Positions 1 to 64,000 of a stretch of DNA of 64,000 bases are shown one piece after another. Made by a program: the position numbers and the translations under genes. The DNA comes from Bacteroidales bacterium CF (lineage in GTDB: Bacteria; Bacteroidota; Bacteroidia; Bacteroidales; UBA932). The stretch spans positions 2,237,805 to 2,301,804 of the forward strand of contig CP006772.1 in the NCBI GenBank assembly GCA_000473305.1. The letters run 5' to 3'. The notes beneath the pieces were generated by a model that made no database searches, was not told the origin of the DNA, and saw nothing but the letters and a program-made list of their open reading frames with translations. Each line of letters opens with the position of its first letter. Position 1 is the stretch's first letter.

Positions 1-229
1 TTTTTTTAATTGTGAAAACATATTCCGCCTTCTCTGCCGGAACAGAAATGACAGAGTCGACAAATGCCTCGGAATCTGCCTCCTCCCTTGTAAACTCGAC
101 AAAAGGCAACCATTTACCCAGATACTCTCTCTGAGTATCTATTGTTCTGAAAATATCTTTTGCATCAGCTGCCTCTATTTGCCTTAACTCTAACTCTTCA
201 TCAATTTTTATAATCATAGCCCGGCTCAT
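1..229 (-). CDS. GNAT family N-acetyltransferase, N-terminal part (gene continues beyond window start)
   Basis: Minus-strand ATG at 227-229. Translation MSRAMIIKIDEELELRQIEAADAKDIFRTIDTQREYLGKWLPFVEF... resembles RimJ/RimL-type GNAT N-termini. Open to position 1. Confidence 0.45.
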   Translation of the reverse strand, partial: MSRAMIIKIDEELELRQIEAADAKDIFRTIDTQREYLGKWLPFVEFTREEADSEAFVDSVISVPAEKAEYVFTIKK

Positions 230-266
230 TTTTCAATGATTATTAACTATTTTGTGTTCTCAACAA

Positions 267-710
267 TTATGGCTTTACACAAAAAGACCAATGAGTGTGA
301 ATAATTTTCCATTGACCGTCAGCCTCAAGTCTGTAAACTTCTGTACAATTCCATTTAGAGACCCCTTCGGCTTTGTATGAATGAAAATTAAAAGTCAAAA
401 CAGCCATATTCTGCATAGCAACAACCTGAGGGTTAATCATCTCATATTTATGAACTTCGACTGCCTTTTTTATCGGCTCATAATATTTCTTGAGATTTTC
501 AATCCCGTCAAGTCTCTGTGACAAAGAGGGGTCAAAGTATGAGACATCATCGGCTGAAAGATTGATATAACCGCTTGGGTCTCCGCTGTTCCACTTCTCC
601 AGAGCTGCTTTTTCCAAAGCTATGATTGTTCCGGATATGTCTGTTTTTAAATTTTGTGAAAAGCTCATTTGTGAAAACAATAAGAATGTTAGTAAAATAA
701 TCTTTTTCAT
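267..710 (-). CDS. SnoaL/NTF2-like (DUF4440-type) secreted protein
   Basis: 147 aa with a signal peptide. The ...WKIIHTHWS C-terminus is typical of NTF2-like DUF4440 proteins. Confidence 0.55.
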   Translation of the reverse strand: MKKIILLTFLLFSQMSFSQNLKTDISGTIIALEKAALEKWNSGDPSGYINLSADDVSYFDPSLSQRLDGIENLKKYYEPIKKAVEVHKYEMINPQVVAMQNMAVLTFNFHSYKAEGVSKWNCTEVYRLEADGQWKIIHTHWSFCVKP

Positions 711-887
711 ATATGGGGTTTTATAATTGATAAATTCCTCTCATATAGCACTAAAGGTAACCAATGGCAAGATTAATTCAAAAAAAATATCTCCGATAAT
801 TTAATTTACCGGGTGTGAATTATTCATTCACGAATGTGTAAAATTTAATAAAGAGTGATTATTTCACCCGGGGCACTTTTCCCGAAA

Positions 888-1967
888 CTATTTAAAAATT
901 TCCTTATACATTTTTTCAAGCGCAGAGGCGTTTGCCTTATTAATCTTTTGCATTTCAACTTTTCGTTGCGCTTCATTTTGTTTACGGCTTTCCATCTCTT
1001 TCTGCCATGTGCGGCCGGGTTCTATGTCATGCATAAAACGTGAATTTACACTATAGTTGAAATATAGAATTTGACCAACTTTTGCTGCATCTAACTGGTA
1101 ATCAAATGCAGTGAACAGGTCGTCATAACCAGTCATTCCGGTGACATCAAAGTCGGGCTTTTTCAAATTTTCCTCTAACACCTTTTCATAACTGTGCCAC
1201 ACATACGTCGGGGCCCCGCCACTAAATGAAAGCCTGTAAAAACCTTTTTGGGGATTAAGGACATCTCCTATGGCGAAGTTGTTTGGATTCTGATCATTCG
1301 GAGCGGTTTGCCTTGTTTTGAAATTTGATTGATTAACTGTTGCATAATCTGCAAAATTGACTCCATCATTCCAAAAACGATACATTCTGTCCAACACCAC
1401 ATCCGTTTTTTGGGGTATTTTTTCTATATACGAAACTCCTAGAACATACTCTTCGTGTGATCCCCACGCCACAGGTCCGCAATTCTGCAACTCCTGGATA
1501 TAAAACCATATCCACGAATCTTCTGTTAATTTATACATTAATCCGCTATTCGGAAGACGTGTGTTTTTGAACATCTTCTTTAACTCTTTTTCGCTAACCT
1601 GCTCCAGCCCTTTTTTAGAAGCAAGTTCTTTTACCTCTTCAGGCCGATAGCCCACCCAGTCGCGAATCTCGGTAAGAATACACTTGTAATTAGTTTTGGG
1701 CACGTTTCCAGGTGCGTAACAATAATATGTGCCCGGTCCATAATTCTTACTTTTGAGCGTATAACCGGGCACATTCGGTGCAAAACCGCAAACCGGTGTA
1801 GGAGCAAGATTCGGAATAGGCTTATAAATTGTAAATGTACTCTTGCCGTAAGTAACTTTTTTTTGAGCACTTAAATCAACTGCCAATAAAATAAAAAGCA
1901 CTATTAATGAAGATTTTAGAAAATTTAACATGAGGTATTTTTTATAATTAAAATTGTATAAATCCAA
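888..1967 (-). CDS. hypothetical secreted protein
   Basis: 359-aa ORF with an N-terminal signal peptide/TM. No recognisable domain. Confidence 0.5.
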   Translation of the reverse strand: MDLYNFNYKKYLMLNFLKSSLIVLFILLAVDLSAQKKVTYGKSTFTIYKPIPNLAPTPVCGFAPNVPGYTLKSKNYGPGTYYCYAPGNVPKTNYKCILTEIRDWVGYRPEEVKELASKKGLEQVSEKELKKMFKNTRLPNSGLMYKLTEDSWIWFYIQELQNCGPVAWGSHEEYVLGVSYIEKIPQKTDVVLDRMYRFWNDGVNFADYATVNQSNFKTRQTAPNDQNPNNFAIGDVLNPQKGFYRLSFSGGAPTYVWHSYEKVLEENLKKPDFDVTGMTGYDDLFTAFDYQLDAAKVGQILYFNYSVNSRFMHDIEPGRTWQKEMESRKQNEAQRKVEMQKINKANASALEKMYKEIFK

Positions 1968-2254
1968 TCATAACAACAGGTTGGCACAAAGTATTATAGC
2001 CTGCACCTTTGTACATTTGGGATTAGAACCATTACAATCATACTAAGGTAGTAGGCAACTATGTTGAAATTTTTGTCTGCTTGTGGGGTTCTGATTTGAA
2101 TGTTCATGCTGTGTAGTCAGATAGTACGAATAATATTACAAAAATATAAGATTAATCGTAATACTCACGATTGCTAAGATTATAACACAACAATAAAATC
2201 AGAGTTTATTAAGATTGTATTTGTAATTTATATTTCAGCTTATCTACTTTTATA

Positions 2255-2683
2255 TTATAAGCTTCTTTCCAATCCTTTTGTAAGACGTTCGTCCTGAAGT
2301 TGTCCCCAACATTTCCAACCTTTCTCACGTAAAATCAAATTATCATTTTTCAACGCAGGGTAGCCATTAAAAAATTCATTAAAGTGCTCACAAGGATAAC
2401 TCTCACAAAGCGCACACATCTCAACACCCTTCTCTTTAGCGCACATTCTGACTTTACACGCCGGATTTCCACTTCCTTCCCTACAAGATCTACATATTCC
2501 GTCAACAGACATCCCTTTCAAAAACGACCAAAACTTCTCACCATCAGGAAAAAATGACATGATTCCTTCAAATCCCAGCTTCTGCATCTCCTCATACAAA
2601 ACTTTTGCTGCAGGTTCTACTTTTACCTTGACCGGACAGTTTTCACAATAAAGACCGCAGTAACAAGCGTATTTTCTATCCAT
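2255..2683 (-). CDS. DUF3795 cysteine-rich protein
   Basis: 142 aa with the CGLYCENC...CxxC...C pattern characteristic of DUF3795. Confidence 0.6.
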   Translation of the reverse strand: MDRKYACYCGLYCENCPVKVKVEPAAKVLYEEMQKLGFEGIMSFFPDGEKFWSFLKGMSVDGICRSCREGSGNPACKVRMCAKEKGVEMCALCESYPCEHFNEFFNGYPALKNDNLILREKGWKCWGQLQDERLTKGLERSL

Positions 2684-2732
2684 TTTACAATCCCCTTATA
2701 ATCTATTTATGATTTCACAATTTAAAATTGTT

Positions 2733-3389
2733 TCAATTCAGCAATATTTCAATCTTTTTCCCATTTACATCATAAAAGTAAGTACCCTTATACGAAGGGC
2801 AACAATGCGCATCATCATTTGCATATAATTTAAACTCACCCTTTATGCCATTATCATATGAGATCGTTACTGACTCGTTGAAGTATGAATCTGTTATCTC
2901 TTTCAATTTTTCTGACTTCCTCTTTTCATTGTACTTGTCCAGAATCGAGAGCCTGATCTCTGTCATTAGATCTGATGTGTATGTCCCGTCAGCATATACA
3001 ATCCTTGCAAATGACGGGGTATCTCCGTTATGTCCTGTGCAATTCTCACTGAGAAAATATAATAGTAAATCTTGTTTACCGTCTCCGTCAAAATCGGCAT
3101 TAACAGTACTAATGCTCTTGCCATCCGAAGGAAATGCGTCCATTTGTCCCGGATTTTCCTTTAACCACTCTGAAGCCTGTTGTCTTGAGACATCTTTATA
3201 ACTGCAAGGTGCCCCAATCATCTTCTTATTTATCAGTTCATTTTTCCATTTCCCGATCTCCTTCTGAGCATTAATATGAACTGTTGATGTTTTACAAGAG
3301 ATAATAAGCAAAACTGATAACAATGCAAGTGGCGTGGTAATCTTTTTAATCAAACAGTTATACATTTTCTTTTTTAATTTTTCTACCAC
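2733..3389 (-). CDS. hypothetical lipoprotein
   Basis: 218 aa with a signal peptide followed by Cys (ISCKTS). Confidence 0.5.
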   Translation of the reverse strand: MVEKLKKKMYNCLIKKITTPLALLSVLLIISCKTSTVHINAQKEIGKWKNELINKKMIGAPCSYKDVSRQQASEWLKENPGQMDAFPSDGKSISTVNADFDGDGKQDLLLYFLSENCTGHNGDTPSFARIVYADGTYTSDLMTEIRLSILDKYNEKRKSEKLKEITDSYFNESVTISYDNGIKGEFKLYANDDAHCCPSYKGTYFYDVNGKKIEILLN

Positions 3390-3417
3390 AAAATCCTGTC
3401 CAAATTGTAATGTTTTA

Positions 3418-3756
3418 TTAAATTCCTAGAATAATCAAAATCCGCCCGAGTAAATTTATCACAACTCCTGACAGAGTGATAATTTCACCCACACTCCTAA
3501 GCTGGCTGACACTTCTTCTAAGCTTTTCAGTTTCAGAATTTGCGATATTAATCAGTTGTTCATACTGATAGTTATTTCTGTCGAGTTGTCGCCTTACTAT
3601 TTCAAAATATGCATCTCTCAATACGTTATGCTCATTAATAACTTTGTCTACGGCTTCTCGGCCTCCCTCTTTGTAGGCTAATTGCAGAATCTCGGATCTT
3701 TTATTGTTAAACTCCCCGATAGTCTGGGATAATAACACTCTTAGATGCTCCTCCAT
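3418..3756 (-). CDS. hypothetical protein
   Basis: 112-aa ORF immediately downstream of, and co-oriented with, 3758..4627. Confidence 0.4.
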   Translation of the reverse strand: MEEHLRVLLSQTIGEFNNKRSEILQLAYKEGGREAVDKVINEHNVLRDAYFEIVRRQLDRNNYQYEQLINIANSETEKLRRSVSQLRSVGEIITLSGVVINLLGRILIILGI

Positions 3757-3757
3757 T

Positions 3758-4627
3758 TTATTCGAGTTTTAAAAGTTGATCGACCGTTTTGAGCTTGTTA
3801 ATCACACCTGAAATATCCGTTTTAGTTTTAGACATTTCAATATGTATCTGATTCAATTCCATTAAAGCCTTGCCAAAATTATCCAGCTGCCTCTTTATAT
3901 CGTTTTTCTGTCTGACGATTTCATCGCGTTTCTCAAGTCTGTACAATAGAATCAATATTGAATCATCATTATATGGCTCTTTAGAGGCAGATGAAATCTT
4001 CTTTACATTATATTTTTGGGGGTCTACAGAATTCAGCCCGGTAAGGTAGTGATCGTATATCCCGTCAATATACCTGTCCCAGGCCTTACGGTCCTCTTCC
4101 CAAAGCGTAATATAGAGAGAGGTTAAACGAAATAATATCTCATTATGAACCTTTATCCTTTTTACCTGGATTGCCTGAGTGATCATTTTTGCAACTTCAG
4201 GTAATTTAGACGAAACTGCCGATGGCAAGTCGGGAAGCTTTTCAATTGAATTGTAGCTCTCCTGCAAAGAAATTACAGCTTCCCGGGTTTTGGCTCCATA
4301 TTTACTATCAGTCAAAAGAGTAAAAGCAGTGTATGTATTCAGAAGGCTTCGATAAGCCTCCGTCCTTGAGGCAAACTGCTCCGAAAAATCCTGCACTTTT
4401 GTGTCAGGTAATACCATCTCAGATGGATTAGGGTCAGTTAAAACTTTTACTTTGTCTTGTTGAGATTTGTCAATGTAAACCTGTTGGGACAACAGTGAGT
4501 AGATATCAAGTGCCTTTTGGGATACCTCAGCTCCAGCCTTGGTCGCCTTCTCTCCCAATTCAATACTCTTCATTGACGCACATGACGTCAATAAAAGAAT
4601 GAAAAAAAGTTTAAATAAATTTTTCAT
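3758..4627 (-). CDS. hypothetical lipoprotein
   Basis: 289 aa, lipobox LLLTSCAS. Confidence 0.5.
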   Translation of the reverse strand: MKNLFKLFFILLLTSCASMKSIELGEKATKAGAEVSQKALDIYSLLSQQVYIDKSQQDKVKVLTDPNPSEMVLPDTKVQDFSEQFASRTEAYRSLLNTYTAFTLLTDSKYGAKTREAVISLQESYNSIEKLPDLPSAVSSKLPEVAKMITQAIQVKRIKVHNEILFRLTSLYITLWEEDRKAWDRYIDGIYDHYLTGLNSVDPQKYNVKKISSASKEPYNDDSILILLYRLEKRDEIVRQKNDIKRQLDNFGKALMELNQIHIEMSKTKTDISGVINKLKTVDQLLKLE

Positions 4628-5147
4628 ATCTGTTGTGATCTTTTCAACCTGTCTGCCGTAATTATCCGATATGTAAATGAGTTAATTGTCAGCAAAATAT
4701 CTCTTGACTCATTTGTTATGTATATATTTTTTCCCAGTTCATGTTATATGTTTTCTTATTATTTTTAAAGCACTACTAAAGCACAATCCATAATACTGCC
4801 GTGCTTACTGCCTCAAAAATACTGCTGGTGGCAAAATATCAAAGGTTTTACTGAGTAATTCTACTCAATGTATGTCCGGTTTAAAATTCTTGTTCCTATT
4901 TTACATATCGCCCACGGGCTATAAATACCGACAGTAATTATTGTCAAAAGTGTCTGACCCCATATAAATAAAAAATCATTAGTATGGTCTGTTTCAAAAC
5001 CGAAGCTTCTCTTTAAATCCCCGGACTGGGCAATAGTCCTTTTAGCAAAATAGGCATATAATTTAACCATTGCCATAGGGTAATAAATCCCAATTGTAAT
5101 TATGTCAAGATCCCATTTTTTAGACAGTATCCTTTAAGACTTTCTTG

Positions 5148-5960
5148 TTAAATAACTTCTTTTATTTCGGTTTGGTTTCTCATGTTTTCAAGGTACTCTT
5201 TTGGAGATAAATCCCCCAGAGATTCATGTGGCCTGTTCTCGTTATAATCCCTCATCCATTCTTCGGTTAACTCTCTTACCTGAGATAGATTATTAAACAG
5301 ATAAGCATCTAAAATACTCTTCCTATAACTGCCATTGAACCTTTCGATAAAACTGTTCTGAGTCGGTTTGCCAGGCTGGATATATTTTATTTTTACATCG
5401 TTTCCATTACACCAGTTCCTGAAGATATCAGAGATGAATTCAGGCCCGTTATCTACCCTTATACTCTGCGGTTTACCGCTGCTCCAAATTACATTTTCCA
5501 ATACATTTATTACCCTTTCGGAGGGCATGGACAGACCAACCTCCATCGCAATTGCTTCTCTGTTAAAATCGTCAATAATATTAAGAACCCTAAATCTCCT
5601 TCCGTTAGTCAAAACATCACTTACAAAATCCATGGACCAGCTTATATTCCTGTTTTCTGGTACAAGTAATGCCTCTTTTTCTCTGTTTGGTAATCTGCGC
5701 TTTAATCTTCTCCTGTAATTTAAATTCATTAATTTATAAACCCTATAAACACGCTTGTGATTCCACTGATGACCATCACTCCTTAGACGACAATATATCT
5801 TCCAGAATCCATCTCTGGAGATCTCTACCTTCGCTTTTATTGCATCTATAACCTCACTGTCGTCCTTTTTGTGTTTATAATAGTAACCTGATCTGTGTAA
5901 ATCCAATACCCTGCACGCCCGAATTATGCTGGTGTCTGACTCTTCCTGAAGTTCTTCCAC
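5148..5960 (-). CDS. IS3-family transposase OrfB (DDE integrase core)
   Basis: 270 aa with an rve-type catalytic core (...DNGPEF..., ...YNENRPHESLG...). Confidence 0.85.
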   Translation of the reverse strand: MEELQEESDTSIIRACRVLDLHRSGYYYKHKKDDSEVIDAIKAKVEISRDGFWKIYCRLRSDGHQWNHKRVYRVYKLMNLNYRRRLKRRLPNREKEALLVPENRNISWSMDFVSDVLTNGRRFRVLNIIDDFNREAIAMEVGLSMPSERVINVLENVIWSSGKPQSIRVDNGPEFISDIFRNWCNGNDVKIKYIQPGKPTQNSFIERFNGSYRKSILDAYLFNNLSQVRELTEEWMRDYNENRPHESLGDLSPKEYLENMRNQTEIKEVI

Positions 5961-5983
5961 TATTGCTCTCTTTGCTTCGGGCT

Positions 5984-6250
5984 TTAGAGCTTTTTTTCAA
6001 TAATCTCCTTTAATAACTGATTATCTAATGATAACTCTGCGTACATGTGCTTGAGTCTGCGGTTTTCATCTTCCAACTCCTTCAGTTTCTTAAGTTGGGC
6101 TGTATCCATCCCACAGTATTTCTTTTTCCATAAGTAGAGTGTCGCTCTTGAGATTCCGTACTCCCTGCAGATTATCTCTGTTGTTACACCTGATTCATAC
6201 TCTTTAACGGCTTTGATGATCTGCGATTCCGTGTTCTTTGTTTTTTTCAT
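5984..6250 (-). CDS. IS3-family transposase OrfA (HTH)
   Basis: 88 aa with an HTH and leucine-zipper N-terminal region (..ISRATLYLWKKKY..). Confidence 0.8.
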   Translation of the reverse strand: MKKTKNTESQIIKAVKEYESGVTTEIICREYGISRATLYLWKKKYCGMDTAQLKKLKELEDENRRLKHMYAELSLDNQLLKEIIEKKL

Positions 6251-6322
6251 GTCGTTGTTCTCCTTTACAAATTTATTAATTTTGTCTAAAGGATTACTGT
6301 CTAATTTTTAGGGGGGCCGACA

Positions 6323-6528
6323 TTATCCACAATCTCCTCATAAGTATATCCGAATATTTCACAGAATTTCTTATTGACATACCTGAAATACTCATCCTGG
6401 ATAATATATACCCCGACTATTGAATTTCCCACTATATCGTGATATTTTGCTTCCGTGCCCGGAAAATGACTACCCCTTTCCTTTTTGAAAAGTAATTGCA
6501 GTTTCCGCAATGCTTCGAAGTCAAACAT
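6323..6528 (-). pseudogene. small PAS-domain protein gene, 3' end disrupted by IS3 insertion
   Basis: PAS-like sequence (IVGVYIIQDEYFRYVNKKFCEIFGYTYEEIV). The reading frame runs into the IS3 terminal repeat. After removing the IS and one TSD copy, the native ORF would continue for about 12 codons beyond 5102. Confidence 0.45.
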
Positions 6529-6671
6529 ATTTCAAAAGTTTTATGTTTCTCTGACTCTGGAATATAAAACTTAATAAAGATAATGAAAAAAACAATATGG
6601 CAGGTGGTTTGGCCTTTCAACAATTTACTTCTATATAAGAGATTTTCATTCGGATATTAGGCGAAAACCGG

Positions 6672-7076
6672 TCAATTATTTTCTTTTCGTAGCTTTTTGC
6701 CAGAATTCCCATCGCTTGGGGACGCATTCTCCCATATCATCTCTTTCGATGTTAATTTGCGAATGTTATACTGCTCAGTATATCTGCCATCTTCATTGAA
6801 TAGTGTTACTAATCTGTTTTCAGCGCCTACAATATAACTCCTGCCGATTATAGTATCGCGGCCCGACAAAAAATCACTGTTATGTATAAAACAGGTTCCG
6901 TCGGCATTAAACGTATAGGTCACAGAACCATCAACTGACAAATTCGGGTCGTCGTTATAGATATACCATTTGCCAACCAATTGATTAATGTTTATGTCAT
7001 CTGCTTTTTCACATGATACCAAACTGAATATTAGACTTATACCCACTAGGATTGTTAGTTGTTTCTTTTTTGTCAT
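6672..7076 (-). CDS. hypothetical lipoprotein
   Basis: 134 aa, lipobox LVSCEK. Confidence 0.5.
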   Translation of the reverse strand: MTKKKQLTILVGISLIFSLVSCEKADDININQLVGKWYIYNDDPNLSVDGSVTYTFNADGTCFIHNSDFLSGRDTIIGRSYIVGAENRLVTLFNEDGRYTEQYNIRKLTSKEMIWENASPSDGNSGKKLRKENN

Positions 7077-7097
7077 TGTCAGCTATATGTTGAGTCA

Positions 7098-7547
7098 CTA
7101 ATTAATCTCATCGGTTTCAACCATACTATTCAGTTTTGTTATTTCATAGTATTCAACCGTATTATCAGAACTTTGCAGTTTTTTAGATGAAGCAATATCC
7201 ACTTTGTATGTTTGTATCATTGGTTTTAATTGCTTTGGAATAATCTTTTCTTTAGTCCATAAATCATAATTGGTTTTTGAAATAACATAAACGATAACCT
7301 GTGTATCATTTTTCATAAAGAGATGAAATTCTTCGTTTGTGTTTTTTCCTGTAATATTCCCATCATCTGTTGCTGTACCATTGTATGATAAATAAACAAT
7401 AGTACTAGCCGCTACACCGTCGTTTTTCAATTTAGATTGAGCTTGTGATGTTTGATTTTGACCACAGCTGAATAAAAATTGCATTCCAATAAATGCCAGA
7501 CAAATTGTCAATCCTTTTTTCATTTTCATTTGTATTAAATTAGACAT
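7098..7547 (-). CDS. hypothetical lipoprotein
   Basis: 149 aa, lipobox LFSCGQ. Confidence 0.5.
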   Translation of the reverse strand: MSNLIQMKMKKGLTICLAFIGMQFLFSCGQNQTSQAQSKLKNDGVAASTIVYLSYNGTATDDGNITGKNTNEEFHLFMKNDTQVIVYVISKTNYDLWTKEKIIPKQLKPMIQTYKVDIASSKKLQSSDNTVEYYEITKLNSMVETDEIN

Positions 7548-7595
7548 AAATACTGAATTTTAAAGCACTAAAAGCCTGTTTTTTCAAACACAAAC

Positions 7596-8513
7596 CTATT
7601 TATTCTTTATACACCTTATTGAGTAACTCCAGTTAGGGTCTCCAATATCGGTTATTATGTTATCTCGCATGAATCCAAAATTTATTGTAGTAAAACTATT
7701 TGGAACTTTGGAATTTGGTGTTGAAGTCCAAAAGAAAGTATATTTACCCAAATTTGCAAATGATGGTTTGCTGTCTCTGCTACCTGACGGCAAAACAGAC
7801 ATTCCACTACTATTGTCTCTGGAAACATTACTGTTTCGCCAATACATTTCAGTAGCTTCTTTGAGTTTAGAACCTGCAACCTTTAAACCGCCAAAAGTAT
7901 TTATTACATCGGTCCATTCTTGTTGCGATGGAACATGCCAACCTTGTGGGCAAATATTCTCCGGATCAGTTGTCAGTAATTTACCGGAATATAATTTACC
8001 ATACACTTTATTGGTTTCGGAATTATTGTAATACCATGAATTGTCCGGGAAATCATAATCGAGATTTTGCACAAACCACTCATTACCATTAACACTTATC
8101 GTCCAGTAGACTTTATAATCACGTATATCTACAAATGATTTATACTCTGATTTAGGATTCAGAACAATTGGCAAAGTGCTAAAACTAAATATTTTCGAAG
8201 TCCTGATTGCCTTTTCGTTTTTTTTCTCTACTATTTTCCAATAATATTTTTTATTTAATTCTAAAATTACCGGTTTTACTTCCATCGCATCCAAATCTGA
8301 TTTAAATAGACCGGGATTTGAAGAAGTGCCAAAATACAAATCATATTTCACACCTTCTTGTGCTGACCATTTTAAAATGCCGATATTTACATTAGTTGCC
8401 CCATCTATTGGGAATACGGCTTTTATTTCCTTTTGTGCAAATATTTCATTGCTAAACACCACAACAAAAGTTATAAAAATTAGAATTCGAAAGCATTTCA
8501 TACTTTTTTCCAT
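7596..8513 (-). CDS. Fibrobacter succinogenes major paralogous domain (TIGR02145-like) protein
   Basis: 305 aa with a signal peptide. The C-terminal ...WTSTP...SIRCIKNK and the GW/YG motifs are typical of Fib_succ_major. Confidence 0.6.
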   Translation of the reverse strand: MEKSMKCFRILIFITFVVVFSNEIFAQKEIKAVFPIDGATNVNIGILKWSAQEGVKYDLYFGTSSNPGLFKSDLDAMEVKPVILELNKKYYWKIVEKKNEKAIRTSKIFSFSTLPIVLNPKSEYKSFVDIRDYKVYWTISVNGNEWFVQNLDYDFPDNSWYYNNSETNKVYGKLYSGKLLTTDPENICPQGWHVPSQQEWTDVINTFGGLKVAGSKLKEATEMYWRNSNVSRDNSSGMSVLPSGSRDSKPSFANLGKYTFFWTSTPNSKVPNSFTTINFGFMRDNIITDIGDPNWSYSIRCIKNK

Positions 8514-8539
8514 ACCATAATTTTTAAATTATTATTCTA

Positions 8540-8718
8540 AGGAGCGGTTAATTTTTGTGCAATCATTTTTAAGGAACCGCAAACAGGCCGGGTGAGTTAT
8601 AGCAGATCTCAATGCTGCGCAAGATCAAATCACCTTTAGCACAAGGTTTTGCCTTATAAAGATATAAACATTTTTTATTTATCAAAAAAACCGTTTTTTA
8701 TTCCGGAATATTGATTTC
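8540..8718. repeat. left end of the cassette array: degenerate attC-A plus the 5' part of a non-coding cassette NC1, truncated by IS21
   Basis: 8575-8700 is homologous to the right end of attC-A and the start of NC1 (..GTTATAGCAGATCTCAATGCTGCGCAAGATCAAATCACCTTTAGCACAAGGTTTTGCCTTATAAAGATA..). The rest of NC1 resumes at 11440-11628 after the IS21. Confidence 0.6.
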
Positions 8719-8880
8719 TGTGATAATATCACACCAAATGTGCCGGTCATATCACTCACAAATGTACCGGGTGTATCAGTCACAAATGAGCCAGGCGTAT
8801 CACCCACAAATGTGCCACAATAAAGGGATGTAATCTTGAAGATCACTCCTGTGTATTTTTGAAAAAAATACACTAAGGAG

Positions 8881-10440
8881 ATGTCAAACAAGAAGATTAC
8901 AATGCTAAAGCTTAAAAGGATTTTACAATTACTGGCAGCTGGAGTCTCTCAACGGGAGATCAGCAACAAGGTTGGAATAAGCAGGTCATCTATAACAGCC
9001 TACAAGGAGAGAGCCGATTCATCGGGCAAGAGTTATCAGGAACTTTTACAAATGAGTGACTCTGATGTGGTCTCAGTGCTTCAGCGCAAGGATTACCGTC
9101 CGGGTAAAGATGCCCGTTATGACAAGCTTGAGCCTCTTCTGAAGGATTATAGCCACGACATCACACAAAATCGCAGTACATATGAGTGCCTTTGGGAGGA
9201 ATACCTGAAATTACATCCGGAGGGCTATGGATACACACGTTTCAAGGCATACATACAAGGCTATATCAAATCCCATCATTATTCATACCACAATGTATAT
9301 GCCCCGGGCTTCGAGATGCAGGTTGATTTTGCCGGAGACAAACTGAATCTGATTGATCGTAAAACTGGATTAATTACAGAGGTAGTCGTTCTGTGCTGTA
9401 TTCTTCCATATAGTTCCATTGCCTTCATAATGGCACTTTACAATGCAACCCAGGAATGTTTTTATTACGGTCTCTCAAAAGCACTGTCATATTTTGGAGG
9501 GATACCGGAATCAGTCAAGAGTGACAACATGCGTCAATGGGTGATACGTTCGGACAGGTACGAGCCGACCTTCAGCGAGTCCACCATGCAATGGAGCGTC
9601 CACTATGACACGGAGCTTGTCGCCACGAGGCCGGTTCATCCGAAGGATAAGGCTCCCGTTGAGGGATTGGTGAACAAGACATATCAGTTCGTTTATTCCC
9701 GTATACGGAATGAGGAGTATGAGACGCTTGATTCGCTTAATGCACGCATATTTGAGCTCACCGGTGAGTTCAACGGGCGTAATATGACGGGGCGCACCTA
9801 CAGCCGGATGGAACTTTTCGAGAAGGAGGAGAAGCCATTACTCAAGCCTCTTCCGGCAGAGCCATTTATGTTAAAACATAGGAAAGAGTTCCTTGTACCG
9901 TCCAGCTATCATGTCCAGATAGGAAAAGAGAGACACTCTTACAGTGTCCCCTATCAGTATGTGAATCAGAAAGCCACCGTAGTATTCGACCAGGAAAGCG
10001 TGGAGGTGTATGTTGGCTTTAACCGGGTGGCCATTCACAGACGGGATCTGAAGGCCAACGGATACACGACAGAGCCATCCCATATGCCCGAAAATCACCG
10101 TGCATATCAAAAGAGCAGAGAGTATAATGCAGCATATTATCTTGGACAGGCACGTCACATAGGGCCAAATACAACAACGGTAATAGAGCGCATCCTTACT
10201 TCACAGCCTTTCATCCAGCAGGCTTACAGATCCAGTCAGGGTATATTGTCCCTGACAAGAAAATACCCTGCCGAGAGGATAGAGGCAGCATGTGGAAGAG
10301 CTTGCGGTACTACGGCAGCTGTAAGTTATACTGCAATAAAAAGAATACTGGAGTTAAAACTTGATACGGAGCAGGTAAACACCTGTTCATCACATATACC
10401 TCTCCATGAAAATCTCAGGGGAGCATCTTCTTTCGAATAG
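8881..10440 (+). CDS. istA: IS21-family transposase IstA
   Basis: 519 aa with an N-terminal HTH and a DDE core, followed by istB. Confidence 0.9.
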   Translation: MSNKKITMLKLKRILQLLAAGVSQREISNKVGISRSSITAYKERADSSGKSYQELLQMSDSDVVSVLQRKDYRPGKDARYDKLEPLLKDYSHDITQNRSTYECLWEEYLKLHPEGYGYTRFKAYIQGYIKSHHYSYHNVYAPGFEMQVDFAGDKLNLIDRKTGLITEVVVLCCILPYSSIAFIMALYNATQECFYYGLSKALSYFGGIPESVKSDNMRQWVIRSDRYEPTFSESTMQWSVHYDTELVATRPVHPKDKAPVEGLVNKTYQFVYSRIRNEEYETLDSLNARIFELTGEFNGRNMTGRTYSRMELFEKEEKPLLKPLPAEPFMLKHRKEFLVPSSYHVQIGKERHSYSVPYQYVNQKATVVFDQESVEVYVGFNRVAIHRRDLKANGYTTEPSHMPENHRAYQKSREYNAAYYLGQARHIGPNTTTVIERILTSQPFIQQAYRSSQGILSLTRKYPAERIEAACGRACGTTAAVSYTAIKRILELKLDTEQVNTCSSHIPLHENLRGASSFE

Positions 10441-10467
10441 CAATCACTCACAAAAATTATAATTAAC

Positions 10468-11202
10468 ATGAACAACCAAGAGACACTAATCCAACTTGAA
10501 TCCCTGAAGATGAAGGGTATGGCACAGGCCTTCTCTGCCATTATGAATCTTGCACCTCACAACAGACCTCCCTTGGAACAAATAATGGCAAAGATGGTTG
10601 AGTCTGAGCTGCTTTCCAGAAATGAACGGAAGACGACAATGTATCTTAAAACAAGCAAATTGAGATACAACAGTGTCCTTGAGGAAGTTATCTGTTCTGA
10701 ACAGCGTAACTTTACCAAAGAGCAGTTACTGGATTTATCTGACTGTAGCTTTGTAAAACGAGCAGAAAACATACTCATAACGGGTAAAACCGGTTGCGGG
10801 AAAAGCTATCTTGCCTGTGCCATCGGGAAGCAGGCTTGCCACATGGGGATACGGACAGAGTACTTCGCAATGAACAAGTTCATTGAAAAGATAGCCATGG
10901 CAAAAATTGAAGGTTCATTCATTAAAGTCATCAATCATATTGAAAAAAACGACCTTATTATCTTTGACGACTTCGGATTGCAACCGCTGGATACCAACTC
11001 CCGTTTGGCTCTTCTGCAGATACTGGAAGACTTTTATGAACGAAAATCAGTTATCATTACATCCCAACTACCCGTAAAAAACTGGTACGACTATATCGGG
11101 GAACCTACTCTGGCCGATGCAATAATGGATCGTGTCACCAGTAACTCTAGAAGAGTTGAGATAAAAGGCGAATCAATGAGAAGAAAAGAGAGAAAAAATT
11201 AA
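10468..11202 (+). CDS. istB: IS21-family helper ATPase IstB
   Basis: 244 aa with Walker A GKTGCGKSYLA. AAA+ DnaC-like. Confidence 0.9.
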   Translation: MNNQETLIQLESLKMKGMAQAFSAIMNLAPHNRPPLEQIMAKMVESELLSRNERKTTMYLKTSKLRYNSVLEEVICSEQRNFTKEQLLDLSDCSFVKRAENILITGKTGCGKSYLACAIGKQACHMGIRTEYFAMNKFIEKIAMAKIEGSFIKVINHIEKNDLIIFDDFGLQPLDTNSRLALLQILEDFYERKSVIITSQLPVKNWYDYIGEPTLADAIMDRVTSNSRRVEIKGESMRRKERKN

Positions 11203-11285
11203 TACTTTTATGTCAAGTTTACAGCTCTTTCTCGGTGGCTCATTTGTGAGTGATACAGTGGCCTATTTGATGTGATATATTCAGA

Positions 11286-11628
11286 TTTCTGCTTTCTTAA
11301 AATCTATGTTCTTAAATTCTTCGGTTAATAAGGAATCGGTGGTCTCCTTGTCGTTCGTAAATGACACTAAACCTTTATCAAAATGCCATGTTCCTAAGTA
11401 ATTAATTGTATTACTCAAGACTTCAAAATTATATCTCACAAGTTTCTCTATTACTAACTCTCCTTACAAGGGTTAAATCAAATCCGGATTGAATAGCAAA
11501 ACCTGTGACAAAGGCCCGGTAATATTATTGAATACAGAAAAGAGACTTCCTCAGTTAAATACACCCTCTCAAGGCAAAAATCAGACAACCAGCACAAACT
11601 TCAGCATTCACAACTATTTTCAAGTTGG
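11286..11628. repeat. 150 bp of unmatched DNA plus the 3' part of the NC1 copy disrupted by IS21 #1
   Basis: 11440-11628 (GGGTTAAATCAAATCCGGATTGAATAGCAAAACCTGTGACAAAGGCCCGGTAATATTATTGAA...CAAGTTGGTTATAACGG) matches the 3' half of NC1. It is the same subvariant as the copy at 61780-61965. Confidence 0.6.
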
Positions 11629-11692
11629 TTATAACGGTTTCGCGGTAAAATTCCGTTTTAATGGAATTTAACGCGTGTTAGCGGGTCGTTGC
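11629..11692 (-). other. attC-like site (short type, about 60 bp)
   Basis: TTATAACGG|TTTCGCGGTAAAATTCCGTTTTAATGGAATTTAACGCGTGTTAGCGG with an internal imperfect palindrome (CGCGGTAAAATTCC / GGAATTTAACGCG). Lies immediately 3' of a minus-strand gene. Confidence 0.6.
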
Positions 11693-11695
11693 TTT

Positions 11696-12553
11696 TTATT
11701 TTAGTTTTTTCATTGTCTGGTTTTCAATTAGTGATCTCATTTGTGTAATGGCAACTTTATTGAGTTGAATAAGTCGTTCTCTTTGAGGTAATCCCTGACG
11801 GATAAGCAGAGCATTTATACTCTCCATATTGCTCAAAACTACTAATTGTTCTATGGTTGCGTAGTCTCTTATGTTTCCGACTTTGTCGAGATTATTGTCC
11901 CTCCACTCTTTGGCGGTAATCCCGAATAGAGCAACATTCAGCAAATCGGCTTCGTTTGCATAAACTAAGCTAACTTGTTGTGTCGTGATTTCTTGCGGTA
12001 TAATGGTTTCTTTAATAGCGTCTGTCTGAATTTGATAATTTATTTTTGCTAATGTGCGTTGTAAATTCCAACCTAACTCAAGACGGTTATTTTCATCGTC
12101 TTTCAGTCGCTGAAACTCATTGACTAGATAAATCTGAAATTCCGGACTTAACCACATGGCAAAGTGAAATGCAATGTCTTTGTGTGCATAAGTACCACCA
12201 TAACGCCCTGCCTTTACAATCATTCCGATTGCTTTGGTTCGTTCAACCCATTGTCCTACAGACATTATAAACCTATTTATGCCTGCTTCATGTCCAATTA
12301 CCCCGAATTCGGTGTAATTAAAAATAGGGTTGTTTACTTTTTCCCACACGCCTAAATACTCCAATGTGTTTTTATTGGTTATCCATTTACCGATTAACCC
12401 ACTACCCTCATTGAATCCGGTTGTCATATCAGTCAGGCTGATATAGTCGGTTTCATTTTGGCTGATAACAGTTATTGACGATTCTTTTACCTGTAATACT
12501 CTTCCTTTTGCCATTGTGTTTTCCTGTTTTTTTGTTTTGGTGTCACTCCGCAA
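11696..12553 (-). CDS. KilA-N domain-containing protein
   Basis: 285-aa single-gene cassette. The N-terminal region resembles KilA-N DNA-binding domains (..ISLTDM..GKWITNKNTLEYLGVWE..). Low certainty on family. Confidence 0.45.
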   Translation of the reverse strand: MRSDTKTKKQENTMAKGRVLQVKESSITVISQNETDYISLTDMTTGFNEGSGLIGKWITNKNTLEYLGVWEKVNNPIFNYTEFGVIGHEAGINRFIMSVGQWVERTKAIGMIVKAGRYGGTYAHKDIAFHFAMWLSPEFQIYLVNEFQRLKDDENNRLELGWNLQRTLAKINYQIQTDAIKETIIPQEITTQQVSLVYANEADLLNVALFGITAKEWRDNNLDKVGNIRDYATIEQLVVLSNMESINALLIRQGLPQRERLIQLNKVAITQMRSLIENQTMKKLK

Positions 12554-12558
12554 TGACC

Positions 12559-12618
12559 GCTAACGATCCCGCGGTAAAATTCCGTTTTAATGGGATTTAA
12601 CGCGTGTTATGGGGCGTT
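12559..12618 (-). other. attC-like site (short type)
   Basis: CGCTAACG|ATCCCGCGGTAAAATTCCGTTTTAATGGGATTTAACGCGTGTTATGG. Same family as the site at 11629. Confidence 0.6.
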
Positions 12619-12620
12619 TA

Positions 12621-12944
12621 TTAATCAACATATGTTTCTTTGATTACATTCTTCACATTATTAGTCTCTTTTTCTGTCAAATAACCCAGACTTTTAATTA
12701 TCCTGATCCTGTCAACAGTCCTGATTTGGTCTAATACAATCCACCCTTTTATTACTTTCTGGGTTATCTCAATCCTTGTCGGATATGGCTTTGAAGAACT
12801 TGTAAGAGGGGCAATTACAATCGTTTGAAGGTACTTGTTCATTTCATTTGGCGAAAGTACTACACACGGTCGAGTCTTCTTCATTTCACAGCCTATTGTA
12901 GGCTCAAGATTTAACAAAACAATCTCATACTGACTTATTTCCAT
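12621..12944 (-). CDS. type II toxin, MazF/PemK family
   Basis: 107 aa (..RPCVVLSPNEMNKYLQTIVIAPLTS..), typical MazF/PemK. Overlaps the upstream antitoxin gene. Confidence 0.8.
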   Translation of the reverse strand: MEISQYEIVLLNLEPTIGCEMKKTRPCVVLSPNEMNKYLQTIVIAPLTSSSKPYPTRIEITQKVIKGWIVLDQIRTVDRIRIIKSLGYLTEKETNNVKNVIKETYVD

Positions 12945-13198
12945 TCCTCAAATGTTTCATCGTTAAAAATGTCATCAATTCCCAACTTATCGTCTCCGGC
13001 CAAGTGCATTTGCTTAAACGATTCTTTCCATCCCTTTCTCGGTGCAGATTTTGGTTTTAAGATAATTCTTCCTTTTTCCAAAATCAATTCAATTGAATTA
13101 GTAATGTTATACTGTTCCAAAATGGATTTAGAAAGTCTAATTCCTTTTGAGTTTCCAATGTTGATAACTGGTATTTCCATAATTTCTAATTTGTACAT
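12935..13198 (-). CDS. antitoxin, MazE/AbrB-SpoVT family
   Basis: 87 aa with an AbrB-type swapped-hairpin N-terminus (IPVINIGNSKGIRLSKSIL). Followed by an acidic tail. Overlaps mazF by 10 nt. Confidence 0.7.
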   Translation of the reverse strand: MYKLEIMEIPVINIGNSKGIRLSKSILEQYNITNSIELILEKGRIILKPKSAPRKGWKESFKQMHLAGDDKLGIDDIFNDETFEEWK

Positions 13199-13258
13199 AC
13201 AAAGTAATTACTTTTTAACGAGAATTACAAATTCGGAATATTTAATCGAAAAAATGCC

Positions 13259-13377
13259 TCATAACGGTTGCGTGTATGAAACGTTTGGCATTTCGAAGCA
13301 CTTTCCTGTCAAGTTACAACTACTTTTGATACGAGCTGTAACACTTGAATAAGCACTGTCTGCCAAATGTTTTATAC
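13259..13377 (-). other. attC-like site (about 120 bp)
   Basis: CATAACGG|TTGCGTGTATGAAACGTTTGGCATTTCG...CTGCCAAATGTTTTATAC. Outer inverted repeats GTGTATGAAACGTTTGGCA / TGCCAAATGTTTTATACAC flank a variable centre. Confidence 0.7.
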
Positions 13378-14679
13378 CCATTGTTGGCGTTTCGTTGTTC
13401 TTTTTATCTCAATAAGCGTATCATCAATTTTCTTTGTTTCCGTAATTATTTTGTCTTTTAGTTCTTCATTAATTGGCAGTTTTTGATAATCAGCAGAATT
13501 TTCAGAATGTATTGGAATAATTCCTGTTTTCGGATTTACAAGATTACAAACATCAGCGAGACATTCCGCAGAAGCGTGTCCGCTTGTATGTATTTTACTT
13601 ACTTTGGAAAACTTATCAATAAAATCCAAATATTTCTTATTTGCATGTTTGCATTGCGGATTTATATATTCTTTCCACATTGAATAAATCAGAATGGTTT
13701 TGTCTTTCTCTAATAATGGCAACAAAAACTCTGTGTAATCATCGAATTTATCAGTTGCACGAACTAACATACAAAAACCTTTATCTTTCATCCAATTTAT
13801 TAGTTTCTCGTTGTCTTTCCGGAAAATATAAGGTTTCTCAAAATCAAATAATGTACTTTTTTTACCCGCAGTATCTGAAAATATTTCTAAAACACTTTCT
13901 TGAAAATCATCACAAACAAAAGGTCTGCCGTTCATTTTTTGATTTGCTGCATGAAAAGTAGCTAATCGTTCCATGTCAGTTGATGAACACAAAACAAATA
14001 CATTTTTATTTTGCTTCATAAGCTCTACAACTTCTCCTTTCAATTCATTTTCGTGTCGAACTCTTTCGTCTAAACGTGCAAGCATTGTTCCTTCAGTAAT
14101 TAGAAAATCAATCTTCCCTTGTTTAAGAATTAGTTTTTCAATAGTTGGAAGAAGACCTTTACCAAGATAACCGTGCTCCCGAAAATCGCCAGTATGCAAA
14201 ATCCTCTTCCCATTTACTTCAATTAAAAACATATAGGCATCGTAAGCCGAATGGCTTACGAAATATGGTATTATTTTAATATCTCCAACTTTAAATATTT
14301 GTTGAGATTCAAAAGATTGCATTGCTTCTATTCTATCAATTTCTTTTTCCGACTGTTCTTTGCGGTCTTTGATGAATGAAAGGCGTTGATGTTTACATAA
14401 AGCTACTCTTTTTGCAACTTTACCAATATATTGAGTAATTGAATTAGGAACAAGATGAAATAGACCTAAATGGTCTCCGTGATAATGTGTGTAAAATATT
14501 GCATCAATATCTTTTGTTATCTTTTCAATTGCATCTGAATTAGCAAAATCATCGTTTACAACACCTTCGCCATTAGGAAGATTTTGCCCCAAATCTATTA
14601 GGATTTTTGCGTTGTTAGTTGCAATTTCAGTTATGCAACCTCCAATTTGGTCTATACCTCGATGGATTGTAATTCTCAT
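13372..14679 (-). CDS. MBL-fold metallo-hydrolase of the beta-CASP (RNase J/CPSF-like) type
   Basis: 435 aa with an HYHGDH metal-binding motif and the downstream beta-CASP motifs (HTGDF, HTSGHAS). Confidence 0.65.
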   Translation of the reverse strand: MRITIHRGIDQIGGCITEIATNNAKILIDLGQNLPNGEGVVNDDFANSDAIEKITKDIDAIFYTHYHGDHLGLFHLVPNSITQYIGKVAKRVALCKHQRLSFIKDRKEQSEKEIDRIEAMQSFESQQIFKVGDIKIIPYFVSHSAYDAYMFLIEVNGKRILHTGDFREHGYLGKGLLPTIEKLILKQGKIDFLITEGTMLARLDERVRHENELKGEVVELMKQNKNVFVLCSSTDMERLATFHAANQKMNGRPFVCDDFQESVLEIFSDTAGKKSTLFDFEKPYIFRKDNEKLINWMKDKGFCMLVRATDKFDDYTEFLLPLLEKDKTILIYSMWKEYINPQCKHANKKYLDFIDKFSKVSKIHTSGHASAECLADVCNLVNPKTGIIPIHSENSADYQKLPINEELKDKIITETKKIDDTLIEIKRTTKRQQWV

Positions 14680-15464
14680 TTTAGCTTGTAATTGTTATCG
14701 CTCACAACTATTAGTTTATGTCGATTTTTGAGTTCATTCGAAAATTCTGCAATTTGCGAATTGGTGTCAGGATGAAAAACAAAAACTAATTCAGGGTTTT
14801 GCTTTTCAAAAGCATCGGAGAAACTGAAATTATCAATGATTCCTAATTTAATTTTGTCTTCGATAATATTCTGAATGTCTTTTACCAGATTCGTTTTAAA
14901 TATTTTTTCGTTTTTTCCAAATAGATATTTTTCAAAATCACAAATATGCTCTTCAATCCCAGATTTCCCTTTTGTAGCACCCATTCCTTTTTTTACTTCA
15001 AAGAATATAATTCTATTTGTTTCTTTGTCTATTCCTAACAAGTCAAAAACACCACGTTTTTCTCTACAATATTTTTCAATTTGATTTTGCTCAAAAGCAT
15101 ATTCCATATCAAGAATGATATACTTATCACTTTTGTCTTGATTGCTTTTTGCGATATTTTGTTGTGAGTCAAATTCCGCTCTTTGTTTTTTGCTTTCAAG
15201 CCAATTATCAATTGTTTTTTTTATCAGTTTGAAATATTCTTTTGGATTAGAAACCGCTAAATCAGTATTTGGGACATTTCCGTACTTTATATCAACTTTT
15301 AATTTCTTAATTTCTAATGCTTTTCCTTTTCGATAATAAACAAAGGCATCGCCATTTTGACGAACTTCCAAACGTAATTCGTTATCTGATTTGATGTAGT
15401 TTAACAAAGGCAATAAATCACCATTTGTCAATCTTTCAATAAGTTTATCATCAATTTTTCGCAT
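14676..15464 (-). CDS. hypothetical protein, possible PD-(D/E)xK nuclease fold
   Basis: 262 aa. ..YIILDMEYAF...IIFFEVKKGMG.. fits a D...E-x-K signature. Overlaps the MBL gene by 4 nt, suggesting an operon. Confidence 0.4.
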   Translation of the reverse strand: MRKIDDKLIERLTNGDLLPLLNYIKSDNELRLEVRQNGDAFVYYRKGKALEIKKLKVDIKYGNVPNTDLAVSNPKEYFKLIKKTIDNWLESKKQRAEFDSQQNIAKSNQDKSDKYIILDMEYAFEQNQIEKYCREKRGVFDLLGIDKETNRIIFFEVKKGMGATKGKSGIEEHICDFEKYLFGKNEKIFKTNLVKDIQNIIEDKIKLGIIDNFSFSDAFEKQNPELVFVFHPDTNSQIAEFSNELKNRHKLIVVSDNNYKLK

Positions 15465-15488
15465 ATCGTCTGTCTTTTTACAATGACG

Positions 15489-15616
15489 CCCAACGGTTGG
15501 TGTATGAAGCGTTGGGCATTTCGGAGCACTTTCCTGTCAAACCGCTACAAAGTTGATTAAAGGTAATTCGCTTAAAACCTGCACTTTCCGCCCAATGATT
15601 TATACACCTTGTTACC
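15489..15616 (-). other. attC-like site (about 128 bp)
   Basis: CCAACGG|TTGGTGTATGAAGCGTTGGGCA...GCCCAATGATTTATACACC TTGTTACC. Outer inverted repeats present. Confidence 0.7.
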
Positions 15617-15785
15617 ACCTGGTGTTTTTGACTTTCTGTCCCCAAAAAACAATAGAAATTTTGAAGCCTTGTGACATTATCACTTTTTTGTATTCTAATT
15701 ATTGTCAATATGTGTGGTTTGAGTATTATTTCTTAATATCAGTAAATTTATTAAATAATTCTCAAAATATGCAGGGGCTTTGTAA

Positions 15786-15843
15786 GCTCTTTGACAAAGC
15801 TTAGGAAATAGCGTTGGCTTGTGCGGCTTTGGCAATGTGCTTA
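15786..15843 (+). repeat. conserved ~60-bp bracket motif, copy M1 (3' side of the efflux cassette)
   Basis: GCTCTTTGACAAAGCTTAGG..GCGTTGGCTTGTGCGGCTTTGGCAATGTGCTTAC. Direct repeat of M2 at 24891. Confidence 0.6.
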
Positions 15844-15891
15844 CAAAATGAGTAGGGTAATGAGGAAATTGTTTTAATGAATCTTAAAGCT

Positions 15892-16275
15892 TTATTTTGC
15901 TCCTCCATTTTCAGAAATGAATGTAATAAGAATTAATTTTTGCCCCCAATCATCTGGATATAGTTCTTTTATTGATTTTTCAAAAAATGTACTGTTATTA
16001 TACATTTCAGTATTAAGAAACCACTTGACATTCATATCTTCTTTTTGAATAGTTTTAAGGTTCCATTCATCTGATTCGATTACTTGAATAATTTCCATTA
16101 AAACTTTTTTATACAGCTTTTCCTTTGAACGAAAATAATAGTGAATGGCAGATTTATTAACGCCAGCTTTTTTGGCAATTTGCTGTAACGTTATTCCATA
16201 AAAACCATAACGTACAAAAATAGTTATTGCGGCATCTAGAATTTTTTGTTCTGTATTAAATTCTGGTGGTCTCAT
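15892..16275 (-). CDS. TetR/AcrR family transcriptional regulator
   Basis: 127 aa with a TetR HTH (YGFYGITLQQIAKKAGVNKSAIHYYFRSKEKLY). Confidence 0.75.
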   Translation of the reverse strand: MRPPEFNTEQKILDAAITIFVRYGFYGITLQQIAKKAGVNKSAIHYYFRSKEKLYKKVLMEIIQVIESDEWNLKTIQKEDMNVKWFLNTEMYNNSTFFEKSIKELYPDDWGQKLILITFISENGGAK

Positions 16276-16285
16276 TCTAACACTT

Positions 16286-17179
16286 TTAAAATCTTAGTTT
16301 TTCAGTCATAAAGCCAAAGCGCAGCACATCTAAACGGTGGTCGAAATACATGTTGTAGTAATCCGTTCCGTGGTAGTATTGTACAAAAAGCCCGATATCT
16401 TCCAGAAATTTTGGATGATAATAGAAAGTCAGGCTCAGGTTCAGGCGTTCAGCAGAAAAAACATCGAGTTGGTTGAAATCCCCAAACATCCATGTGATTT
16501 CACCTTTTATCGAAAAGGCTGACTTTTTTAAGTCTTCCTGGTTATTTCTTGACGAAAGTTTAAAAATAGAAAAGGCGTTATGCCAACGATATTGACTGTA
16601 AAATCCTTCCAACTCCTCCTGCATAAAGCCATTGGGGTGAACTTCGAACGACGTTTTAAAAAATTGATACGCATTAAAGCGTCTGTTTAGGTTGGTTTTG
16701 ATTAAACCGGCTTCCAGAAAATTGGTGGAAAAATCACCCGAATTATGATTAAAACTTCCGTCCTCCAGAATGAAATCACCGTCTTGACCGTTCGAGTGAT
16801 GTGCCGCACGAAGAAAGACGCTCGAACTTTTAAATTGATTTTTATCATTTAGTTTGTAGTAAACAGTAATTTGAGGCATATAACTGGGTGTACGCACCGG
16901 ATACGATTCTTCCTGGTACATACGAATAATGATTTGAGGAGTAAGAACGCCCATTAACCGGGCATTCTTACTTTTTCTCAAATAAAAGTTTGGAATAACA
17001 TTCCCTTCAAACCAAAGTGGTTCAATGTTCCCAATGTCGGTTGGAAAGGTAATGTAACTGTTCCCCTGATTAACCTGTGAAATAAGGGTTAATTCCATTT
17101 TCTGTTCTTTGTTTTCCTGACTCCGGGCAGCAAAGGCAAATAATATAAGTGCCAGAGTTAATTTTGCTTTGTATTTCAT
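16286..17179 (-). CDS. outer-membrane phospholipase A1-like protein
   Basis: 297 aa with a signal peptide. The HHSNGQDG motif resembles the OMPLA catalytic H-x-S-N-G segment. Confidence 0.45.
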   Translation of the reverse strand: MKYKAKLTLALILFAFAARSQENKEQKMELTLISQVNQGNSYITFPTDIGNIEPLWFEGNVIPNFYLRKSKNARLMGVLTPQIIIRMYQEESYPVRTPSYMPQITVYYKLNDKNQFKSSSVFLRAAHHSNGQDGDFILEDGSFNHNSGDFSTNFLEAGLIKTNLNRRFNAYQFFKTSFEVHPNGFMQEELEGFYSQYRWHNAFSIFKLSSRNNQEDLKKSAFSIKGEITWMFGDFNQLDVFSAERLNLSLTFYYHPKFLEDIGLFVQYYHGTDYYNMYFDHRLDVLRFGFMTEKLRF

Positions 17180-17180
17180 T

Positions 17181-17630
17181 TCACAGGTATATTATATGAA
17201 CTTCGATTTCTTTTTCCCCTACAAACTCAAATGCAGCTTTGGTGAAGCTCGGACGGTTTGAGATTTTCAGTGATGTGAAATTCGAAAAGCCAATCCCTTC
17301 TTTTGGAAGAATTAGTCCCTTTTTTACTCTCCCATCCTTATCTTCATCGTGCAATACGTTTACTGCATATTTGCCGCGAGGCAGGTTTAAGAATGTTATT
17401 TCGGCGCTACGGTTTTTTATTTTTGCAGTGTTTTTCCGATAATATTTCGTGTACTCTTCATCCGGAATGGAACCGTTGGTGTTGTAAAGAGCAAATTGCA
17501 CAACACCATTCTCATTTCTCAAATCTTTTACTTTTACGGTAAGCGGATAAGTTTCTTCTTTTTTATTCTGAAAAGAAGAACTTAGTAAAAGAAGTACGTT
17601 CAATTGTAGTATCCATCTTAGTTCTCTCAT
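17181..17630 (-). CDS. DUF2141-like secreted protein
   Basis: 149 aa with a signal peptide. Small beta-rich protein of the kind commonly adjacent to Bacteroidota efflux operons. Confidence 0.4.
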   Translation of the reverse strand: MRELRWILQLNVLLLLSSSFQNKKEETYPLTVKVKDLRNENGVVQFALYNTNGSIPDEEYTKYYRKNTAKIKNRSAEITFLNLPRGKYAVNVLHDEDKDGRVKKGLILPKEGIGFSNFTSLKISNRPSFTKAAFEFVGEKEIEVHIIYL

Positions 17631-20600
17631 GATTGCTTTTGTTTGTTAAACTTCTCTTTTACTGAGTCAACTACATAATAAACCACCGGAACTAAAAATA
17701 CAGTAAGAATAAGCGACGAAAGCAGCCCTCCTATAATTACCCAGGCCAGTCCGTTTTTCCATTCGCTGGCAGTACCCTGTGCAAGAGCAATGGGCAGCAT
17801 CCCAATTGCCATCGCCAGCGTGGTCATTAAAATCGGGCGCATCCGTTCTTTTCCGGCTATAATCAGGGCTTCTTTATAATGCTTGCCTTCGGCTTTTAGC
17901 TGGTTGGTGAAATCAACAATCAGGATAGCATTTTTGGTTACCAGTCCCATCAACATGATTAAGCCCAGGAGTGCAAACAAGGTGATGTCGTTGGCCGATA
18001 AATTCAAGGCGAGGAAAGCCCCGATAGCTGCTACCGGAATACCAAACAAGGCTACAAACGGATAGATGTAACTATCGTACAAAGCCACCATAATCAGGTA
18101 AATGAGTATAAACGAAATCAGCAATACCGAGCCAAGTGCTCCAAAACTTTCGTTCTGGGTTTTGATATCGGCGCCCCAGGTTAATTTTACGTTTTCAGGC
18201 AGTGGATGCAAGTCGAGGTGGGCAATTACATCATCGGCAAGAGTTCCTGATGGCCGGCCAAACGATTCGGCAGTAAGCGTAACCGAAGCCTGACGGTCGA
18301 GGCGTTCAAGCAGGGATGGTGAATTGTCTTGTTTTACTTCAGCAAACTGCGAAACTGTAATCGGCAGGTTCATAGGATTTACGATGGTCAGGTTCTGCAC
18401 ATCTTCGAAATTTTTCCGGCTAAAATCATCCAACCAGATGCGTACCGGATATTCGGTGCCGTTTTCTGTTAAAGTAGCATCCTCGTTTCCAGTAAAGGCC
18501 GTCCGTAAATTAATGCCAACATAAGCAGTATTAAGTCCCAGCCGCTGCATTTTGTCCTTATCCGGAATGACTTTGTATTCCGGATTTCCTTCCACCACCG
18601 AAAGTTGAACATTGTCAGCACCCGGTAAATTTTCAACCACTGCCTGTAAATTTTGCGCTGTTTCCATCACCTCAGAAAGATTGGCTCCACTCAGCGTAAT
18701 TTTTATGGGAGCCGATTTGGGTAGCAAGCCTATAAATGCCATAGAAAAGTTAATTCCCGAAAATTCTGCTTCCAGTTCATTACGGAGCGATTTCATAAAA
18801 GCTTCGGTTTTTATATTCCGTTCTTCTTCTGGTTTTAACTGAATGGTAAATTCTGATTTATTGGCAGAACCTACTCCGAGACTTCCAATTCCCGTACTCG
18901 GACCGGCAATGTTGCTAAACAAGGTGGCTACCTCTTCGTGTTGAAGAATGTAATTCTCAACCTGTTGCGAAACAATGTTATTCTGCTGAACCGTAATGGT
19001 TTTGTCAAATTCAAGATTCAAACGAAACTTCCCCTGGTCGCCGGTCGACATCATTTCTTTTCCTATGATTCCTTGTTTCATCATTCCGGCAGTGAGAATC
19101 AATAACAAAATCACAAAACCTGTAAAAATGAGTTTGTGACCCAATACCCAGCTCAATTGTTTTCCATACCATTGAATGAAGGTTTCCAGCTGATGTTCGA
19201 ACCAAAGCAAAAAGCGATTGAAAATATTGGTTGGCTGCAAATCTTCTTTTTTCCCGATGCGAGATGCCAGCCAGGGGGTTAACGTAAACCCAACCAGTAA
19301 GCTGGTTAAAGTTGAGGTAATTACAACCACCGCAAATTGTTTAAGCATATCGGCAATAAACACCTGTAAAAACAATATTGGCAGGAATACAACTACATCA
19401 ACCAAAGTAATTGAAAGGGCAGAAAATCCGATTTCCATTCGCCCATCCATGGAGGCAGTGCGTTTTTCTTTTCCCATGTCGAGATGGCGCTGAATGTTTT
19501 CGAGAACCACAATGGCATCGTCCACCAAAATTCCAATAATCAGCGACATGGCGAGCAAGGTCATCAGGTTTAAAGTATAGCCCAGCAGCCACATTACTGC
19601 AAAGGCCGTAATCAGCGAAGTTGGGATGGATATTAAAACAATGAGCGAATTGCGGTAACTGCGCAAAAACAGCAACATCACCACCGACACCAGAATTACC
19701 GCCAGAATCAGGTCGTGAACTACAGAATCAACGGCAGCAATGGTATTATCGGTAGAGTCGTCGGCAATAATAAATTTTACCCCTGATTCTTTGTTCTGTT
19801 CTTCAATACTAGCCAGTTTTTTACGCACTAATCCTGAAACATCCACCGCATTGGCATCGCCTTGTTTTTTTAGCAGCAAGCCAATTCCGTTTATTCCGTT
19901 GTACCGGCTCACCGACTCAATCTCTTTTACTCCGTCAATTACACTGGCTACATCTTTAACGTACACAGGGCTTCCAGGAAACGGCATTGCCAACTGTACA
20001 TCCATGATGTCGTCAGTTGTGGCGAACTTTCCGGTCAGTCGAACTGAATTATTAACTTTGTCAGACTGAACTTTTCCGGCAGGTAAATCCAATCCCGAGC
20101 GGTTAATCGATTCTACTACCTGCGACAAGGAAATTTTGTACAAGCGCAGTTTTTCCTGGTCAACTTTAACCTGAATTTCGCGTTCTTCTCCGCCCAGCAT
20201 AGTAATTTCTGCCACACCTTTCAACTGCTGAATCTGTGGAAGAAAGTCATCCTTCATTTTCTGATAAAACTCTGTCTCAGGCAGATTACTGGTCGCACTT
20301 ATCGAAATAATAGGCAAATCATTCGGTGAAACTTTACTCATTACCGGACTTTGAATGTCTACAGGCAAATCGGTTCGGATATTGTCAATATACCGTTGAG
20401 CATCCTGCATGGCATTGTCCACATTGGTTCCGTATTTCAGGTTGGCGATTATCACCGACGCATTTGGCATCGACTTGGTTTCGAGGTAATCCACTCCTTC
20501 GAGGTTCGACAATGCATCTTCAATTTTACGTGAAACAGAAGTTTCCACTTCCTGAGGCTCTGCACCCGGATAAATTGTTTTTATCACCACTACAGGCTGA

Positions 20601-20722
20601 TTAAAATCAGGCAGCAATTCGTAACTCAGGTTTTGATATCCGATAATCCCCAAAAGTGCAAATACACTGAAAAGCACAATTATTAGGGATGGTCGTTTAA
20701 TTGAAATTTCTGTAATATTCAT
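17627..20722 (-). CDS. efflux RND transporter permease subunit (AcrB/HAE1 family)
   Basis: 1031 aa, 12-TM RND architecture with large periplasmic loops. Confidence 0.95.
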   Translation of the reverse strand: MNITEISIKRPSLIIVLFSVFALLGIIGYQNLSYELLPDFNQPVVVIKTIYPGAEPQEVETSVSRKIEDALSNLEGVDYLETKSMPNASVIIANLKYGTNVDNAMQDAQRYIDNIRTDLPVDIQSPVMSKVSPNDLPIISISATSNLPETEFYQKMKDDFLPQIQQLKGVAEITMLGGEEREIQVKVDQEKLRLYKISLSQVVESINRSGLDLPAGKVQSDKVNNSVRLTGKFATTDDIMDVQLAMPFPGSPVYVKDVASVIDGVKEIESVSRYNGINGIGLLLKKQGDANAVDVSGLVRKKLASIEEQNKESGVKFIIADDSTDNTIAAVDSVVHDLILAVILVSVVMLLFLRSYRNSLIVLISIPTSLITAFAVMWLLGYTLNLMTLLAMSLIIGILVDDAIVVLENIQRHLDMGKEKRTASMDGRMEIGFSALSITLVDVVVFLPILFLQVFIADMLKQFAVVVITSTLTSLLVGFTLTPWLASRIGKKEDLQPTNIFNRFLLWFEHQLETFIQWYGKQLSWVLGHKLIFTGFVILLLILTAGMMKQGIIGKEMMSTGDQGKFRLNLEFDKTITVQQNNIVSQQVENYILQHEEVATLFSNIAGPSTGIGSLGVGSANKSEFTIQLKPEEERNIKTEAFMKSLRNELEAEFSGINFSMAFIGLLPKSAPIKITLSGANLSEVMETAQNLQAVVENLPGADNVQLSVVEGNPEYKVIPDKDKMQRLGLNTAYVGINLRTAFTGNEDATLTENGTEYPVRIWLDDFSRKNFEDVQNLTIVNPMNLPITVSQFAEVKQDNSPSLLERLDRQASVTLTAESFGRPSGTLADDVIAHLDLHPLPENVKLTWGADIKTQNESFGALGSVLLISFILIYLIMVALYDSYIYPFVALFGIPVAAIGAFLALNLSANDITLFALLGLIMLMGLVTKNAILIVDFTNQLKAEGKHYKEALIIAGKERMRPILMTTLAMAIGMLPIALAQGTASEWKNGLAWVIIGGLLSSLILTVFLVPVVYYVVDSVKEKFNKQKQS

Positions 20723-20730
20723 AAATCCGC

Positions 20731-21783
20731 TTATTTAAGGGTAACTTTGGCTCCATCGTAAAGATTGATAAAACCGTTAATGACAATCTGGTCGCCTTCC
20801 GAAATGCCTTTCTGAATAATGACCTTGTCTTCCAGCCTTTCGGCAATTGTTATGTCCTGGAGAACAGCATTTCCGTTTTTAACAACATAAACCTGAGGTT
20901 GAATGGTAGTGCCAACCATCGCCGATGCAGGAATACTGATTTGGTTTTCGTTGCCTCCTGATGTTACTTTTACTTTTCCGAACATTCCTGATTTTATTTT
21001 TAAGTCGGGGGTATTTTGCAATTCAAGCTGTACCGGATAACTGTTACCCATATTGGCTTTGCTGCCCACCATGCTTACTTTCCCTTCGAATGTTAATTCG
21101 GGATAAACGTCAGCCGATATCTTGCAAACCTGTTGAAATGAGAACTGCGCCATTTTGTTTTCAGGTACATTTACAGTAAACTTCAGTTTTGAGATTTCGG
21201 TAAGTTGCAGCAGTGGCATACCGGGAGCGGCAAATGCTCCTACTTCGGTTAATTTTGCCGTTACAATACCATTAAACGGCGCACGAATAGTTGTTTTGCT
21301 GATTTGTTCTTCCAATGTTGCTTTTTGAACCTTAGCTGTTTTAAGTCCCAATTCTGCTTTTTCAAGCTGAATACCCTGTACGGCATCGGCAGCAGATAAA
21401 ATGGTAAAGCGTTTTACATCGGTTTCCAGTCCTTCGATTTGTATTTCAACAGTCTGCAATTGAAGTTTTAACAGCGCATTATCCAATTGAATCAGCTTTT
21501 CACCTTTTTTCACCGAACTGCCTAAATCAACCAGAACCTCGCTCACCTTTCCCTGTATATCGGCGCTTAGCTTCGTTTCTTTTTGCGGTTCGAAAGTGCC
21601 GGTATACGTGTAGGTATTTGCCGAAATTGCTGAATTAACCAGCATTGCCTGCACGCTAATTGGTTTTTCTTTGTCGTACTGATAAACCCTTTTCTCTGTA
21701 ATTTCCTTGTTGCTTTTCAGTTTAAAAACTGTAAATGCAATGAGTGCCAAAATGGCAACCGTATAACTAATTTTTTTCAACAT
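20731..21783 (-). CDS. efflux RND transporter periplasmic adaptor subunit (MFP/HlyD family)
   Basis: 350 aa with a signal anchor, coiled-coil hairpin and beta-barrel regions. Confidence 0.9.
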   Translation of the reverse strand: MLKKISYTVAILALIAFTVFKLKSNKEITEKRVYQYDKEKPISVQAMLVNSAISANTYTYTGTFEPQKETKLSADIQGKVSEVLVDLGSSVKKGEKLIQLDNALLKLQLQTVEIQIEGLETDVKRFTILSAADAVQGIQLEKAELGLKTAKVQKATLEEQISKTTIRAPFNGIVTAKLTEVGAFAAPGMPLLQLTEISKLKFTVNVPENKMAQFSFQQVCKISADVYPELTFEGKVSMVGSKANMGNSYPVQLELQNTPDLKIKSGMFGKVKVTSGGNENQISIPASAMVGTTIQPQVYVVKNGNAVLQDITIAERLEDKVIIQKGISEGDQIVINGFINLYDGAKVTLK

Positions 21784-21795
21784 GATGTTTCTGTT

Positions 21796-23151
21796 TTATT
21801 TAATTGATGAAATATTTCCGCTTAGTTTTTTTAATTCCAAATCGGCTTTCAGGAATTCGATGATGGCTGTTAAATGGCTGGTTTGTGCTTCACTAACCGC
21901 ATTGTCGGCCAGAAGAACATCGGTAAGCGTTGCTGTTCCTTCTTTCTGTTGCAACACCATTTCGTTGTAGACCGTGGTCGCCAGGTCGATTTGGTTTTGT
22001 GTATTGTCAATGGTTTGTTGGTTTACCCGTCGCAAGCGGGTTGCGTTTTCAATCAGCATTTGGTTTTGTTCTTTCGCCAAATCGAATTGTATCTGATTAT
22101 TCTGGATTTCCAGTTTTTTCTGATTGATTTTTCGTTGTGTAACTGTTCCGTTAAAAAGGGGAACTGAAAGTTGCAACCCTGCAAAAGCCGTTGGGTAAAA
22201 GTTCAGGAAGTCGTTCGGCTTTTCATCGTAACCAAATCCCGTTTGTCCATAGCTTCCAAAAATCGAAACCGTGGGTAGACGCGAAGCTTTTAATGTGCTT
22301 AACTCGCTGGAAAGAAGTTTGTTTTGAGCAACAACCAACTCCAAATCCACTGGCAATATTGTAGAATAGGTCTCCAAATCCTTGTTTTCGATTTTAGTGT
22401 CAATCTGAATGATTTGATTAAACGGAATCCCCATCGAAAACTTCAGCGCATTCATCACTTGTTCAATATTGATATTCAACAATTCAAGCTGAGTGATTAA
22501 TTGTTCCTTTTGCAATTCTACTTTCGAAACGTCACTCTTTTTTATCATTTGTTGTGCATGCAGCAACTTTAGGTTATCTAGTAGTTTTGCGGTATTTACC
22601 AGGTTACTGTCAACAAAAGCTTTTTGATGACTTAAAATCTGAGCGTTATAAAACAGGTTCGAAATTTCGAAATAAACCTGTTCTTCTGTTTTTTTGTATT
22701 GAAGGCTGTTTAGCTCCGAAGCAATTTTTGTCGCTTCAATAGCGCCATAAACCTGTGGATTATACAAAGGCATTGCGACTTGAAGGTTAGCACCTATATT
22801 GTGCGGCACACCCATTTGCACTTCCTTGTACATTCCTTCGGGGCCGCCAAAAGCTGATTGTGGCATTAGTTGGTAAGGCAACTCAGCAAAATATTTGTAG
22901 TCGGCATTCAAACTGATTTTTGGTATAAGATTAGCTTTTGCCTCACTGTGTTTTTCTGTGGCCAAATTCATATTGTTCCTGCTCATTTGCAGGTTTTTAT
23001 TGTGTACCTGAGCTGTGTCGATGCATTGTTGCAAAGTCCATGTTTGTGCATTACTGTTCAGCGACAAAAATATTCCTGATAAAATCAGGAACAATAGTTT
23101 CGATTTGTGAATGCTCACTAACTTGTGTGTCCAAATTTTTTTGACTTTCAT
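21796..23151 (-). CDS. TolC-family outer-membrane efflux protein
   Basis: 451 aa with a signal peptide and two OEP repeats. First gene of the tolC-MFP-RND operon. Confidence 0.85.
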   Translation of the reverse strand: MKVKKIWTHKLVSIHKSKLLFLILSGIFLSLNSNAQTWTLQQCIDTAQVHNKNLQMSRNNMNLATEKHSEAKANLIPKISLNADYKYFAELPYQLMPQSAFGGPEGMYKEVQMGVPHNIGANLQVAMPLYNPQVYGAIEATKIASELNSLQYKKTEEQVYFEISNLFYNAQILSHQKAFVDSNLVNTAKLLDNLKLLHAQQMIKKSDVSKVELQKEQLITQLELLNINIEQVMNALKFSMGIPFNQIIQIDTKIENKDLETYSTILPVDLELVVAQNKLLSSELSTLKASRLPTVSIFGSYGQTGFGYDEKPNDFLNFYPTAFAGLQLSVPLFNGTVTQRKINQKKLEIQNNQIQFDLAKEQNQMLIENATRLRRVNQQTIDNTQNQIDLATTVYNEMVLQQKEGTATLTDVLLADNAVSEAQTSHLTAIIEFLKADLELKKLSGNISSIK

Positions 23152-23157
23152 TTTTTA

Positions 23158-23733
23158 TTAATCTTTTGAAGTTTTTATTTTTTTCATTTCCAATATTACC
23201 TCATGAAAACGTTGTTCGTCTTTCATATAAGTTCTAAATCCAGCTAATATTTTATTTGCCAGAACCTTTGTTGAGACTGTTGTTTTAAAGTTATTTTCAC
23301 TTTTTCCTTTGTTAATTATTTCCGTCAAATAATACTCAGCCATCTCCCGAATCCGCAGTAATGAATTCCTGATGCTTTCATCCCTGTCTTTGAGTTTCTT
23401 ATCGAAAATAAGGTCGAGGTAATATGGTTTTTGCAGGAAAAGGAAATAAAGCTTTTTAAAGAGAATTTTCAGTTCATTCTCGGGAATTTCGCTAGATTGT
23501 TTAGTTCCTTTTAAAAAATCCACCATGTCACTTTCAAGGCTTAATAACAAAATCAGAAGTATGTCATCATCTTTTGATAACCGACCGTAAAGTTGGCTTT
23601 CTTTTATTTGAAGATCTGCCAGATTATGAATGGTAAGTTCATCTAAACCTGAATTCCTTATTATTCCGGCAGCTTTTTCAATTATTTCATTTTGTTGTGT
23701 TTTCATAATGACTTTTTGTAAGTGAATATCCAC
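23158..23733 (-). CDS. putative TetR-like regulator
   Basis: 191 aa with a weak N-terminal HTH (LDELTIHNLADLQIKESQLYGRL). Confidence 0.4.
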   Translation of the reverse strand: MDIHLQKVIMKTQQNEIIEKAAGIIRNSGLDELTIHNLADLQIKESQLYGRLSKDDDILLILLLSLESDMVDFLKGTKQSSEIPENELKILFKKLYFLFLQKPYYLDLIFDKKLKDRDESIRNSLLRIREMAEYYLTEIINKGKSENNFKTTVSTKVLANKILAGFRTYMKDEQRFHEVILEMKKIKTSKD

Positions 23734-23758
23734 TAACTAAATAATGCAAATTTTTTTC

Positions 23759-24097
23759 CTATAAAAGCTTCGACTGGGTGTTCGGTTTGGGTGCTTTCAC
23801 TACCAGAATTCGTGCAATATTCGTTGAATTGTTATACAGACAATGCACGATATCTTTGGGGCTATCAACCAAACTATCAACCGGAACTTCTGTTTTTTCC
23901 TTACCAATGAGAATTTCAGGAGTTCCTTCCAGCACATAGAAAAATACATCTACCGGAGTAATGTGCGGTTTCAATGCTTCACCGGGCTGCAGGGTAATAT
24001 GCATGGCCTGCGCGCTATCTTTATCATACAATTTTCGAACATCCACCTTGTGTGGTGTTTCTTCGGTTGTTGTTTCAATTACTTTTTTGATTTCCAT
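23759..24097 (-). CDS. cupin domain protein
   Basis: 112 aa with a cupin_2-like beta-barrel. Confidence 0.55.
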   Translation of the reverse strand: MEIKKVIETTTEETPHKVDVRKLYDKDSAQAMHITLQPGEALKPHITPVDVFFYVLEGTPEILIGKEKTEVPVDSLVDSPKDIVHCLYNNSTNIARILVVKAPKPNTQSKLL

Positions 24098-24107
24098 TTT
24101 TTGTTGA

Positions 24108-24695
24108 CTATTTTTTTACAAGAATTTTTACTGAATTTGAAAGTTCTTTTCCTTTGTCAGACAAGCTAAAAGCATAACCCGACATTTGCCATTGTTTTAC
24201 AAACAAGCGCAGAGTTCCCATAACTACGACAGCCAAATGTTCTGCTTCCACATCGGTTCTGAGTTCGCCATTTTCCTGTCCTGATTTAATTATGCTGGTT
24301 AATGTTATGAAGTTATTATCCATAATTTCAGAAACTTTTTTTACCAGAATAGCTTCATTCCGAAAAAGTTCTTCCGAAAAAATAACTGCCACGAGCGAGG
24401 GAGAGTTGGCAAATATTTTAAACTGATTTTGAAAAAGGTGATTTATTTTAGTGAGTGCATCTCCTTCTGCATTTAGTTCGGCAGTAAACAGGCGCTCAGT
24501 ATTTTCTTTGAAATAGTTTAAAATGGCCACTAAAATCTCAATCTTATTTTCGTAATGGCGGTAAATTGCCGATTCTGAAAATCCAATTCTTTTTGCCAGA
24601 TTTTTTATTGTTAGTCCCTGAATTCCGTTTTCGGCGATTAAAGCGAGAGAAACTTCAATTATTTCCTTTTGTCTATCTGATAATTCTGATGTCAT
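24108..24695 (-). CDS. TetR/AcrR family transcriptional regulator
   Basis: 195 aa with a TetR HTH (LTIKNLAKRIGFSESAIYRHYENK). Confidence 0.8.
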   Translation of the reverse strand: MTSELSDRQKEIIEVSLALIAENGIQGLTIKNLAKRIGFSESAIYRHYENKIEILVAILNYFKENTERLFTAELNAEGDALTKINHLFQNQFKIFANSPSLVAVIFSEELFRNEAILVKKVSEIMDNNFITLTSIIKSGQENGELRTDVEAEHLAVVVMGTLRLFVKQWQMSGYAFSLSDKGKELSNSVKILVKK

Positions 24696-24890
24696 ATCAA
24701 TTTCTTATGTTAGTGAATATTCACTTTGCAAATTTAAATCAAAATTATTGAACAATCCAAATAATTTTTGAGAATTCTATAACATCTTGTTTTTCTGTGC
24801 TTTAAATACTGTTTCTAAGTATTGTATGCAATATCATCCTTATTCGAAAAGTAACTTTATTGGGGTGACTAATTGTGGGGTGGCAGAATT

Positions 24891-24953
24891 GCACTCTTTG
24901 GCAAAGCTTTGGTTAATTCGCGTTGGCTTGTGGGGCTTTGGCAATGTGTGCAA
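24891..24953 (+). repeat. bracket motif copy M2 (5' side of the efflux cassette)
   Basis: GCACTCTTTGGCAAAGCTTTGGTTAATTCGCGTTGGCTTGTGGGGCTTTGGCAATGTGTGCAA. Confidence 0.6.
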
Positions 24954-25051
24954 TTTGGGTTGGTTTTCAATTCATGGCTCAATATTTAACAGTCGTATTG
25001 TCAAATAATATTGTCTCACTTAAGTTTAAGTTTTCTTTTTTTACACTTGGT

Positions 25052-25179
25052 GGTAACGGTTGCGTGTAGCAGCAGTAAGGGATTGCGGGCGACTTACCTG
25101 TCCACCACCACAGAAGTTTGAGCGGGGCGGAATGCTTCATTTACCACTGAAACCCTTATTGCTGCTACACTTTGTTACC
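25052..25179 (-). other. attC-like site (about 128 bp)
   Basis: GGTAACGG|TTGCGTGTAGCAGCAGTAAGGG...CCCTTATTGCTGCTACAC TTTGTTACC. Clear outer inverted repeats. Confidence 0.7.
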
Positions 25180-25323
25180 AACTGGCCTTCTTTCTTGTCA
25201 AGCGATATACCTTTTTGTTTATCAACTATTTCTATCATTTCGTTTTTGTCTGTCGGATTGTGTATCAGCAAAGTTTTATTTTTTAAGTGGGATATTTCTT
25301 GTTTTTTCGGGTGGGCAAAGCAA

Positions 25324-25382
25324 GCTCTTTTGCAAACTTTGGTTTGCGGGTTGGCTTTGAGCGGTTTGCAAATGTGCTTGCT
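25324..25382 (+). repeat. bracket motif copy M3 (3' side of the six-gene cassette)
   Basis: GCTCTTTTGCAAACTTTGGTTTGCGGGTTGGCTTTGAGCGGTTTGCAAATGTGCTTGC. Confidence 0.55.
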
Positions 25383-25399
25383 TTGCGTCCGGGTTCATA

Positions 25400-26374
25400 T
25401 TAGTTAAACTTTCCTGTGATTTGTGAAATATCAAATTTGCCGTCAATGTTTTGGATTTCGATTTTTCCATTCAGAATATCGAAGAAGAAATCGCGAATAC
25501 GGTCGAAGGTCAAAATAGCGGGCTTTCCGTCTTTTCCAGTACCCATATCGTAAGTTTTCAGCAGTTGTAAGCCGAGCGAGGCAGCTGTCAAAAGAAAATG
25601 ATTTTGAAACTTATCGGTATCCAACAAGTCGGCTGCCAACACTTTACCGATTACAGTGTAACTGCGCAACGTTTTCTGAATTTCCTCATTGGTGAGCGTA
25701 GTTTTTACCTCATCGGTAGTAATATTCATTTCAATTTTACCTGAATTTTGCGCCTGTGGAAGTCCTTTGTAGAGTGCGCCCAAGTCAGCCAAACTCAAAT
25801 TGTAAAGCCTTGCATCGGCGGTAGCAATCATCGGCTCAATTGAAAACGCACTCGGCAAAAGCAAGGAAATACTGCCTTCTACCCGCACCGACGGCGTGTT
25901 GAACGTGCCGACAAGGCTGTTTTTGAGGTCGATTTGCTGCGTAGCAAACACACCGCCAACCACTATACTGTTTTCCAACACGACATCATCTGCATAAATG
26001 CTGCCCGCCACAAAAGCATTGTAAAGCGCTACACTCTTGGCGTTTATATCGGAATGGAAAACGAGTTTGGCGTTTCCTGCCCGCGAAACAAGGCTGTTTG
26101 CCGAGCCAACGCTCTTTTTGAACGCAATATTGCCTTTTGCCTCGCTGTTGACATAAAGTTCCAATTGCGTGAAAACAGCACCTTGAATTTCGAGGTCGCC
26201 GTTTTGGATTTCTAACTTGTGGGCATAAACCGGTCCTTCAACTACCGCATTGCCCTGCACTGTAATAGTGCGATTGAGTTCCGCGGCCTTTTCGGGCAAA
26301 ATAGAGCCGCGCACCAGGTTGTCTTTCAATTGTATGTTGCTTTCGTTAAAACGAAGTTCTTTTAACTCTTTCAT
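25400..26374 (-). CDS. bactofilin-like (polymer-forming beta-helical) protein with a C-terminal extension
   Basis: 324 aa. Residues ~40-175 are repetitive hydrophobic/Gly beta-helix repeats (..GNAVVEGPVYAHKLEIQNGDLEIQGAVF..VVLENSIVVGGVFATQQIDLKNSLVGTF..). Confidence 0.5.
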   Translation of the reverse strand: MKELKELRFNESNIQLKDNLVRGSILPEKAAELNRTITVQGNAVVEGPVYAHKLEIQNGDLEIQGAVFTQLELYVNSEAKGNIAFKKSVGSANSLVSRAGNAKLVFHSDINAKSVALYNAFVAGSIYADDVVLENSIVVGGVFATQQIDLKNSLVGTFNTPSVRVEGSISLLLPSAFSIEPMIATADARLYNLSLADLGALYKGLPQAQNSGKIEMNITTDEVKTTLTNEEIQKTLRSYTVIGKVLAADLLDTDKFQNHFLLTAASLGLQLLKTYDMGTGKDGKPAILTFDRIRDFFFDILNGKIEIQNIDGKFDISQITGKFN

Positions 26375-26393
26375 TGTGATATTATTTTTATGA

Positions 26394-27428
26394 TTAAACT
26401 GATTTTATTGAGCTGAAATTTAGCATTTTAACAATATTTTCCCGCACACGATTTGTGTGTGTATCGCCTGTGGAATAACGATTGCTGACTTCCGCGTTGA
26501 AATAACGCCCGATTTTCTCGGCATTGTCTTTGGAAACGTTTCCCCAAGTTTTTGCCTGAAAATCAGAAATCATTTCGTTTGCCTGCATTTTTGGCAAAAA
26601 ATCGGCTTGATACAGATTTTTGTCAATCTGACTTTTTTCGTTTTGCGTTTCGATAAAGCAGACAGGCGAATACTGCACGGCTACAACGCTCTCGTTCAGA
26701 ACGGTTTGATTGATTGTGTCGTTCAAGCGTTTCTGTTTCACGAGAAAAGTATTTGCCTTGCCGATAGTGTCAAACGCGCGTTTTTTGGCAATAGAGGCAG
26801 AAAGTCGCACCTGTAAATCGCCGCTCTCCGCGCCAAAAACGGCCACAGTACTTGCCAAATCGCCTGTCAAGGTGCGTCCTGCATGCTTGTCGCTCTGATT
26901 TTTGAAGACGAAAGCAGGCTTGTCCAATTCGTAAATACGGTTGGAAAGTTCGTTGTCCAAGTCCTCAAAAATTTTCAGGTAACGGCTCGAAATACGCTGA
27001 TAGTCGCCTTGCATCTGCGTTTGTTTTTCCACACAACGTTTTGCCATTGAGTGCAGGTGTGCCAAATGGGAATCTAAACGGCTCGAAAGTTCTGCAATCT
27101 GCTGGCTGATTTCAGAGCGAATTGTTTTGAAAAAACCTTCTACAATGGTACTACCCACTTTCTTTGCGTTGCTGTCGATAGATACAATTTGTGCCGTTTC
27201 GGTAGCAACGACTGCACCAGTGAGAACATTTACAGAATTGTTACAATTCGCTACACTATTGTCGAAAGGAGTTGTTTCAACATCAATATTTACCTGTACA
27301 TCTTCGTAAGCCGTACCGCTGTATGGTACACTTCCGCTATATGGTTTTCCATCTACAGAACCAGAATAACTGACTCGACCCGAATAGTGAACTGCTATTT
27401 GTTTATGAAAATTTTGTCTATAACTCAT
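26394..27428 (-). CDS. hypothetical coiled-coil protein (paralog A)
   Basis: 344 aa. Shares a conserved central block with 27425..28351 (FFKTIRSEISQQIAEL..SSRYLKIFEDLDNELSNRIYELDKP). Confidence 0.6.
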   Translation of the reverse strand: MSYRQNFHKQIAVHYSGRVSYSGSVDGKPYSGSVPYSGTAYEDVQVNIDVETTPFDNSVANCNNSVNVLTGAVVATETAQIVSIDSNAKKVGSTIVEGFFKTIRSEISQQIAELSSRLDSHLAHLHSMAKRCVEKQTQMQGDYQRISSRYLKIFEDLDNELSNRIYELDKPAFVFKNQSDKHAGRTLTGDLASTVAVFGAESGDLQVRLSASIAKKRAFDTIGKANTFLVKQKRLNDTINQTVLNESVVAVQYSPVCFIETQNEKSQIDKNLYQADFLPKMQANEMISDFQAKTWGNVSKDNAEKIGRYFNAEVSNRYSTGDTHTNRVRENIVKMLNFSSIKSV

Positions 27429-28351
27429 AATTGTTCGTTTTTAAGGGTTTGAAAATTATTAGCCATAAACAGTTTGTTAGCCATATCTTTTACCCGCTGC
27501 GAACTGCCCGAATTAGAAAGATATTTGCTGAACTCGCTTTTTACCTCCTTGTCGATTTCTTTTGACGGTTGCCACTCAATATTTTCAATATTGGAATTAA
27601 CCGTGTTTTTAATGGTTGATTGAGTTTGTTTGCTCAACTGTGCATTATTTAATTGAATATCAATATTTTTGCTGTCGAATTTATCAAAATTACACTCTGA
27701 AATTACCACAGGAACGGACAGGGTAGAATTTTCAACATTGCCTTTTTCAAGCAAAATTCTGTCAGTCAATTTTTTCTGTTCCGACATATCGGCAAGAAAG
27801 TTTGTCATTGAGTTGATAACTCTCAAACCTCGAAATTTTACATTCGAGGCAATGATCTTCTGACTTGCCGCCAGCGATTCGAGTTGCGAAACAGGGACGG
27901 TTGCCGTCAGGTATTTTGTACGGTTAGATACCTTTTCCAATTCTTTAACTGCAAAATCGACAGTTGGTTTATCCAATTCAAAAATTCGCTGTTTCAGATT
28001 TTGATTCAATCCGTTGAAAAGTTTCAGATAACGAGAGGAAATCATATTATAGTCGCGTTCCATTCTGCCGCGTATTGCCAAAAGTTGCTTTTTTTGTGCG
28101 TTGAGCTGCATTAAATGCGAATCGACATCGCTTTGCAGTTTGGCTATTTTCTGCGAAATTTGAGAACGTATAAGCGTGTAAAAGCCTTTATTTACGTTGT
28201 CGCAAACGTGGTCGGCGGCTTTCTTTTCTGCCAAAACTACGGCAGTTTGCATTGCTACAACCGCAGTTGTAGTCCCCTTGATATGATTGGACACTGAATG
28301 AATTTCCTGTGCCATCGGGTTGGTATCTACTACGCAATCTATATATGCCAT
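27425..28351 (-). CDS. hypothetical coiled-coil protein (paralog B)
   Basis: 308 aa, paralogous to 26394..27428 (FYTLIRSQISQKIAKL..SSRYLKLFNGLNQNLKQRIFELDKP). Overlapping start and stop. Confidence 0.6.
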   Translation of the reverse strand: MAYIDCVVDTNPMAQEIHSVSNHIKGTTTAVVAMQTAVVLAEKKAADHVCDNVNKGFYTLIRSQISQKIAKLQSDVDSHLMQLNAQKKQLLAIRGRMERDYNMISSRYLKLFNGLNQNLKQRIFELDKPTVDFAVKELEKVSNRTKYLTATVPVSQLESLAASQKIIASNVKFRGLRVINSMTNFLADMSEQKKLTDRILLEKGNVENSTLSVPVVISECNFDKFDSKNIDIQLNNAQLSKQTQSTIKNTVNSNIENIEWQPSKEIDKEVKSEFSKYLSNSGSSQRVKDMANKLFMANNFQTLKNEQL

Positions 28352-28355
28352 AATC

Positions 28356-30614
28356 TTAAATTTTTATTTCGTTATCATTATCAAATTCGCCCTGATTTTC
28401 AAGAATATCGTCGATTGCCTGCTCGCGATCGAATTCGTCTGCATCGTATTCCAAACCGAGTTCGTCAAGAATTTGCTGTAAAGACTCATCGTCCAAGTCG
28501 TTCAACTCATCTTTGGAATATTGATATTCTTCGGTTTCGTCATCCTCTTCTTGTTCTTCGTCTTCAGAAACTTCTTCCTCTTCTTCGTTGTCGTCTTCAT
28601 CCTGTTCTTCGTCTTCAGAAAGTTCATCCTCTTGAATTTCGGAATCGTCTTCTGTAAGTTCTTCTTCGGAAATTACTGCCTGTTCTACAACAATTTCCTC
28701 ATCTGCTTGCTCGTCCTCCGCCTCTTCGTTCAGGAGATTCCGACCTTCGTCGGAATAACCGTCGAATGGAGTTTCTTCTTCGCGTTCTTTCAGGTTTTCC
28801 AACGCATTTTTGGCAATAATCGGCAAATTGAGTGCGATATGCTCAAAAGTAATGTCTTCTACATTGGGCGTAGGTGGCAATTCCGAAGATTTAGCAAACA
28901 GCGGATTAACCAAAGCCAAAGGCTTACGGCGGTCGTTGAGGTCACGTACTTCATCGGCGGCAACTGCCACTTCATTGGAATACCCATCGCGAAGTTTTGC
29001 ATCGTAATATTCGATATGTCCAAATTTATCGGCTTTCTGGTCAATATCTTCTTTGAGACGTTCCATATAATCTTCAAAATCCGATTGAGTCCGCTTAAAT
29101 TCGTTTGACTGCATTTCGAATGCAATTAATGTTTCGGCAGCATTATCAACCACATCAACAACGGTGCTGTCAAGGTTACCCTCCGACTGTACCATAGTAT
29201 CTTCGGTGCGTTGCAACGAAACCAAGGTATTATAGGCAGCCACATATTCCTGCAAACTTTTTCCCATATCTCGAATAATATCAGCGGCTTCGGCACGGTT
29301 GCGACCATAAAAATCTTCGCAGTTTTCGTGCCAACGATTCAGATACTCAATTTTTTGGTCTTTGATATGATTGTAAATTTTAAGGCGTTCAATGCGGTTT
29401 TCAGCCATAAGATTTTGAACAACAGGTGTAACGATTTCCTCGTAAATCTGGTGTACGCCAAAAGGCAAATTGGTTGTGCTGCCATCTTCCGCCGTCCACA
29501 TTCCCGAAACGAGATTATATTTTACCCGCGAACTCTGTTTGAGTTGGAAAGGCTCGTATCCCTGCACCGATTCGGTATAATCGAACTTCTCGTTGCGGAT
29601 ACGTTCGATTTCTTCGTGCTCCAAAAGCGGAGAATAGTGATTGTAAGGCGATTTGAGAATTTGATACAAAACTTTGTTCGATTCAAAAATTATTTTATCG
29701 GTAGAAGCTACCTTCAAGGCAGAAATTGCTTGTACAGAATTTGCCATTGTGATCATTAGCCCCTTCAAAACGTCCTCAAACTGTTGTGTTTTGTTCGACA
29801 ATGAATCTTTTAACCTATTAAGTTCCTGAAATTTATTTACACTACCCGCATATTTTTCCTTGTTGAAAACAGGAATAACCGGTGCGTTTTCAGGAATTTC
29901 CGTAGTCGCAAATTCATTTAGAAATTGTAGATATTCGCATTTATCGGCAACTAATGGTAACGATACCGAAGTGGTATCCAAGTCGTCCATACAGTAAGAA
30001 ATGGTTCGCAGAGAGCGTTCCAATTTGCCGAAATAATCGTGCTGGTTGATTTCTTGAATAGAAGTAGAATACTCATCTGTTTCAATGGTTTCCGTGTCTT
30101 GCGAGGTTTCCACAATCGGAGCTTCCGACGACAAATTTTCAAGGTCAGCGATTGTTTCAATGAGCAAATCGTTTTGCCGCGAAAGTTGCAATGTAATTTC
30201 CGACTCATTAACCTTGCCTGTGTAATCGACAATGAAACTTTTGTCTTCGTACTTGATTTGGTCGGCAATGGGAACATAAGCCACGCCCAACTTGCTCACT
30301 TTGTAGTCGCGGAAAATCTCGCTGTGCTGCTTTTTAAATTCGGCAATGCGCGTGTCTTTGTCCGCAATCTGTTTCCCCAACCCGCTCTTTTTTATGAAAT
30401 ACACAAAGAACAGAATGATTGTGAGAAACCAAACCCACAACTTGGAAATTTCTGTCTGCAACGCCGTTTTTTCTTCTTCGAGAACGGCAATTTGCTTTTC
30501 AATTCGTTCCTCTTCGGCAACGATTTTTTCAGCCGCCTGGCTGTAATAGTTGAACAATATCTTCGCCTGGTCTTGATAGACATTGTTCGATTCTGGAAAA
30601 ATTTTACCTGTCAT
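28356..30614 (-). CDS. large hypothetical protein with an N-terminal TM helix and a poly-acidic C-terminal tail
   Basis: 752 aa with one TM near residue 60 and a coiled-coil N-terminal region. The last ~130 aa are about 50% D/E. Confidence 0.6.
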   Translation of the reverse strand: MTGKIFPESNNVYQDQAKILFNYYSQAAEKIVAEEERIEKQIAVLEEEKTALQTEISKLWVWFLTIILFFVYFIKKSGLGKQIADKDTRIAEFKKQHSEIFRDYKVSKLGVAYVPIADQIKYEDKSFIVDYTGKVNESEITLQLSRQNDLLIETIADLENLSSEAPIVETSQDTETIETDEYSTSIQEINQHDYFGKLERSLRTISYCMDDLDTTSVSLPLVADKCEYLQFLNEFATTEIPENAPVIPVFNKEKYAGSVNKFQELNRLKDSLSNKTQQFEDVLKGLMITMANSVQAISALKVASTDKIIFESNKVLYQILKSPYNHYSPLLEHEEIERIRNEKFDYTESVQGYEPFQLKQSSRVKYNLVSGMWTAEDGSTTNLPFGVHQIYEEIVTPVVQNLMAENRIERLKIYNHIKDQKIEYLNRWHENCEDFYGRNRAEAADIIRDMGKSLQEYVAAYNTLVSLQRTEDTMVQSEGNLDSTVVDVVDNAAETLIAFEMQSNEFKRTQSDFEDYMERLKEDIDQKADKFGHIEYYDAKLRDGYSNEVAVAADEVRDLNDRRKPLALVNPLFAKSSELPPTPNVEDITFEHIALNLPIIAKNALENLKEREEETPFDGYSDEGRNLLNEEAEDEQADEEIVVEQAVISEEELTEDDSEIQEDELSEDEEQDEDDNEEEEEVSEDEEQEEDDETEEYQYSKDELNDLDDESLQQILDELGLEYDADEFDREQAIDDILENQGEFDNDNEIKI

Positions 30615-30633
30615 GATTTTTATGATTTTAGAT

Positions 30634-31344
30634 TTAGTTTGAATAAATACTCTTTCTGATTTGATAAATTCTTTCTGCTTTTTTAAGATTGCTACCGATT
30701 GCCTCCTCGTTCATCGAATAATTGGAAATTGCAAACGCAATATCGTTGATAACACGAATAAATTGCTGTTCCAAACCATGCGCCTCTGCATTTTCGGTTG
30801 GTGAAATAAACCGCAAGCTGTCTTCAAGTGTATTTATTTTGCGAATAAAATATTCGGGCAAGTTCGGCAAATCGTTCATTTTGTCTTTCAAATCGCGTAT
30901 TGCCGTTTTCATTTCATTAATACCGTTACGGTTAAATGTTTCCTGCTGATACACTTCCTGAACTTTGTCGCCCGAATGAAGTGAAGCAACAAGCCCCAAA
31001 ATCAAGAAGAAAAGCAAAACGCAATGAATAATTATTTGCAGGGCAAACGACCATTCACAAGCAAGATTTCCAACAAGCATTACGGCAATAGCCGCAATAG
31101 CGTAAAGCCATGTAAAAAGCCAACGCACGCCAAGCGAGCCAACTTTTTTACCCTGTTTGTCGTTCAAATTAATCCACGGAACAAGAATGTCGAGAAAAAA
31201 CAGTCCGTAAATGACAGACGAAACCACGATATTCAGCACGAGAACATCAGGTGCCAGGCTGCCGCGAAACAGTATAAATGCAGCAATAATAATTGCCTCT
31301 CCGCCAAGCAGCACAATAAATGATACTATTTTCTTTGTGTCCAT
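30634..31344 (-). CDS. hypothetical membrane protein (4 TM) with a cytoplasmic C-terminal domain
   Basis: 236 aa with four hydrophobic helices followed by a soluble domain. Confidence 0.55.
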   Translation of the reverse strand: MDTKKIVSFIVLLGGEAIIIAAFILFRGSLAPDVLVLNIVVSSVIYGLFFLDILVPWINLNDKQGKKVGSLGVRWLFTWLYAIAAIAVMLVGNLACEWSFALQIIIHCVLLFFLILGLVASLHSGDKVQEVYQQETFNRNGINEMKTAIRDLKDKMNDLPNLPEYFIRKINTLEDSLRFISPTENAEAHGLEQQFIRVINDIAFAISNYSMNEEAIGSNLKKAERIYQIRKSIYSN

Positions 31345-31367
31345 AATTTGTAATTTTTAATTCGTAA

Positions 31368-32633
31368 TTATCTCTTGTTTCCGCATTTTGGGCAAAATTT
31401 CACACTCGGAGGTAATGTTGTTCCGCAACGGCTGCAACTGTCACCGGAAGAAACCTGTTTTCCGCAGTTTCCGCAGAAAGTTGCGCCCGCCATCATTGGC
31501 GCGTTACAATGCAGACAGTTTCCGCCACCCGATTGCAACGGTGTTCCGCAACTTACGCAACGTTTGGCGTTTTTATCATTGTCCGTTCCGCATTTGGGGC
31601 AAGGGTTGTATTCATCGCCACAATGAGGACAAAAACGGGTTGTACTGGGGAACTTTTTGGCGCAGTTGGAACAATACACCATTTTAACCTGTTGTTGCGG
31701 CTCTTGATTAAAATTGCCGCCTTGCTGATTATTCCCGCCAAAATTAGGCTGATTGAATTGCGGGTTCATCATTCCACTACCAACAGCGCCGCCGCCGCCC
31801 ATTCCTCCCATCATATTCATTGCCATCAAGCCGCCTATCAGTCCGCCGTTGCCGTTGCCGAAACCATCTACGGCATTGTTGGCGGTATTGAACATCTGTT
31901 CCTGCTGCCAAGTGTGCCCTGTAATTGACATCGACGCTTGCGTTGCAATGGCTTCCGCTACCTTTCTGCCTTCTTCTGTGGATTTATCAATATCAATCGT
32001 TGTAATATTAAATTGCAACAATTCCAAACCCAAGTTGCCCCAAAATGGATTTAGAACACCTTTTAAATATTCAGATAATTCGTCTAAATAAGCAGATAAA
32101 TACTTAAAACCGACATGGTGTTTAATCACATATTGCGCAATTTGCGACTTGGTTTTTGTTGAAAATTCACCGAAAAACTGATTTGTCAAATCGTCCTGCG
32201 TAAATTCTGTTTTTGTTCCGACAGATTTTATCAGGAATTTTTCCGCATCATTCACTTTCAACCCGTAGCGACCGCCTGCGACAAGCGGCAGTTGCGTGTT
32301 GTAATCGGGGTCGTGAATCGGCATTTTGCTTACCGCCCAATCAATGCTGAACGTTTGAATTTTGTTTACAAACCACACCTCCGCCGTAAACGGATTTTTC
32401 CCACCGAAAGGGATTCCGAACAGCGATCGCAAAATCGGCAAGTTTTCGGTGTTTAAGGTGTGTTTCCCCGGACCGAATTTACCTACAACCTGCCCTTTTG
32501 AGAACAATACCGCTTCTTGTGATTCCTGCACAACGAGTTGCGTGTAGGTACTCAAATTAGTTTCGGGGAAACGCCAAGCGTAAATGGTTTTAGTCCCCTG
32601 CGGCGACCATCTGACTAAATCAATTATTGCCAT
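31368..32633 (-). CDS. SPFH/Band-7 family protein with a Gly/Met-rich linker and C-terminal tandem zinc ribbons (COG4260/YdjI-like)
   Basis: 421 aa. The N-terminus MAIIDLVRW..GTKTIYAWRFP is typical of the Band_7_1 SPFH family. The C-terminus carries repeated CxxC...CxxC ribbons (CSNCAKKF..CPHCG, CPKCG..CVSCG, CLHCN..CGNCG, CSRCG..CPKCG). Confidence 0.7.
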   Translation of the reverse strand: MAIIDLVRWSPQGTKTIYAWRFPETNLSTYTQLVVQESQEAVLFSKGQVVGKFGPGKHTLNTENLPILRSLFGIPFGGKNPFTAEVWFVNKIQTFSIDWAVSKMPIHDPDYNTQLPLVAGGRYGLKVNDAEKFLIKSVGTKTEFTQDDLTNQFFGEFSTKTKSQIAQYVIKHHVGFKYLSAYLDELSEYLKGVLNPFWGNLGLELLQFNITTIDIDKSTEEGRKVAEAIATQASMSITGHTWQQEQMFNTANNAVDGFGNGNGGLIGGLMAMNMMGGMGGGGAVGSGMMNPQFNQPNFGGNNQQGGNFNQEPQQQVKMVYCSNCAKKFPSTTRFCPHCGDEYNPCPKCGTDNDKNAKRCVSCGTPLQSGGGNCLHCNAPMMAGATFCGNCGKQVSSGDSCSRCGTTLPPSVKFCPKCGNKR

Positions 32634-32694
32634 AACTTTTTGATTTTAAAGTTTTTATTTGTAAATTTATTCTTTTCGTGCAAAGGGAAAAATG

Positions 32695-32750
32695 GCTCTT
32701 TGACTTTTGCGAAACGTTGACTTGTGTGTTGGGCAAAAGGTAATGTGCCA
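32695..32750 (+). repeat. bracket motif copy M4 (degenerate; 5' side of the six-gene cassette)
   Basis: GCTCTTTGACTTTTGCGAAACGTTGACTTGTGTGTTGGGCAAAAGGTAATGTGCC. Recognisable but diverged. Confidence 0.4.
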
Positions 32751-32914
32751 TTTTTGTGGTGGATTCTAAAAACAAAAAATGCAGGTCGGCAAAAAATAAA
32801 ACTTTATCGGGTCGGCTGGTGTGGTCGGCAGTCATTCCGATTGGTCTTTCTTTTCTGTATTCGTATGTCGTCTTGTCAATTTTCATGTCGCTGTCTTTTT
32901 TCCTTAGGCTTGTT

Positions 32915-33292
32915 GGTAACGGTTTCGGGTGTAGTTCGGCCACCCTGTCCTCTTGCAAACCCATTGCCTCCGGTGGCTGAACTATACCTGGTGTTATAAC
33001 CAGCTTCGATTTCAGTACAAGATCAAATCGCCTTTGGTTCACGGTTTTGCCTTATAAAGATAGAAACTTTATTTATTTAGTTGAACACAGATTATCCTAA
33101 AAATCAACGAACAAACACAATATTTACACTAAGGGTTAAATCAGATACGAATTGAATCGCAAAACCTGTGACAAAGGCGCGGTAATATTATTGAAAGTAG
33201 AAAAGAGACTTCGAAACTTAAATACACCCTCTTAAAGCAAAAATCAGATAATCGGCACACATTTCAGCCTTTACAACTTTTCTTTAGTTGGT
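32915..33292 (-). repeat. non-coding cassette type 1 (attC-A 32915-33000 + NC1 about 292 bp)
   Basis: attC-A is GGTAACGG|TTTCGGGTGTAGTTCGGCCACC...GGTGGCTGAACTATACC TGGTGTTATAAC. The NC1 body has no ORF beyond spurious ones. One of 8 near-identical copies. Confidence 0.7.
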
Positions 33293-33581
33293 TATAACGT
33301 TTCGGCGGCTGAGCCCGTTTTAATGGGCGTAGACGCCTGTTATGGGTCGGTTGCGTTATTGGTTGGTTGTTTTATTTATTTTGCATTAACTTCTATATCA
33401 TTAACTTTCTCTAAAAATACTCGTCAACTCGGCTGCCTTTCTTCTTATGCAAATGACCGTGTATATTCCGGAGCATCGTGACCCCCATTCCGTTTTCATC
33501 TTGACCCCCCATTCCGGACGATCGTGACCCCTTAGTTAACCTGTTTTGATTAAGTTTGAGTAACACTCAAATCGATCAGAC

Positions 33582-35135
33582 ATGGCAGGAAAAACTTTGG
33601 AAATGAATACAGTTCAACAGGTAGGGTTAATGTATCGGCAAGGAGTCGGAATCAAGGCCATTGCAAGGAATTTATCATTAAGCAAGAATACCGTAAAGAA
33701 GTACCTTCGTGAGATGGAGCTAATCAACTCCACACAAGAAGAAGGAGATTGCCGTACAGATATTGATCTCGCATCAAATGAAGAGCACCCGGATGAATGT
33801 AAGAGCCGTTTAGATATACTGCAGGAATATTTTCCTGATTACGGTAACTTATTGAAACAGCCAGGCATGACACTTCAAGTGCTGTGGCAGAGATACAAAG
33901 AGATTCATAAAGACGGATATGAATACTCTCAGTTCTGTTATCATTATCAAAAATATAATGTCACCCGTCAGGCAGTGATGCACTTTGAGCATGAGTATGG
34001 AGACCGTTTGTACCTGGATTTTGCCGGCAAAAAAGTCTCTTATGTCGAACAAGGAACAGGAGAGATCATTGATTGTGAGTTTTTTGTTGCCGTACAGGGT
34101 GGTAGTCAGGAGACATATGCCCAAGCCTGCCTAAGCCAACAGAAAGCTGATTTTATCGAGTGTGTTCAGGATGCCTTGTTTTATTACGGAGGGGTTCCCA
34201 AGGTATTGATCCCGGATAATTTGAAGAGTGCTGTAACCAAAGCCAGCAGATATGACCCTACCCTAAACGAGGACTTCCTTTCCATGGCCAACCATTACCA
34301 ATGTACGGTCATGCCAGCCAGAAGCCTCAAACCACGCGACAAGAGCCTTGTGGAACGGCATGTTTCCATTCTCTATACCCGGGTATTCACAAAGCTCCAT
34401 GGGCGTACATTCTTCTCTCTTCACGAGTTGAATGAGGCTATCGGTAAATACGTGGAAGAGCATAACAATATGCTTTTCCAGGGCAAGGAGTATAGCCGAA
34501 GGATACTGTTCGACACGTATGAAAAGGAGGCCCTTTCACCACTGCCGGCCACCCGTTTTGAGCTTAAAGATTTTGTATTTGCGACAGTCATGAAAAACTG
34601 TCACGTCCAATACCGTGTTGACAAGCACTATTATAGTGTCCCTTATCGCTATATCGGAGAAAAAGTCAAGGTTGCCGTGGGTGCATCAACAGTGGAAATC
34701 TACCTCAAAAACAACCGCATTGCGCTTCACGCCAGAGATCGCAGACCCTATAAGTACACCAGCGTAAAAGACCACCTTCCTTCCGGGCATCAATACGTAA
34801 GTGAGTGGAATCCTGATAAGTTTATACAGTGGGGAGAAAGGATAGATCCATCAGTTAGTGAATATATACGCAAGATACTGGATCGTCCGGCCTATCCGGA
34901 GACTCTTTACAGAGGCTGTTCGGGAATACTTCAATTTGAGAAGAAAGCAGGGAAGTCACGTCTTGTTGCGGCCTGTAAACTTGGCTTGCATCTTCAATCA
35001 TACAGCTATACGTTCATTCAGGGAGTCTTATCCCGTAATACCGAATCCATAGAGATAGAGGAAGCCGAAACAACCATCGAAGTGGAACATGAAAATATAC
35101 GGGGAAATGCTTACTATCAATCATTATTTAACTAA
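33582..35135 (+). CDS. istA: IS21-family transposase IstA
   Basis: 517 aa with an HTH and a DDE core. Homologous to but clearly divergent from 8881..10440. Confidence 0.9.
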   Translation: MAGKTLEMNTVQQVGLMYRQGVGIKAIARNLSLSKNTVKKYLREMELINSTQEEGDCRTDIDLASNEEHPDECKSRLDILQEYFPDYGNLLKQPGMTLQVLWQRYKEIHKDGYEYSQFCYHYQKYNVTRQAVMHFEHEYGDRLYLDFAGKKVSYVEQGTGEIIDCEFFVAVQGGSQETYAQACLSQQKADFIECVQDALFYYGGVPKVLIPDNLKSAVTKASRYDPTLNEDFLSMANHYQCTVMPARSLKPRDKSLVERHVSILYTRVFTKLHGRTFFSLHELNEAIGKYVEEHNNMLFQGKEYSRRILFDTYEKEALSPLPATRFELKDFVFATVMKNCHVQYRVDKHYYSVPYRYIGEKVKVAVGASTVEIYLKNNRIALHARDRRPYKYTSVKDHLPSGHQYVSEWNPDKFIQWGERIDPSVSEYIRKILDRPAYPETLYRGCSGILQFEKKAGKSRLVAACKLGLHLQSYSYTFIQGVLSRNTESIEIEEAETTIEVEHENIRGNAYYQSLFN

Positions 35136-35147
35136 ACATCACCGCCT

Positions 35148-35870
35148 ATGAATCAGAACACATTGGAACAACTGCATGCCATGAAACTATTTGGCATGGC
35201 CAACTCTTTCAAGGCTCTCATCGAGAGTCATTCCCTGGAACAATATACCCATGACCAGATGGTTGCAGCCTTAGTGCAGGCAGAGTGGGAAGGACGGGAA
35301 CACAAGAAGATAGCACACAACATAAGTCAGGCAAAGTTCCGTTACACTGCCTCCATCGAAGAGATAGATTACACCTATCCCCGAAATCTGGACAAGAATC
35401 AGATGCTCCGTTTCACAGACTGCTCATACATAAAGAATGCTGAAAACATACTGGTGTCGGGAGCTACCGGGGTTGGGAAGAGCTATATAATATCAGCCCT
35501 TGGATATCAGGCCTGTATAATGGGATATAAAGTTGGTTATTACAATCTGCAAAAACTATTGACAGCACTTCGTATAGCAAAAGCGGACGGGTCTTATCTA
35601 AAAACACTCAGTAGGATAGAAAAACAGGACCTTCTTATCTTAGACGATTATGGGCTGCAGCCTCTCGATAATAATGCCTGTATAAATCTTTTGGAGCTTA
35701 TCGAGGACAGATATGGAAGACGTGCAACTATCATGTCCTCACAGCTTCCCTTTGACAAGTGGTATGACATCTGCACGGCTAAGACAATCGCCGATGCAAT
35801 CTTTGACAGACTAATAAACGGTTCTCACAAAATCCAATTGAAAGGGGAATCAATGAGAAAAAAAAGATAA
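35148..35870 (+). CDS. istB: IS21-family helper ATPase IstB
   Basis: 240 aa with Walker A GATGVGKSYI. Confidence 0.9.
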   Translation: MNQNTLEQLHAMKLFGMANSFKALIESHSLEQYTHDQMVAALVQAEWEGREHKKIAHNISQAKFRYTASIEEIDYTYPRNLDKNQMLRFTDCSYIKNAENILVSGATGVGKSYIISALGYQACIMGYKVGYYNLQKLLTALRIAKADGSYLKTLSRIEKQDLLILDDYGLQPLDNNACINLLELIEDRYGRRATIMSSQLPFDKWYDICTAKTIADAIFDRLINGSHKIQLKGESMRKKR

Positions 35871-36071
35871 CTTTGTTTGACATGTTTTGATCAATCAAAA
35901 CATGGTTGACCTTCGGGTTGCCCTTCGGAGTACGGAGGGGTCACAATCATCCCGGAATGGGGGTCAACATCGCCGGAATAAACAGACCGGTACTTTTTGC
36001 TCTTAGACAGATACTTTATATTCTAATCTTCTCTCTTTTTCTTCTGCCGTATTGGTTCCCGCAACTGACCC

Positions 36072-36320
36072 ATTAACGTTTCGGCGGCTGAGCCCGTTTT
36101 AATGGGCGTAGACGCCTGTTATGGGTCGGTTGCGTTATTGGTTGGTTGTTTTATTTATTTTGCATTAACTTCTATATCATTAACTCTCTCTAAAAATACT
36201 CGTCAACTCGGCTGCCTTTCTTCTTATGCAAATGACCGGTACTTTTTGCTCTTAGACAGATACTTTATATTCTAATCTTCTCTCTTTTTCTTCTGCCGTA
36301 TTGGTTCCCGCAACTGACCC
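36072..36320 (-). repeat. non-coding cassette type 2 (attC-B 36072-36134 + NC2 185 bp), intact copy
   Basis: Near-identical to the copies at 46151, 58579 and 60561. Confidence 0.7.
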
Positions 36321-36448
36321 ATTAACGTTCGCAGCTATGCGCAGTGCGGGATTGCGTGGCTACGTCTGTATCAACTGAGACAAACCTTGCCTGCGGGAAC
36401 TGAACTTGCAAAACCTATGAAACCCGCATTGCGTATGAGCTGTTGTTG
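36321..36448 (-). other. attC-like site (about 128 bp)
   Basis: CATTAACG|TTCGCAGCTATGCGCAGTGCGGG...CCCGCATTGCGTATGAGCTG TTGTTG. Outer inverted repeats. Confidence 0.65.
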
Positions 36449-36546
36449 AACTAAATCCCTCCGGGATAGTTTTCAACGAATAAAATTAAGCATAAAATCT
36501 GATTTGATGATCTTTACGGCAGTACAAATTAAAAAAGTAATGCCAT

Positions 36547-37449
36547 ATGAGAAAAAAGTCAGGATCAACCATTATCGAGAGGGCTCTGGATTGTGTGCCG
36601 GGATTCGACCGTGTCTTCCAGAAGCTCCAGCAGCAGGTGGTTTTGCGGGGTCAAAGCAAAAGCACCCTCAACAACTACATCCGCCGTGTAGCTGCAATAT
36701 CACTACATTTCGGGAGATTGCCGGAATTAATCGCAGATGAGGAGATCAACGAGTATCTAACTGCCCTGGCCCTGTCTGCAAAATCACCATCCAGAAGTAA
36801 TTTTAAACATTCCGTTTATGGGCTACGCTATTATTATAGGCTGCTTGGTCAGAACAAACGGGCGATCTCTCTTCCCTCCCTAAAGAAGGACGCCAGGTTG
36901 CCTGTCATATTTAATCGTGCGGAACTAAAGGAATTATTCAAGGCACCCTCACTGCTAAAACACCGCATAGTATTGACCCTGATCTATTCTGCCGGACTAC
37001 GCGGCCAGGAGGTCATTAATCTAAAACTTGCCGATATAGACTTTGAACGCAAGACCATACATATCCGACAAAGCAAGTATAAAAAGGACCGTATTGTCCC
37101 TCTTTCCGGATATATGTCTGATGGGTTGAAAAAGTATATTGCAGCAGAGAATCCTGTTCTATGGCTGTTCAACGGAAAAGAACCGGATGGTCGCTACAGT
37201 GTCCGGGGACTCTCGTGGGTAATGAGGGAGACGCTAAAAAAGACCTCAATCAAAAAGGATGTCAACCTCCATTCACTCAGGCACAGCTATGCAACGCACC
37301 TCCTCGAAGACGGGCTGAACATCGTCACCCTAAAGGAGCTCCTGGGCCATGCCGAGATCACCACCACGATGATCTACCTTCATGTGGCACAATGCCCGCT
37401 TATAAAGCCCCACAGCCCGCTGGACACACTGTATGGCGACAGGAAATGA
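36547..37449 (+). CDS. tyrosine recombinase (phage-integrase family), IS91-associated
   Basis: 300 aa with a C-terminal catalytic region (HSLRHSYATHLLEDGLNIVTLKELLGHAEITTTMIYLHV). Its stop overlaps the start (ATGA) of the IS91-family transposase. Lacks the extra IntI-specific insertion, so it is not an integron integrase. Confidence 0.8.
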   Translation: MRKKSGSTIIERALDCVPGFDRVFQKLQQQVVLRGQSKSTLNNYIRRVAAISLHFGRLPELIADEEINEYLTALALSAKSPSRSNFKHSVYGLRYYYRLLGQNKRAISLPSLKKDARLPVIFNRAELKELFKAPSLLKHRIVLTLIYSAGLRGQEVINLKLADIDFERKTIHIRQSKYKKDRIVPLSGYMSDGLKKYIAAENPVLWLFNGKEPDGRYSVRGLSWVMRETLKKTSIKKDVNLHSLRHSYATHLLEDGLNIVTLKELLGHAEITTTMIYLHVAQCPLIKPHSPLDTLYGDRK

Positions 37450-38012
37450 GCCGCCCTCAACACGAAGTCGCGGAGGTGATAAAGCTTTTTGGTCAACGGT
37501 TTTGTGAAGAGTGCCAGCCAAACGGGTATCAGAAACGGGTACTCAATGCCCTTTCGCTATGCCGCTCTCCTGCCCTTGGCGGTCACAAGGAAAAGTGCGA
37601 TTGCTGTGCAAAGGAGAGGATCAGCTACAACAGCTGCCGCAACCGTCATTGTCCGAAGTGCCAGGGTTCGAAACAGGCTTTCTGGGTCGAAGATCTTCTG
37701 GAAGCTACCCTGCAGGTAAAACATTACCACATCGTCTTTACAGTACCGCACGAGCTGAACCATATTTGCCTGCTAGACAGCAAATGGTTCTACGAGAAGT
37801 TGTTTGCAAGCGTATGGGAAACAATCCAACAATTTGGATATAATCGGTATGGAGTTGAAAGCGGTGCTGTCTGTGTGTAAGCATTCGACAAAACCCCTCT
37901 TTCCTATTTCTACAAAACAAACGTTCTTGCAGAGTTTGGACAATTTAGCCCATCTTGGTCAAAAGCTAACTGTTAGATAAAAAGGATGTTGAGTTACTGT
38001 GTAAAACTACGT

Positions 38013-39590
38013 TCAATCCATTTTAGACGAATCAGGACTCATTAGTGATTCTGGATGTTGCTCGATCCATTTGTCGGGCATCAGTGAATCAAGGCTCTCT
38101 TTTTTGTCAAGGACATAGGGTAATTGGTTCAAGACATCTATAAGGTAATGCCGGGTATTAATGTTTTGTTCCCTGCAACATCCTGTGAGAGTAAAAATCA
38201 TGGCTGCATTAAAAGCCGCATTGTGATTCCCGCAAAAAAGAAAATTTTTCCGTGAAACGGTAACCGGTCTGATTGCATTTTCTGCCGGATTGTTGTCTAT
38301 TTTCAGGTTGCCGTCATAAATATACCTGCTAAGCCCCTGGATTCTGCTGTAATTGTATGACATCGCCTTACCTATCTTGCTTTTTGGCAGTACCGTCTTA
38401 TAGTTTTGCTCTATCCATTTTTCCAGATTCCTTATTATGGGCAAGGCCAACCTTTGCCTTTCTGCTTCTATCTGGACAGGGGAGTATTGCTTATCTTTGA
38501 AGACCCTTTCAAGTTTGTACAGCAGTTGTATCTGCCCCAATGCGTACTGGGCCAGTGTTTTGTTCTCTACTAACGAAGATTCATAATTTCGACGACAGTG
38601 TGCCCAGCAGTTAATGAGCGTTACGGAAGGATTCTTGTCAAAAATCTCGTATGCGCAATAGCCATCTGTCTGGAGTGTACCTTTGAAGTCCTTGAAGATT
38701 TCGCGGACAACTTTAGCGGAGCGGGAACCGTCCCGGTAATCAAAAAACAGGAGTTTTTCTTTCACCGCCCGTGCCATCCAAAGATACTCCTTGTCGGCTT
38801 TCTTCTTTTCCCGGTTTATTACAGGCAACGTGGTTTCGTCCGCCTGTAGGTAATTAGAAGACAGCACCCTTTCCCTGATTTTTTCATACAAGGGTTTGAT
38901 CAGGCCACAGGAAGAGGCAAACCAGTCGTTTATTGTGGTTGCAGATAGCTTAAGGCCTAGTTCCTTGAACTGTTTGGTTTGTCTGTAAAAAGGAAGGTGG
39001 TGGACATACTTTTGCAACAACAACTCTGCAATCAAGGTGGACCCCGCCGATCCTTTGTATATTGGGAGCAATGGCATCGGGGCTATAATAATGGCAGGCA
39101 TGTCCCCGACAGTGTTGGTTTGGTTTATTAAAGCGTATTTTGGCCGTACGATGTCCAGTACAAACAGTTTGCCCGGCTCAAATTCTATGACTTTGGTATG
39201 CTCTTCTCCGATCCTCCTGTATTTGGTCAAATCTATGTCATTGGGTTCAATCACGCTTTCGACAACCGGCAACCCTTCCATTGATTCTTGTCTCGGTTTG
39301 CGAGGTTTGACCTTCTGCTGTATCATTACTTGTTCAAGCTCCTGTTCACTTGCTTTGCTGTCAGCCAGGGAGTCGATTTGGTCTGAAAGCTCGGCAAAAA
39401 GGCCTGGAAGAGGGGTGATATTAGGATATTTTTCGCTTATTGAACCGAACATCTTACGTTTGAACCATGCCAGTTGGGAAAGGAGTTCATTGAGCTGTTT
39501 TTGCAACTCAGCCAATTGTTGGTCCTTTTGCTTCTCCCTCTCGAGAGATGCTTCCAGCATACTTATTAATGATGAAATTGATTGGTCCAC
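38013..39590 (-). CDS. IS66-family transposase (TnpC)
   Basis: 525 aa with an N-terminal leucine zipper, a DDE core and the CWAHCRR motif. Confidence 0.85.
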   Translation of the reverse strand: MDQSISSLISMLEASLEREKQKDQQLAELQKQLNELLSQLAWFKRKMFGSISEKYPNITPLPGLFAELSDQIDSLADSKASEQELEQVMIQQKVKPRKPRQESMEGLPVVESVIEPNDIDLTKYRRIGEEHTKVIEFEPGKLFVLDIVRPKYALINQTNTVGDMPAIIIAPMPLLPIYKGSAGSTLIAELLLQKYVHHLPFYRQTKQFKELGLKLSATTINDWFASSCGLIKPLYEKIRERVLSSNYLQADETTLPVINREKKKADKEYLWMARAVKEKLLFFDYRDGSRSAKVVREIFKDFKGTLQTDGYCAYEIFDKNPSVTLINCWAHCRRNYESSLVENKTLAQYALGQIQLLYKLERVFKDKQYSPVQIEAERQRLALPIIRNLEKWIEQNYKTVLPKSKIGKAMSYNYSRIQGLSRYIYDGNLKIDNNPAENAIRPVTVSRKNFLFCGNHNAAFNAAMIFTLTGCCREQNINTRHYLIDVLNQLPYVLDKKESLDSLMPDKWIEQHPESLMSPDSSKMD

Positions 39591-39660
39591 TTACTGCTTT
39601 TTGTATATATAAAAGTAGTAAATATCAGCTTAATAAGCAAGTAAAATAAGTGTTTTTTAG

Positions 39661-40020
39661 TTAAAAAGATGATAGTATTTTAAGCCTTTTCCTTCGTGAG
39701 AAAACATCCTCTTTTATACCCTCGACCATCATGACAAGGTCCTTCCACTCCATGGGAAATGAGTTACTCTCATTGTCATAATTTGGTAGTAAAAAAGTCC
39801 CTTGTTCCAGCTTCTTTATGTACAGGACAAGACCACCACGCTCTGCATGGAGTAGTTTGATGGTGTCCTTTTTCTTATTAATAAAAATATAAACATCTCC
39901 ACTACGAACATCCTGTTTCATGTTGTTCTTGACAACACCACTGAGAGTGTAGAATGATTTCCTCATATCCGTTGCGCCTGGACAAAGGTAGTAGCGCATT
40001 GAATCATTAAGGCTGAACAT
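39661..40020 (-). CDS. IS66 Orf2 (TnpB accessory protein)
   Basis: 119 aa, typical IS66 Orf2 (..DMRKSFYTLSGVV..GDVYIFINKKKDTIKLL..). Confidence 0.8.
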   Translation of the reverse strand: MFSLNDSMRYYLCPGATDMRKSFYTLSGVVKNNMKQDVRSGDVYIFINKKKDTIKLLHAERGGLVLYIKKLEQGTFLLPNYDNESNSFPMEWKDLVMMVEGIKEDVFSRRKRLKILSSF

Positions 40021-40023
40021 AGA

Positions 40024-40392
40024 CTAAAACTGATTTAGTAATGTCTTGAAAACATCAAGGTCAATGATTCCCCGCATCTTTATCTGCAGACCAGTAGGGT
40101 GGACTATCTCCAACTCCATCGATGACCTGATGCCTGGCTGTTCCGGACTAACGATATCCTGACCTACCTCATTTGCTGTATTGCCTATGAGCATTATTGG
40201 TGATAAATGAGATGTGCTCTTATGCCCCCTGATGTCTGATCCGTCTCCCCATTTTCGTAACCAATAATAAAACGAGGACTTGGTATATCCGTATGTTTTG
40301 CAAAAATCCTCCTTAGTAAGTCCGCTGGCCTTATATTCCATGTAAATCTCTTTGAATTTTGACTCTTGCATGCGGGTTGAATATTTTCTCAT
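40024..40392 (-). CDS. IS66 Orf1 (TnpA, HTH)
   Basis: 122 aa with a helix-turn-helix (FCKTYGYTKSSFYYWLRKW). Confidence 0.75.
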   Translation of the reverse strand: MRKYSTRMQESKFKEIYMEYKASGLTKEDFCKTYGYTKSSFYYWLRKWGDGSDIRGHKSTSHLSPIMLIGNTANEVGQDIVSPEQPGIRSSMELEIVHPTGLQIKMRGIIDLDVFKTLLNQF

Positions 40393-41486
40393 AGTTTTTG
40401 CCCAAAGGTAAAACCTATGGAATACCGTTACAATATGTATTCGCTCGAATACTTACGTCTGTGTCCTTCACACATGGGGACAGAATCTCAGTTTTCATCC
40501 TCACATCCATTGCATTGTCCCTGCCGTGGGAGAATCATTTGCAGGAAACATGAAATACATAGGCAGCGGGGGAAAGTACCTTTACCCGGAAAGACAGTTG
40601 AGTGCCGTGTTCCGTGGAAAGCTGATGCAGAGCATCGCGGCCCGGTTGGGACGCGATGGATTACCACAAGATGTCCGAACTGTTATGAAAGACCTCTGGA
40701 ACAAGGCTTGGGTTGTTCATTGTGAGCCATCTATGGCAAGGCCGGAACATGTGATCCGATATCTGGGGCAATACACTCACAGGGTGGCAATCACAAACCA
40801 GCGGATAATTGACATCAATGACCGGAATGTGACATTCATGCACAAGGATTACGCCGACGGCGCAAGACAGAAACCAATATCCCTCGATGGCGTGGAGTTC
40901 CTCAGAAGGTTCTGCATGCATATCCTCCCACACAGGTTCGTCAAGATAAGACGATACGGTATATACAGCAGCCGGGTAAGGGCTTTAAAGAAGAGTCTGG
41001 AAAATCCTAAGATGACCATAAATGTCGGGGCTACAGAAAGTGTGCAACAGAGGTTGAAACGGCTTACCGGCTTTGACATCTGCCTGTGTCCGTTTTGCAA
41101 GCTGGGAAAAATGCACAGGATAGAAGAGGTACCCAGGGTGCGTTCTCCTACTATTATGTATTCACAGGCGGGTGCCGGACAAATATAAAATCAGGAGACT
41201 ATTTTGCAATCTGCATTTTTTTGTGGATGGCCTTGCTCTTGTCCGGAGCAGACAACAATCCGGAAAATGTTGACACTTCAGAAAATTATAAATCTTGAGT
41301 GCCTGGAATCCTGCAAAAAAACACGTATCCAAAGTATGACATTGAGGGATTGCCTGCCTGCTTTATCCCATAAAATATAAAACCGGAAACCTGAAATCCG
41401 TTGATAAGTCCATAGCTAAACTGTCCGGGATGTAGTTCAACATGGACTTCAAGTTCGGCATTGCATGCCACATAAAGTCCTATTTA

Positions 41487-41894
41487 TTAGCGGTAGTTAT
41501 TTATCAATTCATTAATGGAGTCAGCAATCTTCACAAGTCCACCTGTTTCATGTAACCAAAGAAAGATTTCATCATTCAACTGTTTTCCATTATTCTTATC
41601 TATCAATAAAACAAGGTAATCTCCGCATCCATTACTAGCAATTGAGATGGCACTTTCAGGAAAGTCATCCCATTCTTTTGCTTGTTTAGTTTCATGAATA
41701 ATATGATTGCAAGTTCTACTAATTCTCTTATTATCCGTCTTATCAAAAAAAGGAAATAGTTGCCAATCATCTTCATCTGTTTGGATTTCTCCTCCATTTT
41801 CAAGCATCATCTTTTGTTTGAAAATGTCCGGGAAAAATAGTCCTAATTCCTTTTCAGTATCTTGAATGAATTTTAAATCAACCGGGAATGGCAT
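41487..41894 (-). CDS. SMI1/KNR4 (SUKH-1) family immunity-type protein
   Basis: 135 aa. ..SIASNGCGDYLVLLIDKNNGK..IFLWLHETG.. is typical of SUKH-1 proteins. Confidence 0.6.
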   Translation of the reverse strand: MPFPVDLKFIQDTEKELGLFFPDIFKQKMMLENGGEIQTDEDDWQLFPFFDKTDNKRISRTCNHIIHETKQAKEWDDFPESAISIASNGCGDYLVLLIDKNNGKQLNDEIFLWLHETGGLVKIADSINELINNYR

Positions 41895-41933
41895 AATATT
41901 TTTTATCGTTATTTATCATTGTGACAATGTCTT

Positions 41934-42062
41934 TTATAATTACCGCTAACGGTTTAGTGTATGTGCCGTAAGGGATTGCGGGGCAGTTTCCTGTCCACCG
42001 ACACGAAAGTTTGAGCGGGCTACAATGCTTAAAATCCCACTGAAACCCTTATGGCATATACA
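41934..42062 (-). other. attC-like site (about 129 bp)
   Basis: CGCTAACGG|TTTAGTGTATGTGCCGTAAGGG...CCCTTATGGCATATACAC TTTGTTAGCC. Confidence 0.7.
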
Positions 42063-42102
42063 CTTTGTTAGCCTTTCGCCCTTTGTTTTAATCATTTTTT
42101 CA

Positions 42103-42501
42103 TTAGTCAATATTCCAATATGCATCAGGTTCGCCGTCTAATACATCATCAATAAAATCATCACTTAAACCCTCAACGTCTTGAGCATAAGAACCAGCAT
42201 ATTTTCCATATGATTCCCTTTCGTTATAATCATCGTAATCATTATATTCTTCATCGTAATCTTCTTGTTCGCCTTCCCATTGTTCGTATTTTTCATTGAG
42301 TTTATTCACACCTTCTTCCGAGATTTTAAAGTCTGAATTAGATACTTTAATTTCTTCTATTACTTCTTCTGAAATATAAAAGTGGTCTAAATTGATTGCA
42401 CACCAATCAAGATATGCAGGTTGTATTTCAAGAATTTCCCTCACAGTTTTCCCTTCGTATTTGCCAAAGGTAAATTCTGTATCTAAGTTGTAAAATTTCA
42501 T
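42103..42501 (-). CDS. small acidic hypothetical protein
   Basis: 132 aa with a D/E/Y-rich C-terminus. Its start overlaps the stop of the upstream 611-aa gene. Confidence 0.5.
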   Translation of the reverse strand: MKFYNLDTEFTFGKYEGKTVREILEIQPAYLDWCAINLDHFYISEEVIEEIKVSNSDFKISEEGVNKLNEKYEQWEGEQEDYDEEYNDYDDYNERESYGKYAGSYAQDVEGLSDDFIDDVLDGEPDAYWNID

Positions 42502-44333
42502 GATTTAGATTTTATTAAAGTATTAAACAAATAATTATCAATAAAATATTGTAGTTTATGATTTTCACTGTCAAAAATTAGATTGGTAAAAGTTTTAGGT
42601 AAATTAGCAAAACCAGTGTATGCACCATAAAGCATAAAAGCAACTTTTTTGTTTTTAACACTTTTTGCAATTAGCATTTTGTTGATTTGGTCGTGTCCTT
42701 GCAATTTCATTAAAAATATAATTATGCTTGCCAAAATATCATTTACAGGGAATACAAAATTGTCAGATTTAGCAGTGCGGTATAAGTAATATTCTCGTAG
42801 AGTGTTTTTTAAATCACTGTCAGGTAAATGTTTTCCTATTTCTGCAATTATTTTTAAGACATTCTCTTCAGAATAATTACCAAGGCGACCCTGAGGAAAA
42901 GATAAGACAGAATTAAGCGAAATGTTTAATAATTCAATTTCCTGTTTTGAAATCTTGTCTGATAAAACATCTGGTAGTTGAATAGAAAAATTGCTATATG
43001 ATTGATTCTTTTCAAAATAGAAGTTTGTCAATGAATCAAGGTCAATTTTGATTGAAATATCAGGCAATTCACTATCTTTATTATTTTTAGAAAGAAAGTA
43101 GTTATTTGTTTTTTTAACAATGTCATTCAACTGCTCGGTAATACGGTTGAATTGCTCGTTAATTGAAGTGTCAAATTGAGTTCCGCCTTGTTGAAAGTTC
43201 TTTATTCTACCTTCAAGAGCATAAACATTATTTTTCAATGCTTTATATTCATTGTCATTCTTCTCAAATTCCTCAATTTCATTTTTCAATTCTTGTTTGC
43301 GATAAAATTTTTCGGGGTTTTCTTCCTTTTTGTAATATTCACGTTTTTTACCTTTTGCTTCGCCTCTCTCTTTTTCTTCTTGTTTTATTTTCTCAAATTC
43401 TTCTTTTAACGGTGTAATATTGTACTTACACTCGTAAAGATATACTTCTCTTCGTGCTTGTTCTAAATTCTCTTGTTCTGTTTCAAAATCTCGTTTGTAA
43501 TTTTGACTTTTTTGTTTTGAGAATTCCTCGCAACGCATTTTATTTAAATTGTCAACTTCTTGCAATCTTAAAGTAAGTGTCCTGAATATATCAGAGGTTT
43601 TATTGTCAAATTGTTTTTTGTATCGTTCTTCGCAATCTCGGATTTGCTTCTTTACATTAATAAGCCAAAAGTTTGAATATTGTTCTGACAGTGCAATGTC
43701 GGTATGAACGCCACCGATTGTGTTTTTAAGTTTAGTTAAATCTGAAACTAATCCCTGTTCGTTCTCATCTAAAGACCCAAGTGAACCGACAACATATCCA
43801 TAAATTAGCCCTTTGATTTGATTAAAAGCTTTGTCAAAAAATGGTTCTTTTTCGCTTTGTTCTGAAAGAATTTTTTGTTGATATGAAACTTGTCTTAATT
43901 GTTTTGGTTTATTTTCTGAAATGATAAAACTTTCCGATTTATATTTATTGACAGTCTTGACTTCCAAAAGCATAAATTGTTGATTTAAAAACTCTAACAA
44001 TTTGACTTCATTCTCAAAATGAACTTTGAAATGTCCTTTTTTTAAATAAATTGTTTTGTAGTATTCGTAGTAGCCAAGTTTTGAGTCTTGTAATACTGTT
44101 TTATCTAATAATTCTGGATAAATTTCAATGATAATTTCGCTGGCAACAGGTTCTTCAAACATCACTAGATAATTGGCATCTTCAAATCGTCCTTCATTGC
44201 GGTTTACAGGATTCCCAAAACCACGAATAGCATAAAATGAAATAGGCGATATGCTCTCGGTTGTAAAAACCTCGTTTAAGTTCCATTGGTTTATTGGCAA
44301 CCACAAATGATTTTTTATTTTTTTCTTTGCCAT
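42498..44333 (-). CDS. large hypothetical protein (611 aa) with a central Lys/Glu-rich coiled-coil
   Basis: No recognisable catalytic motif. Translationally coupled to the helicase gene (2-nt spacing). Confidence 0.55.
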   Translation of the reverse strand: MAKKKIKNHLWLPINQWNLNEVFTTESISPISFYAIRGFGNPVNRNEGRFEDANYLVMFEEPVASEIIIEIYPELLDKTVLQDSKLGYYEYYKTIYLKKGHFKVHFENEVKLLEFLNQQFMLLEVKTVNKYKSESFIISENKPKQLRQVSYQQKILSEQSEKEPFFDKAFNQIKGLIYGYVVGSLGSLDENEQGLVSDLTKLKNTIGGVHTDIALSEQYSNFWLINVKKQIRDCEERYKKQFDNKTSDIFRTLTLRLQEVDNLNKMRCEEFSKQKSQNYKRDFETEQENLEQARREVYLYECKYNITPLKEEFEKIKQEEKERGEAKGKKREYYKKEENPEKFYRKQELKNEIEEFEKNDNEYKALKNNVYALEGRIKNFQQGGTQFDTSINEQFNRITEQLNDIVKKTNNYFLSKNNKDSELPDISIKIDLDSLTNFYFEKNQSYSNFSIQLPDVLSDKISKQEIELLNISLNSVLSFPQGRLGNYSEENVLKIIAEIGKHLPDSDLKNTLREYYLYRTAKSDNFVFPVNDILASIIIFLMKLQGHDQINKMLIAKSVKNKKVAFMLYGAYTGFANLPKTFTNLIFDSENHKLQYFIDNYLFNTLIKSKS

Positions 44334-44334
44334 A

Positions 44335-45726
44335 TTATTGATAAACTACATCTTGTGAGTTAGCATCTTTTAATAAATTTGTGAGTTTGCGCGAATAAGT
44401 TATAAACAAACGACTACTTGAACGGGTACATCCAACATAAAAAGCGTTTCTATCTGTTTTGTTGTCGTCATTAGCAAATGGAATAAAAACATTGTCAAAT
44501 TCGGTACCTTTAGCACTATGGAAAGATAATAAACAAGGTAAATCATGATTTGTAAAATCAAGCGTATCTACTTTTGTGAATCCAGAAATTGTATTGCTAT
44601 TAACTGTATATCTAACTTGTGTACTTATTCCTTTGCTAGCAAGTAATTCATAAACTTTTTTTACATCATTATTTTCCCAAATTAATATACCAACATCATC
44701 TAACCCTTCTGTTTGAATACGATTGACTATATATTGAATTTCTTCATCCTCCGAATTACATTTTTTTATAATTGGTTTAGGAAAATCAGGAAAATCGCTT
44801 TTGCCGTTATTTTTGCGATTATTTGAAAGCAAATCTACATGTGGTTGTGGAATTGTTTGTGCAACTTTCGCAACCGTTATAGGTACACGATAGTTGAAAT
44901 CAAGTTTCTTCAAAGGATAATTGAAATGTTCAACAATTTCTTCAACATTAGTTCCACGATTTCTATATAATTGTTGGTTGGTGTCACCAAAAATTGTAAT
45001 TGCCTTTCCTGCTTTGGAAATAAAGTTGCTTTTATAGTCACTGATTGAAAAATCCTGTCCTTCGTCAATTATAAGATAATTAACAAGCCCTTTTTCTTTA
45101 AATAAGAAACCACTAGGTATAAATTTATCTTCCTGCGGTGCAAAATTATAATCAAGCACTTGAATTTCTCTAAATAATCTTTCTCTTCGATAAAAAGTTC
45201 TATAAAGAAAATCTGACACCCATTCATCAAAGTCAATTGAGACTTCTAAAGGATTTTCAATTTTTGCTACTTTATAATTCAAATACTTGCCTGTTTGTAT
45301 TGCCGTGTCATAATCAGAAGTATTGTAGCGCTTTTCCCATTTATCGTTATAAGTACCACAACCTCCAATTGCCATAAAATACCTAATATTATTATCACTT
45401 TCTTGTAGGATAAGCAATTGGCTGTCGTGAAAATATAGGGCACCAGAAATTTCAATACCTCTGTGTATCCATGACCACTCATGAACAACACGGTCTTTGT
45501 CAAGGCCTAATTCTGTTAGTCCGTAACGAACCATTTTTTTTAATGCAACTGTATAAACCACAATTACAAACGAATTGTCACCAGCTTGGTTGGCACGGTA
45601 GATAGCCATATTTGTTTTACCGCTTCCCGCAGCACCTTTCACTACCAAATTTTGATTGATAGAAACTTTCAGTACCTCTTGTTGAGAAGTGTCAGGATTT
45701 GTAATAAACCAATTTTCTAATCTCAT
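44335..45726 (-). CDS. UvrD-like superfamily-1 helicase (short, about 460 aa)
   Basis: Walker A GAAGSGKT, motif II IIDEGQDFS and a C-terminal FYVGCTRSSSRLFITY (motif VI). Confidence 0.65.
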   Translation of the reverse strand: MRLENWFITNPDTSQQEVLKVSINQNLVVKGAAGSGKTNMAIYRANQAGDNSFVIVVYTVALKKMVRYGLTELGLDKDRVVHEWSWIHRGIEISGALYFHDSQLLILQESDNNIRYFMAIGGCGTYNDKWEKRYNTSDYDTAIQTGKYLNYKVAKIENPLEVSIDFDEWVSDFLYRTFYRRERLFREIQVLDYNFAPQEDKFIPSGFLFKEKGLVNYLIIDEGQDFSISDYKSNFISKAGKAITIFGDTNQQLYRNRGTNVEEIVEHFNYPLKKLDFNYRVPITVAKVAQTIPQPHVDLLSNNRKNNGKSDFPDFPKPIIKKCNSEDEEIQYIVNRIQTEGLDDVGILIWENNDVKKVYELLASKGISTQVRYTVNSNTISGFTKVDTLDFTNHDLPCLLSFHSAKGTEFDNVFIPFANDDNKTDRNAFYVGCTRSSSRLFITYSRKLTNLLKDANSQDVVYQ

Positions 45727-45773
45727 ATTTTTTCAAATTTATCATTTCGAGCTCTGTCTTTTTTAGGGTGAAG

Positions 45774-46150
45774 GCTAACGGTTTCGGGTGTAGTTCGGCC
45801 ACCCTGTCCTCTTGCAAACCCATTGCCTCCGGTGGCTGAACTATACCTGGTGTTATAACCAGCTTCGATTTCAGTACAAGATCAAATCGCCTTTGGCTCA
45901 TGGTTTTGCCTTATAAAGATAGAAACTTTATTTATTAAGTTGAACACAGATTGTCCTAAAAATCAACGAACAAACCCAATATTTACACTAAGGGTTAAAT
46001 CAGATCCGAATTGAATCGCAAAACCTGTGACAAAGGCGCGGTAATATTATTGAAAATAGAAAAGAGACTCCTACACTTAAATACACTCTCTTAAAGCAAA
46101 AATCAGATAATCGGCACACACTTCAGCTCTTACAACTTTTCTTTAGTTGG
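45774..46150 (-). repeat. non-coding cassette type 1 (attC-A + NC1)
   Basis: Near-identical copy. attC-A 45774-45859, NC1 45860-46150. Confidence 0.7.
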
Positions 46151-46400
46151 TTATAACGTTTCGGCGGCTGAGCCCGTTTTAATGGGCGTAGACGCCTGTT
46201 ATGGGTCGGTTGCGCTATTGGCTGGTTGTTTTATTTATTTTTCTTTAACTTCTATATCATTAACTCTCTTTAAAAATACTCATCAACTCGGCTGCCTCTC
46301 TTTTTCTGCAAATGACCGGTACTTTTTGCTCTTAGACAGATACTTTATATTCTAATCTTCTCTCTTTTTCTTCTGCCGTATTGGTTCCCGCAACTGACCC
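46151..46400 (-). repeat. non-coding cassette type 2 (attC-B + NC2)
   Basis: attC-B 46151-46214, NC2 46215-46400. Confidence 0.7.
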
Positions 46401-46528
46401 ATTAACGGATGGCGGTATGGTTAGTTGCCGATTTCGAAGCACTTTCCTGTCAAGTTACAACTACTTTTGATACGAGCTGTGCCGCTCGAATACCCACTGC
46501 ACCGGCAATTAACTATACCGCGTGTTGG
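46401..46528 (-). other. attC-like site (about 128 bp)
   Basis: CATTAACGG|ATGGCGGTATGGTTAGTTGCCG...CGGCAATTAACTATACCGCG TGTTGGC. The centre shares a TTTCGAAGCACTTTCCTGTCAAGTTACAACTACTTTTGATACGAGCTG block with other sites. Confidence 0.7.
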
Positions 46529-46697
46529 CAACTGGTGTTCATTCATATCCGTCTGTATTTCATATATTTAGCTTTATTTTCTTGTCATTATCAATCTGCA
46601 CGAACCTATCTACAAAGTACAAATTTATTTTGTTTTTTTGAGCGTGGGCAATCCCAAAACCGTCCTGAAAGGCGGTTACTCGGGCAGGAGAGGCGGA

Positions 46698-46756
46698 AGC
46701 TCTTCCCGCAAACTTTGGATTTGGTTTGGCTTTGAGCGGTTTGCGGGATGTGCTTA
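46698..46756 (+). repeat. bracket motif copy M5 (3' side of the TonB/TCS cassette)
   Basis: GCTCTTCCCGCAAACTTTGGATTTGGTTTGGCTTTGAGCGGTTTGCGGGATGTGCTTAC. Confidence 0.55.
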
Positions 46757-46770
46757 CGACTGTGGGATGG

Positions 46771-48186
46771 CTAATTTGTCAAGTTAATTACAGCAAAATA
46801 CTCACCGCATACATAGTCTAAATCTCTAATTAAGTCTAAATAATTATTTTCCAGTTGCAACAATGTTTCATGCGTTGATACCAGTGACCTGAATGCCTGG
46901 ATATAATTATCAACACTTTCCTCTTGTAGCAAATACGATTCTTTCTTTGTTGCATAAATTCGTTTCCACGATTGCAAACTGGTCGTTGTACTAATCATTT
47001 GCTCTTTTTTCTTGGTAAGCGCATCTTTAAGCTGAAGAATATCTGACTTAATTAGTTTTCTGCGGTCGGCAATAGTGTAATCAATAGCATTAATATCGGC
47101 CTGAGCTTTTGCTATGGTGTGCCTGAGTATTTTGGGGTCGTTTATCTTGATTTTAATACCCGCATCAGCCGTAAGAAAATTGCCCTGTCTCACGTTGCCA
47201 GTGAATTCATAAAAATTATACCTGCCCCTTGTAGTTGCATAGATATCCCACTTTCCTTTTTCTGCCAGCCTCTTTTTTTCTTCGGCATTTTTTTTAATAA
47301 TACCCAATACTTTAAATTCGGTGTCATTATTTAAGGCTTTGTTAAAAATGCTATCAGTAATTTCGTCGATGTAGTATTTACCAACATATCCGGGTTCGTT
47401 AAAATTTATTTCTATTTTTGTTAGCTGGCCTAACTGAATTTGTTCAACATTCATATAACGTTGCATTTGGAGCTGCAACGAATATAAAGTAATCTCAAAA
47501 CCAGTAATTTTTGAATTGAGGTTTGTTATTTCGCCACTAATTTGTTCCCTGTCTGAATTTGTTGTGGTAATACTATCATCCTCTAATAGGTTAATTAATT
47601 CTTTGCGATATTCAATCAGCATTTCATAAATTTTTATTCTGGGAACCAGGTCATAATATTGTTCCAGGGCGTTGAGGATATTTTCCCGGACAGCATCAAC
47701 ATAATCGAGGTTTTTTGTATAAAGCTCGTTTTCCTCAAATGTCCTTTTTATAATTCTTTCCAATGTTCTGGAAGAAGAAAAAAGCGGAAAGCCAATTTCT
47801 GTTTCAATGAAATTTATCGTGCCGTGACCCGTGTTTTGCTCCCAGTCGTTATAAGTTCCCAACGCCACACCAATTGACGAACCGTCAAAGAAATCTTTTT
47901 TCATCCCTGCAGTCATATCAGAAGCATAGTCACCATCTGAGTTTGCACTAAATTTTGGAGCAACTATTAATGGGTTAAACTGGGTGTATTCACTTTCAAA
48001 TAACTTAAAATTTCTCTTTGCCGATTCCAATTCGTAGTAGGCTGCTTTAATTCTGTCGTTTTGGTTGTAAGTTAACCTGATAATATTTTCAGGATTTAAC
48101 ATCAAGTCTGCTTCAATGCTGATTTGCGAGAATGATACCCGAGCAATCAATAAAAAAGTGGCAAAAAGTGCAATACGCATATTCAT
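46771..48186 (-). CDS. putative TolC-like outer-membrane protein
   Basis: 471 aa with a signal peptide and long predicted helical/coiled-coil periplasmic repeats. Confidence 0.4.
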   Translation of the reverse strand: MNMRIALFATFLLIARVSFSQISIEADLMLNPENIIRLTYNQNDRIKAAYYELESAKRNFKLFESEYTQFNPLIVAPKFSANSDGDYASDMTAGMKKDFFDGSSIGVALGTYNDWEQNTGHGTINFIETEIGFPLFSSSRTLERIIKRTFEENELYTKNLDYVDAVRENILNALEQYYDLVPRIKIYEMLIEYRKELINLLEDDSITTTNSDREQISGEITNLNSKITGFEITLYSLQLQMQRYMNVEQIQLGQLTKIEINFNEPGYVGKYYIDEITDSIFNKALNNDTEFKVLGIIKKNAEEKKRLAEKGKWDIYATTRGRYNFYEFTGNVRQGNFLTADAGIKIKINDPKILRHTIAKAQADINAIDYTIADRRKLIKSDILQLKDALTKKKEQMISTTTSLQSWKRIYATKKESYLLQEESVDNYIQAFRSLVSTHETLLQLENNYLDLIRDLDYVCGEYFAVINLTN

Positions 48187-48260
48187 TTTTTAAATTTTTC
48201 AGATTATCAATAATTTAGGATAATTAATTAAGTTTTTCCTGATGAACAAAAAACTAACAA

Positions 48261-48959
48261 TTATTCAATTTGAATTTTCAAATCGTCAAAGTAAGTAACC
48301 GCATCCGCTTTTGTCCAAAAACCCACTTTGCCGGCATTAGTAAAAGTTTTGTCCTGCACTTTAAAAATCTCTTTTCCGTTAAGAAATACCGTAAACAAAT
48401 CGTCTTTCACCAACAATTTCAAAGTATTCCATCCTGTACCCAACGATGGTACATCCACGCCATAGGTCTTTCCTTTACCCACCAATGGCAGGTCGGTGCG
48501 TTTGCCATTCTCCACTTTATACAATACTACATTGTCTTCAAGCGGATTGGCACGCACCACATAATAGTTGTTTTTATCCGTAAATCGCCAAACAAAGCCG
48601 CCCCCTTGGTCGTGATTGCCTTTAACACCTTTTAGCCGAACAGTGAGTTCTATGTCTTTGGCTGAAATTTCATCGTTAACAATTACATTAAAATGGCCGT
48701 TGGGATTGTCGCTGTACAGTTGGCCCAATACTTTATTTCCCTGGTCATCCAATACTTTCCAATCGGTACTGCCTTGTCCGGTATAGAATTGAGACCAACC
48801 CGAAGGTAATTCTCCCGGTAATCCATTTTCAAAGCTGATAAGGGTGTCTTTAACTGTATTGGTAATAGAAGTTGGATTTTCAACAGTTTTATTCTTTGGA
48901 GTATTGCTATAAGCCATAATGCAGATAAGTGCAAAAAAAACAATCATTGGTGTTTTCAT
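48261..48959 (-). CDS. DUF1080-like (LamG/jelly-roll) secreted protein
   Basis: 232 aa with a signal peptide. ..GGGFVWRFTDKNNYYVVRAN..LKLLVKDDLFTVFLNGKEIFKV..GKVGFWTKADAVTYFDDLKI is typical of DUF1080. Confidence 0.5.
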   Translation of the reverse strand: MKTPMIVFFALICIMAYSNTPKNKTVENPTSITNTVKDTLISFENGLPGELPSGWSQFYTGQGSTDWKVLDDQGNKVLGQLYSDNPNGHFNVIVNDEISAKDIELTVRLKGVKGNHDQGGGFVWRFTDKNNYYVVRANPLEDNVVLYKVENGKRTDLPLVGKGKTYGVDVPSLGTGWNTLKLLVKDDLFTVFLNGKEIFKVQDKTFTNAGKVGFWTKADAVTYFDDLKIQIE

Positions 48960-48960
48960 A

Positions 48961-51375
48961 TCATTCGTTTTTAAATTTATTTTCTAAGAGTTTTTCTTTA
49001 AATTCTGACTTAAAGGTATAAGCAAAAATCAGCATAACTGCCCTTGTATCTACTTTCCGATAGTGTGTATATTCAAAATTGCTGCCAGAAACAGTAGATT
49101 CACTGCGCTGTGTATCAAATATATCGGTTACTGTCAAAGCCAAACGCCCCTGACCTTTTAAGATTTTTTGCTGAAACCCAAGGTCAATAAAATAAACTTC
49201 CTTTATAATGCCTTGTGGAATGACAATGGGCGATGTATAATTAGTTGTGATTTGAAACCTGCCGTTTTTCCAAACATCAAAATTGTTGATGAATTTAGCG
49301 TATCCTGACAACAAATTTTCCGGGGCATTTTGCAATTTGGCACTTGGTTCAATTCTTTGTTCGTATATTGATGCATCAAGATTTATTTTCCAAAAATTAA
49401 TCGGGTTATAAGTAAAAAAAGCTTCTGCCCCATAAGTGTAAGAATTGCCAAAATTTTCAGGCCTTGTGGTGCTGACCCCGTTATTGTCGATAGTGGTATA
49501 AGGGAAAATACTGTTGCTCGTCAGGCGGTAAAACAAGGAAGTCGTAAGGCTTGCCTTTTTAAAGGTTTGATTTTGTGTTAATTCAAATGAGTGTGAAATC
49601 TCAGGCTGAATATCGGGATTGCCCGACCAAACGTTCAGCGAATCGGTAATATCAATAAAGGGACTGTAATCACCGATAGAGGGTCTGTTTATTCGCTTGC
49701 TGTAAGCAAGTTTGAACGAATTTCTTTTGGGTGTGTAATAAATTAACGATGCCGATGGATAAAGTTGAAAATAGTTATTAGAAAAATTGTACGAAGACTG
49801 AACATTATCGCCTGTATTCAAAACCTGTTCAGGTCTGATGCCGAAGTGATATTTCAATTTCGGCTCTTGTTGTGTACCTGTCCAACCTGTGTATTGCAGA
49901 TAAAGAGCATGAATTTGTTCGTTGAATTTAAAAATATCGGTGTGAGATAAGTCGGTTATAAAACTGCCGTTTTGTTGGTTTGAACGAAGATAATCATCAT
50001 TGATAAACCTAAGCGTGGTTTTATAACCGGTTTCAAATAATCCTGATTCTTTTATCGGATGCAAATAGTTTATCGAGAAATTAGTCAGGTTGGCATCTTC
50101 GTAAAAATGTGTTTTCTGTAAAAACGGGCTGCCTATCTCTGCGTTTTCCTCCGATAAGCTTTGAGTAGAGATGTCGGTGTTTTCCCTGTTGTATTCAATG
50201 GCAGAATTTGCATCTATGGAAAGTACCCTGTTCTGAATGAAATTTCTCGTATAATTGAACAAGAGTTCGCCAGTTTGGAAACGTCTTATTTCGTTTGAAA
50301 ATCGGCTGTTACGGCTTGTAAAGTCATGCAATGATGTTTCTGTGGTGCTAACAATGGTTTCATAATTATCTTGTCCTTCAAAAAGCCAAATCCCTTCCAA
50401 TTTAAAACTGTTTTTAGAATTTGGGGTATAGCCCACATTAAACCGTGCCGTTTGGGTTTGTATGGTACGTTCGTCTTCCCGTGGCTGTGATAGAAAATGG
50501 TTATCGTCAGAATCGTATTGAACACGCTGTTTGTTTACCGTGCGTGTTCTGGTAGTAAACCAATTGTCGTAAGCCAGGCCTAAATCCCATTTGTTTGTAT
50601 TATGATTAAAAAGGAAGGAGCCATTTAAGCGATAGCGTGCTCCAAAACCGCCTCCTAAAGCTGCCGCTCCGTTTGTGCCAAGGTTTGTATTATTTTTAAG
50701 TACAATGTTTATAATTCCACTTTCGGCATCGGCATCGTATTTTGCAGAAGGATTTGTAAGAATTTCGATACGCTCGATGGTACTTGCCGGGATTTGTTCC
50801 AAATTTGTAACTCTGTCCACTCCACCAATAGCCGAAACCCTGCCGTTTATCATTATCAAGGGGGTTTTTCCACGCATAGTTAAATTTCCTTCCATATCAA
50901 CCTGAACCCCGGGCATATTTTTCATTAAGTCGGCTGCCGTACCGCCAATTTGTGTCAAATTTTCCGATGCGTTCACCACAATTCCCTCATCTGTTCTCTG
51001 AATCAGGTTGCGAAAAGCTGTTATTTCAATAGCGTTCAATGCGATTGCATCCTGTTTCATTATAATGGTTCCCAAATCTATATTTTTGCTTACATCGTCA
51101 AGTATTACTGTTTGTTGATGATTTAAGAATCCGATAAACCGAAACTGAATAAAATATTTACCAAGGGGGACATTCGTTAAATCAAAACTGCCCGTATTGT
51201 CTGTAACCGTTCCGTTAACGATAGTCGTTGAATCGTTAACGGAAGTAAGAAAAACATTGACAAATTCAACAATATTGTTTTCGCTGTCTAATACTTTGCC
51301 TGATATGCTTCCTGATTTTTGCCCAAAAGCCAATACATGTATTAACAGCATTAGTGTAATTAATCCATATCTCAT
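48961..51375 (-). CDS. TonB-dependent outer-membrane receptor (SusC-like, with CarboxypepD_reg N-domain)
   Basis: 804 aa with a signal peptide, an N-terminal carboxypeptidase-regulatory-like domain, plug and barrel, and a C-terminal aromatic residue. Confidence 0.85.
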   Translation of the reverse strand: MRYGLITLMLLIHVLAFGQKSGSISGKVLDSENNIVEFVNVFLTSVNDSTTIVNGTVTDNTGSFDLTNVPLGKYFIQFRFIGFLNHQQTVILDDVSKNIDLGTIIMKQDAIALNAIEITAFRNLIQRTDEGIVVNASENLTQIGGTAADLMKNMPGVQVDMEGNLTMRGKTPLIMINGRVSAIGGVDRVTNLEQIPASTIERIEILTNPSAKYDADAESGIINIVLKNNTNLGTNGAAALGGGFGARYRLNGSFLFNHNTNKWDLGLAYDNWFTTRTRTVNKQRVQYDSDDNHFLSQPREDERTIQTQTARFNVGYTPNSKNSFKLEGIWLFEGQDNYETIVSTTETSLHDFTSRNSRFSNEIRRFQTGELLFNYTRNFIQNRVLSIDANSAIEYNRENTDISTQSLSEENAEIGSPFLQKTHFYEDANLTNFSINYLHPIKESGLFETGYKTTLRFINDDYLRSNQQNGSFITDLSHTDIFKFNEQIHALYLQYTGWTGTQQEPKLKYHFGIRPEQVLNTGDNVQSSYNFSNNYFQLYPSASLIYYTPKRNSFKLAYSKRINRPSIGDYSPFIDITDSLNVWSGNPDIQPEISHSFELTQNQTFKKASLTTSLFYRLTSNSIFPYTTIDNNGVSTTRPENFGNSYTYGAEAFFTYNPINFWKINLDASIYEQRIEPSAKLQNAPENLLSGYAKFINNFDVWKNGRFQITTNYTSPIVIPQGIIKEVYFIDLGFQQKILKGQGRLALTVTDIFDTQRSESTVSGSNFEYTHYRKVDTRAVMLIFAYTFKSEFKEKLLENKFKNE

Positions 51376-51385
51376 AAATCAACAA

Positions 51386-52363
51386 TTATTTTGTATTTGC
51401 CACCCACAAACGTTTTGGGTTTTTCCCAACCGGAATAGTCGCCACCACTTTCCAATTTGCAACATCAATAATACTGGCATCATTTGATGAAGTGTTGCTT
51501 ACAACTGCAAATTTACCGTCAGAAGTTAGTTCTATCCAGTTTGGGTTTTTGCCGGCTGTAATATTTTTCAGGATTTTATCCGATGCTACATCAATAGCCG
51601 TTACATCGTTAGTAAACTGGCTCGTCAGGTAAACGGTTTTGCCGTCAGGAGCTACAGAAAGTCCGTGGGCTGCTTTCCCTTCGTTATCAAATTTGTCCGA
51701 TTGCGGTAAAAGAACCTGGGCTATGATTTTGTTTTGCTCCGCATCAATTTTTACCTGTCCGTGAAACCAGCGAATGGTCAGATAAATATATTTTCCGTCA
51801 GGTGTAGCGGTCATCACTCTCGGAAATCCGAAAGTTGGAATTTCTGCTACGACTTTCATGCTGTCCAGATTCACTTTTACGATTTTATTGTCTCCTTCGG
51901 AAGTTACCCAAGCTGTTTTCCCATCTGACATAGGCAATACAATGTGTGGGTTTTTGCCAACGGGAATTGAATTGACCAACTTCCAATTAGCGGTTGAAAT
52001 CACATCAACCTTATGTTCTCCGTTGATGGCGGTTAAAACATACTTACCGTCAATGCTGAAACTTAACTGGTGAGGTGTCTTACCAACGGAAATGGTCTGT
52101 TTTACTTTATTGTCGGCGGCACTAATAATAGAAACTGTATTATCGCCTTCATTGCTTACGGCAATCCAATTTCCGTCAGGTGAAACGGCTACCCCATGCG
52201 GCTTGCTCCCTGTAGTAATATCGGCAATTTTTTGATTTTTCTGAATGTCAATAACAGAAATAAAGTCGCTGCCATAGTTGGTAATGTAAGCTTTTGGCGT
52301 TTGAGCAAAAAGCACTGTACTAATTAGTGTTATTGCTGTTGTCAAGATTATTTTGCTGTTCAT
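51386..52363 (-). CDS. YVTN-family beta-propeller repeat protein
   Basis: 325 aa with a signal peptide and repeated ..S.DGK..YV.N...S.IDV.. units. Confidence 0.7.
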   Translation of the reverse strand: MNSKIILTTAITLISTVLFAQTPKAYITNYGSDFISVIDIQKNQKIADITTGSKPHGVAVSPDGNWIAVSNEGDNTVSIISAADNKVKQTISVGKTPHQLSFSIDGKYVLTAINGEHKVDVISTANWKLVNSIPVGKNPHIVLPMSDGKTAWVTSEGDNKIVKVNLDSMKVVAEIPTFGFPRVMTATPDGKYIYLTIRWFHGQVKIDAEQNKIIAQVLLPQSDKFDNEGKAAHGLSVAPDGKTVYLTSQFTNDVTAIDVASDKILKNITAGKNPNWIELTSDGKFAVVSNTSSNDASIIDVANWKVVATIPVGKNPKRLWVANTK

Positions 52364-52437
52364 TTTTCAATAGTTTTAAATGATTTACCTTACAAAGGAA
52401 ACCATTGAATCTGTAGAAAAATGGGAATCGGAACTGT

Positions 52438-53721
52438 TTATTGAAAATTCACTTCGAAGATATGCAAGGCTCCATCACTTCGGTAACAAAGTTCCCAACC
52501 GCTGGTATCTGCAATTTTTTTAGCTATGGACAATCCGAGACCCCACGAATCAGGATTTCCCGATTGCTTATAAAAACGGTTAAACAATTTTTCTTTATCC
52601 AACATTGAGCCTTCTTCATCTTTTTTGTGGCCTGAATTGGAAATAGTAAGCTGCTTTTCTCCTACATAAATGGTTAGTATGCCATTTTCTGTATTATGCA
52701 AAAAAGCATTTTTAAGCAGGTTCTGAATAAGAATTTCCGTGAGCATGATATTGCCCTGTACTGTCAGTTGGGTTTCTGATTTAATCGTTACTGAAATATT
52801 AAGTTTTGATTTCTGTTCTTCATAATATTCCATTGACTGCCGTATAATCTGATTTACATCAACCTGGTCAGTTAACAGGAACTGACGATTTTCAATTTTC
52901 GATAGTAAAAGAAGGGTTTTATTTAGTTTTTTTAAACGTTGGGTGGAGCTTATAAGTCCTTCCACAATCTCTGCCTGCTCTTTTGTCAACTCTGCCCGCC
53001 CTATTAGGGCTTCCAGTCGTGACTGCATTACGGCAAGTGGTGTTTGCATTTCATGGGAGGCATTTTCAATAAATTGTTTTTGACTGGTAAATACTTCCAT
53101 ATTTTTCAAAACCAATTCATTAATGGACTCATTAAGCATCTTAAATTCTTCAATCTGAGAAGATGATAACTCTGGAAGCTGCTGCTTGTCGAGGCGAAAA
53201 CCACGAAGTTTTTCCAACATATCGTAGAATGGTTTCCAAATTTTTCGTGAAATTATTCGCTGTGATAAATAAAAAGAGAGTGATAGCCCGGTAAGCAAAA
53301 TTCCAAGAAAAAAGGCAATTGTGCCTAACATTTCATCGGCTTCAAGATGCGGTGCTAAAATCTCCAATTTGTAATATTGGTTATGGATTTCTACAAAAGT
53401 GTTTAATTTCCTGTATTCATCGAGTTCATCATCTACAGGTTCATAAATTAGCGTATCTGTATAGTTTTCTTTGCTTTTTTGGAAAGTTGCAGCATCTATG
53501 GCATAAAAAGTAAAATCGTCCAGCGGGTTATCACCTTGAAATGGAGCTTCAGGATTGGTTTTGAGGTATGCAAGCAGGTTAATTTTTCTATTATGCAACA
53601 CCTCGTCCACATTCCGAAGTACATCCCAGTTAAGCACTACGTAAAACAGAATGGAAAAAATTCCAAACAGAATCATGAAATAACGCAACTGAATCCGTGA
53701 GGTGTAGGTAAGTAGCTTCAT
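52438..53721 (-). CDS. sensor histidine kinase
   Basis: 427 aa with two TM helices, a HisKA H-box (ASHEMQTPL) and a HATPase_c domain. Confidence 0.85.
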   Translation of the reverse strand: MKLLTYTSRIQLRYFMILFGIFSILFYVVLNWDVLRNVDEVLHNRKINLLAYLKTNPEAPFQGDNPLDDFTFYAIDAATFQKSKENYTDTLIYEPVDDELDEYRKLNTFVEIHNQYYKLEILAPHLEADEMLGTIAFFLGILLTGLSLSFYLSQRIISRKIWKPFYDMLEKLRGFRLDKQQLPELSSSQIEEFKMLNESINELVLKNMEVFTSQKQFIENASHEMQTPLAVMQSRLEALIGRAELTKEQAEIVEGLISSTQRLKKLNKTLLLLSKIENRQFLLTDQVDVNQIIRQSMEYYEEQKSKLNISVTIKSETQLTVQGNIMLTEILIQNLLKNAFLHNTENGILTIYVGEKQLTISNSGHKKDEEGSMLDKEKLFNRFYKQSGNPDSWGLGLSIAKKIADTSGWELCYRSDGALHIFEVNFQ

Positions 53722-54401
53722 CGTGCTTTTATTTGATAACCTATTCCATAAACATTGTTAATTTCTACGTCTGCCCCGGCTTCTTTCAGCTTACGTTTTA
53801 AGTTCCTTATCTGTGAGAAAAGGAAATCGAAACTTTGGGCTTCATCCACATAATCTCCCCAGATATATTCTGCCAGTGATACCTTGGAAAGAACCCGTTT
53901 ATGATTATTAATGAGATAGCTAAGTAAAGCGAATTCTTTTTTAGTAAATGAAATGGGGTTATCAAGGTTGCTTACACCAATGAGGTGTTGGTCTGGTTCA
54001 ATAATCAGGTTAGAAAAGTGTACGATTTTGTTTGTCTTAAATTGCTTTCTACGGATAATGGCTTTAATTCTGGCATTTAGCTCAGAGAAATAGAATGGTT
54101 TGGTAAGGTAATCGTCGGCACCCAGTCCAAGCCCTTTTAGTTTATCATCTAATGAATCACGTGCTGAAAGTATTATGACCCCATTTGTCTTGCCTTCTTT
54201 ATGCAGGGCTTCAAGTATATCGAAACCATTTCCGTCAGGAAGGTTAATATCAAGTACAATGCAATCGTAGTCGTAAAGAGCGATGCGTTCAGCAGCAGAA
54301 CAAAATCCTTGGGAAGAATCATACAGGTATCCCTCTTTGGATGCAAAATCTTCCAAACTTTTTAATAATTGCGGTTCGTCTTCTACGATAAGTAATTTCA
54401 T
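53718..54401 (-). CDS. OmpR-family response regulator
   Basis: 227 aa with a receiver domain (LIVEDEP...D..LDINLPDG) and a winged-helix output domain. Confidence 0.9.
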   Translation of the reverse strand: MKLLIVEDEPQLLKSLEDFASKEGYLYDSSQGFCSAAERIALYDYDCIVLDINLPDGNGFDILEALHKEGKTNGVIILSARDSLDDKLKGLGLGADDYLTKPFYFSELNARIKAIIRRKQFKTNKIVHFSNLIIEPDQHLIGVSNLDNPISFTKKEFALLSYLINNHKRVLSKVSLAEYIWGDYVDEAQSFDFLFSQIRNLKRKLKEAGADVEINNVYGIGYQIKAR

Positions 54402-54496
54402 AAATACAAATTAAGGGATAAATTCTGTAGAAACATTGGAGATATTTTATGCCTGATAATATTCTCTAAAATGTCCGAGGGTTCCTGGTGGTAGGC

Positions 54497-54560
54497 TGCA
54501 CTCTTTGACAAAGCTTTGGTTTCAGCGTTGGCTCGTGGGGCTTTGGCAATGTGTGCAATG
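54497..54560 (+). repeat. bracket motif copy M6 (5' side of the TonB/TCS cassette)
   Basis: GCACTCTTTGACAAAGCTTTGGTTTCAGCGTTGGCTCGTGGGGCTTTGGCAATGTGTGCAATG. Confidence 0.6.
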
Positions 54561-54745
54561 TGGGTGGGGTTTTATTCTTTTTTGCGGGTGGGAAGAAAAA
54601 AACAAAATAAATTTGGCTCCGCCGAGCTCCACTTCGTTCCGGTTCCATCAAATTTGCACTGTCCTGTCAAAAAGCTAAATCTTTTCTTTCGTTATTATTT
54701 GTCACTATTGTATCTGTCTGGTCGTCTGTCTTTTTACACTTGTTG

Positions 54746-54993
54746 CCAACGTCTCGGCGGCTAAGCCCGTTTTAATGGGCGGTGACGCCTGTTATGGGTC
54801 GGTTGCGCCGTCGGTTGTCTGTTTTATTTATATCCTGTCTATTTCTATACTCTTTATTCCCTCTATTAATTCTCGTCAACTATGCTGCCTCTCTCCTCTT
54901 GCGAATATCCTATAATTCAATTGCTCTTAGTCAAATACTTTAAACCCGATCTTAGCTCATTTCCTCTGCCTTATTGGCTTTCGCAACTGACCC
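54746..54993 (-). repeat. non-coding cassette type 2, divergent copy (attC-B-like 54746-54807 + NC2-like body)
   Basis: CCAACG|TCTCGGCGGCTAAGCCCGTTTTAATGGGCGGTGACGCCTGTTATGGGTCGGTTGCG. The body is about 80% similar to NC2. Confidence 0.6.
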
Positions 54994-55112
54994 ATAACGG
55001 TTGCGTGTATGAAACGTTGGGGATTGCGGGCTTCGTTCCTATCCGCCGACACAAACGCAGATGCGGGGCAGAATACCTGGTTTAACCACTTAAACCCCAA
55101 TGTTTTATACAC
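54994..55112 (-). other. attC-like site (about 119 bp)
   Basis: CCCATAACGG|TTGCGTGTATGAAACGTTGGGG...CCCCAATGTTTTATACAC. Confidence 0.7.
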
Positions 55113-55449
55113 GATGTTGTGTGCTGCCATTTTTGTTTATAAATCTGTTTATCATATATCCTTGGGTCCCGCCTAATATTATTGTCATTATCGAAATTGG
55201 TAGTAATGAAACTGGTTCTTTCCAGCCAATCAGAATAGCACTTGGTAATAAGACAAGATATGCTATCAGAATGCCTTTTATTATCGAATTTATTTTTAAT
55301 TCTGTCCTTGCTGTTAAGAATCCAACTATTATCCACATTGTCAAGGCTGAAAGATTGGCGTCCCAAGTCAAATTCATAACTATCATCGGTATTATGTCTA
55401 TCAATCCGGCAGATAATCCAACAATTAATCCTATTATGCTCTTTTTCAT
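55105..55449 (-). CDS. hypothetical small membrane protein (3-4 TM)
   Basis: 114-aa hydrophobic ORF. Confidence 0.45.
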   Translation of the reverse strand: MKKSIIGLIVGLSAGLIDIIPMIVMNLTWDANLSALTMWIIVGFLTARTELKINSIIKGILIAYLVLLPSAILIGWKEPVSLLPISIMTIILGGTQGYMINRFINKNGSTQHRV

Positions 55450-55461
55450 ATCACTTTTTTA

Positions 55462-55677
55462 TTATCCACAACAATTACATTTACCGCTTACCTGTATCGG
55501 CGGACATTTTACACTCCCATATGAGCAATAAACACAACAATCACCTGTTTTTGGTTTAAGTATCTGTTTGCAATTTGAACATTCGTAAAAAAATTGGCAG
55601 GCATCTGTCGGCATTGTCTCAGTTTTGCTGAATCCACAATATGGACAAGTTATCGTTGATTGTAATTCAATTTTCAT
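55462..55677 (-). CDS. small cysteine-rich protein (zinc-ribbon / putative metal-binding)
   Basis: 71 aa with CPYCG..CSNC..GDCCVYCSYGSVKCPP..CNCCG. Confidence 0.5.
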   Translation of the reverse strand: MKIELQSTITCPYCGFSKTETMPTDACQFFYECSNCKQILKPKTGDCCVYCSYGSVKCPPIQVSGKCNCCG

Positions 55678-55795
55678 ATTTTTTTGTTCTAAATCATTTT
55701 TTACAAATTTCAGCCATTTGTTTTGAAATCAATACAATTTCGTTTCATTTTTTTGTTATTCAAATAGTCTAATGTCGTCTGTTTTATGGTTGCAC

Positions 55796-56171
55796 ACAAC
55801 GGTTTCGGGTGTAGTTCGGCCACCCTGTCCTCTTGCAAACCCATTGCCTCCGGTGGCTGAACTATACCTGGTGTTATAACCAGCTTCGATTTCAGCACAA
55901 GATCAAATCGCCTTTGGCTCATGGTTTTGCCTTATAAAGATAAAAACTTTATTTATTTAGTTGAACACAGATTATCCTAAAAATCAACGAACAAACCCAA
56001 TATTTACACTAAGGGTTAAATCAGATCCGGAGTGGATCGCAAAACCTGTGACAAAGGCGCGGTAATATTATTGAAAATAGAAAAGAGACTGCCACACTTA
56101 AATACACCCTCTTAAAGCAAAAAACAAATAATCGGCACACATTTCAGCCTTTACAACTTTTCTTTAGTTGG
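55796..56171 (-). repeat. non-coding cassette type 1 (attC-A + NC1)
   Basis: attC-A 55796-55880, NC1 55881-56171. Confidence 0.7.
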
Positions 56172-56173
56172 TT

Positions 56174-56292
56174 ATAACGGTTACGTATATGAAACGTTTG
56201 GCATTTCGAAGCACTTTCCTGTCAAGTTACAACTACTTTTGATACGAGCTGAAACGTTCGATAACACACTGACTGCCAAATGTTTAATATAC
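56174..56292 (-). other. attC-like site (about 119 bp)
   Basis: TTATAACGG|TTACGTATATGAAACGTTTGGCA...TGCCAAATGTTTAATATAC. Confidence 0.7.
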
Positions 56293-56328
56293 GATGTTAG
56301 CGGTTCGGCTTTTATTTCTATCATCATT

Positions 56329-57246
56329 TTATTCCTCTCCAAAATAATCACTGTCAAGTTTTTTCAGTTCGTATGTCTGTTGGGTTGTACAACCCAAACT
56401 ATAATCAATCATAAGTTGAGCCAATTGTTCTCCGTCAATTAATACAATTTTGGTTTCGTTTCTTGGTGTGTAATCCAATGCTTCTTTTGTGAAATTTGAA
56501 GTTGTTATAAAAATTCCTTTTTTCGCACCTTGTCCTGCAAGTGCTCCAACAAATTTTTGAATCTCAGGTCTGCCTACTACATTCCCAGTTTTCCAGCGTT
56601 TTGCTTGAATGTAAATTATATCAAGTCCGAGTTTATCTTCTTTAATTGTTCCGTCAATTCCTTCGTCACCACTTTTTCCCATTGCTTTGCCAGCATCTTT
56701 AATAGAACCACCGTATCCCATTTTAACTAACAATTCGACTACAAGTCTTTCAAAAAATGCAGGTGAAAGTTCAATAACTTTGTTTAGTAATTCAGATGCT
56801 AATGATTTTCTGATTCTCTGGTAAGCTTTATCAAGATTCTCCTCTGGTGTCTGTTCGTGAATTTCTATTGTAGCAATTTCTTCTTCTGTTTCGTTTTCAT
56901 TACGCGAAGCATTTTGAAATTCTAAAAATGCAGGGAATTGTCTTAAATATTTCGCATCAATTCGGTCAGGATTTTTTGAAAGTGTCTGTCTGCCAAGGTC
57001 TGTAATTACAAAAGTCGCACGCTTCGGCGAGTCAAGAAGTCCAGCTTTTTTTAAATATGTTTTTGCCCAACCAACTCTGTTGTCAAAAATAGCTTGATTA
57101 CCGCTTGCTAAAAGCTCTTTCCTTTCTTCGTCTGTAACTTCAAACTTAATCGCTAAATTTTCAATTATGTCTCTGTATTTATGCTCTTGTCCGTCCGAAA
57201 CGAGTTTCAGTAATGGAAGCATTAATGTTTGGTAATCTGGTATCAT
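56329..57246 (-). CDS. Mrr-family restriction endonuclease
   Basis: Mrr_N winged helix (MIPDYQTLMLPLLKLVSDG..) plus the Mrr_cat PD-(D/E)xK core (..DIIYIQAKRWKTGNVVGRPEIQKFVGAL..). The listed ORF start at 57351 is probably too long. A start at the MIPDY Met (57246) avoids overlap with the upstream gene. Confidence 0.7.
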   Translation of the reverse strand: MIPDYQTLMLPLLKLVSDGQEHKYRDIIENLAIKFEVTDEERKELLASGNQAIFDNRVGWAKTYLKKAGLLDSPKRATFVITDLGRQTLSKNPDRIDAKYLRQFPAFLEFQNASRNENETEEEIATIEIHEQTPEENLDKAYQRIRKSLASELLNKVIELSPAFFERLVVELLVKMGYGGSIKDAGKAMGKSGDEGIDGTIKEDKLGLDIIYIQAKRWKTGNVVGRPEIQKFVGALAGQGAKKGIFITTSNFTKEALDYTPRNETKIVLIDGEQLAQLMIDYSLGCTTQQTYELKKLDSDYFGEE

Positions 57247-57253
57247 AGTAATC

Positions 57254-57799
57254 TTATATTTCGTTTTTAAGTCGGTATGGAAATTCATTTTTACATTTAT
57301 CCCAAAATTCTTTACCGTCAATTTCTGATAAATGTTTTTTAAAAAAGTCAAGAGTTTCTTGTTCCATGTGTTTTACTGAACTATTAAATACTTCCCAAAA
57401 TTCAATTCTTGGAGTTGATTGTTTCTTTAGCTCGTCTCTTGAATAGTTAAAGGCAGCAAAAATATCGCTTGGATTAAAATTTGTTTGGTCTGTTGATGGA
57501 CTATTTCCAACAAATTTAGGATATAGTGTCAGACTGCGAAATTTATTATAATGAGTTTGAAAATGTGAATAACACACTTGGTCAACAAGTACAGTAAAAT
57601 ATAAAGCTGTCCCAAAAAAAGCTTTTTCGTAAATATCCAAAAAATCCAAATAGTTAAAGTCTTTCGTTAATGCTTGATATTGAATTGTGAAGATGGTTTT
57701 ATCACCAAAAGTATGTTTACTCCTGTCAGGTATTATCGAAAAAAATCGAAGTATATCCTGTCGAAACTTATGATTATAATATGTTGCAAAATCTGTCAT
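57254..57799 (-). CDS. hypothetical protein
   Basis: 181-aa ORF upstream of mrr in the same cassette. Confidence 0.45.
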   Translation of the reverse strand: MTDFATYYNHKFRQDILRFFSIIPDRSKHTFGDKTIFTIQYQALTKDFNYLDFLDIYEKAFFGTALYFTVLVDQVCYSHFQTHYNKFRSLTLYPKFVGNSPSTDQTNFNPSDIFAAFNYSRDELKKQSTPRIEFWEVFNSSVKHMEQETLDFFKKHLSEIDGKEFWDKCKNEFPYRLKNEI

Positions 57800-57823
57800 T
57801 GTTGTCTTTTTTTAAGCTGACCG

Positions 57824-58202
57824 CTAACGGACCGCGGGTATAGTACGGCCACCCTGTCCTCTTGCAAACCCATTGCCTCCGGTGGCTGAACTATACCTGG
57901 TGTTATAACCAGCTTCGATTTCAGCACAAGTTCAAATCGCCTTTGGCTCACGGTTTTGCCTTATAAAGATAGAAACTTTATTTATTTAGTTGAACACAGA
58001 TTATCCTAAATATCAACGAACAAACCCAATATTTACACTAAGGGTTAAATCAGATCCGGAGTGGATTGCAAAACCTGTGACAAAGGCGCGGTAATATTAT
58101 TGAAAATAGAAAAGAGACTTCTAGACTTAAATACACCCTCTTAAAGCAAAAATCAGACAGCCAGCACACACTTCAGCCTTTACAACTTTTCTTTAGTTGG
58201 TT
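57824..58202 (-). repeat. non-coding cassette type 1 (attC-A + NC1)
   Basis: attC-A 57824-57909, NC1 57910-58202. Confidence 0.7.
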
Positions 58203-58578
58203 ATAACGGTTTCGGGTGTAGTTCGGCCACCCTGTCCTCTTGCAAACCCATTGCCTCCGGTGGCTGAACTATACCTGGTGTTATAACCAGCTTCGATTTC
58301 AGTACAAGATCAAATCGCCTTTGGCTCATGGTTTTGCCTTATAAAGATAGAAACTTTATTTATTAAGTTGAACACAGATTGTCCTAAAAATCAACGAACA
58401 AACCCAATATTTACACTAAGGGTTAAATCAGATCCGAATTGAATCGCAAAACCTGTGACAAAGGCGCGGTAATATTATTGAAAATAGAAAAGAGACTCCT
58501 ACACTTAAATACACTCTCTTAAAGCAAAAATCAGATAATCGGCACACACTTCAGCTCTTACAACTTTTCTTTAGTTGG
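58203..58578 (-). repeat. non-coding cassette type 1 (attC-A + NC1), tandem second copy
   Basis: attC-A 58203-58286, NC1 58287-58578. Direct tandem duplication with the preceding cassette. Confidence 0.7.
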
Positions 58579-58828
58579 TTATAACGTTTCGGCGGCTGAG
58601 CCCGTTTTAATGGGCGTAGACGCCTGTTATGGGTCGGTTGCGCTATTGGCTGGTTGTTTTATTTATTTTTCTTTAACTTCTATATCATTAACTCTCTTTA
58701 AAAATACTCATCAACTCGGCTGCCTCTCTTTTTCTGCAAATGACCGGTACTTTTTGCTCTTAGACAGATACTTTATATTCTAATCTTCTCTCTTTTTCTT
58801 CTGCCGTATTGGTTCCCGCAACTGACCC
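58579..58828 (-). repeat. non-coding cassette type 2 (attC-B + NC2)
   Basis: attC-B 58579-58642, NC2 58643-58828. Confidence 0.7.
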
Positions 58829-58950
58829 ATTAACGGTCGGCGGTATGAAACGTTGGGGATTTCGGAGCTGCGAACCTATCAACCGATAAGAACCTTGCCA
58901 GCGAGCGATGCACTTGGCATACCACTTAAACCCCAATGTTTTATGACCGC
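58829..58950 (-). other. attC-like site (about 120 bp)
   Basis: CATTAACGG|TCGGCGGTATGAAACGTTGGGG...CCCCAATGTTTTATGACCGCG TGTTAGGC. Confidence 0.65.
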
Positions 58951-58953
58951 GTG

Positions 58954-60159
58954 TTAGGCAACGTTAATTTTTTCTTTTTTCTTGTCTAAAACTGTAAATA
59001 TTATCATTAGTATAGTAGCAATTAATGCCATTATAGAACCAAAATAAAATGGCGCATTTGAATTAACCTTATCATACAATAATCCTGCAATTAAACTCGC
59101 AGGTAATAAAGTAATTCCAAGTACAGCATGATAAATTCCAAATCCCGTCCCTATTAAGTCTTTACTAACAATATCAGAAATCATTGCTTTCTGGCTACCA
59201 TCAGTCAATGCACTGTAAAATCCATACAGCATAAACAAGAAAATAAAAACATTTATACTATTAAACCTACCGAAAAAATAATAAACAATTGCATATACTA
59301 TAAAACCCAGAATAATCAATTTTTCACGACCAATTCTATCCGATAATTTTCCAATCGGTATGGCCAGCAAAACAGATACTGTATTAAATATCATATATAC
59401 AAAAGGAATGTATGATTTATCTATACCTGTTTCGCTTGTTTTTACAAGCAATAATGCATCTGCTGAATTACCAAGAGTAAACACGAAAATTATAATAAGA
59501 AAGAAATAAAACTTTTTGGGTAAAAGTTTTAATGAAATCTTATTGGTGGTTTCTTTTTTTTCTGCCTTTGCTTCTTTTATGAAAATAATAATCGTTAATA
59601 CACCAAGAATTGCTGGAATGGTTGCTAATAAAAATATGTAAGAATAATTTAATGGAAAAATAGATAACAATAAGAAAGCAATCAAAGGACCAACAATAGC
59701 CCCACTATTATCCATTGCTTTCTGAAACCCAAAAGTTTTACCAGCTTCATTTTTTTTAATAGAGCCACTTATAAGGCTATCTCGTGGTGCCGCTCTTAAA
59801 CCTTTTCCTATGCGTTCAAAAAACCGAAAAAATAAAATCTGAATTGGTATTCTTGCTAATGCATATAAAGGTGTTATAATGGCTGTAATACCATATCCGA
59901 TAATCATGAATGGCTTGTTTTTACCAATCTTATCACTCCAGTACCCCGAAATTGCTTTTAATAATGATGCCGTACTTTCTGCAATCCCTTCAATTAAGGA
60001 GATAGTTGTTTTTGATGCTCCTATCGACAATAGGAATAGTGGCATCACACTATATACCATTTTGGTAGATGTGTCTGTGAAAAAACTTGTTAATCCGGTG
60101 AAAAAAGCATTTTTCTCTAATCCAAATATTTTTTTCTTTTCATTCATTTTATTAGTCAT
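58954..60159 (-). CDS. MFS transporter
   Basis: 401 aa with 12 predicted TM helices. Confidence 0.8.
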   Translation of the reverse strand: MTNKMNEKKKIFGLEKNAFFTGLTSFFTDTSTKMVYSVMPLFLLSIGASKTTISLIEGIAESTASLLKAISGYWSDKIGKNKPFMIIGYGITAIITPLYALARIPIQILFFRFFERIGKGLRAAPRDSLISGSIKKNEAGKTFGFQKAMDNSGAIVGPLIAFLLLSIFPLNYSYIFLLATIPAILGVLTIIIFIKEAKAEKKETTNKISLKLLPKKFYFFLIIIFVFTLGNSADALLLVKTSETGIDKSYIPFVYMIFNTVSVLLAIPIGKLSDRIGREKLIILGFIVYAIVYYFFGRFNSINVFIFLFMLYGFYSALTDGSQKAMISDIVSKDLIGTGFGIYHAVLGITLLPASLIAGLLYDKVNSNAPFYFGSIMALIATILMIIFTVLDKKKEKINVA

Positions 60160-60184
60160 TCCGCAGTGTCTTTTTTAATGTTGC

Positions 60185-60560
60185 CTAACGGACCGCGGGT
60201 ATAGTACGGCCACCCTGTCCTCTTGCAAACCCATTGCCTCCGGTGGCTGAACTATACCTGGTGTTATAACCAGCTGCGATTTCAGTACAAGATCAAATCG
60301 CCTTTGGCTCATGGTTTTGCCTCATAAAGATAAAAACTTTATTTTTTAATTCAATCACAGATTATCCTAAATATCAACGAACAAACCCAATATTTACACT
60401 AAGGGTTAAATCAAATCTGCATTGGATTGCAAAACCTGTGACAAAGGCGCGGTAATATTATTGAAATTAGAAAAGAGACTTCGAAACTTAAATACACCCT
60501 CTTAAAGCAAAAATCAGATAATCGGCACACACTTCAGCTCTTACAACTTTTTCAAGTTGG
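60185..60560 (-). repeat. non-coding cassette type 1 (attC-A + NC1)
   Basis: attC-A 60185-60270, NC1 60271-60560. Confidence 0.7.
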
Positions 60561-60810
60561 TTATAACGTTTCGGCGGCTGAGCCCGTTTTAATGGACGTA
60601 GACGCCTGTTATGGGTCGGTTGCGCTATTAGCTGGTTGTTTTATTTATTTTGCGTTAACTTCTATATCATTAACTCTCTCTAAAAATACTCATCGATCCT
60701 GATGCCTCTCTTTTTCTGCAAATGACCGGTCCTTTTTGCTCTTAGACAGATACTTTATATTCTGATCTTCTCTCTTTTTCTTCTGCCGTATTGGTTCCCA
60801 CAACTGACCC
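60561..60810 (-). repeat. non-coding cassette type 2 (attC-B + NC2)
   Basis: attC-B 60561-60624, NC2 60625-60810. Confidence 0.7.
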
Positions 60811-60940
60811 ATTAACGTTTCGCAGCTTGGCTAAGTGGCGGTTTTGAAGCACTTACTTTCAATTTAGCACTAAACTTCATTTGAAAACCAAATGTTCAAT
60901 TTAGCACAGAACCCGCCATTTTGCCAAACTGCTGTTAGGT
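60811..60940 (-). other. attC-like site (about 130 bp)
   Basis: CATTAACG|TTTCGCAGCTTGGCTAAGTGGCGG...CCGCCATTTTGCCAAACTGCTG TTAGGTGC. Confidence 0.65.
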
Positions 60941-61033
60941 GCAGGTGTATTTTTGTACTTTGTCATTTTTTGATATTTTCATAAAAACAGCAAAACACTC
61001 AACAATTTTTACTGTCTTTATGAAAAATCAATG

Positions 61034-61225
61034 TCATAAACTCGCTAACATTTTTATAATTGGCTTCACAAAATCATTTGTTGGCTTGTCTTCTACTAAT
61101 GCTCTCTTTTTGTGAGCAATTATTGCCTTTTTCAAATTTTGAATTTGAGCATTAATTGATTTTGCTTGCTCTGCAAAAGTCAATTCTTCAAATGTTTTGG
61201 TGTTGTTTTGGTGTGCTTTTGCCAT
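61034..61225 (-). CDS. small hypothetical protein
   Basis: 63-aa helical ORF. Low certainty. Confidence 0.3.
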   Translation of the reverse strand: MAKAHQNNTKTFEELTFAEQAKSINAQIQNLKKAIIAHKKRALVEDKPTNDFVKPIIKMLASL

Positions 61226-61240
61226 AAAATGAATAAATTA

Positions 61241-61438
61241 TTACAATAATGTAGTTAATAAATTACCGTGAGCAACAACACGATAGTTGCTATCTTTAGT
61301 CACATTCTGTTTAGGGTCATAATACCCTTTTACACGGTAGTTTGAATCTTTAATCGTTAAAGTTCCATCACTTTCTTGTTCAATGTAACCCAACACACGA
61401 TAATTCGAATCTTTTAAAGTCTGAATAACTTTTCCCAT
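61241..61438 (-). CDS. small protein with three KDSNYRV(x)GY repeats
   Basis: 65 aa: LKDSNYRVLGY / IKDSNYRVKGY / TKDSNYRVVAHG. Confidence 0.35.
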   Translation of the reverse strand: MGKVIQTLKDSNYRVLGYIEQESDGTLTIKDSNYRVKGYYDPKQNVTKDSNYRVVAHGNLLTTLL

Positions 61439-61580
61439 AATGAATTTAGTTTAAAGTCCGCCTTCTTTGCAGACAAAATTTTTCACCTACTCTTTTCTCG
61501 GTTTTCGGTTTCCCCGTTTTTTTAGAATTCTGATGAAAATTTCTCGCTTCTTGCTTTTGGCTGTCGCTCGGCACTTGCAC

Positions 61581-61958
61581 CTAACGGACCGCGGGTATAG
61601 TACGGCCACCCTGTCCTCTTGCAAACCCATTGCCTCCGGTGGCTGAACTATACCTGGTGTTATAACCAGCTGCGATTTCCGCACAAGATCAAATCGCCTT
61701 TGGCTCATGGTTTTGCCTCATAAAGATAGAAACTTTATTTTTCAATTCAATCACAGATTATCCTTAAAATCAACGCACAAACCCAATATTTACACTTAGG
61801 GTTAAATCAAATCCGGATTGAATAGCAAAACCTGTGACAAAGGCGCGGTAATATTATTGAATACAGAAAAGAGACTTCCTCAGTTAAATACACCCTCTCA
61901 AGGCAAAAATCAGACAACCAGCACAAACTTCAGCATTCACAACTATTTTCAAGTTGGT
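61581..61958 (-). repeat. non-coding cassette type 1 (attC-A + NC1, subvariant shared with 11440-11628)
   Basis: attC-A 61581-61666, NC1 61667-61958. Confidence 0.7.
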
Positions 61959-61960
61959 TA

Positions 61961-62077
61961 TAACGGTTACGTATATGAAACGTTTGGCATTTCGAAGCAC
62001 TTTCCTGTCAAGTTACAACTACTTTTGATACGGGCTGAAACGCTCGATAACCCACTGACTGCCAAATGTTTTATATA
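61961..62077 (-). other. attC-like site (about 117 bp)
   Basis: TTATAACGG|TTACGTATATGAAACGTTTGGCA...TGCCAAATGTTTTATATAC. Confidence 0.7.
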
Positions 62078-62099
62078 CGATGTTATGCGTTTGCCATTT

Positions 62100-63536
62100 T
62101 TATTTTCTATCATATTGTTCGTCAAATTTGTTCATTATTTCAATGTATTCGTTCGGTAGTTTGTCAACTACAAAGTCCATTATTTCTGTTGGAATTTGTT
62201 TGTAAAATGCCGAAGCAATTCCACCTGTTACGCAAGCTATAGTGTCGCTGTCGCCACCGATTGAAATTGCAAGTCTAATGGCATTTTCAAAGTCTGAACT
62301 TTCAAGGAAGGCTACAATTGCTTGTGGAACTGAACCCTGACAAGTTACGTCAAATTTGTAAGTAGGTCGTATTTCGTCAAGTGTAAAGTCAAGATTATAG
62401 TTGAAAGTCCGAGTTATGTAGTCTTTAATTTCTTGTTTTGATTTTCCTTGTCTTGCTAGAAATATTGCAGTTGCTGTTGCCTGTGCTCCTTTAATTCCTT
62501 CGGGATGGTTATGTGTTACTTCTGCTGACTGTTTAGCCACTTCCATAACGGTTTCAATGTCATTAAAGGCAAAACCGACCGCACTTGCTCTCATTGCCGA
62601 ACCATTACCGAAACTTGCGTAAGGTTTTAAATTGTCTTCTTGTAGCCAATTTCTGAAACTACCACCATAACCACGTCCACGATATTTTCTGCCATATTCC
62701 CAAATTGTCTTGGCAAAATTTTTCTTATTCAATATGCAGTCAGCAACGGCAATTGTTAAAACTGTATCGTCAGTAAAATCACACTTTGGATTGAATAAAT
62801 CAAAGTCGGTTGTTTTAATGTTGTTCCATTCAAACACGGAACCAATTACGTCACCGATAACTGCACCAATTATTGTGTTTGATTTATTTTCATTTTTTAA
62901 TATGCTTCTGTATCCTAAAATAACTTCTGATATATTTTTCGCCAACTCTAAATCTTCACCTTCAAAATGATTTCTTAAATCTTCTCCGTCAACAATATAA
63001 TCGTTATCATTTTTTTTGTTTTTAAAACAGTCCAAATTATAGATTGATTTTATGTAGTTTGGTGTTTTAGTCATTACTGCCCAATGTAAAAGACTTACTA
63101 AATCATAATCTGTCAGGTCTTTTGTTTTAAGTTTTAAACAACCACCATAATCACCTAAAAAATAATAATGTTGGTGGTGCGAAACAATTCTGCTGCCTAA
63201 ACACGAATAATGATTGCCAATTCTTGGTGTTTCTGGGAAAAATGTAGGGTGTGAAGATTTGTTGTCTGTCGCTGTGCTTTTGGGTTCACTGTCAGGATTA
63301 AAGTTTCTGAAAACAGCACATTCTTTTTCCAAATTACTCCAAACATAATCTTCAACTTTTTCAATAGGTAATTTGTCCCAAAAATGCATTGGATTGTAAT
63401 AAAAAATCAAATCTTTACCGTCATTTAAAGCAAAAAAGTAATGGGACACATAAATAGCATTTGTGCCTTTTGTCCTACGCAAATCATCTATGAGTAGTCC
63501 ATTTACTTTTGTGTCAAATCCTGAATATTCCTTCAT
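62100..63536 (-). CDS. ADP-ribosylglycohydrolase family protein with a ~200-aa N-terminal extension
   Basis: 478 aa. The C-terminal 280 aa carry the ARH fold signature (IIGAVIGDVIGSVFEW...DDTVLTIAVADCIL...GGDSDTIACVTGGIASAFY). Confidence 0.7.
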   Translation of the reverse strand: MKEYSGFDTKVNGLLIDDLRRTKGTNAIYVSHYFFALNDGKDLIFYYNPMHFWDKLPIEKVEDYVWSNLEKECAVFRNFNPDSEPKSTATDNKSSHPTFFPETPRIGNHYSCLGSRIVSHHQHYYFLGDYGGCLKLKTKDLTDYDLVSLLHWAVMTKTPNYIKSIYNLDCFKNKKNDNDYIVDGEDLRNHFEGEDLELAKNISEVILGYRSILKNENKSNTIIGAVIGDVIGSVFEWNNIKTTDFDLFNPKCDFTDDTVLTIAVADCILNKKNFAKTIWEYGRKYRGRGYGGSFRNWLQEDNLKPYASFGNGSAMRASAVGFAFNDIETVMEVAKQSAEVTHNHPEGIKGAQATATAIFLARQGKSKQEIKDYITRTFNYNLDFTLDEIRPTYKFDVTCQGSVPQAIVAFLESSDFENAIRLAISIGGDSDTIACVTGGIASAFYKQIPTEIMDFVVDKLPNEYIEIMNKFDEQYDRK

Positions 63537-63551
63537 TAGGTCGTCTTTTTA

Positions 63552-63680
63552 TGGTAACGCATAACGGCTGACGCTATAGCAAGTGTGGGATTAAATTGTT
63601 GCTCAACTATCTGCCAGCACAAATGTATATTAAGATTTCAAATGTTTCAACGAACACGCAAACCCACATTTGCTATAGCG
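63552..63680 (-). other. attC-like site (about 129 bp)
   Basis: GCATAACGG|CTGACGCTATAGCAAGTGTGGG...CCCACATTTGCTATAGCG TTTGTTAGCGG. Confidence 0.65.
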
Positions 63681-63697
63681 TTTGTTAGCGGTAGTGC

Positions 63698-64000
63698 TTA
63701 TTTTATCTCAGTAAATGTCCGAATATAAATTTGTGGATTTCTACCAGCTTTTTGTCTATTTGAAGGATGAAATGCAAAGATTATTTTAATATTCTTCTCT
63801 CTTATTTCTCTTAGTGTATTCGAACTAGGTAGTTTACCTTGAAACAAGATTATGTTTGGTTTTAAGATTTCAATTTCTTTTAATAACAATGATTCTTCTA
63901 ATTCTTTTTTTAGGAATTTTCTGTTTTCGTTACCAGATCGATTTACTCTCGATATAGTTACAAATTTATGGAGATTTGTTAATGCTACAAACGACAATGG
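63698..64000 (-). CDS. hypothetical protein, 3' part (cassette gene probably extending beyond the window end)
   Basis: Minus-strand ORF open to the window edge, ending at 63698 next to an attC. Confidence 0.35.
   Translation of the reverse strand, partial: PLSFVALTNLHKFVTISRVNRSGNENRKFLKKELEESLLLKEIEILKPNIILFQGKLPSSNTLREIREKNIKIIFAFHPSNRQKAGRNPQIYIRTFTEIK

What the first reader, a model, noticed from the sequence alone, without database searches (positions are those of the whole stretch)
8540..64000. More than 55 kb integron-type cassette array (at least 28 attC sites) in a Bacteroidota chromosome, with no integrase inside the window
From 8.5 kb to the window end, every intergenic boundary carries a 60-130 bp element with the attC hallmarks. 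The flanks are conserved (YTAAC|GG at one end, GTTA(T/G)RY at the other). Each element has a different internal imperfect palindrome, for example GTGTATGAAACGTTTGGCA...TGCCAAATGTTTTATACAC. All cassette ORFs are co-oriented on the minus strand, with the attC at their 3' side. This is integron architecture on the scale of a sedentary chromosomal super-integron. Gene polarity places intI/attI beyond the right edge of the window. The low-coordinate end, with a degenerate terminal attC at ~8540-8590, abuts ordinary chromosomal genes.
Basis: partly seen in the sequence, partly recalled or inferred. Interest (0 to 1): 0.85.

Follow-up and report, generated by a model that had tools for sequence, protein, structure and literature searches.

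The report
Atypical integron-like cassette array in Bacteroidia
From 8.5 kb to its right edge the window is a chromosomal array of about 28 mobile gene cassettes separated by integron-type hairpin recombination sites, but the sites lack the classical flipped-out bases, and related arrays start with an integrase lacking the domain that defines integron integrases, so this looks like an undescribed branch of the integron family.

Summary
The core observation holds. Window 8.5-64 kb contains 27 intact and one degenerate attC-like hairpin site, all in one orientation, and none lies in the 8.5 kb left flank or inside cassettes. Identical cassettes recur between different neighbours. Each cassette's far end is complementary to its own site's inner box. 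These two facts fix the crossover at TAA|C (G|TTA on the gene strand) and place the array start beyond the right edge. The stem shows very strong covariation.

The sites are not canonical attC. They have no extrahelical bases. Instead they have a 3-nt bulge next to the cleaved box, an unbroken 19-20 bp stem and invariant G·T wobbles on the folded strand. The only tyrosine recombinase in the window (36547-37449) belongs to an IS91-type element that targets these hairpins.

In 7 of 9 related Bacteroidia loci, arrays of the same sites begin about 95 nt after a co-oriented 383-388 aa recombinase. This enzyme lacks the 43-residue IntI insertion and has an extra N-terminal domain.

Verdict: an integron-type array of a new variant. 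The integrase of this particular genome was not seen.

The parts
8519..8600 (+). Degenerate terminal site of the last (distal) cassette. The right half still aligns with the 80-nt site type; the left half and the AAC box are lost.
   Evidence: Alignment with intact copies. No model hit.
8519..11634 (-). Last cassette: a copy of the 378-bp ORF-less cassette, disrupted by an IS21-family element (istA 8881-10440, istB 10468-11202, + strand).
   Evidence: Repeat families D3 and D5. Pfam IstB and Mu-transposase C.
11632..11680 (+). attC-like site, 49 nt.
   Evidence: E 9e-4.
11635..12563 (-). Cassette carrying a KilA-N domain protein.
12561..12609 (+). attC-like site, 49 nt.
12564..13264 (-). Cassette carrying a MazF/PemK toxin and an upstream 87-aa putative antitoxin.
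13262..13386 (+). attC-like site, 125 nt.
   Evidence: E 4e-32.
13265..15493 (-). Two-gene cassette: a metallo-beta-lactamase-fold/RMMBL hydrolase and a 262-aa protein.
15491..15614 (+). attC-like site, 124 nt (CAAC start).
15494..25056 (-). 9.6-kb, nine-gene cassette: TetR, AcrB-type RND pump, membrane fusion protein, outer-membrane factor, DUF2141, cupin and a second TetR. Its far end GGTGGTAAC is complementary to its own site's GTTACCACC.
   Evidence: No internal site.
25054..25177 (+). attC-like site, 124 nt.
25057..32919 (-). 7.9-kb cassette of seven genes, mostly unknown, including an SPFH/zinc-ribbon protein.
32917..32996 (+). attC-like site, 80-nt type; start of a 378-bp ORF-less cassette (32920-33297).
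33295..33342 (+). attC-like site, 48-nt type. Its 249-bp-type cassette (33298-36076) is disrupted by a second IS21-family element (istA 33582-35135, istB 35148-35870).
36074..36121 (+). attC-like site, 48-nt type; 249-bp ORF-less cassette 36077-36325.
36323..36448 (+). attC-like site, 126 nt, of the SUKH-1 cassette. It is separated from its gene by the IS91-type insertion.
36446..41486 (+). Inserted IS91-family element. It carries a 300-aa tyrosine recombinase (36547-37449) and a Y2/HUH transposase (about 37446-37880 and 40526-41188). The transposase is split by an IS66-family element (genes 38013-40392, minus strand). The element sits at G|TT of the gene-proximal box of site 36323.
41487..41949 (-). 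Gene part of the SUKH-1 (SMI1/KNR4) cassette. The stop codon is the TAA of its inner box.
41947..42070 (+). attC-like site, 124 nt.
41950..45778 (-). Three-gene cassette: a protein with an ExoX-like C-terminal domain, a 611-aa unknown and a GajB-like UvrD helicase. Probably a defence module.
45776..45855 (+). attC-like site, 80-nt type; 378-bp cassette 45779-46156.
46154..46201 (+). attC-like site, 48-nt type; 249-bp cassette 46157-46405.
46403..46527 (+). attC-like site, 125 nt.
46406..54749 (-). 8.3-kb, six-gene cassette: response regulator, histidine kinase, beta-propeller protein, TonB-dependent-type outer-membrane barrel, a protein resembling 3-keto-disaccharide hydrolase, and an outer-membrane factor.
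54747..54794 (+). attC-like site, 48-nt type (CAAC start); 248-bp cassette 54750-54997.
   Evidence: (family D7).
54995..55119 (+). attC-like site, 125 nt. Cassette 54998-55799 carries a 114-aa membrane protein and a 71-aa zinc-ribbon protein.
55797..55876 (+). attC-like site, 80-nt type (CAAC start); 378-bp cassette 55800-56177.
56175..56299 (+). attC-like site, 125 nt. Cassette 56178-57827 carries an Mrr restriction endonuclease and a 181-aa protein.
57825..57905 (+). attC-like site, 81-nt variant; 379-bp cassette 57828-58206.
58204..58283 (+). attC-like site, 80-nt type; 378-bp cassette 58207-58584.
58582..58629 (+). attC-like site, 48-nt type; 249-bp cassette 58585-58833.
58831..58956 (+). 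attC-like site, 126 nt. Cassette 58834-60188 carries an MFS transporter.
   Evidence: The same site sequence is a target of the IS91-type element in L037.
60186..60266 (+). attC-like site, 81-nt variant; 378-bp cassette 60189-60566.
60564..60611 (+). attC-like site, 48-nt type; 249-bp cassette 60567-60815.
60813..60937 (+). attC-like site, 125 nt. Cassette 60816-61584 carries two small ORFs and a DUF805b RNA motif at 61484-61518 (minus strand).
61582..61662 (+). attC-like site, 81-nt variant; 379-bp cassette 61585-61963.
61961..62085 (+). attC-like site, 125 nt. Cassette 61964-63564 carries an ADP-ribosylglycohydrolase.
63562..63687 (+). attC-like site, 126 nt. Its cassette (a 231-aa UDG-superfamily-like protein) runs off the window. 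Contig L001 shows the next 48-nt site just beyond base 64000.

Best explanation
Window 8.5-64 kb is the distal part, at least 56 kb and 28 cassettes, of a chromosomal integron-type cassette array in a Bacteroidia bacterium. Each cassette runs on the minus strand and ends in a hairpin-forming recombination site. The plus strand of the window is the strand that folds. Its fold has a short R box (..TAAC/GTTA..), a 3-nt bulge (GGT/GTT) on the 5' arm only, an uninterrupted 19-20 bp stem with fixed G·T wobble positions, and a variable loop of 8-85 nt. Cassettes are cut and joined at TAA|C on this strand, which is G|TTA on the gene strand, just as at the R' box of an attC. New cassettes therefore enter at an attI beyond the right edge. 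By inference from nine related loci, the cognate enzyme is not a classical IntI. It is a 383-388 aa tyrosine recombinase with an intact catalytic R-K-H-R-H-Y set, no IntI insertion and an extra N-terminal beta/alpha domain of about 80 aa. Its gene lies immediately upstream of the array and is co-oriented with it. An attI about 95 nt after its stop codon carries two ACACATA-like repeats and the crossover AG|TT. Shown here: the site structure and its covariation, the strand bias, the crossover position, cassette mobility, and the link between this site family and this recombinase family in other genomes. Inferred: that recombination uses folded single-stranded DNA, that the bulge and the G·T wobbles replace the extrahelical bases as the strand and orientation marks, that this recombinase catalyses the reaction, and that one is present to the right of this window.
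For: Sites: 27 intact sites, all on one strand and none outside the array. Covariation was counted on 57 distinct sites from other contigs. 94.3% of cells were paired against 66.9% in shuffles. 17 of 18 stem pairs had compensatory changes. The score was 0.668 against 0.155 (0 of 500 shuffles) and 0.06-0.11 for slid partners. Strand bias: the plus strand pairs 16-22 positions against 11-18 on the minus strand and folds more stably in all four sites tested. The G·T positions are fixed in 57/57, 55/56 and 48/57 sites. Crossover and polarity: the 378-bp cassette occurs 8 times behind different left neighbours, always with its site on the left. The 8 nt after GTT of a site are complementary to the 8 nt before the next AAC at a mean of 5.5 of 8, against 2.2 for a site's own hairpin and 2.8 for random pairs; most of the low values are one-base register shifts. 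Integrase link: walking contig Ga0268263_1000268 reached the array start and a 386-aa recombinase. Homologues occur in Prolixibacter denitrificans, two Sunxiuqinia species and four further assemblies. In 7 of 9 loci, sites of the window's family lie downstream in the matching orientation: 23 hits (21 at E <= 1e-4), against one weak opposite-strand overlap of a true site and no credible upstream hit. The attI junction G|TT is followed by the exact complement of the first cassette's inner box in L092, L096, L097 and L099. Missing IntI domain: a 43-residue gap against IntI1 of R100, and 22 residues against 65 in VchIntIA. TIGR02249 scores 186 bits against a cut-off of 265. Kinship with attC: the window-derived model's best hit in the R100 integron is the aadA1 attC on its bottom strand. 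Group II introns sit in these sites in the orientation opposite to the cassettes, as group IIC-attC introns do.
Against: No array-type integrase or attI lies in the window, and the source genome could not be retrieved, so the enzyme for this array is inferred by analogy. Two of nine integrase loci showed no clear site within 10 kb (L094, L098). The standard attC model (attC_4) was not run, so the sites might still be called canonical by IntegronFinder. No experiment shows recombination. Another recombinase, such as a canonical IntI elsewhere in these genomes or the IS-borne Int, could act in trans. My literature search covered open-access text only, and reviews list Bacteroidota among phyla with integrons without giving detail.
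Confidence: 0.7

Rival explanations
1. This is a classical integron. A canonical IntI with the additional domain lies beyond the right edge and is divergently transcribed. The sites are ordinary attC sites whose extrahelical bases I failed to recognise.
For: AAC/GTT boxes, the G|TT crossover, chimeric R' boxes and co-oriented cassettes are all classical. Reviews list Bacteroidota among integron-bearing phyla. The window model weakly finds the aadA1 attC.
Against: No bulged base appears in the 19-20 bp stems of any long site, whereas the aadA1 attC folded in the same way shows both bulges. In nine related loci the gene at the array start lacks the insertion and is co-oriented, and no higher-scoring IntI-like ORF was found in about 100 fetched loci. 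IntegronFinder surveys of more than 20,000 complete genomes reported, within Bacteroidetes, only one complete integron, in Salinibacter ruber.
Confidence: 0.12
2. This is a relic array with no cognate integrase left in the genome, equivalent to a CALIN. The cassettes are frozen.
For: There is no array integrase in 64 kb. Four IS insertions and a degenerate terminal site suggest decay.
Against: Copies of the 378-bp and 249-bp cassettes are 90-100% identical at eight and six positions, which argues for recent recombination. All 27 sites keep intact AAC/GTT boxes and stems. The array continues past the edge.
Confidence: 0.12
3. The 300-aa recombinase carried by the IS91-type element (36547-37449) is the enzyme that moves the cassettes. 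The array is then serviced by a mobile integrase rather than a resident one.
For: The element lands precisely at G|TT of these hairpins in more than 30 independent sites, so one of its two enzymes recognises them. Its recombinase also lacks the IntI insertion, is 31% identical to the array integrase and is divergent from the cassettes, as a classical intI is.
Against: The element inserts at the gene-proximal box, which is the opposite box from the cassette crossover. It is always paired with a Y2/HUH transposase and has a conserved end hairpin typical of IS91-type ends, so the targeting may be the transposase's work. Arrays in L093, L096, L097, L099 and L102 have the resident integrase and no IS copy in the fetched stretch.
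Confidence: 0.08
4. The elements are generic intergenic repeats (REP/MITE-like) or transcription terminators, not recombination sites.
For: They are hairpins that lie 3' of genes.
Against: They are absent from the flank and from the 10 kb upstream of every integrase locus. They lack T-runs. Cassette-length units, with their site, recur between different neighbours with base-precise ends and cross-cassette box complementarity. The arrays start at a fixed junction after a recombinase gene.
Confidence: 0.02

Closest known systems
Sedentary chromosomal integrons (for example the Vibrio cholerae superintegron with its VCR-type attC sites)
   Same: A large chromosomal array of co-oriented cassettes. 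The site family is homogeneous, with even the loop conserved among the 12 long sites. The crossover is at G|TT and the R' boxes are chimeric. Toxin-antitoxin and defence-type cassettes and ORF-less cassettes are present, and the last site is degenerate.
   Different: The sites have no extrahelical bases; they have a 3-nt bulge beside the cleaved box and fixed G·T wobbles. Three cassettes are 7.9-9.6 kb operons with their own regulators. In related arrays the integrase lacks the IntI insertion, has an N-terminal extra domain and is co-oriented.
Integrons of the inverted-integrase group (Treponema, Chlorobi and others; from my own knowledge of Boucher et al. 2007 and Cury et al. 2016)
   Same: The integrase gene is transcribed in the same direction as the cassettes, and attI lies downstream of the integrase gene.
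   Different: Those integrases are IntI proteins with the additional domain. The Bacteroidia enzyme has a 43-residue gap there.
CALIN (cluster of attC sites lacking an integron integrase, as defined for IntegronFinder)
   Same: Within the window there are many sites and no integron integrase.
   Different: CALIN is an operational label. Here the array runs off the window towards its expected start, and it is unknown whether IntegronFinder's model would call these sites at all.
Elements that target attC sites: IS1111-attC insertion sequences and group IIC-attC introns (my own knowledge)
   Same: The IS91-type element in the window, and the group II introns in related loci, insert at a fixed point of the hairpin sites in a fixed orientation.
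   Different: The element seen here pairs a Y2/HUH transposase with a tyrosine recombinase. I found no report that such an element targets attC sites.
The integron-like subgroup of simple tyrosine recombinases (Smyshlyaev et al. 2021, PMC8138268)
   Same: [quoted passage not shown] The present enzymes score best against the XerA/IntI-type profiles.
   Different: No function or associated cassette array was reported there for members without the insertion. Cury et al. [quoted passage not shown]

Membership tests
Integron cassette array (attC sites) | Inverse core and core boxes ending in AAC and starting with GTT (RYYYAAC / GTTRRRY) at the two ends of each site | tested here: met
   AAC and GTT are present in all 27 sites. 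The flanks are (T/C)AAC and GTT(A/G). The purine and pyrimidine positions of the full consensus are only loosely kept.
Integron cassette array (attC sites) | An imperfect palindrome whose structure, not sequence, is conserved | tested here: met
   17 of 18 stem pairs show compensatory changes. 94.3% of cells are paired against 66.9% in shuffles.
Integron cassette array (attC sites) | Extrahelical bases (G and T) on the 3' arm of the folded bottom strand | tested here: not met
   The stems are unbroken for 19-20 bp. The only asymmetry is a 3-nt bulge on the 5' arm next to the R box. The aadA1 attC folded in the same way shows both bulges.
Integron cassette array (attC sites) | An unpaired central spacer between the R and L boxes | tested here: inconclusive
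   An internal loop exists but is strongly asymmetric (3-6 nt against 0-3 nt, with a difference of 3 in most sites). In aadA1 it is roughly symmetric, at 5-6 nt.
Integron cassette array (attC sites) | Crossover at G|TT of R', so that each cassette starts with the last bases of its own R' box | tested here: met
   Repeated cassettes lie between different neighbours. Box complementarity across a cassette is 5.5 of 8, against 2.2-2.8 in controls. The same holds along L092 and L099.
Integron cassette array (attC sites) | Detection by the IntegronFinder attC covariance model (attC_4) | not testable with these tools
   The model is not available here and Rfam has no attC family. A partial reverse test was possible: the window-derived model's best hit in R100 is the aadA1 attC bottom strand, at 12.2 bits and E 0.05.
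Integron (complete) | An adjacent tyrosine recombinase with the IntI-specific additional domain (patch III / ALER region) | tested here: not met
   There is none in the window. In related arrays the adjacent recombinase has a 43-residue gap against IntI1 and scores 186 bits against the 265-bit cut-off of TIGR02249.
Integron (complete) | An attI site next to the integrase gene where the first cassette is joined at G|TT | tested here: met
   Met in related loci only. A junction AG|TT lies about 95 nt after the stop codon in 6 of 7 loci, followed by the complement of the first cassette's inner box in four. Not testable in the window.
Integron (complete) | Integrase-dependent excision and integration through the folded bottom strand | not testable with these tools
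   Only indirect signs are available: G·T wobbles fixed on one strand and a better fold for that strand.
IS91 family (for the element at 36446-41486) | A Y2/HUH transposase with an N-terminal zinc-binding domain | tested here: met
   Pfam Zn_Tnp_IS91 and Y2_Tnp. NCBIfam transpos_IS91 at 143 and 165 bits against a cut-off of 125 for the two halves.
REP/MITE-type dispersed repeats | Dispersed through intergenic regions, independent of cassette units | tested here: not met
   No site lies in the 8.5 kb flank. No credible upstream hit was found in the integrase loci scanned, seven of which have 10 kb of upstream flank (L092 has only 0.7 kb).

The most novel reading that the evidence does not exclude
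Bacteroidia of the Prolixibacteraceae and their relatives carry a distinct lineage of integrons. In it, strand and orientation are read from a 3-nt bulge and fixed G·T wobbles instead of extrahelical bases. The integrase correspondingly has no IntI insertion but has gained an N-terminal DNA-binding domain. Such arrays can exceed 56 kb, can carry 8-10 kb operons as single cassettes, and would be invisible or mislabelled under the current definition (IntI C-terminal profile plus the attC model). They also host their own specialised parasite, an IS91-type element with a related recombinase.
Probability: 0.55. Interest if true: 0.85.

Novelty: new variant of a known kind. Interest (0 to 1): 0.8.

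Why it matters
The IntI insertion and the extrahelical bases it binds are treated as the defining and mechanistically essential pair of the integron system, and detection tools are built on them. An array family that keeps the cassette logic but has lost or never had both partners would matter in three ways. It would show that the single-strand hairpin recombination scheme can be read out in another way. It would widen the known host range of integrons to a major environmental and host-associated phylum, where surveys of complete genomes found almost none. It would provide a natural experiment on how strand choice is encoded. The 8-10 kb operon-sized cassettes also bear on how much DNA an integron can move as one unit. 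The IS91-type element that homes to these hairpins is a new tool-like example of structure-specific targeting.

Tried and rejected
(1) A simple scan for TAAC...GTTA hairpins by energy found only 8 sites, so I replaced it with a stem-counting scan. At a threshold of 10 pairs that scan is at noise level (83 and 64 hits, against 35-52 in shuffles). Only hits with at least 16 pairs are real.
(2) I tried to retrieve the source genome. The last complete gene is found only on contigs of 2.5 kb or less. A 24-mer from the 80-nt site hit only one 3-kb contig of a Bacteroidia MAG. The window could not be extended beyond about 0.5 kb.
Only insertion-less recombinases turned up.
(4) I considered the window's own recombinase (36547-37449) as the integron integrase. 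I rejected it as the resident enzyme because it is always paired with an IS91 transposase on short, highly repeated contigs and inserts at the other box.
(5) Rfam gave no family for the sites or for the ORF-less cassettes.
(6) PADLOC recognised only the GajB-like helicase among ten unknown cassette proteins.
(7) A scan for a Bacteroidetes-type promoter consensus gave no hit in the 378-bp or 249-bp cassettes.
(9) I considered building a surrogate canonical attC model from plasmid integrons and did not, because its failure or success would not stand in for attC_4.
(10) The literature searches found no description of this system.

Full report
WHAT IS IN THE SEQUENCE

The window has about 38% G+C. 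Most long ORFs lie on the minus strand. I inspected every TAACG occurrence and folded the candidates. This gave 26 hairpin elements that start (T/C)AAC and end GTT(A/G); a 27th, with a CAAC start, lies at 54747-54794. They fall into three size classes:
- 12 sites of 124-126 nt.
- 7 sites of 80-81 nt.
- 8 sites of 48-49 nt.

The 12 long sites align over their whole length, including the loop. A covariance model built from them scores them at E 1e-20 to 1e-32. The same model also picks up 14 of the 15 short sites, which it was not trained on (E 1e-6 to 0.2). All hits are on the plus strand. Nothing else in the 64 kb scores, neither in the 8.5 kb left flank nor inside the long multi-gene stretches. 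At about 8519-8600 a further copy of the 80-nt type has a recognisable right half, but its left half is decayed and the AAC box is lost. 'Every intergenic boundary' is not.

THE UNITS ARE CASSETTES, AND THEIR POLARITY

A 378-bp unit occurs eight times and a 249-bp unit six times, at 84-100% identity for the intact copies and 62-68% for one diverged and one IS-disrupted copy. In every copy the hairpin is at the low-coordinate end. The sequence to its left differs from copy to copy, right up to the base before AAC. The site therefore travels with the DNA on its right, and the join is at TAA|C.

A second, independent test used the 8 nt that follow GTT of each site. They are complementary to the 8 nt that precede the next AAC, which is the far end of the same cassette, at a mean of 5.5 of 8. 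The mean is 2.2 for a site's own hairpin and 2.8 for random pairs. Most of the low values come from a one-base register shift in the 249-bp cassette. This is the classical signature of integron cassettes: the last bases of R' sit at the start of the cassette.

The same test holds for the three very large units: 15494-25056 (9.6 kb), 25057-32919 (7.9 kb) and 46406-54749 (8.3 kb). These are therefore single cassettes carrying whole operons. One is an RND efflux system with two TetR genes. Another is a two-component system with outer-membrane proteins.

The minus strand is thus the 'top' strand, genes precede their site, and the array start lies beyond the right edge. An assembly contig that overlaps the edge shows the next 48-nt site just past base 64000.

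Other cassette contents are a KilA-N protein, a MazF pair, an MBL-fold hydrolase, a SUKH-1 protein, a GajB-like helicase module, Mrr, an MFS transporter, an ADP-ribosylglycohydrolase and a UDG-like protein.

STRUCTURE OF THE SITES

The consensus fold has a short R box and then a long stem, and 16 of the 24 predicted pairs carry compensatory changes within the window alone. I then aligned 63 further sites (57 distinct) from other contigs:
- 94.3% of cells are paired, against 66.9% in shuffles.
- 17 of 18 stem pairs have changes on both sides.
- The covariation score is 0.668, against 0.155 in shuffles (0 of 500 reach it) and 0.06-0.11 for slid partners.

Three positions are fixed as G·T on the modelled strand (57/57, 55/56 and 48/57 sites). 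On the other strand these positions are A·C mismatches. Accordingly the plus strand pairs 16-22 stem positions against 11-18 for the minus strand. It also folds more stably in all four sites tested: -25.2 against -23.6, -20.1 against -17.1, -18.3 against -12.4 and -12.0 against -7.4 kcal/mol.

The only length asymmetry is an internal loop next to the R box, of 3-6 nt (GGT/GTT...) on the 5' arm against 0-3 nt on the 3' arm. The difference is 3 in most sites.

For comparison I used the aadA1 attC. Its sequence, recalled from memory, was confirmed at 100% identity in R100 and thousands of other plasmids. Folded in the same way, its bottom strand shows a 7-bp R box, a roughly symmetric spacer and two single-base bulges on the 3' arm. 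The window's sites have no such bulges.

They are still related in geometry. The window-derived model's best hit in the R100 integron region is the aadA1 attC, on its bottom strand (12.2 bits, E 0.05).

THE RECOMBINASE INSIDE THE WINDOW

ORF 36547-37449 (plus strand) is a 300-aa tyrosine recombinase. It scores 156 bits against TIGR02249, whose cut-off is 265, and lacks about 42 residues relative to VchIntIA.

It is followed by an IS91-family Y2 transposase, which is split by an IS66 element. Very close homologues are extremely abundant on contigs of 2-4 kb and are always followed by the Y2 transposase.

The element's left end (GAACTAAATCC plus a small hairpin that itself covaries) follows '...TGTT' of a hairpin of the window's family. 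Each hairpin has a different sequence. This holds in the window, in L005-L009 and L010, and in more than 30 of the 80 metagenome loci that have enough upstream sequence. The right end (...GTCCTATTTA) is followed by TTAG... So the element inserts at G|TT of the gene-proximal box. In the window this separates the SUKH-1 gene (41487-41894) from its site (36323-36448).

This is an IS that targets these hairpins, not the array's resident integrase. A second class of targets is the 3' end of group II introns that themselves sit in such sites.

WHAT SITS AT THE START OF SUCH ARRAYS

Locus L018 belongs to a 106-kb metagenome contig and holds five sites. I walked further along that contig through one of its proteins. 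The array there has seven sites. It begins directly after a 386-aa tyrosine recombinase that is co-oriented with the cassette genes.

The features of this protein are:
- An invariant catalytic set.
- Best profile matches to XerA/IntI types, both below cut-off: 194 against 220 and 186 against 265.
- A 43-residue gap exactly where IntI1 of R100 has [25 protein letters not shown]....
- An additional conserved N-terminal beta/alpha domain of about 80 residues.
- 31% identity to the IS-borne Int.

Homologues of 383-388 aa at 50-100% identity occur in Prolixibacter, Sunxiuqinia, Mariniphaga and Prolixibacteraceae MAGs, including complete genomes.

I fetched eight more loci. In all of them housekeeping or unrelated genes precede the gene. 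Accessory and defence genes follow it, co-oriented in seven of the eight and on the opposite strand in L098. In seven of the nine loci the window-derived model finds sites downstream. There are 23 hits in the matching orientation (21 at E <= 1e-4), one weak opposite-strand overlap of a true site, and no credible hit upstream of any integrase (seven loci have 10 kb of upstream flank; L092 has only 0.7 kb).

About 95 nt after the stop codon, six of seven loci have a conserved junction AG|TT, preceded by two ACACATA-like repeats. In L092, L096, L097 and L099 the bases after G|TT are the exact complement of the inner box of the first cassette's site. The chain of complementary boxes continues along the arrays. 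This is an attI in function.

Group II introns lie in these sites on the strand opposite to the cassettes, as group IIC-attC introns do in classical integrons.

INTERPRETATION

The window shows the distal 56 kb of an integron-type array. The cassette logic is classical. Two features differ, and they are the two that co-define classical integrons mechanistically: the extrahelical bases, and the IntI insertion that binds them (MacDonald et al. 2006, from my own knowledge). The sites lack the first, and the associated recombinase family lacks the second.

It is a reasonable inference, not shown here, that the 3-nt bulge and the fixed G·T wobbles provide strand and orientation choice. It is also reasonable that the N-terminal domain or the ACACATA repeats contribute to attI recognition.

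I could not see the integrase of this genome. Its presence to the right, on the minus strand, is a prediction.

COMPARISON WITH THE LITERATURE

- Reviews list Bacteroidota among phyla with integrons, without detail.
- IntegronFinder 2.0 reports only In0 elements and a single complete integron (in Salinibacter ruber) in Bacteroidetes among more than 20,000 complete genomes.
- Cury et al. [quoted passage not shown]
- Smyshlyaev et al. 2021 noted that the insertion is not fully conserved in their 'integron-like' subgroup, but assigned no role to such members.
- I found no description of the present system or of an IS91-type element that targets attC sites.

The search covers open-access text only, so prior description cannot be excluded.

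VERDICT

Calling it a classical integron is not: two defining features were tested and not met. I rate it a new variant of a known kind, with high interest. The main uncertainty is the unseen integrase of this genome and the lack of any functional test.

Noticed in passing
window 36446-41486; also L005-L010 and L012-L091: An IS91-family element carrying a 300-aa tyrosine recombinase plus a Y2 transposase inserts at G|TT of the gene-proximal box of attC-like hairpins, always in one orientation. More than 30 independent targets were seen in metagenomes. I found no report of such targeting.
   Followed up: yes
L023, L044, L060, L065, L084; L093 about 16.2-18.15 kb; L096 14.7-16.6 and 17.9-19.7 kb; L101 13.0-14.9 kb: Group II introns (Rfam D1-D4 and domain V hits; RVT_1+GIIM proteins) sit in or next to the hairpin sites. 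In L093 the intron's GTGTG 5' end directly follows the stem on the folded strand. The IS91-type element is in turn found abutting intron 3' ends.
   Followed up: partly
window 32920-33297, 45779-46156, 55800-56177, 57828-58206, 58207-58584, 60189-60566, 61585-61963 and the disrupted copy 8519-11634; 249-bp unit at 36077-36325, 46157-46405, 54750-54997, 58585-58833, 60567-60815 and disrupted 33298-36076: Two ORF-less cassettes are repeated eight and six times and make up about half of all cassettes. Only short, poorly conserved ORFs are present, with no Rfam family and no Bacteroidetes promoter consensus. Their function is unknown. The 378-bp unit also occurs in Bacteroidia MAG SABC01000146.1.
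   Followed up: partly
window 15787-15839, 24896-24948, 25322-25369, 46700-46752, 54501-54553; L094 about 11400-11470: A near-palindromic repeat of about 53 nt (..CTTTGGCAAAGC..GGCTTTGGCAATGTG..) lies inside two of the three 8-10 kb cassettes at both ends and in the third at its attC-proximal end only: upstream of the first gene and between the last gene and the site. It also lies upstream of the first gene of the first cassette in a related array. It may be a regulatory or terminator element, or a trace of how operons became cassettes.
   Followed up: no
window 8700-11450 and 33400-35985; L011 about 400-2930: IS21-family elements (istA/istB) are inserted in the small ORF-less cassettes twice in the window. 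In the related MAG contig one is inside the loop of the 80-nt site itself.
   Followed up: partly
window 38013-40392: An IS66-family element (three genes, minus strand) is nested inside the Y2 transposase gene of the IS91-type element, so that copy is dead.
   Followed up: no
window 61484-61518 (minus strand): An Rfam DUF805b RNA motif (42 bits, above the gathering score) lies at the 5' end of cassette 60816-61584, upstream of two small ORFs of 63-65 aa. It is a cis-regulatory RNA travelling inside a cassette.
   Followed up: no
alignment A4, columns 15/187, 29/175 and 37/169 (for example window 41947-42070): Three stem positions are fixed as G·T on the folded strand in nearly all sites of the family. 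They become A·C mismatches on the other strand. This may be the strand-choice signal.
   Followed up: partly
[not shown]
   Followed up: partly
L098 (Mariniphaga anaerophila FQUM01000002.1) 11095-14540: After this homologue of the integrase the toxin-antitoxin-type genes are on the opposite strand, and a weak site-like hit lies on the plus strand right after the gene. This may be an inverted array segment.
   Followed up: no
window 5148-6250: An IS3-family element (HTH_Tnp_1 and rve ORFs) lies in the left flank. The flank genes up to 8513 are also on the minus strand but carry no sites.
   Followed up: no

What the first reader, a model, noticed from the sequence alone, without database searches (positions are those of the whole stretch)
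15786..54560. A ~60-bp motif occurs as direct repeats bracketing each of the three unusually large multi-gene cassettes
The motif GCACTCTTTG(A/G)CAAAGCTTTGG...GCGTTGGCTTGTGGGGCTTTGGCAATGTG, and a GCTCTTTTGCAAACTTTGG...GGCTTTGAGCGGTTTGC variant, appears six times. It always lies 150-200 bp inside an attC. The pairs are in direct orientation at the two ends of the 9.5-kb RND efflux cassette (15786 and 24891), the 7.3-kb bactofilin/SPFH cassette (25324 and a degenerate copy at 32695) and the 8.2-kb TonB/two-component cassette (46698 and 54497). Single-gene cassettes lack it. This suggests the big operons entered, or are maintained in, the array as a distinct kind of module. Possible roles are secondary recombination or att sites, transcription terminators or insulators at cassette borders, or the ends of another mobile unit nested in cassettes.
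Basis: seen in the sequence. Interest (0 to 1): 0.7.

Follow-up and report, generated by a model that had tools for sequence, protein, structure and literature searches.

The report
Hairpin borders of big integron cassettes
The repeated ~65-base motif is a conserved folding hairpin that sits at both inner edges of large, self-expressed gene cassettes in Bacteroidota integrons; it is not where the cassettes recombine, and it carries a textbook "boxA" signal, which points to control of transcription at the cassette borders.

Summary
A covariance model finds exactly six copies in the window, all on the + strand. They bracket three operons that lie on the - strand.

Each copy is a hairpin: a 7-bp outer stem, a TCTT/ATGT internal loop, a 9-bp inner stem and a G/T-rich loop, with G-rich boxes on both flanks. 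Stem covariation is strong.

The same module occurs in more than 119 genome loci, almost all Bacteroidota. It is always in direct pairs around cargo on the opposite strand. One subtype ends 10-14 nt after the last stop codon. The other lies just upstream of the operon's promoter. Conserved arms connect the hairpins to the attC.

All three window cassettes turn up about 99.9% identical in many different neighbourhoods. The shared blocks end at attC crossover points, with both hairpins inside. The hairpins are therefore not recombination sites and not the ends of a nested element.

The 5' half of the hairpin is a consensus boxA (GCTCTTTGACAA), but on the strand antisense to the cargo.

My best reading is an RNA-level transcription boundary or elongation-control module belonging to a cassette "frame". 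Function is unproven. I found no Rfam family and no paper describing it.

The parts
15781..15845 (+). Hairpin at the 3' end of the RND-efflux cassette (A-like subtype, outer stem TGTAAGC/GCTTACA). Carries GCTCTTTGACAA. The model hit including the flanking boxes spans 15767-15860.
24888..24954 (+). Hairpin at the 5' end of the RND-efflux cassette (B subtype, ATTGCAC/GTGCAAT). Lies 193 nt upstream of the TetR start codon. An exact -7 box, TAAATTTG, lies between the hairpin and that gene, at 24736 on the - strand.
25319..25382 (+). Hairpin at the 3' end of the bactofilin/SPFH cassette (outer stem AGCAAGC/GCTTGCT, inner stem TTGCAAAC/GTTTGCAA). The last gene's stop codon ends 17 nt away.
32690..32753 (+). 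Hairpin at the 5' end of the bactofilin/SPFH cassette (E subtype, AAATGGC/GCCATTT, inner stem TGACTTTTGC/GCAAAAGGTA).
46694..46758 (+). Hairpin at the 3' end of the TonB/two-component cassette (C subtype, CGGAAGC/GCTTACG, inner stem CCCGCAAAC/GTTTGCGGG). The stop codon ends exactly 12 nt away.
54495..54559 (+). Hairpin at the 5' end of the TonB/two-component cassette (B-like subtype). Carries ACTCTTTGACAA.
15492..25057 (-). RND-efflux integron cassette, defined as the block shared between at least five genomic contexts. It runs from attC crossover to attC crossover and contains two hairpins.
25052..32921 (-). Bactofilin/SPFH integron cassette, defined as the block shared between at least four contexts. 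It contains two hairpins.
46403..54750 (-). TonB receptor/two-component integron cassette, defined as the block shared between eight contexts. It contains two hairpins.
15486..15627 (.). attC of the RND cassette (long class, about 135 nt). Starts 153 nt outside hairpin 15781.
25051..25189 (.). attC of the bactofilin/SPFH cassette. Lies between hairpins 24888 and 25319.
46398..46539 (.). attC of the TonB cassette. Starts 154 nt outside hairpin 46694.
54746..54799 (.). Short-class attC upstream of the TonB cassette. The cassette's 5' boundary, ...TTGCCAAC|, falls at about 54750.
46540..46693 (-). Conserved 3' arm of the TonB cassette. It contains a small hairpin (AACCGCC..GGCGGTT) followed by TTTT. 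It also contains an exact Bacteroidota-type -7 box, TAAATTTG, at 46627, with TTG 21 nt upstream, pointing towards the attC.
54560..54745 (-). Conserved 5' arm of the TonB cassette. It contains an inverted copy of the 19-mer AAATTTATTTTGTTTTTTT (54596-54614) and a sense-oriented boxA-like GCTTTTTGACA (54676 to 54666).

Best explanation
**What it is.** The motif is the stem-loop core of a conserved non-coding frame that Bacteroidota integrons use for large cassettes carrying their own promoter. In gene orientation the frame reads: cassette 5' boundary, 5' arm, hairpin, the operon's own promoter, the operon, stop codon, about 12 nt, hairpin, 3' arm, attC.

**What it is not.** The hairpins are not recombination sites. 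The cassette moves from attC to attC with both hairpins inside.

**Proposed role (inferred).** I read the hairpins as RNA-level transcription boundary or elongation-control elements.
- On the strand that reads TCTT...ATGT, which has the polarity of the attC bottom strand and is antisense to the cargo, the module is nut-like. It has a consensus boxA (GCUCUUUGACAA), whose invariant core GCUCUUU lies partly in the internal loop. A stem and G/U-rich tracts follow. Such a site would load NusB-NusE on polymerases moving in that direction, so that Rho does not stop them within the multi-kilobase untranslated antisense of a big cassette.
- On the sense RNA the same module is a C-rich, G-poor untranslated patch. 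It starts right at the stop codon at the 3' border and lies just upstream of the operon's promoter at the 5' border. That is where a Rho entry site or boundary would uncouple the operon from read-through along the array.

**Shown.** Six copies exist and their stems covary. The layout is the same in many genomes. The cassettes move by attC. The boxA identity and its strand are established.

**Inferred.** That RNA rather than single-stranded DNA is the active form. That Nus factors or Rho act on it. That + strand transcripts exist at all.
For: **Structure.** In an alignment of 45 diverse copies, 92.7% of cells are paired, against 64% in shuffles and at most 48% when partners are slid. Thirteen of 16 pairs change on both sides. 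Among 132 unique copies there are 51 inner-stem and 49 outer-stem variants. The internal loop is kept: TCTT in 129/132 and ATGT in 128/132.

**Layout.**
- In 22 loci with at least two copies, the copies are always direct and, apart from part of L116, the cargo is on the opposite strand.
- The 3' subtypes end 10-14 nt (mode 12) after the stop codon of the last ORF in 31 of 78 non-redundant cases.
- In 22 of 56 cases the 5' subtypes are followed, within 60 nt in gene orientation, by the Bacteroidota -7 box TAnnTTTG, clustered at 27-28 and 38-40 nt.

**boxA.** Forty of 132 copies match G[CT]TCTTT[GA]A[CA]A[AT] at 12 of 12 positions and 29 more at 11 of 12. In 883 kb, 43 of the 54 matches lie inside hairpins, against about 1.7 matches expected by chance. 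The boxA sequences published for Bacteroidetes CRISPR leaders are CGCTCTTTGACAAG and AGTTCTTTGACAT (PMC7665894, supplementary file 4). The A of GACAA is retained even though it usually faces a G, a conserved mismatch seen in 65 of 132 copies.

**Further boxA-like elements in the frame.** A sense-oriented one lies in 13 of 39 5' arms. GCTCTTAGACA occurs on the + strand in ORF-less cassettes of the window.

**Composition.** The modules are G>C skew peaks on the + strand, at the 97.5-99.8 percentile. On the sense RNA they are therefore C-rich and G-poor.

**Not recombination sites.**

**Selection.** Hairpins are 92-100% identical where the adjacent arm is 80-95% identical and the cargo is unrelated.
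Against: - The boxA is antisense to the cargo genes, and I have no transcript data showing + strand RNA.
- I found no exact Bacteroidota promoter on the + strand upstream of the 3' hairpins (and reading of the arms).
- About a third of copies (subtypes C/D, E and the CCCG variant) depart from boxA after GCTCTTT. The window copy at 46694 reads GCTCTTCCCGCA.
- Part of boxA is base-paired in the folded hairpin.
- Wobble pairs give no strand preference: 29 G-T against 21 A-C, p = 0.3.
- The hairpin is not followed by a U-tract, and the highly structured module is not a typical Rho entry site.
- Hairpin orientation follows the attC rather than the genes (L116). That is equally what a single-stranded DNA role would predict.
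- The invariance of CTCTT and ATGTG was partly imposed by my search pattern.
Confidence: 0.4

Rival explanations
1. The hairpin is a single-stranded DNA or cruciform accessory element of the integron. It folds on the same strand as the recombinogenic attC bottom strand. It, or its G-rich GTTGGC boxes, is bound by the integrase or by an architectural protein such as the HU-HIG protein encoded next to the integrase. This would help very long cassettes to synapse, excise or survive as single-stranded circles.
For: - Every hairpin lies on the same strand as the attC model hits. The attC is found 29-157 nt outside 40 of 65 testable 3' hairpins, and on the cargo side in only one case.
- Orientation follows the attC even where cargo genes point the other way (L116).
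- The geometry resembles a folded attC: a 7-bp outer helix, an unpaired spacer, a 9-bp helix with a conserved mismatch, and a terminal loop.
- The flanking and loop boxes GCGTTGGCT resemble the attC end TGTTGGC.
- An HU-HIG gene lies next to the integrase in L001.
Against: - The hairpin lacks the AAC/GTT core that defines integrase recognition.
- No cassette boundary coincides with a hairpin in any of the roughly 20 contexts compared.
- This reading leaves the 12-of-12 boxA match as coincidence.
- It does not explain the fixed 12-nt spacing to the stop codon or the position just upstream of promoters.
Confidence: 0.2
2. Only the sense-strand RNA matters. The hairpins would be processing or stability signals, for example RNase III-type sites like those that punctuate phage T7 early transcripts. 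They would cut the operon mRNA out of read-through transcripts and cap its 3' end. The boxA match on the other strand would then be irrelevant.
For: - The helix totals about 20-22 bp and is interrupted by a conserved 4x4 internal loop.
- The hairpin starts 12 nt after the stop codon, so a terminating ribosome would not melt it.
- A copy sits at each end of the transcription unit in the same orientation.
- A small hairpin followed by TTTT, and then a -7 box, follow the 3' hairpin in C-type arms.
Against: - The 5' copy lies upstream of the operon's own -7 box, so it would be present only in read-through RNA.
- The conserved loop and flanking boxes are not needed by RNase III.
- The boxA identity would have to be chance.
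- There is no experimental or transcript evidence.
Confidence: 0.15
3. The hairpins are the working ends, or the scars, of a cargo-loading mechanism. In this view an attC-bearing non-coding backbone (hairpin, arm, attC, arm, hairpin) acquires whole operons between its two hairpins. Alternatively, a hairpin-ended non-autonomous element inserted into an empty cassette.
For: - The constant frame carries very diverse cargo: type III restriction-modification, TOTE, Gabija-like, TonB receptors, carotenoid genes and RND efflux.
- The break between conserved and unrelated sequence is sharp, 12-14 nt beyond the hairpin, often at the stop codon.
- The 3' arm plus attC is 90-95% identical between cassettes with unrelated cargo.
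- The two ends keep distinct subtypes (A/C versus B/D/E).
- The two arms are partly inverted repeats of each other.
Against: - I saw no presence/absence polymorphism bounded by hairpins.
- No transposase or HUH enzyme appeared in the cargo sampled.
- I found no empty frame.
- Homologous recombination within the conserved hairpins and arms could spread arms between cassettes without any dedicated mechanism.
Confidence: 0.1
4. The motif is a neutral or selfish repeat. It could be a terminator-like intergenic repeat of a donor lineage that hitch-hiked when the operons became cassettes, with no present function.
For: It is a repeat that breaks short-read assemblies: several contigs start inside it.
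Against: - It shows phylum-wide conservation with compensatory stem changes.
- The hairpins are better conserved than the arms next to them.
- Its placement relative to stop codons, promoters and the attC is fixed.
- Viral contigs gave only 3 hits.
Confidence: 0.05

Closest known systems
boxA / nut-type processive antitermination sites (rRNA leaders, phage lambda nutL/nutR, and the boxA upstream of CRISPR arrays described by Stringer et al. 2020, PMC7665894)
   Same: The hairpin carries the same 12-nt consensus, GCUCUUUGACAA, that is published for Bacteroidetes CRISPR leaders. A stem-loop and G/U-rich tracts follow it, which is the boxA, hairpin, boxC order of lambda nut as I recall it. It is associated with long stretches that are untranslated in that polarity.
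   Different: - It lies antisense to the protein-coding cargo.
- boxA forms part of a conserved, covarying hairpin rather than a free single strand.
- It occurs as two copies bracketing an operon inside an integron cassette.
- No promoter has been identified for that polarity.
- Binding of Nus factors is untested.
Integron attC sites
   Same: Both are imperfect hairpins with an unpaired spacer and a conserved mismatch. Both lie on the same strand, and sequence conservation is concentrated at unpaired positions. The flanking boxes GTTGGC resemble the attC core.
   Different: The hairpin has no AAC/GTT core and never marks a cassette boundary. It occurs twice per cassette, on the inner side of the true attC. 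It is far more conserved in sequence than attC sites are.
RNase III processing hairpins that punctuate phage T7 early mRNAs (R1.1 and others), and synthetic-biology insulator hairpins
   Same: These are also irregular hairpins of about 20 bp with an internal loop, placed in one orientation at the borders of expression units.
   Different: I have no evidence of cleavage. The motif has a large conserved loop and flanking boxes. The 5' copy lies upstream of the unit's promoter.
Hairpin-ended single-strand transposons (IS200/IS605 and their cargo-less PATE derivatives), and pdif modules bounded by Xer sites
   Same: In both, two related structured sites lie on one strand and flank a variable segment.
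   Different: Here the flanks are constant and the interior varies. Mobility is by attC. I saw no transposase and no polymorphism bounded by hairpins.

Membership tests
Integron attC site | An imperfect palindrome whose outer (R) box carries the conserved AAC...GTT triplets at the crossover. | tested here: not met
   The outer stems are TGCAAGC/GCTTGCA, ATTGCAC/GTGCAAT, CGGAAGC/GCTTACG and similar. None carries AAC/GTT. The true attCs of the window do.
Integron attC site | It marks the boundary of the unit that moves, with the crossover inside the site. | tested here: not met
   The shared blocks of all three cassettes end at the attC, with both hairpins internal.
Integron attC site | It folds as a single-stranded hairpin with an unpaired central spacer and unpaired bases. 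| tested here: met
   There are two helices separated by a 4x4 internal loop, and a conserved A.G mismatch. This is a resemblance in shape only.
boxA / nut-type antitermination site | It carries the boxA consensus (E. coli rrn UGCUCUUUAACAA; Bacteroidetes CRISPR leaders GCUCUUUGACAA). | tested here: met
   Forty of 132 unique copies match at 12 of 12 positions and 29 at 11 of 12. Forty-three of the 54 matches in 883 kb fall inside hairpins, against about 1.7 expected. Reference sequences come from PMC7665894, supplementary file 4.
boxA / nut-type antitermination site | It lies on the transcribed strand, downstream of a promoter, at the start of a long Rho-sensitive transcription unit. | tested here: inconclusive
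   It is antisense to the cargo genes. No exact -7/-33 promoter of that polarity was found in the arms. No transcript data are available.
boxA / nut-type antitermination site | It binds NusB-NusE and suppresses Rho termination. | not testable with these tools
   This needs binding assays and reporter or bicyclomycin experiments.
Intrinsic (Rho-independent) terminator | A G+C-rich hairpin immediately followed by a U-tract. | tested here: not met
   The terminator scan found none around the hairpins on either strand. The flanks read AAGCCAACGC or UUUGCC in sense and AAUAGCG or GUGGGUGG in antisense.
Hairpin-ended or inverted-repeat mobile element (IS200/IS605, PATE, MITE) | Its ends coincide with presence/absence differences between genomes, and some copies encode a transposase. 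| tested here: not met
   No context difference is bounded by hairpins. The cargo sampled in 13 units encodes defence, transport and metabolic proteins and no transposase.
Genome-wide intergenic repeat (REP/BIME-like) | Many copies scattered through the chromosome with no tie to one kind of locus. | tested here: inconclusive
   Where the flanks were long enough, 57 of 113 hairpins have a recognisable attC on the outer side and 1 on the inner side. Most of the rest sit in arrays of small co-oriented ORFs or next to attI-like sequence. Whole genomes could not be scanned.
Any Rfam family | It reaches a family's gathering score. | tested here: not met
   The only Rfam hit in the window is DUF805b, elsewhere. 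The E-value scan across two copies gave only a chance microRNA match.

The most novel reading that the evidence does not exclude
The frame could be a cassette-building vehicle. In this reading an attC-bearing non-coding backbone loads whole operons between its two hairpins, with the junction set at the stop codon on one side and at the promoter on the other. That would be a concrete mechanism for how integron cassettes are made, a question that has stayed open.

A related variant is also not excluded. Nus-modified antisense transcription through the G-rich arms could form R-loops that expose the attC bottom strand for the integrase.
Probability: 0.1. Interest if true: 0.9.

Novelty: new variant of a known kind. 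Interest (0 to 1): 0.7.

Why it matters
Integron cassettes are usually pictured as small, promoterless, single-gene units whose only conserved part is the attC. Here 8-10 kb operons, many of them defence systems in other genomes, travel as cassettes. They sit inside a conserved non-coding frame with its own promoters and two structured, strand-specific border elements. The frame is shared across a phylum in which integrons are barely catalogued.

If the borders control transcription, for example through boxA and Nus factors or through Rho, this would be a natural insulated expression cassette. It would also be a new setting for processive antitermination.

If the borders are loading sites, they bear on how cassettes originate.

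Either way, the element gives a simple sequence handle (covariance model R1) for finding large cassettes in Bacteroidota metagenomes. It also explains why short-read assemblies break at these positions.

Tried and rejected
- **Crude attC finder.** A search for AAC...GTT hairpins with an energy cut-off missed attCs I already knew. I replaced it with nhmmer models built from the window's attCs.
- **Strand call from wobble pairs.** My first descriptor counted G-T as paired and gave 48 G-T against 15 A-C. An unbiased rescan gave 29 against 21, which is not significant. I dropped the claim that the + strand folds better. The energy difference is not explained by wobble pairs in the stems.
- **Intrinsic terminator.** Rejected, because no U-tract follows the hairpin.
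- **Sigma-54 promoter, G-quadruplex, and sso or oriT-like origins.** I considered these from the sequence alone. I set them aside because spacing or consensus did not fit and they offered no test.
- **Rfam.** Nothing relevant.
- **Phage origin.** Only 3 hits in 2.9 million viral contigs.
- **Literature.** Four searches found no description of this element.
- **Promoter in the arms.** I first read the 19-mer AAATTTATTTTGTTTTTTT in the arms as an inward-facing promoter. The exact -7 box is in fact on the other strand of the 3' arm and points outward towards the attC.
- **Still missing.** I could not obtain a Bacteroidota rRNA leader to compare the boxA context.

Full report
**1. The observation**

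Pattern searches recover the motif at the stated places. A structural descriptor (outer stem, TCTT, inner stem, loop, ATGT, outer stem) finds exactly six copies, all on the + strand. A covariance model built later from 45 diverse homologues scores these six at 41-85 bits, and the next best window hit at 11.8 bits. Nearly all genes in the window lie on the - strand.

The six copies form three direct pairs around three operons:
- a TetR, cupin and RND-efflux operon at 15892-24695;
- a bactofilin/SPFH operon at 25400-32633;
- a two-component, beta-propeller, TonB-receptor and OEP operon at 46771-54401.

**2. Anatomy**

Each copy folds into a 7-bp outer helix, a 4x4 internal loop (TCTT opposite ATGT), a 9-bp inner helix and a G/T-rich loop of about 25 nt containing TTTGG and GCGTTGGCT. 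The stems differ between copies in a compensatory way. Examples are TGACAAAGC/GCTTTGGCA, TTGCAAAC/GTTTGCAA, CCCGCAAAC/GTTTGCGGG and TGACTTTTGC/GCAAAAGGTA.

G-rich boxes of the form GYGKTGGC flank both sides of each hairpin. The modules are local peaks of G>C skew on the + strand.

**3. What moves**

I looked up the exact protein sequences of one gene from each cassette in public assemblies.
- The RND operon occurs about 99.9% identical in at least five neighbourhoods. These include one directly downstream of a 287-aa tyrosine recombinase and an attI-like site.
- The TonB cassette occurs in eight neighbourhoods.
- The SPFH cassette occurs in at least four.

BLAST shows that the shared blocks are window 25057 to 15492, 54750 to 46403, and 32921 to about 25052. 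Each block runs from one attC crossover point to the next, with both hairpins inside. These are therefore canonical, though very large, integron cassettes of 9.6, 8.3 and 7.9 kb. The hairpins are internal parts and not boundaries. Several short-read contigs begin inside a hairpin, which shows that the hairpin is a repeat in those communities.

**4. The family**

I scanned one genome per species with a pattern that does not depend on the stems. Almost all were Bacteroidota of many families, plus Melioribacter. Viral contigs gave only 3 hits.

The descriptor and the model find about 140 hairpins in these loci. They fall into recurrent subtypes defined by the outer stem: A (TGCAAGC), B (ATTGCAC), C (CGGAAGC), D (TTGCAGC) and E (AAATGGC).

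In 22 loci with two or more copies, the copies are always direct. The cargo is on the opposite strand; part of L116 is the exception. Subtypes A and C lie at the 3' end of the cargo, and B, D and E at the 5' end. The window follows the same rule.

Formal pair counts show strong covariation. TCTT and ATGT are almost invariant, although my pattern partly imposed that.

**5. The frame**

Conservation continues outward from each hairpin to the attC. A 3' arm of about 150 nt leads to a long-class attC. A 5' arm of about 160-210 nt leads to the cassette's 5' boundary (...TTGTTGCCAAC| in motif orientation). Beyond that boundary the sequences diverge, into another attC or into attI-like sequence.

nhmmer models of the window's attCs find an attC 29-157 nt outside 40 of 65 testable 3' hairpins and outside 17 of 48 testable 5' hairpins. 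The attC is on the same strand as the hairpin in all but one more distant case (L117), and lies on the cargo side only once.

The two arms of a cassette are partly inverted repeats of each other. The hairpins and G-boxes, by contrast, are direct.

On the cargo side the conserved sequence stops 12-14 nt beyond the hairpin.
- At the 3' end, the stop codon of the last ORF ends 10-14 nt (mode 12) from the hairpin in 31 of 78 non-redundant cases.
- At the 5' end, an exact Bacteroidota -7 box (TAnnTTTG) follows within 60 nt in 22 of 56 cases, clustered at 27-28 and 38-40 nt.

The cargo is very diverse. It includes type III restriction-modification, a TOTE-type system, a Gabija-like pair, helicase/ATPase systems, TonB receptors, carotenoid genes, and AraC with TauE.

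Arms and attC can be 90-95% identical, and hairpins 95-98% identical, between cassettes whose cargo is unrelated.

**6. The molecular clue**

On the motif strand, the 5' half of the hairpin reads GCTCTTTGACAAAGC in subtypes A and B, and GCTCTTTTGCAAGCC in C and D. This matches boxA, the NusB-NusE binding element of rRNA leaders and lambda nut sites (my own knowledge).

Stringer et al. list boxA elements upstream of CRISPR arrays. For Bacteroidetes they give CGCTCTTTGACAAG (Haliscomenobacter) and AGTTCTTTGACAT (Odoribacter, Tannerella) (PMC7665894, supplementary file 4).

Forty of 132 unique hairpins match a degenerate boxA consensus at all 12 positions and 29 more at 11. In 883 kb of sequence, 43 of the 54 matches are inside hairpins, where about 1.7 matches would be expected by chance.

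The invariant part of the hairpin, GCTCTTT, is the core of boxA. The A of GACAA is retained even though it usually faces a G. G/U-rich tracts such as GTGGGG and TGTGGGTGGGG follow, reminiscent of boxC (my own knowledge).

The difficulty is polarity. This boxA is on the strand antisense to the cargo, which is the same polarity as the attC bottom strand.

Other boxA-like elements exist in the frame. A sense-oriented GCT(C/T)TTTGA(C/T)A lies in 13 of 39 5' arms. GCTCTTAGACA occurs on the + strand in ORF-less cassettes of the window.

**7. Interpretation**

Stem covariation requires that the element folds as a single strand, either RNA or DNA. Its placement is consistent: it starts right after the stop codon and lies just upstream of the promoter. 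It is kept in direct orientation at both borders. It carries the boxA identity, and the composition of its two strands is strongly asymmetric. Together these make a transcription boundary or elongation-control element the best-supported reading.

I give this reading 0.4. The polarity problem is unresolved, no transcripts are available, and wobble pairs do not identify the folded strand.

The rivals are:
- a single-stranded DNA role in integron recombination (0.2), favoured by the strict co-orientation with the attC and the attC-like shape;
- a sense-RNA processing or stability element (0.15);
- a cargo-loading site or its scar (0.1), favoured by the constant frame, the variable cargo and the sharp junctions;
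- a neutral repeat (0.05).

The hairpin is not an attC, because it has no AAC/GTT core and no crossover. It is not an intrinsic terminator. It is not in Rfam.

**8. Novelty**

IntegronFinder 2.0 reports almost no complete integrons in Bacteroidetes (PMC9024848). The integrase seen here is short and XerA-like: it scores 221 bits on the XerA/integron-integrase model and 209 bits on TIGR02249, below that model's cut-off. That may explain why such arrays go unclassified.

I found no description of the hairpin or of the frame. I therefore rate it as a new variant of known kinds, boxA-type elements and integron cassettes, in an unexpected arrangement. Its function is unproven.

Noticed in passing
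L001:4671-5662 (also L133:3013-4626): The integron platform next to these cassettes has a tyrosine recombinase co-oriented with the cassettes, not divergent from them. In L001 it is 287 aa and scores as XerA/integron integrase, below the TIGR02249 cut-off. An HU-HIG gene lies upstream, and the attI reads ...TATACGCAATATCGTATACACATAC|GTTACCA. In L133 a 485-aa integrase precedes the TonB cassette. Such arrays would probably be reported as attC clusters lacking an integrase.
   Followed up: partly
L005:7399-8586 and L005:10717-12033: In one metagenome the RND cassette carries a DDE insertion sequence inside the operon. It also has a group II intron reverse transcriptase at its attC: homology to the window stops at 15612, inside the attC. 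This fits the known habit of attC-targeting group IIC introns.
   Followed up: no
window 32917-33594, 35985-36453, 45776-46453, 55797-56307, 57826-58881, 60187-60863, 61583-62093: Families of repeated, apparently ORF-less cassettes of about 250-380 nt lie between attCs (repeat finder families D1-D3 and D6). One family contains a long hairpin, CGCCTTTGGCTCATGGTTT...AAAACCTGTGACAAAGGCG. Another carries GCTCTTAGACA, which resembles lambda-type boxA, on the + strand about 75 nt before an attC.
   Followed up: partly
window 54666-54676 (- strand), and 13 of 39 5' arms in other loci: A sense-oriented boxA-like element, GCT(C/T)TTTGA(C/T)A, is a conserved part of the 5' arm. It lies 80-130 nt upstream of the 5' hairpin in gene orientation.
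   Followed up: partly
window 46620-46627 (- strand): An exact Bacteroidota -7 box, TAAATTTG, with TTG 21 nt upstream, lies in the 3' arm of the TonB cassette. It comes after a small hairpin followed by TTTT and points at the attC and the next cassette. It may re-start array transcription downstream of a big cassette.
   Followed up: no
3' hairpins in L011-L129 and window 46759-46773: The stop codon of the last cargo ORF, nearly always TAA or TAG, sits at a fixed distance from the hairpin (mode 12 nt). It runs straight into the C-rich box, as in TAA|GCCAACGCTATT|hairpin. This holds across dozens of unrelated cargos.
   Followed up: partly
L002-L010, L133-L148: The three big cassettes are about 99.9% identical in assemblies from many unrelated samples. 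The TonB receptor protein is indexed in 116 blocks of the collection, which implies very recent spread. A related genome, Bacteroidales bacterium UBA5536 (L100), carries the RND cassette at 96-98% identity with the same attC boundary.
   Followed up: partly
L053:7284-7372 and L069:20-86: Two rare hairpin variants close the internal loop by full complementarity: TCTT/AAGA in one and ACAT/ATGT in the other. They could be decayed copies, or forms that show what the loop is needed for.
   Followed up: no
window 61484-61518 (- strand): There is a DUF805b RNA motif (Rfam RF02914, 42 bits) inside the array.
   Followed up: no
window 8881-11202, 33582-35870 and 5148-5960: Two IS21 copies (istA/istB) lie on the + strand, opposite to the cassette genes. 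One IS3-type transposase is also inserted in the array.
   Followed up: no
L116:50-4760: In this unit three of the four cargo genes run in the motif's own orientation. Hairpin orientation therefore follows the attC and the frame, not the genes. In this case the boxA hairpin sits about 100 nt upstream of a co-oriented three-gene operon.
   Followed up: no

Follow-up and report, generated by a model that had tools for sequence, protein, structure and literature searches.

A six-gene operon around an SPFH protein

The window, by which we mean the whole 64,000-nucleotide stretch of Bacteroidales bacterium CF that was analysed, contains six co-directional minus-strand genes at positions 25400-32633, in the order A-B-C-D-E-F (Table 1). 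An open reading frame check placed all six on that strand, in agreement with the initial annotation, which had described a tightly packed module at 25324-32750; the span does hold the six genes, although the true unit is somewhat larger (25057-32919). The intergenic spacing from A to F is 23, 19, 4, -4 and 19 nt, so that the overlapping start and stop codons ascribed to the cluster exist at the D/E junction, the sole overlapping pair (ATGA, with the E start on the D stop), and not at the other four. Because the same six genes occur in the same order in all 71 complete loci recovered from 80 species genomes, mostly Bacteroidota, as the suggested gene-neighbourhood comparison revealed, they are far from chance reading frames and constitute a real, self-contained operon. 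Alignments point to strong purifying selection on the operon; median identity to the window protein is highest for F (75%), followed by C (70%), A (67% over 61 loci), D (63%), E (52%) and B (42%).

Table 1. Features of the module and its flanks (window positions)
Feature	Position	Strand	Description
Whole mobile unit	25057-32919	-	blastn identity block; begins TTACCAACAAGCC, ends ...CAACCG (minus strand)
Gene A	31368-32633	-	421 aa; SPFH (Band_7_1, YdjI/SamI type) + Gly/Met/Asn/Gln-rich linker + four zinc ribbons
Gene B	30634-31344	-	236 aa; predicted 4-TM protein, soluble C-terminal tail of ~110 aa
Gene C	28356-30614	-	752 aa; predicted single-TM protein, acidic tail
Gene D	27425-28351	-	308 aa; long-helix protein, paralogue of E
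Gene E	26394-27428	-	344 aa; paralogue of D, N-terminal extension
Gene F	25400-26374	-	324 aa; weakly bactofilin-like N-terminal half + C-terminal domain without known relative
Cassette's own attC	25045-25182 (25057-25182 within the cassette)	-	138-nt class; R''(GGTAAC)-L''-conserved centre-L'-R'(G|TTACC)
Preceding cassette's attC	32908-33012	-	105-nt class; preceding cassette without ORF
5' leader of cassette	32634-32919	-	~286 nt; mean nucleotide identity 82% across diverged cassettes
Imperfect palindrome in leader	32690-32753	-	64 nt, invariant; predicted hairpin

The description of the module as new held up, since PADLOC-DB 2.0 (six proteins, E<=0.1) and NCBIfam gave no match and Pfam recognized protein A only, which is the one operon member of a known family. 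The profile searches that had been proposed for the other proteins left B, C, D and E without a match to anything known, and neither an NTPase nor a recognisable enzyme was found among the six products. Protein A matches Band_7_1 (PF13421) with 119.1 bits (cut-off 24, E=2.8e-34), the double zinc ribbon family DZR (E=5.5e-26) and Zn_Ribbon_1, and carries eight CxxC motifs corresponding to four zinc ribbons. These above-threshold matches support the earlier assignment to the Band_7_1/COG4260 (YdjI) type with C-terminal zinc ribbons. As hydropathy analysis detected no TM-like segment in A, nor in D, E or F, A is a TM-less SPFH protein of the YdjI/SamI type and is predicted to be cytosolic. Its Band_7_1 subfamily is too diverged to match any solved SPFH structure by sequence.

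Two of the products are predicted membrane proteins, as had been proposed. B shows four hydrophobic segments within residues 3-126, has no relative in Pfam, NCBIfam or the PDB, and is probably a membrane anchor. C has an N-terminal helix followed by a single hydrophobic segment (residues 55-79), after which come ~540 aa of strongly conserved helical sequence, a variable tail of acidic residues (~620-750) and, at the very end, a conserved helical motif of ~40 aa; it contains 175 Asp and Glu residues in total, and the family alignment displays many invariant positions up to about residue 600. The bulk of C is predicted to be cytoplasmic by hydropathy and by charge, the motif KKSGLGK lying directly after the TM segment. 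No Pfam or PDB relatives of C were found, with Rho_N appearing below threshold in three of 58 family members and SAP in one, and the AF2 model is poor and unreliable (pLDDT 50.6) except for residues ~700-740.

D and E are paralogous, as the initial annotation had stated (BLASTP, 38% identity over 194 aa, E=8e-33), and E carries in addition an N-terminal extension of ~45 aa with four YSG repeats. The D model is confident and is built of very long helices (residues 11-148 and 156-201) followed by a small alpha/beta C-terminal domain. The further proposal that the paralogues are PspA/ESCRT-III- or TelA-like failed every test run, by Pfam, hhalign and structure comparison. None of 94 D-family members matched PspA_IM30 or Snf7 at E<=0.01, window E gave nothing for these two families at E<=0.1, and TelA (PF05816) was absent from the matches of the 94 members and of window D and E. 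The D-family profile had no match among PDB sequences and reached an hhalign probability of 0.25% against a manually entered E. coli PspA sequence, and structure comparison did not recognise the ESCRT-III fold (alpha1-alpha2 hairpin plus following helices) in D.

The bactofilin assignment of F, the most conserved component, is weakly supported. Window F scores 22.8 bits against Bactofilin (PF04519; cut-off 27.9), and a match of this kind recurs in 40 of 61 F members (best 4.5e-5), none of which attains the Pfam threshold; F had no match among PDB sequences. Its N-terminal half, where the weak resemblance to the bactofilin beta-helix repeat lies, is probably beta-helical and bactofilin-like, whereas an extra conserved C-terminal domain of ~150 aa sets F apart from bactofilins.

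Carriage on an integron-type cassette

Typical integron cassettes measure ~0.5-1.5 kb, hold one or two ORFs and are often promoterless. The module is a single integron-type cassette that departs from this pattern in size (7,863 bp, far above the usual), in its six ORFs and in its conserved 286-nt leader. Using blastn, we found 97.5-99.9% identity to four other loci (L001-L004) over exactly the mobile unit, in differing contexts. In each of them identity starts at G|TTACC and stops at CAACCG|, with the crossover G|TT at either end; past the junction, the next 6 nt vary by context (TTACCA, TTGGCG or TTGGCA). These exact junctions in four contexts, together with attC covariation and a co-oriented array, bear out the suggestion that the module is integron cargo.

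The flanking attC sites likewise proved real by folding, junctions and covariance model, the cassette's own site lying at its 3' end and that of the preceding cassette upstream. The own attC, taken as 25045-25190 on the minus strand, folds as single-stranded DNA at -25.7 kcal/mol (z=-3.1) and scores 149.6 bits with the covariance model; an alignment of eight sites reveals compensatory changes in 13 of 17 stem pairs, with one pair unpaired in two of the eight. The upstream site, whose R' box contributes the G of the upstream junction, matches the model weakly (31 bits) and is present in seven copies in the window. Covariance model R1 detected 13 minus-strand attC sites in the window, all co-oriented; the array thus comprises at least 13 sites, besides which shorter 105-nt and 54-nt classes are present. 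Further giant cassettes of 8.6 kb and 9.6 kb reside in the same array and carry efflux and two-component genes, with no defence genes.

The nucleotide identity of the leader is higher than the protein identities of the six products would predict, and the leader likely holds the operon's own promoter or operator. The palindrome within it never varies at its paired positions, so covariation speaks neither for nor against the hairpin. A canonical IntI with the IntI-specific insert, next to attI and Pc, was not found in the window. Its sole tyrosine recombinase (36547-37449) reaches 156 bits against TIGR02249 (cut-off 265), with a match split into two segments that leave out the insert, and an IS91 transposase comes after it; the recombinase adjoining the module in Labilibaculum is closest to XerA. 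The window looks like either a CALIN-like attC cluster without an integrase or an array served by a non-canonical recombinase.

Diverged variants of the module at four further loci (L036, L039, L041 and L045; D ~64% identical) are followed by the same attC class. Most copies in species genomes lie among housekeeping genes without this attC class, which makes cassette carriage a trait of some lineages and not of the whole family.

Distribution and genomic surroundings

The module has a patchy distribution, with 183 pattern-confirmed matches in 185,579 species genomes, and is present in a small minority of Bacteroidota genomes. Carriers belong to Bacteroidales, Flavobacteriales, Chitinophagales, Cytophagales, Marinilabiliales and Ignavibacteriota-type MAGs, and the module-bearing Bacteroidota come from gut, oral, wastewater and marine habitats. 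In public data, protein C has about 2,700 relatives, none with a functional name, and 144 indexed blocks of the assembly collection contain C in identical form. Among the carriers are cultured strains (Labilibaculum filiforme 59.16B, Capnocytophaga sputigena NCTC11653 and Dysgonomonas termitidis), so the ideas discussed below are directly testable.

Among 105 nearest neighbours in other genomes, ~5-8 are defence-like and the rest are housekeeping genes, including those for ribosomal protein S7, FeoB, glycoside hydrolases and RNase R; the varied, unrelated neighbours suggest that the module needs no fixed partner. Three near-identical copies (L001, L002 and L004) have type I restriction-modification, GmrSD, AAA_13, caspase and DUF4062 genes as neighbours. 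In D. termitidis, which has two copies, one of them broken by an IS110 element, the module at L007 adjoins genes for BrxL, a PLD-SNF2 helicase and an MmeI-type methylase. Such defence neighbours are confined to a subset of the mobile copies. The location of some near-identical copies amid restriction-modification, GmrSD, BREX and AAA_13 genes points toward defence and against a scaffold.

Possible functions and comparison with known systems

We tentatively favour, at slightly less than an even chance, a mobile scaffold on the cytoplasmic face of the inner membrane that would protect against envelope stress. The six products would assemble there around A as a YdjI/SamI-type SPFH scaffold, which B and/or C would recruit to the membrane as SamG/SamH do SamI in Bacillus subtilis. 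D and E may pair as an elongated helical heterodimer occupying the place of PspA in the Bacillus operon without being homologous to it, and F may polymerise as a beta-helix. Together with the large cytoplasmic domain and acidic tail of C, all these parts would form a lattice beneath the cytoplasmic membrane, able to sense or buffer membrane damage, possibly including damage caused by phages. As none of the products is an NTPase or recognisable enzyme, the action would be structural, i.e., assembly, sequestration or stabilisation. In B. subtilis, membrane partners recruit YdjI/SamI, which itself has no TM segment and which stabilises foci of PspA (PMC8581546; bioRxiv 10.64898/2026.02.06.704340), and the same Band-7 plus zinc-ribbon architecture has been described (PMC11237479). 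Beyond protein A the scaffold model is drawn by analogy, and no envelope-stress regulator was tied to the module.

The main rival, which we consider unlikely though a serious contender, is a dedicated anti-phage defence system, probably acting by abortive infection, in which the complex would detect infection through membrane lesions or through a phage protein captured by the acidic tail of C or the zinc ribbons of A, after which B and C would make the membrane collapse or prevent phages from assembling. Defence systems abound in the cassettes of sedentary integrons (bioRxiv 10.1101/2024.07.02.601686; 10.1101/2024.07.02.601719), and the cassette carriage, the patchy distribution, the surroundings of L001, L002 and L004 and those of L007 with its IS110-interrupted second copy would all fit such a role. 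However, the PADLOC search was empty for all six proteins, few of the 105 nearest neighbours are defence-like, the other giant cassettes of the array hold efflux and two-component genes instead, the proteins contain no familiar effector domain such as a nuclease, protease or NADase, and C and F are unusually conserved for an arms race. It is tempting to speculate, although we regard this as distinctly doubtful, that the module is a membrane-guarding machine acting like PspA/ESCRT-III repair or abortive infection, in which new folds (C, D/E and B) are arranged about an SPFH ring plus a bactofilin-like polymer, and is spread in Bacteroidota on an integron-like platform with 8-10 kb cassettes and a Xer-like recombinase lacking the IntI insert. 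If true, both the accepted integron size limit and the integrase definition would be broken.

A housekeeping cytoskeletal or envelope organiser (shape, division or membrane domains), vertically inherited and incidentally captured by an integron, would account for the many copies among housekeeping genes without this attC class, for the high sequence conservation and for the bactofilin-like and SPFH components. It is nevertheless improbable given the small minority of carriers, the 97.5-99.9% identical copies in unrelated contexts, the identical C in 144 blocks, the duplication and IS disruption in one genome, and neighbours that are not conserved. A remnant of a phage or other mobile element, made of structural or superinfection-exclusion proteins, is highly improbable and largely refuted. 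The long helical and beta-helical proteins bear a superficial resemblance to tail components, and 'virion core protein'-like is a frequent annotation of Band_7_1 proteins, yet a PHROG search gave no meaningful match, no relative was found in IMG/VR viral contigs or in plasmids, Foldseek against viral structures returned nothing below E=0.076, and phage genes are absent nearby.

If the scaffold model is true, the module would represent a widespread Bacteroidota membrane-scaffold system with four protein families of unknown fold, and many of its carriers may lack classical Psp systems. Its closest counterpart is the B. subtilis operon pspA-ydjGHI (pspA-samGHI), in which YdjG combines a zinc ribbon, an NTF2-like domain and a TM segment and YdjH has a TPM domain (PMC8581546; bioRxiv 10.64898/2026.02.06.704340; PMC11237479). 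Both encode a TM-less YdjI-type Band-7/SPFH protein with C-terminal zinc ribbons, whose operon also includes genes for integral membrane proteins and for long-helix proteins, both are without an ATPase, and both would form a complex at the cytoplasmic membrane face, which for the module is a prediction. In contrast to the Firmicutes system, the module has no PspA/ESCRT-III homologue (no PspA or TPM family match in B-F at E<=0.1 in Pfam, and none for TPM in A either), its partners are four families without known relatives (B, C and D/E) plus a bactofilin-like protein, and it occurs in Bacteroidota and is mobile as a cassette. With flotillin/NfeD and HflK/C-FtsH it shares an SPFH scaffold, which by analogy should form oligomers on the membrane and organise partners, whereas A lacks a TM segment and a flotillin-type coiled coil and there is no NfeD or FtsH partner.

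Compared with integrons, canonical IntI is absent here, and the nearby tyrosine recombinases are Xer/IntI-like, without the IntI insert and linked to an IS91 transposase. The cassette also stands apart by its 7.86 kb, its six genes and an attC centre conserved in sequence. The small-size constraint on cassettes has been stressed, and a cassette whose attC sites are separated by 4 kb was absent from a cassette-capture library and read by the authors as no longer mobile (bioRxiv 10.1101/2024.07.02.601686; 10.64898/2026.03.17.712381). As the literature treats cassette size as tightly limited, the module bears on whole-operon shuffling in Bacteroidota and on cassettes missed by mining screens. It shares with integron cassettes one 3' attC with R''/L''/L'/R', the G|TT crossover, a co-oriented array and the occurrence of the same cassette in different arrays; integron-type recombination can thus move a six-gene, 7.9-kb operon.

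Layout and mobility of the six-gene cassette

All six open reading frames of the initial annotation, named A to F in gene order, were recovered, and all lie on the minus strand. Intergenic gaps of 23, 19, 4, -4 and 19 nt from A to F agree with the tight packing it described, although the overlapping start and stop codons it reported occur at the D/E junction only. Using blastn, we found the segment from 25038/25055 to 32920/32934 again in four different contexts (related loci L001-L004), with 97.5-99.9% identity. Its junctions are sharply defined: read on the coding strand, similarity starts at G|TTACCAACAAGCC and stops at ...CTACAC(G/T)CAACCG|, and the six bases past the cassette end are TTACCA, TTGGCG or TTGGCA according to context, which is the behaviour expected for recombination in the R' box (G|TTRRRY) of attC, the recombination site of integron cassettes. 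The cassette ends 3' in a hairpin site of ~138 nt (single-stranded DNA fold z=-3.1). When eight sites of this kind, drawn from the window and related loci, were aligned, 13 pairs of the 17-bp L''/L' stem showed compensatory changes, and the outermost pair alone was unpaired, in two of the eight. A covariance model built from this alignment and run on the window detected 13 sites, all on the minus strand. Given the exact junctions and these 13 sites, the module is therefore one integron-type cassette (25057-32919; 7,863 bp), and the proposal that it is integron cargo is strongly supported by the G|TT junctions, the compensatory changes in attC and the co-oriented array. The same attC class lies 3' of diverged modules, with D ~64% identical (L036, L039, L041, L045), and such a site is absent from ~75 other loci; cassette carriage in the module family is recurrent, but not universal.

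The non-coding leader (32634-32919) retains a mean nucleotide identity of 82% across diverged cassettes, which exceeds the expectation from the protein identities. Within it, an imperfect palindrome of 64 nt (32690-32753) is invariant and precedes the start codon of A by ~55 nt; no covariation was seen in this palindrome, which could be an operator or a hairpin. A sigma-54 promoter considered for the leader (TGGCAC...TTGC) was dropped owing to its wrong spacing. Several cassettes have, at their ends or close to them, a ~50-nt repeat with TTTGCAAA-type inverted repeats, one copy of which sits between the F stop codon and attC; it may correspond to the 'bracket motif' noted initially.

Coordinates of the module genes, attC-class sites, cassettes, repeats and recombinase pairs (window positions unless a locus is named)
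Feature	Position	Strand	Size	Details
A	31368-32633	minus	421 aa	
B	30634-31344	minus	236 aa	
C	28356-30614	minus	752 aa	
D	27425-28351	minus	308 aa	
E	26394-27428	minus	344 aa	
F	25400-26374	minus	324 aa	
attC-class sites	13253, 15482, 25045, 32908 (weak), 36313, 41938, 46393, 54986, 56166, 58821, 60810, 61952, 63553	minus		covariance model
Giant cassette	15482-25056		9.6 kb	TetR, cupin, TetR, TolC, MFP, RND pump, PLA1-like gene
Giant cassette	46393-54985		8.6 kb	227-aa ORF, PorY-type kinase, beta-propeller, OMP, OEP
Tiny ORF-less cassette sites	32917-33477 + 36074-36312; 45776, 55797, 57826, 58204, 60187, 61583			
~50-nt repeat motif	25322-25369, 24896-24948, 15787-15839, 46697-46752, 54501-54553			
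Tyrosine recombinase + IS91-family Y2 transposase pair	36547-41188	+		
Tyrosine recombinase + IS91-family transposase pair	L003 256-2351 and 11285-13380			

Protein identities and conservation of the module

Protein A matches Pfam Band_7_1 (2.8e-34) as well as several zinc-ribbon families, and its eight CxxC motifs form four ribbons, which bears out the SPFH type assigned to it at the outset. We take Band_7_1 to be the subfamily of B. subtilis YdjI/SamI. Judged by profile matches, A is the sole module protein in a known family (Band_7_1); the combination of Band-7 with C-terminal zinc ribbons has already been described (PMC11237479). Against solved structures, a profile of A matched zinc ribbons only, a profile of F gave no match, and B alone gave chance-level matches only (E of at least 0.3). 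B, for which no family match was found, has four hydrophobic segments within its first 126 residues. C has one such segment (residues 55-79), 175 acidic residues concentrated at ~620-750 and invariant positions by the hundred as far as ~residue 600; neither Pfam nor the PDB sequences yielded a relative. Built on a shallow input alignment (at least 64% identity), the AF2 model of C is unreliable (pLDDT 50.6), the only confident part being a helix in the last ~40 residues, where a few members gave sub-threshold Rho_N or SAP matches. A search with C returned ~2,700 relatives, their named sources nearly all Bacteroidota MAGs, with no functional names save one UniRef label, 'TerB-C domain-containing'; we could not reproduce this name in 58 members, and it is probably due to the low-complexity acidic tail.

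D and E are 38% identical over 194 aa (E=8e-33), so their proposed paralogy stands. The AF2 model of D is confident (pLDDT 87.9) and consists of one 138-residue helix, a second of 46 residues and a small alpha/beta C-terminal domain. Comparison with E. coli PspA by hhalign gave a probability of 0.25%, and the PspA/ESCRT-III and TelA identities suggested for D and E are therefore unsupported; homology between C and D was likewise rejected (hhalign probability ~1%). The bactofilin-like character ascribed to F is weak, the Bactofilin match being sub-threshold both for F itself and in 40 of 61 members. None of A-F has a meaningful match in PADLOC, NCBIfam or PHROGs, in keeping with the earlier description of the module as undescribed. 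An origin from phage or plasmid was discarded, searches of PHROGs, IMG/VR, PLSDB and BFVD all being negative, and the module itself was not found in viral contigs or plasmids (IMG/VR, PLSDB).

A scan for related loci with one genome per species gave 183 confirmed loci, 80 of which were examined together with nine fetched earlier. The gene order ABCDEF was found in every one of the 71 loci whose length could accommodate the module, almost all the remaining ones being cut off by contig ends; the module is a conserved operon. Among its hosts are Bacteroidales, Chitinophagales and Cytophagales, Flavobacteriales such as the isolate Capnocytophaga sputigena NCTC11653, Marinilabiliales such as the isolate Labilibaculum filiforme, and one MAG each from Melioribacteraceae and Chloroherpeton. 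Across 61 loci, median identity to the corresponding window protein is 75% for F, 70% for C, 67% for A, 63% for D, 52% for E and 42% for B; the D family forms 558 clusters at 50% identity, and the index of the assembly collection lists the identical C protein for 144 blocks. The genes adjoining the module differ from locus to locus and are for the most part housekeeping genes (ribosomal protein S7, FeoB, glycoside hydrolases, RNase R and others), and the module therefore appears self-sufficient, without a fixed partner gene.

A possible membrane scaffold and the defence alternative

B and C are membrane proteins, A, D, E and F have no TM-like hydrophobic segment, and no NTPase or recognisable enzyme is encoded by A-F; conservation is very high in the parts of the module that are likely structural. 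Following the positive-inside rule, we placed the large domain of C in the cytoplasm because KKSGLGK follows its TM segment. In B. subtilis, the membrane proteins SamG and SamH recruit cytosolic SamI, which stabilises PspA foci (PMC8581546; bioRxiv 10.64898/2026.02.06.704340). By analogy, B and/or C would dock a scaffold of A at the membrane, D and E may pair as an elongated heterodimer in the position held by PspA in Bacillus, F could polymerise, and the assembly would buffer or signal membrane damage. We advance this membrane-scaffold mechanism as a whole tentatively, as a serious possibility.

The main rival explanation, that the module serves anti-phage defence, is consistent with its carriage in an integron and with the restriction-modification, GmrSD, BREX, AAA_13 and caspase genes that flank several mobile copies, although defence genes are few among the 105 nearest neighbours. 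The two module copies in one genome, one of them IS-disrupted, would also fit defence, whereas the strong conservation of the module, the lack of a recognisable effector domain and the efflux and signalling cargo of other giant cassettes in the same array argue against it. We consider a defence role less likely; the scaffold and defence readings are not mutually exclusive.

Directly upstream of one module copy in Dysgonomonas termitidis (L007 960-7928), a separate cluster adjoins BrxL; its products are a Ser/Thr kinase, a PP2C phosphatase, an FGE-sulfatase-like protein and three small zinc-ribbon proteins, and it may represent a further module, likewise uncharacterised, for defence or signalling. 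In one lineage (L090-L093), AAA+ (AAA_lid_6) genes occupy cassettes on either side of the module (e.g. L090 5960-8008 and 15527-16414), and automatic gene calls fuse them to the leader/attC region, creating a false eight-gene operon. As partners they were rejected, being separate neighbouring cassettes, and AAA genes are absent from other loci; the 682-aa and 117-aa 'products' called there are read-through across attC and leader.

The surrounding array and comparison with integrons

The minus strand from 13253 to 63692 carries at least 13 co-oriented 138-nt attC-like sites, together with shorter classes of 105 and 54 nt, and several of the cassettes are very large and contain multiple genes. 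Giant size thus seems to characterise the platform, beyond the six-gene module alone; the 227-aa ORF in one of them is a putative response regulator by position. Two tiny ORF-less cassettes, one of ~190 nt with a 54-nt attC end and the other of ~440 nt with a 105-nt attC end, occur together at seven places, in each case immediately preceding another cassette, and may have a promoter or regulatory role. Upstream of the module, the adjacent small ORF-less cassette is interrupted by an IS21-family element (33478-36073), whose ORFs of 517 and 240 aa are presumably IstA and IstB; contig L005 lacks this element and is otherwise identical. A second IS21-like element lies at 8881-11202. In the neighbouring cassette 41938-46392, a UvrD-like helicase (44335-45726) is accompanied by a protein of 611 aa (42498-44333) with no family match; the two could be a defence-type pair. 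An Rfam DUF805b RNA motif was detected at 61484-61518 on the minus strand (42.1 bits, above the gathering score).

A canonical integron integrase (IntI) was sought in the window and beside the module in an isolate genome, but the recombinases found were all Xer/IntI-like and lacked the IntI insert. The sole tyrosine recombinase of the window (36547-37449) falls short of the cut-off for integron integrases, and its match to the integrase model is made up of two stretches, skipping the IntI-specific insert; downstream of it lies an IS91-type transposase split by an IS66 element (38013-39590). At L003, a recombinase/IS91 pair is found on both sides of the module, adjoining attC sites, and its recombinase is 45% identical to that of the window. 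The IS91-paired recombinase may be the enzyme servicing these arrays. In Labilibaculum filiforme 59.16B (L094 6530-7615), a 361-aa recombinase is positioned directly upstream of the module and co-oriented with it, its stop codon ~85 nt from the G|TTAC cassette start. It is most similar to archaeal XerA, aligns to IntI4 in two stretches only, and shares 33% identity with the recombinase linked to IS91 in L003. This layout resembles an integron, with the difference that the co-oriented integrase is non-canonical.

Altogether, the module represents an exceptionally large integron-type cassette carrying a putative membrane system that is centred on an SPFH/YdjI protein and whose other components are entirely new. 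Published work has stressed that cassettes are constrained to a small size (bioRxiv 10.1101/2024.07.02.601686), and a cassette whose attC sites lie 4 kb from each other showed zero recovery in a cassette-capture library, which its authors read as a loss of mobility (bioRxiv 10.64898/2026.03.17.712381). The cassette described here spans 7.9 kb and six genes and occurs in several arrays, well beyond the size norm.
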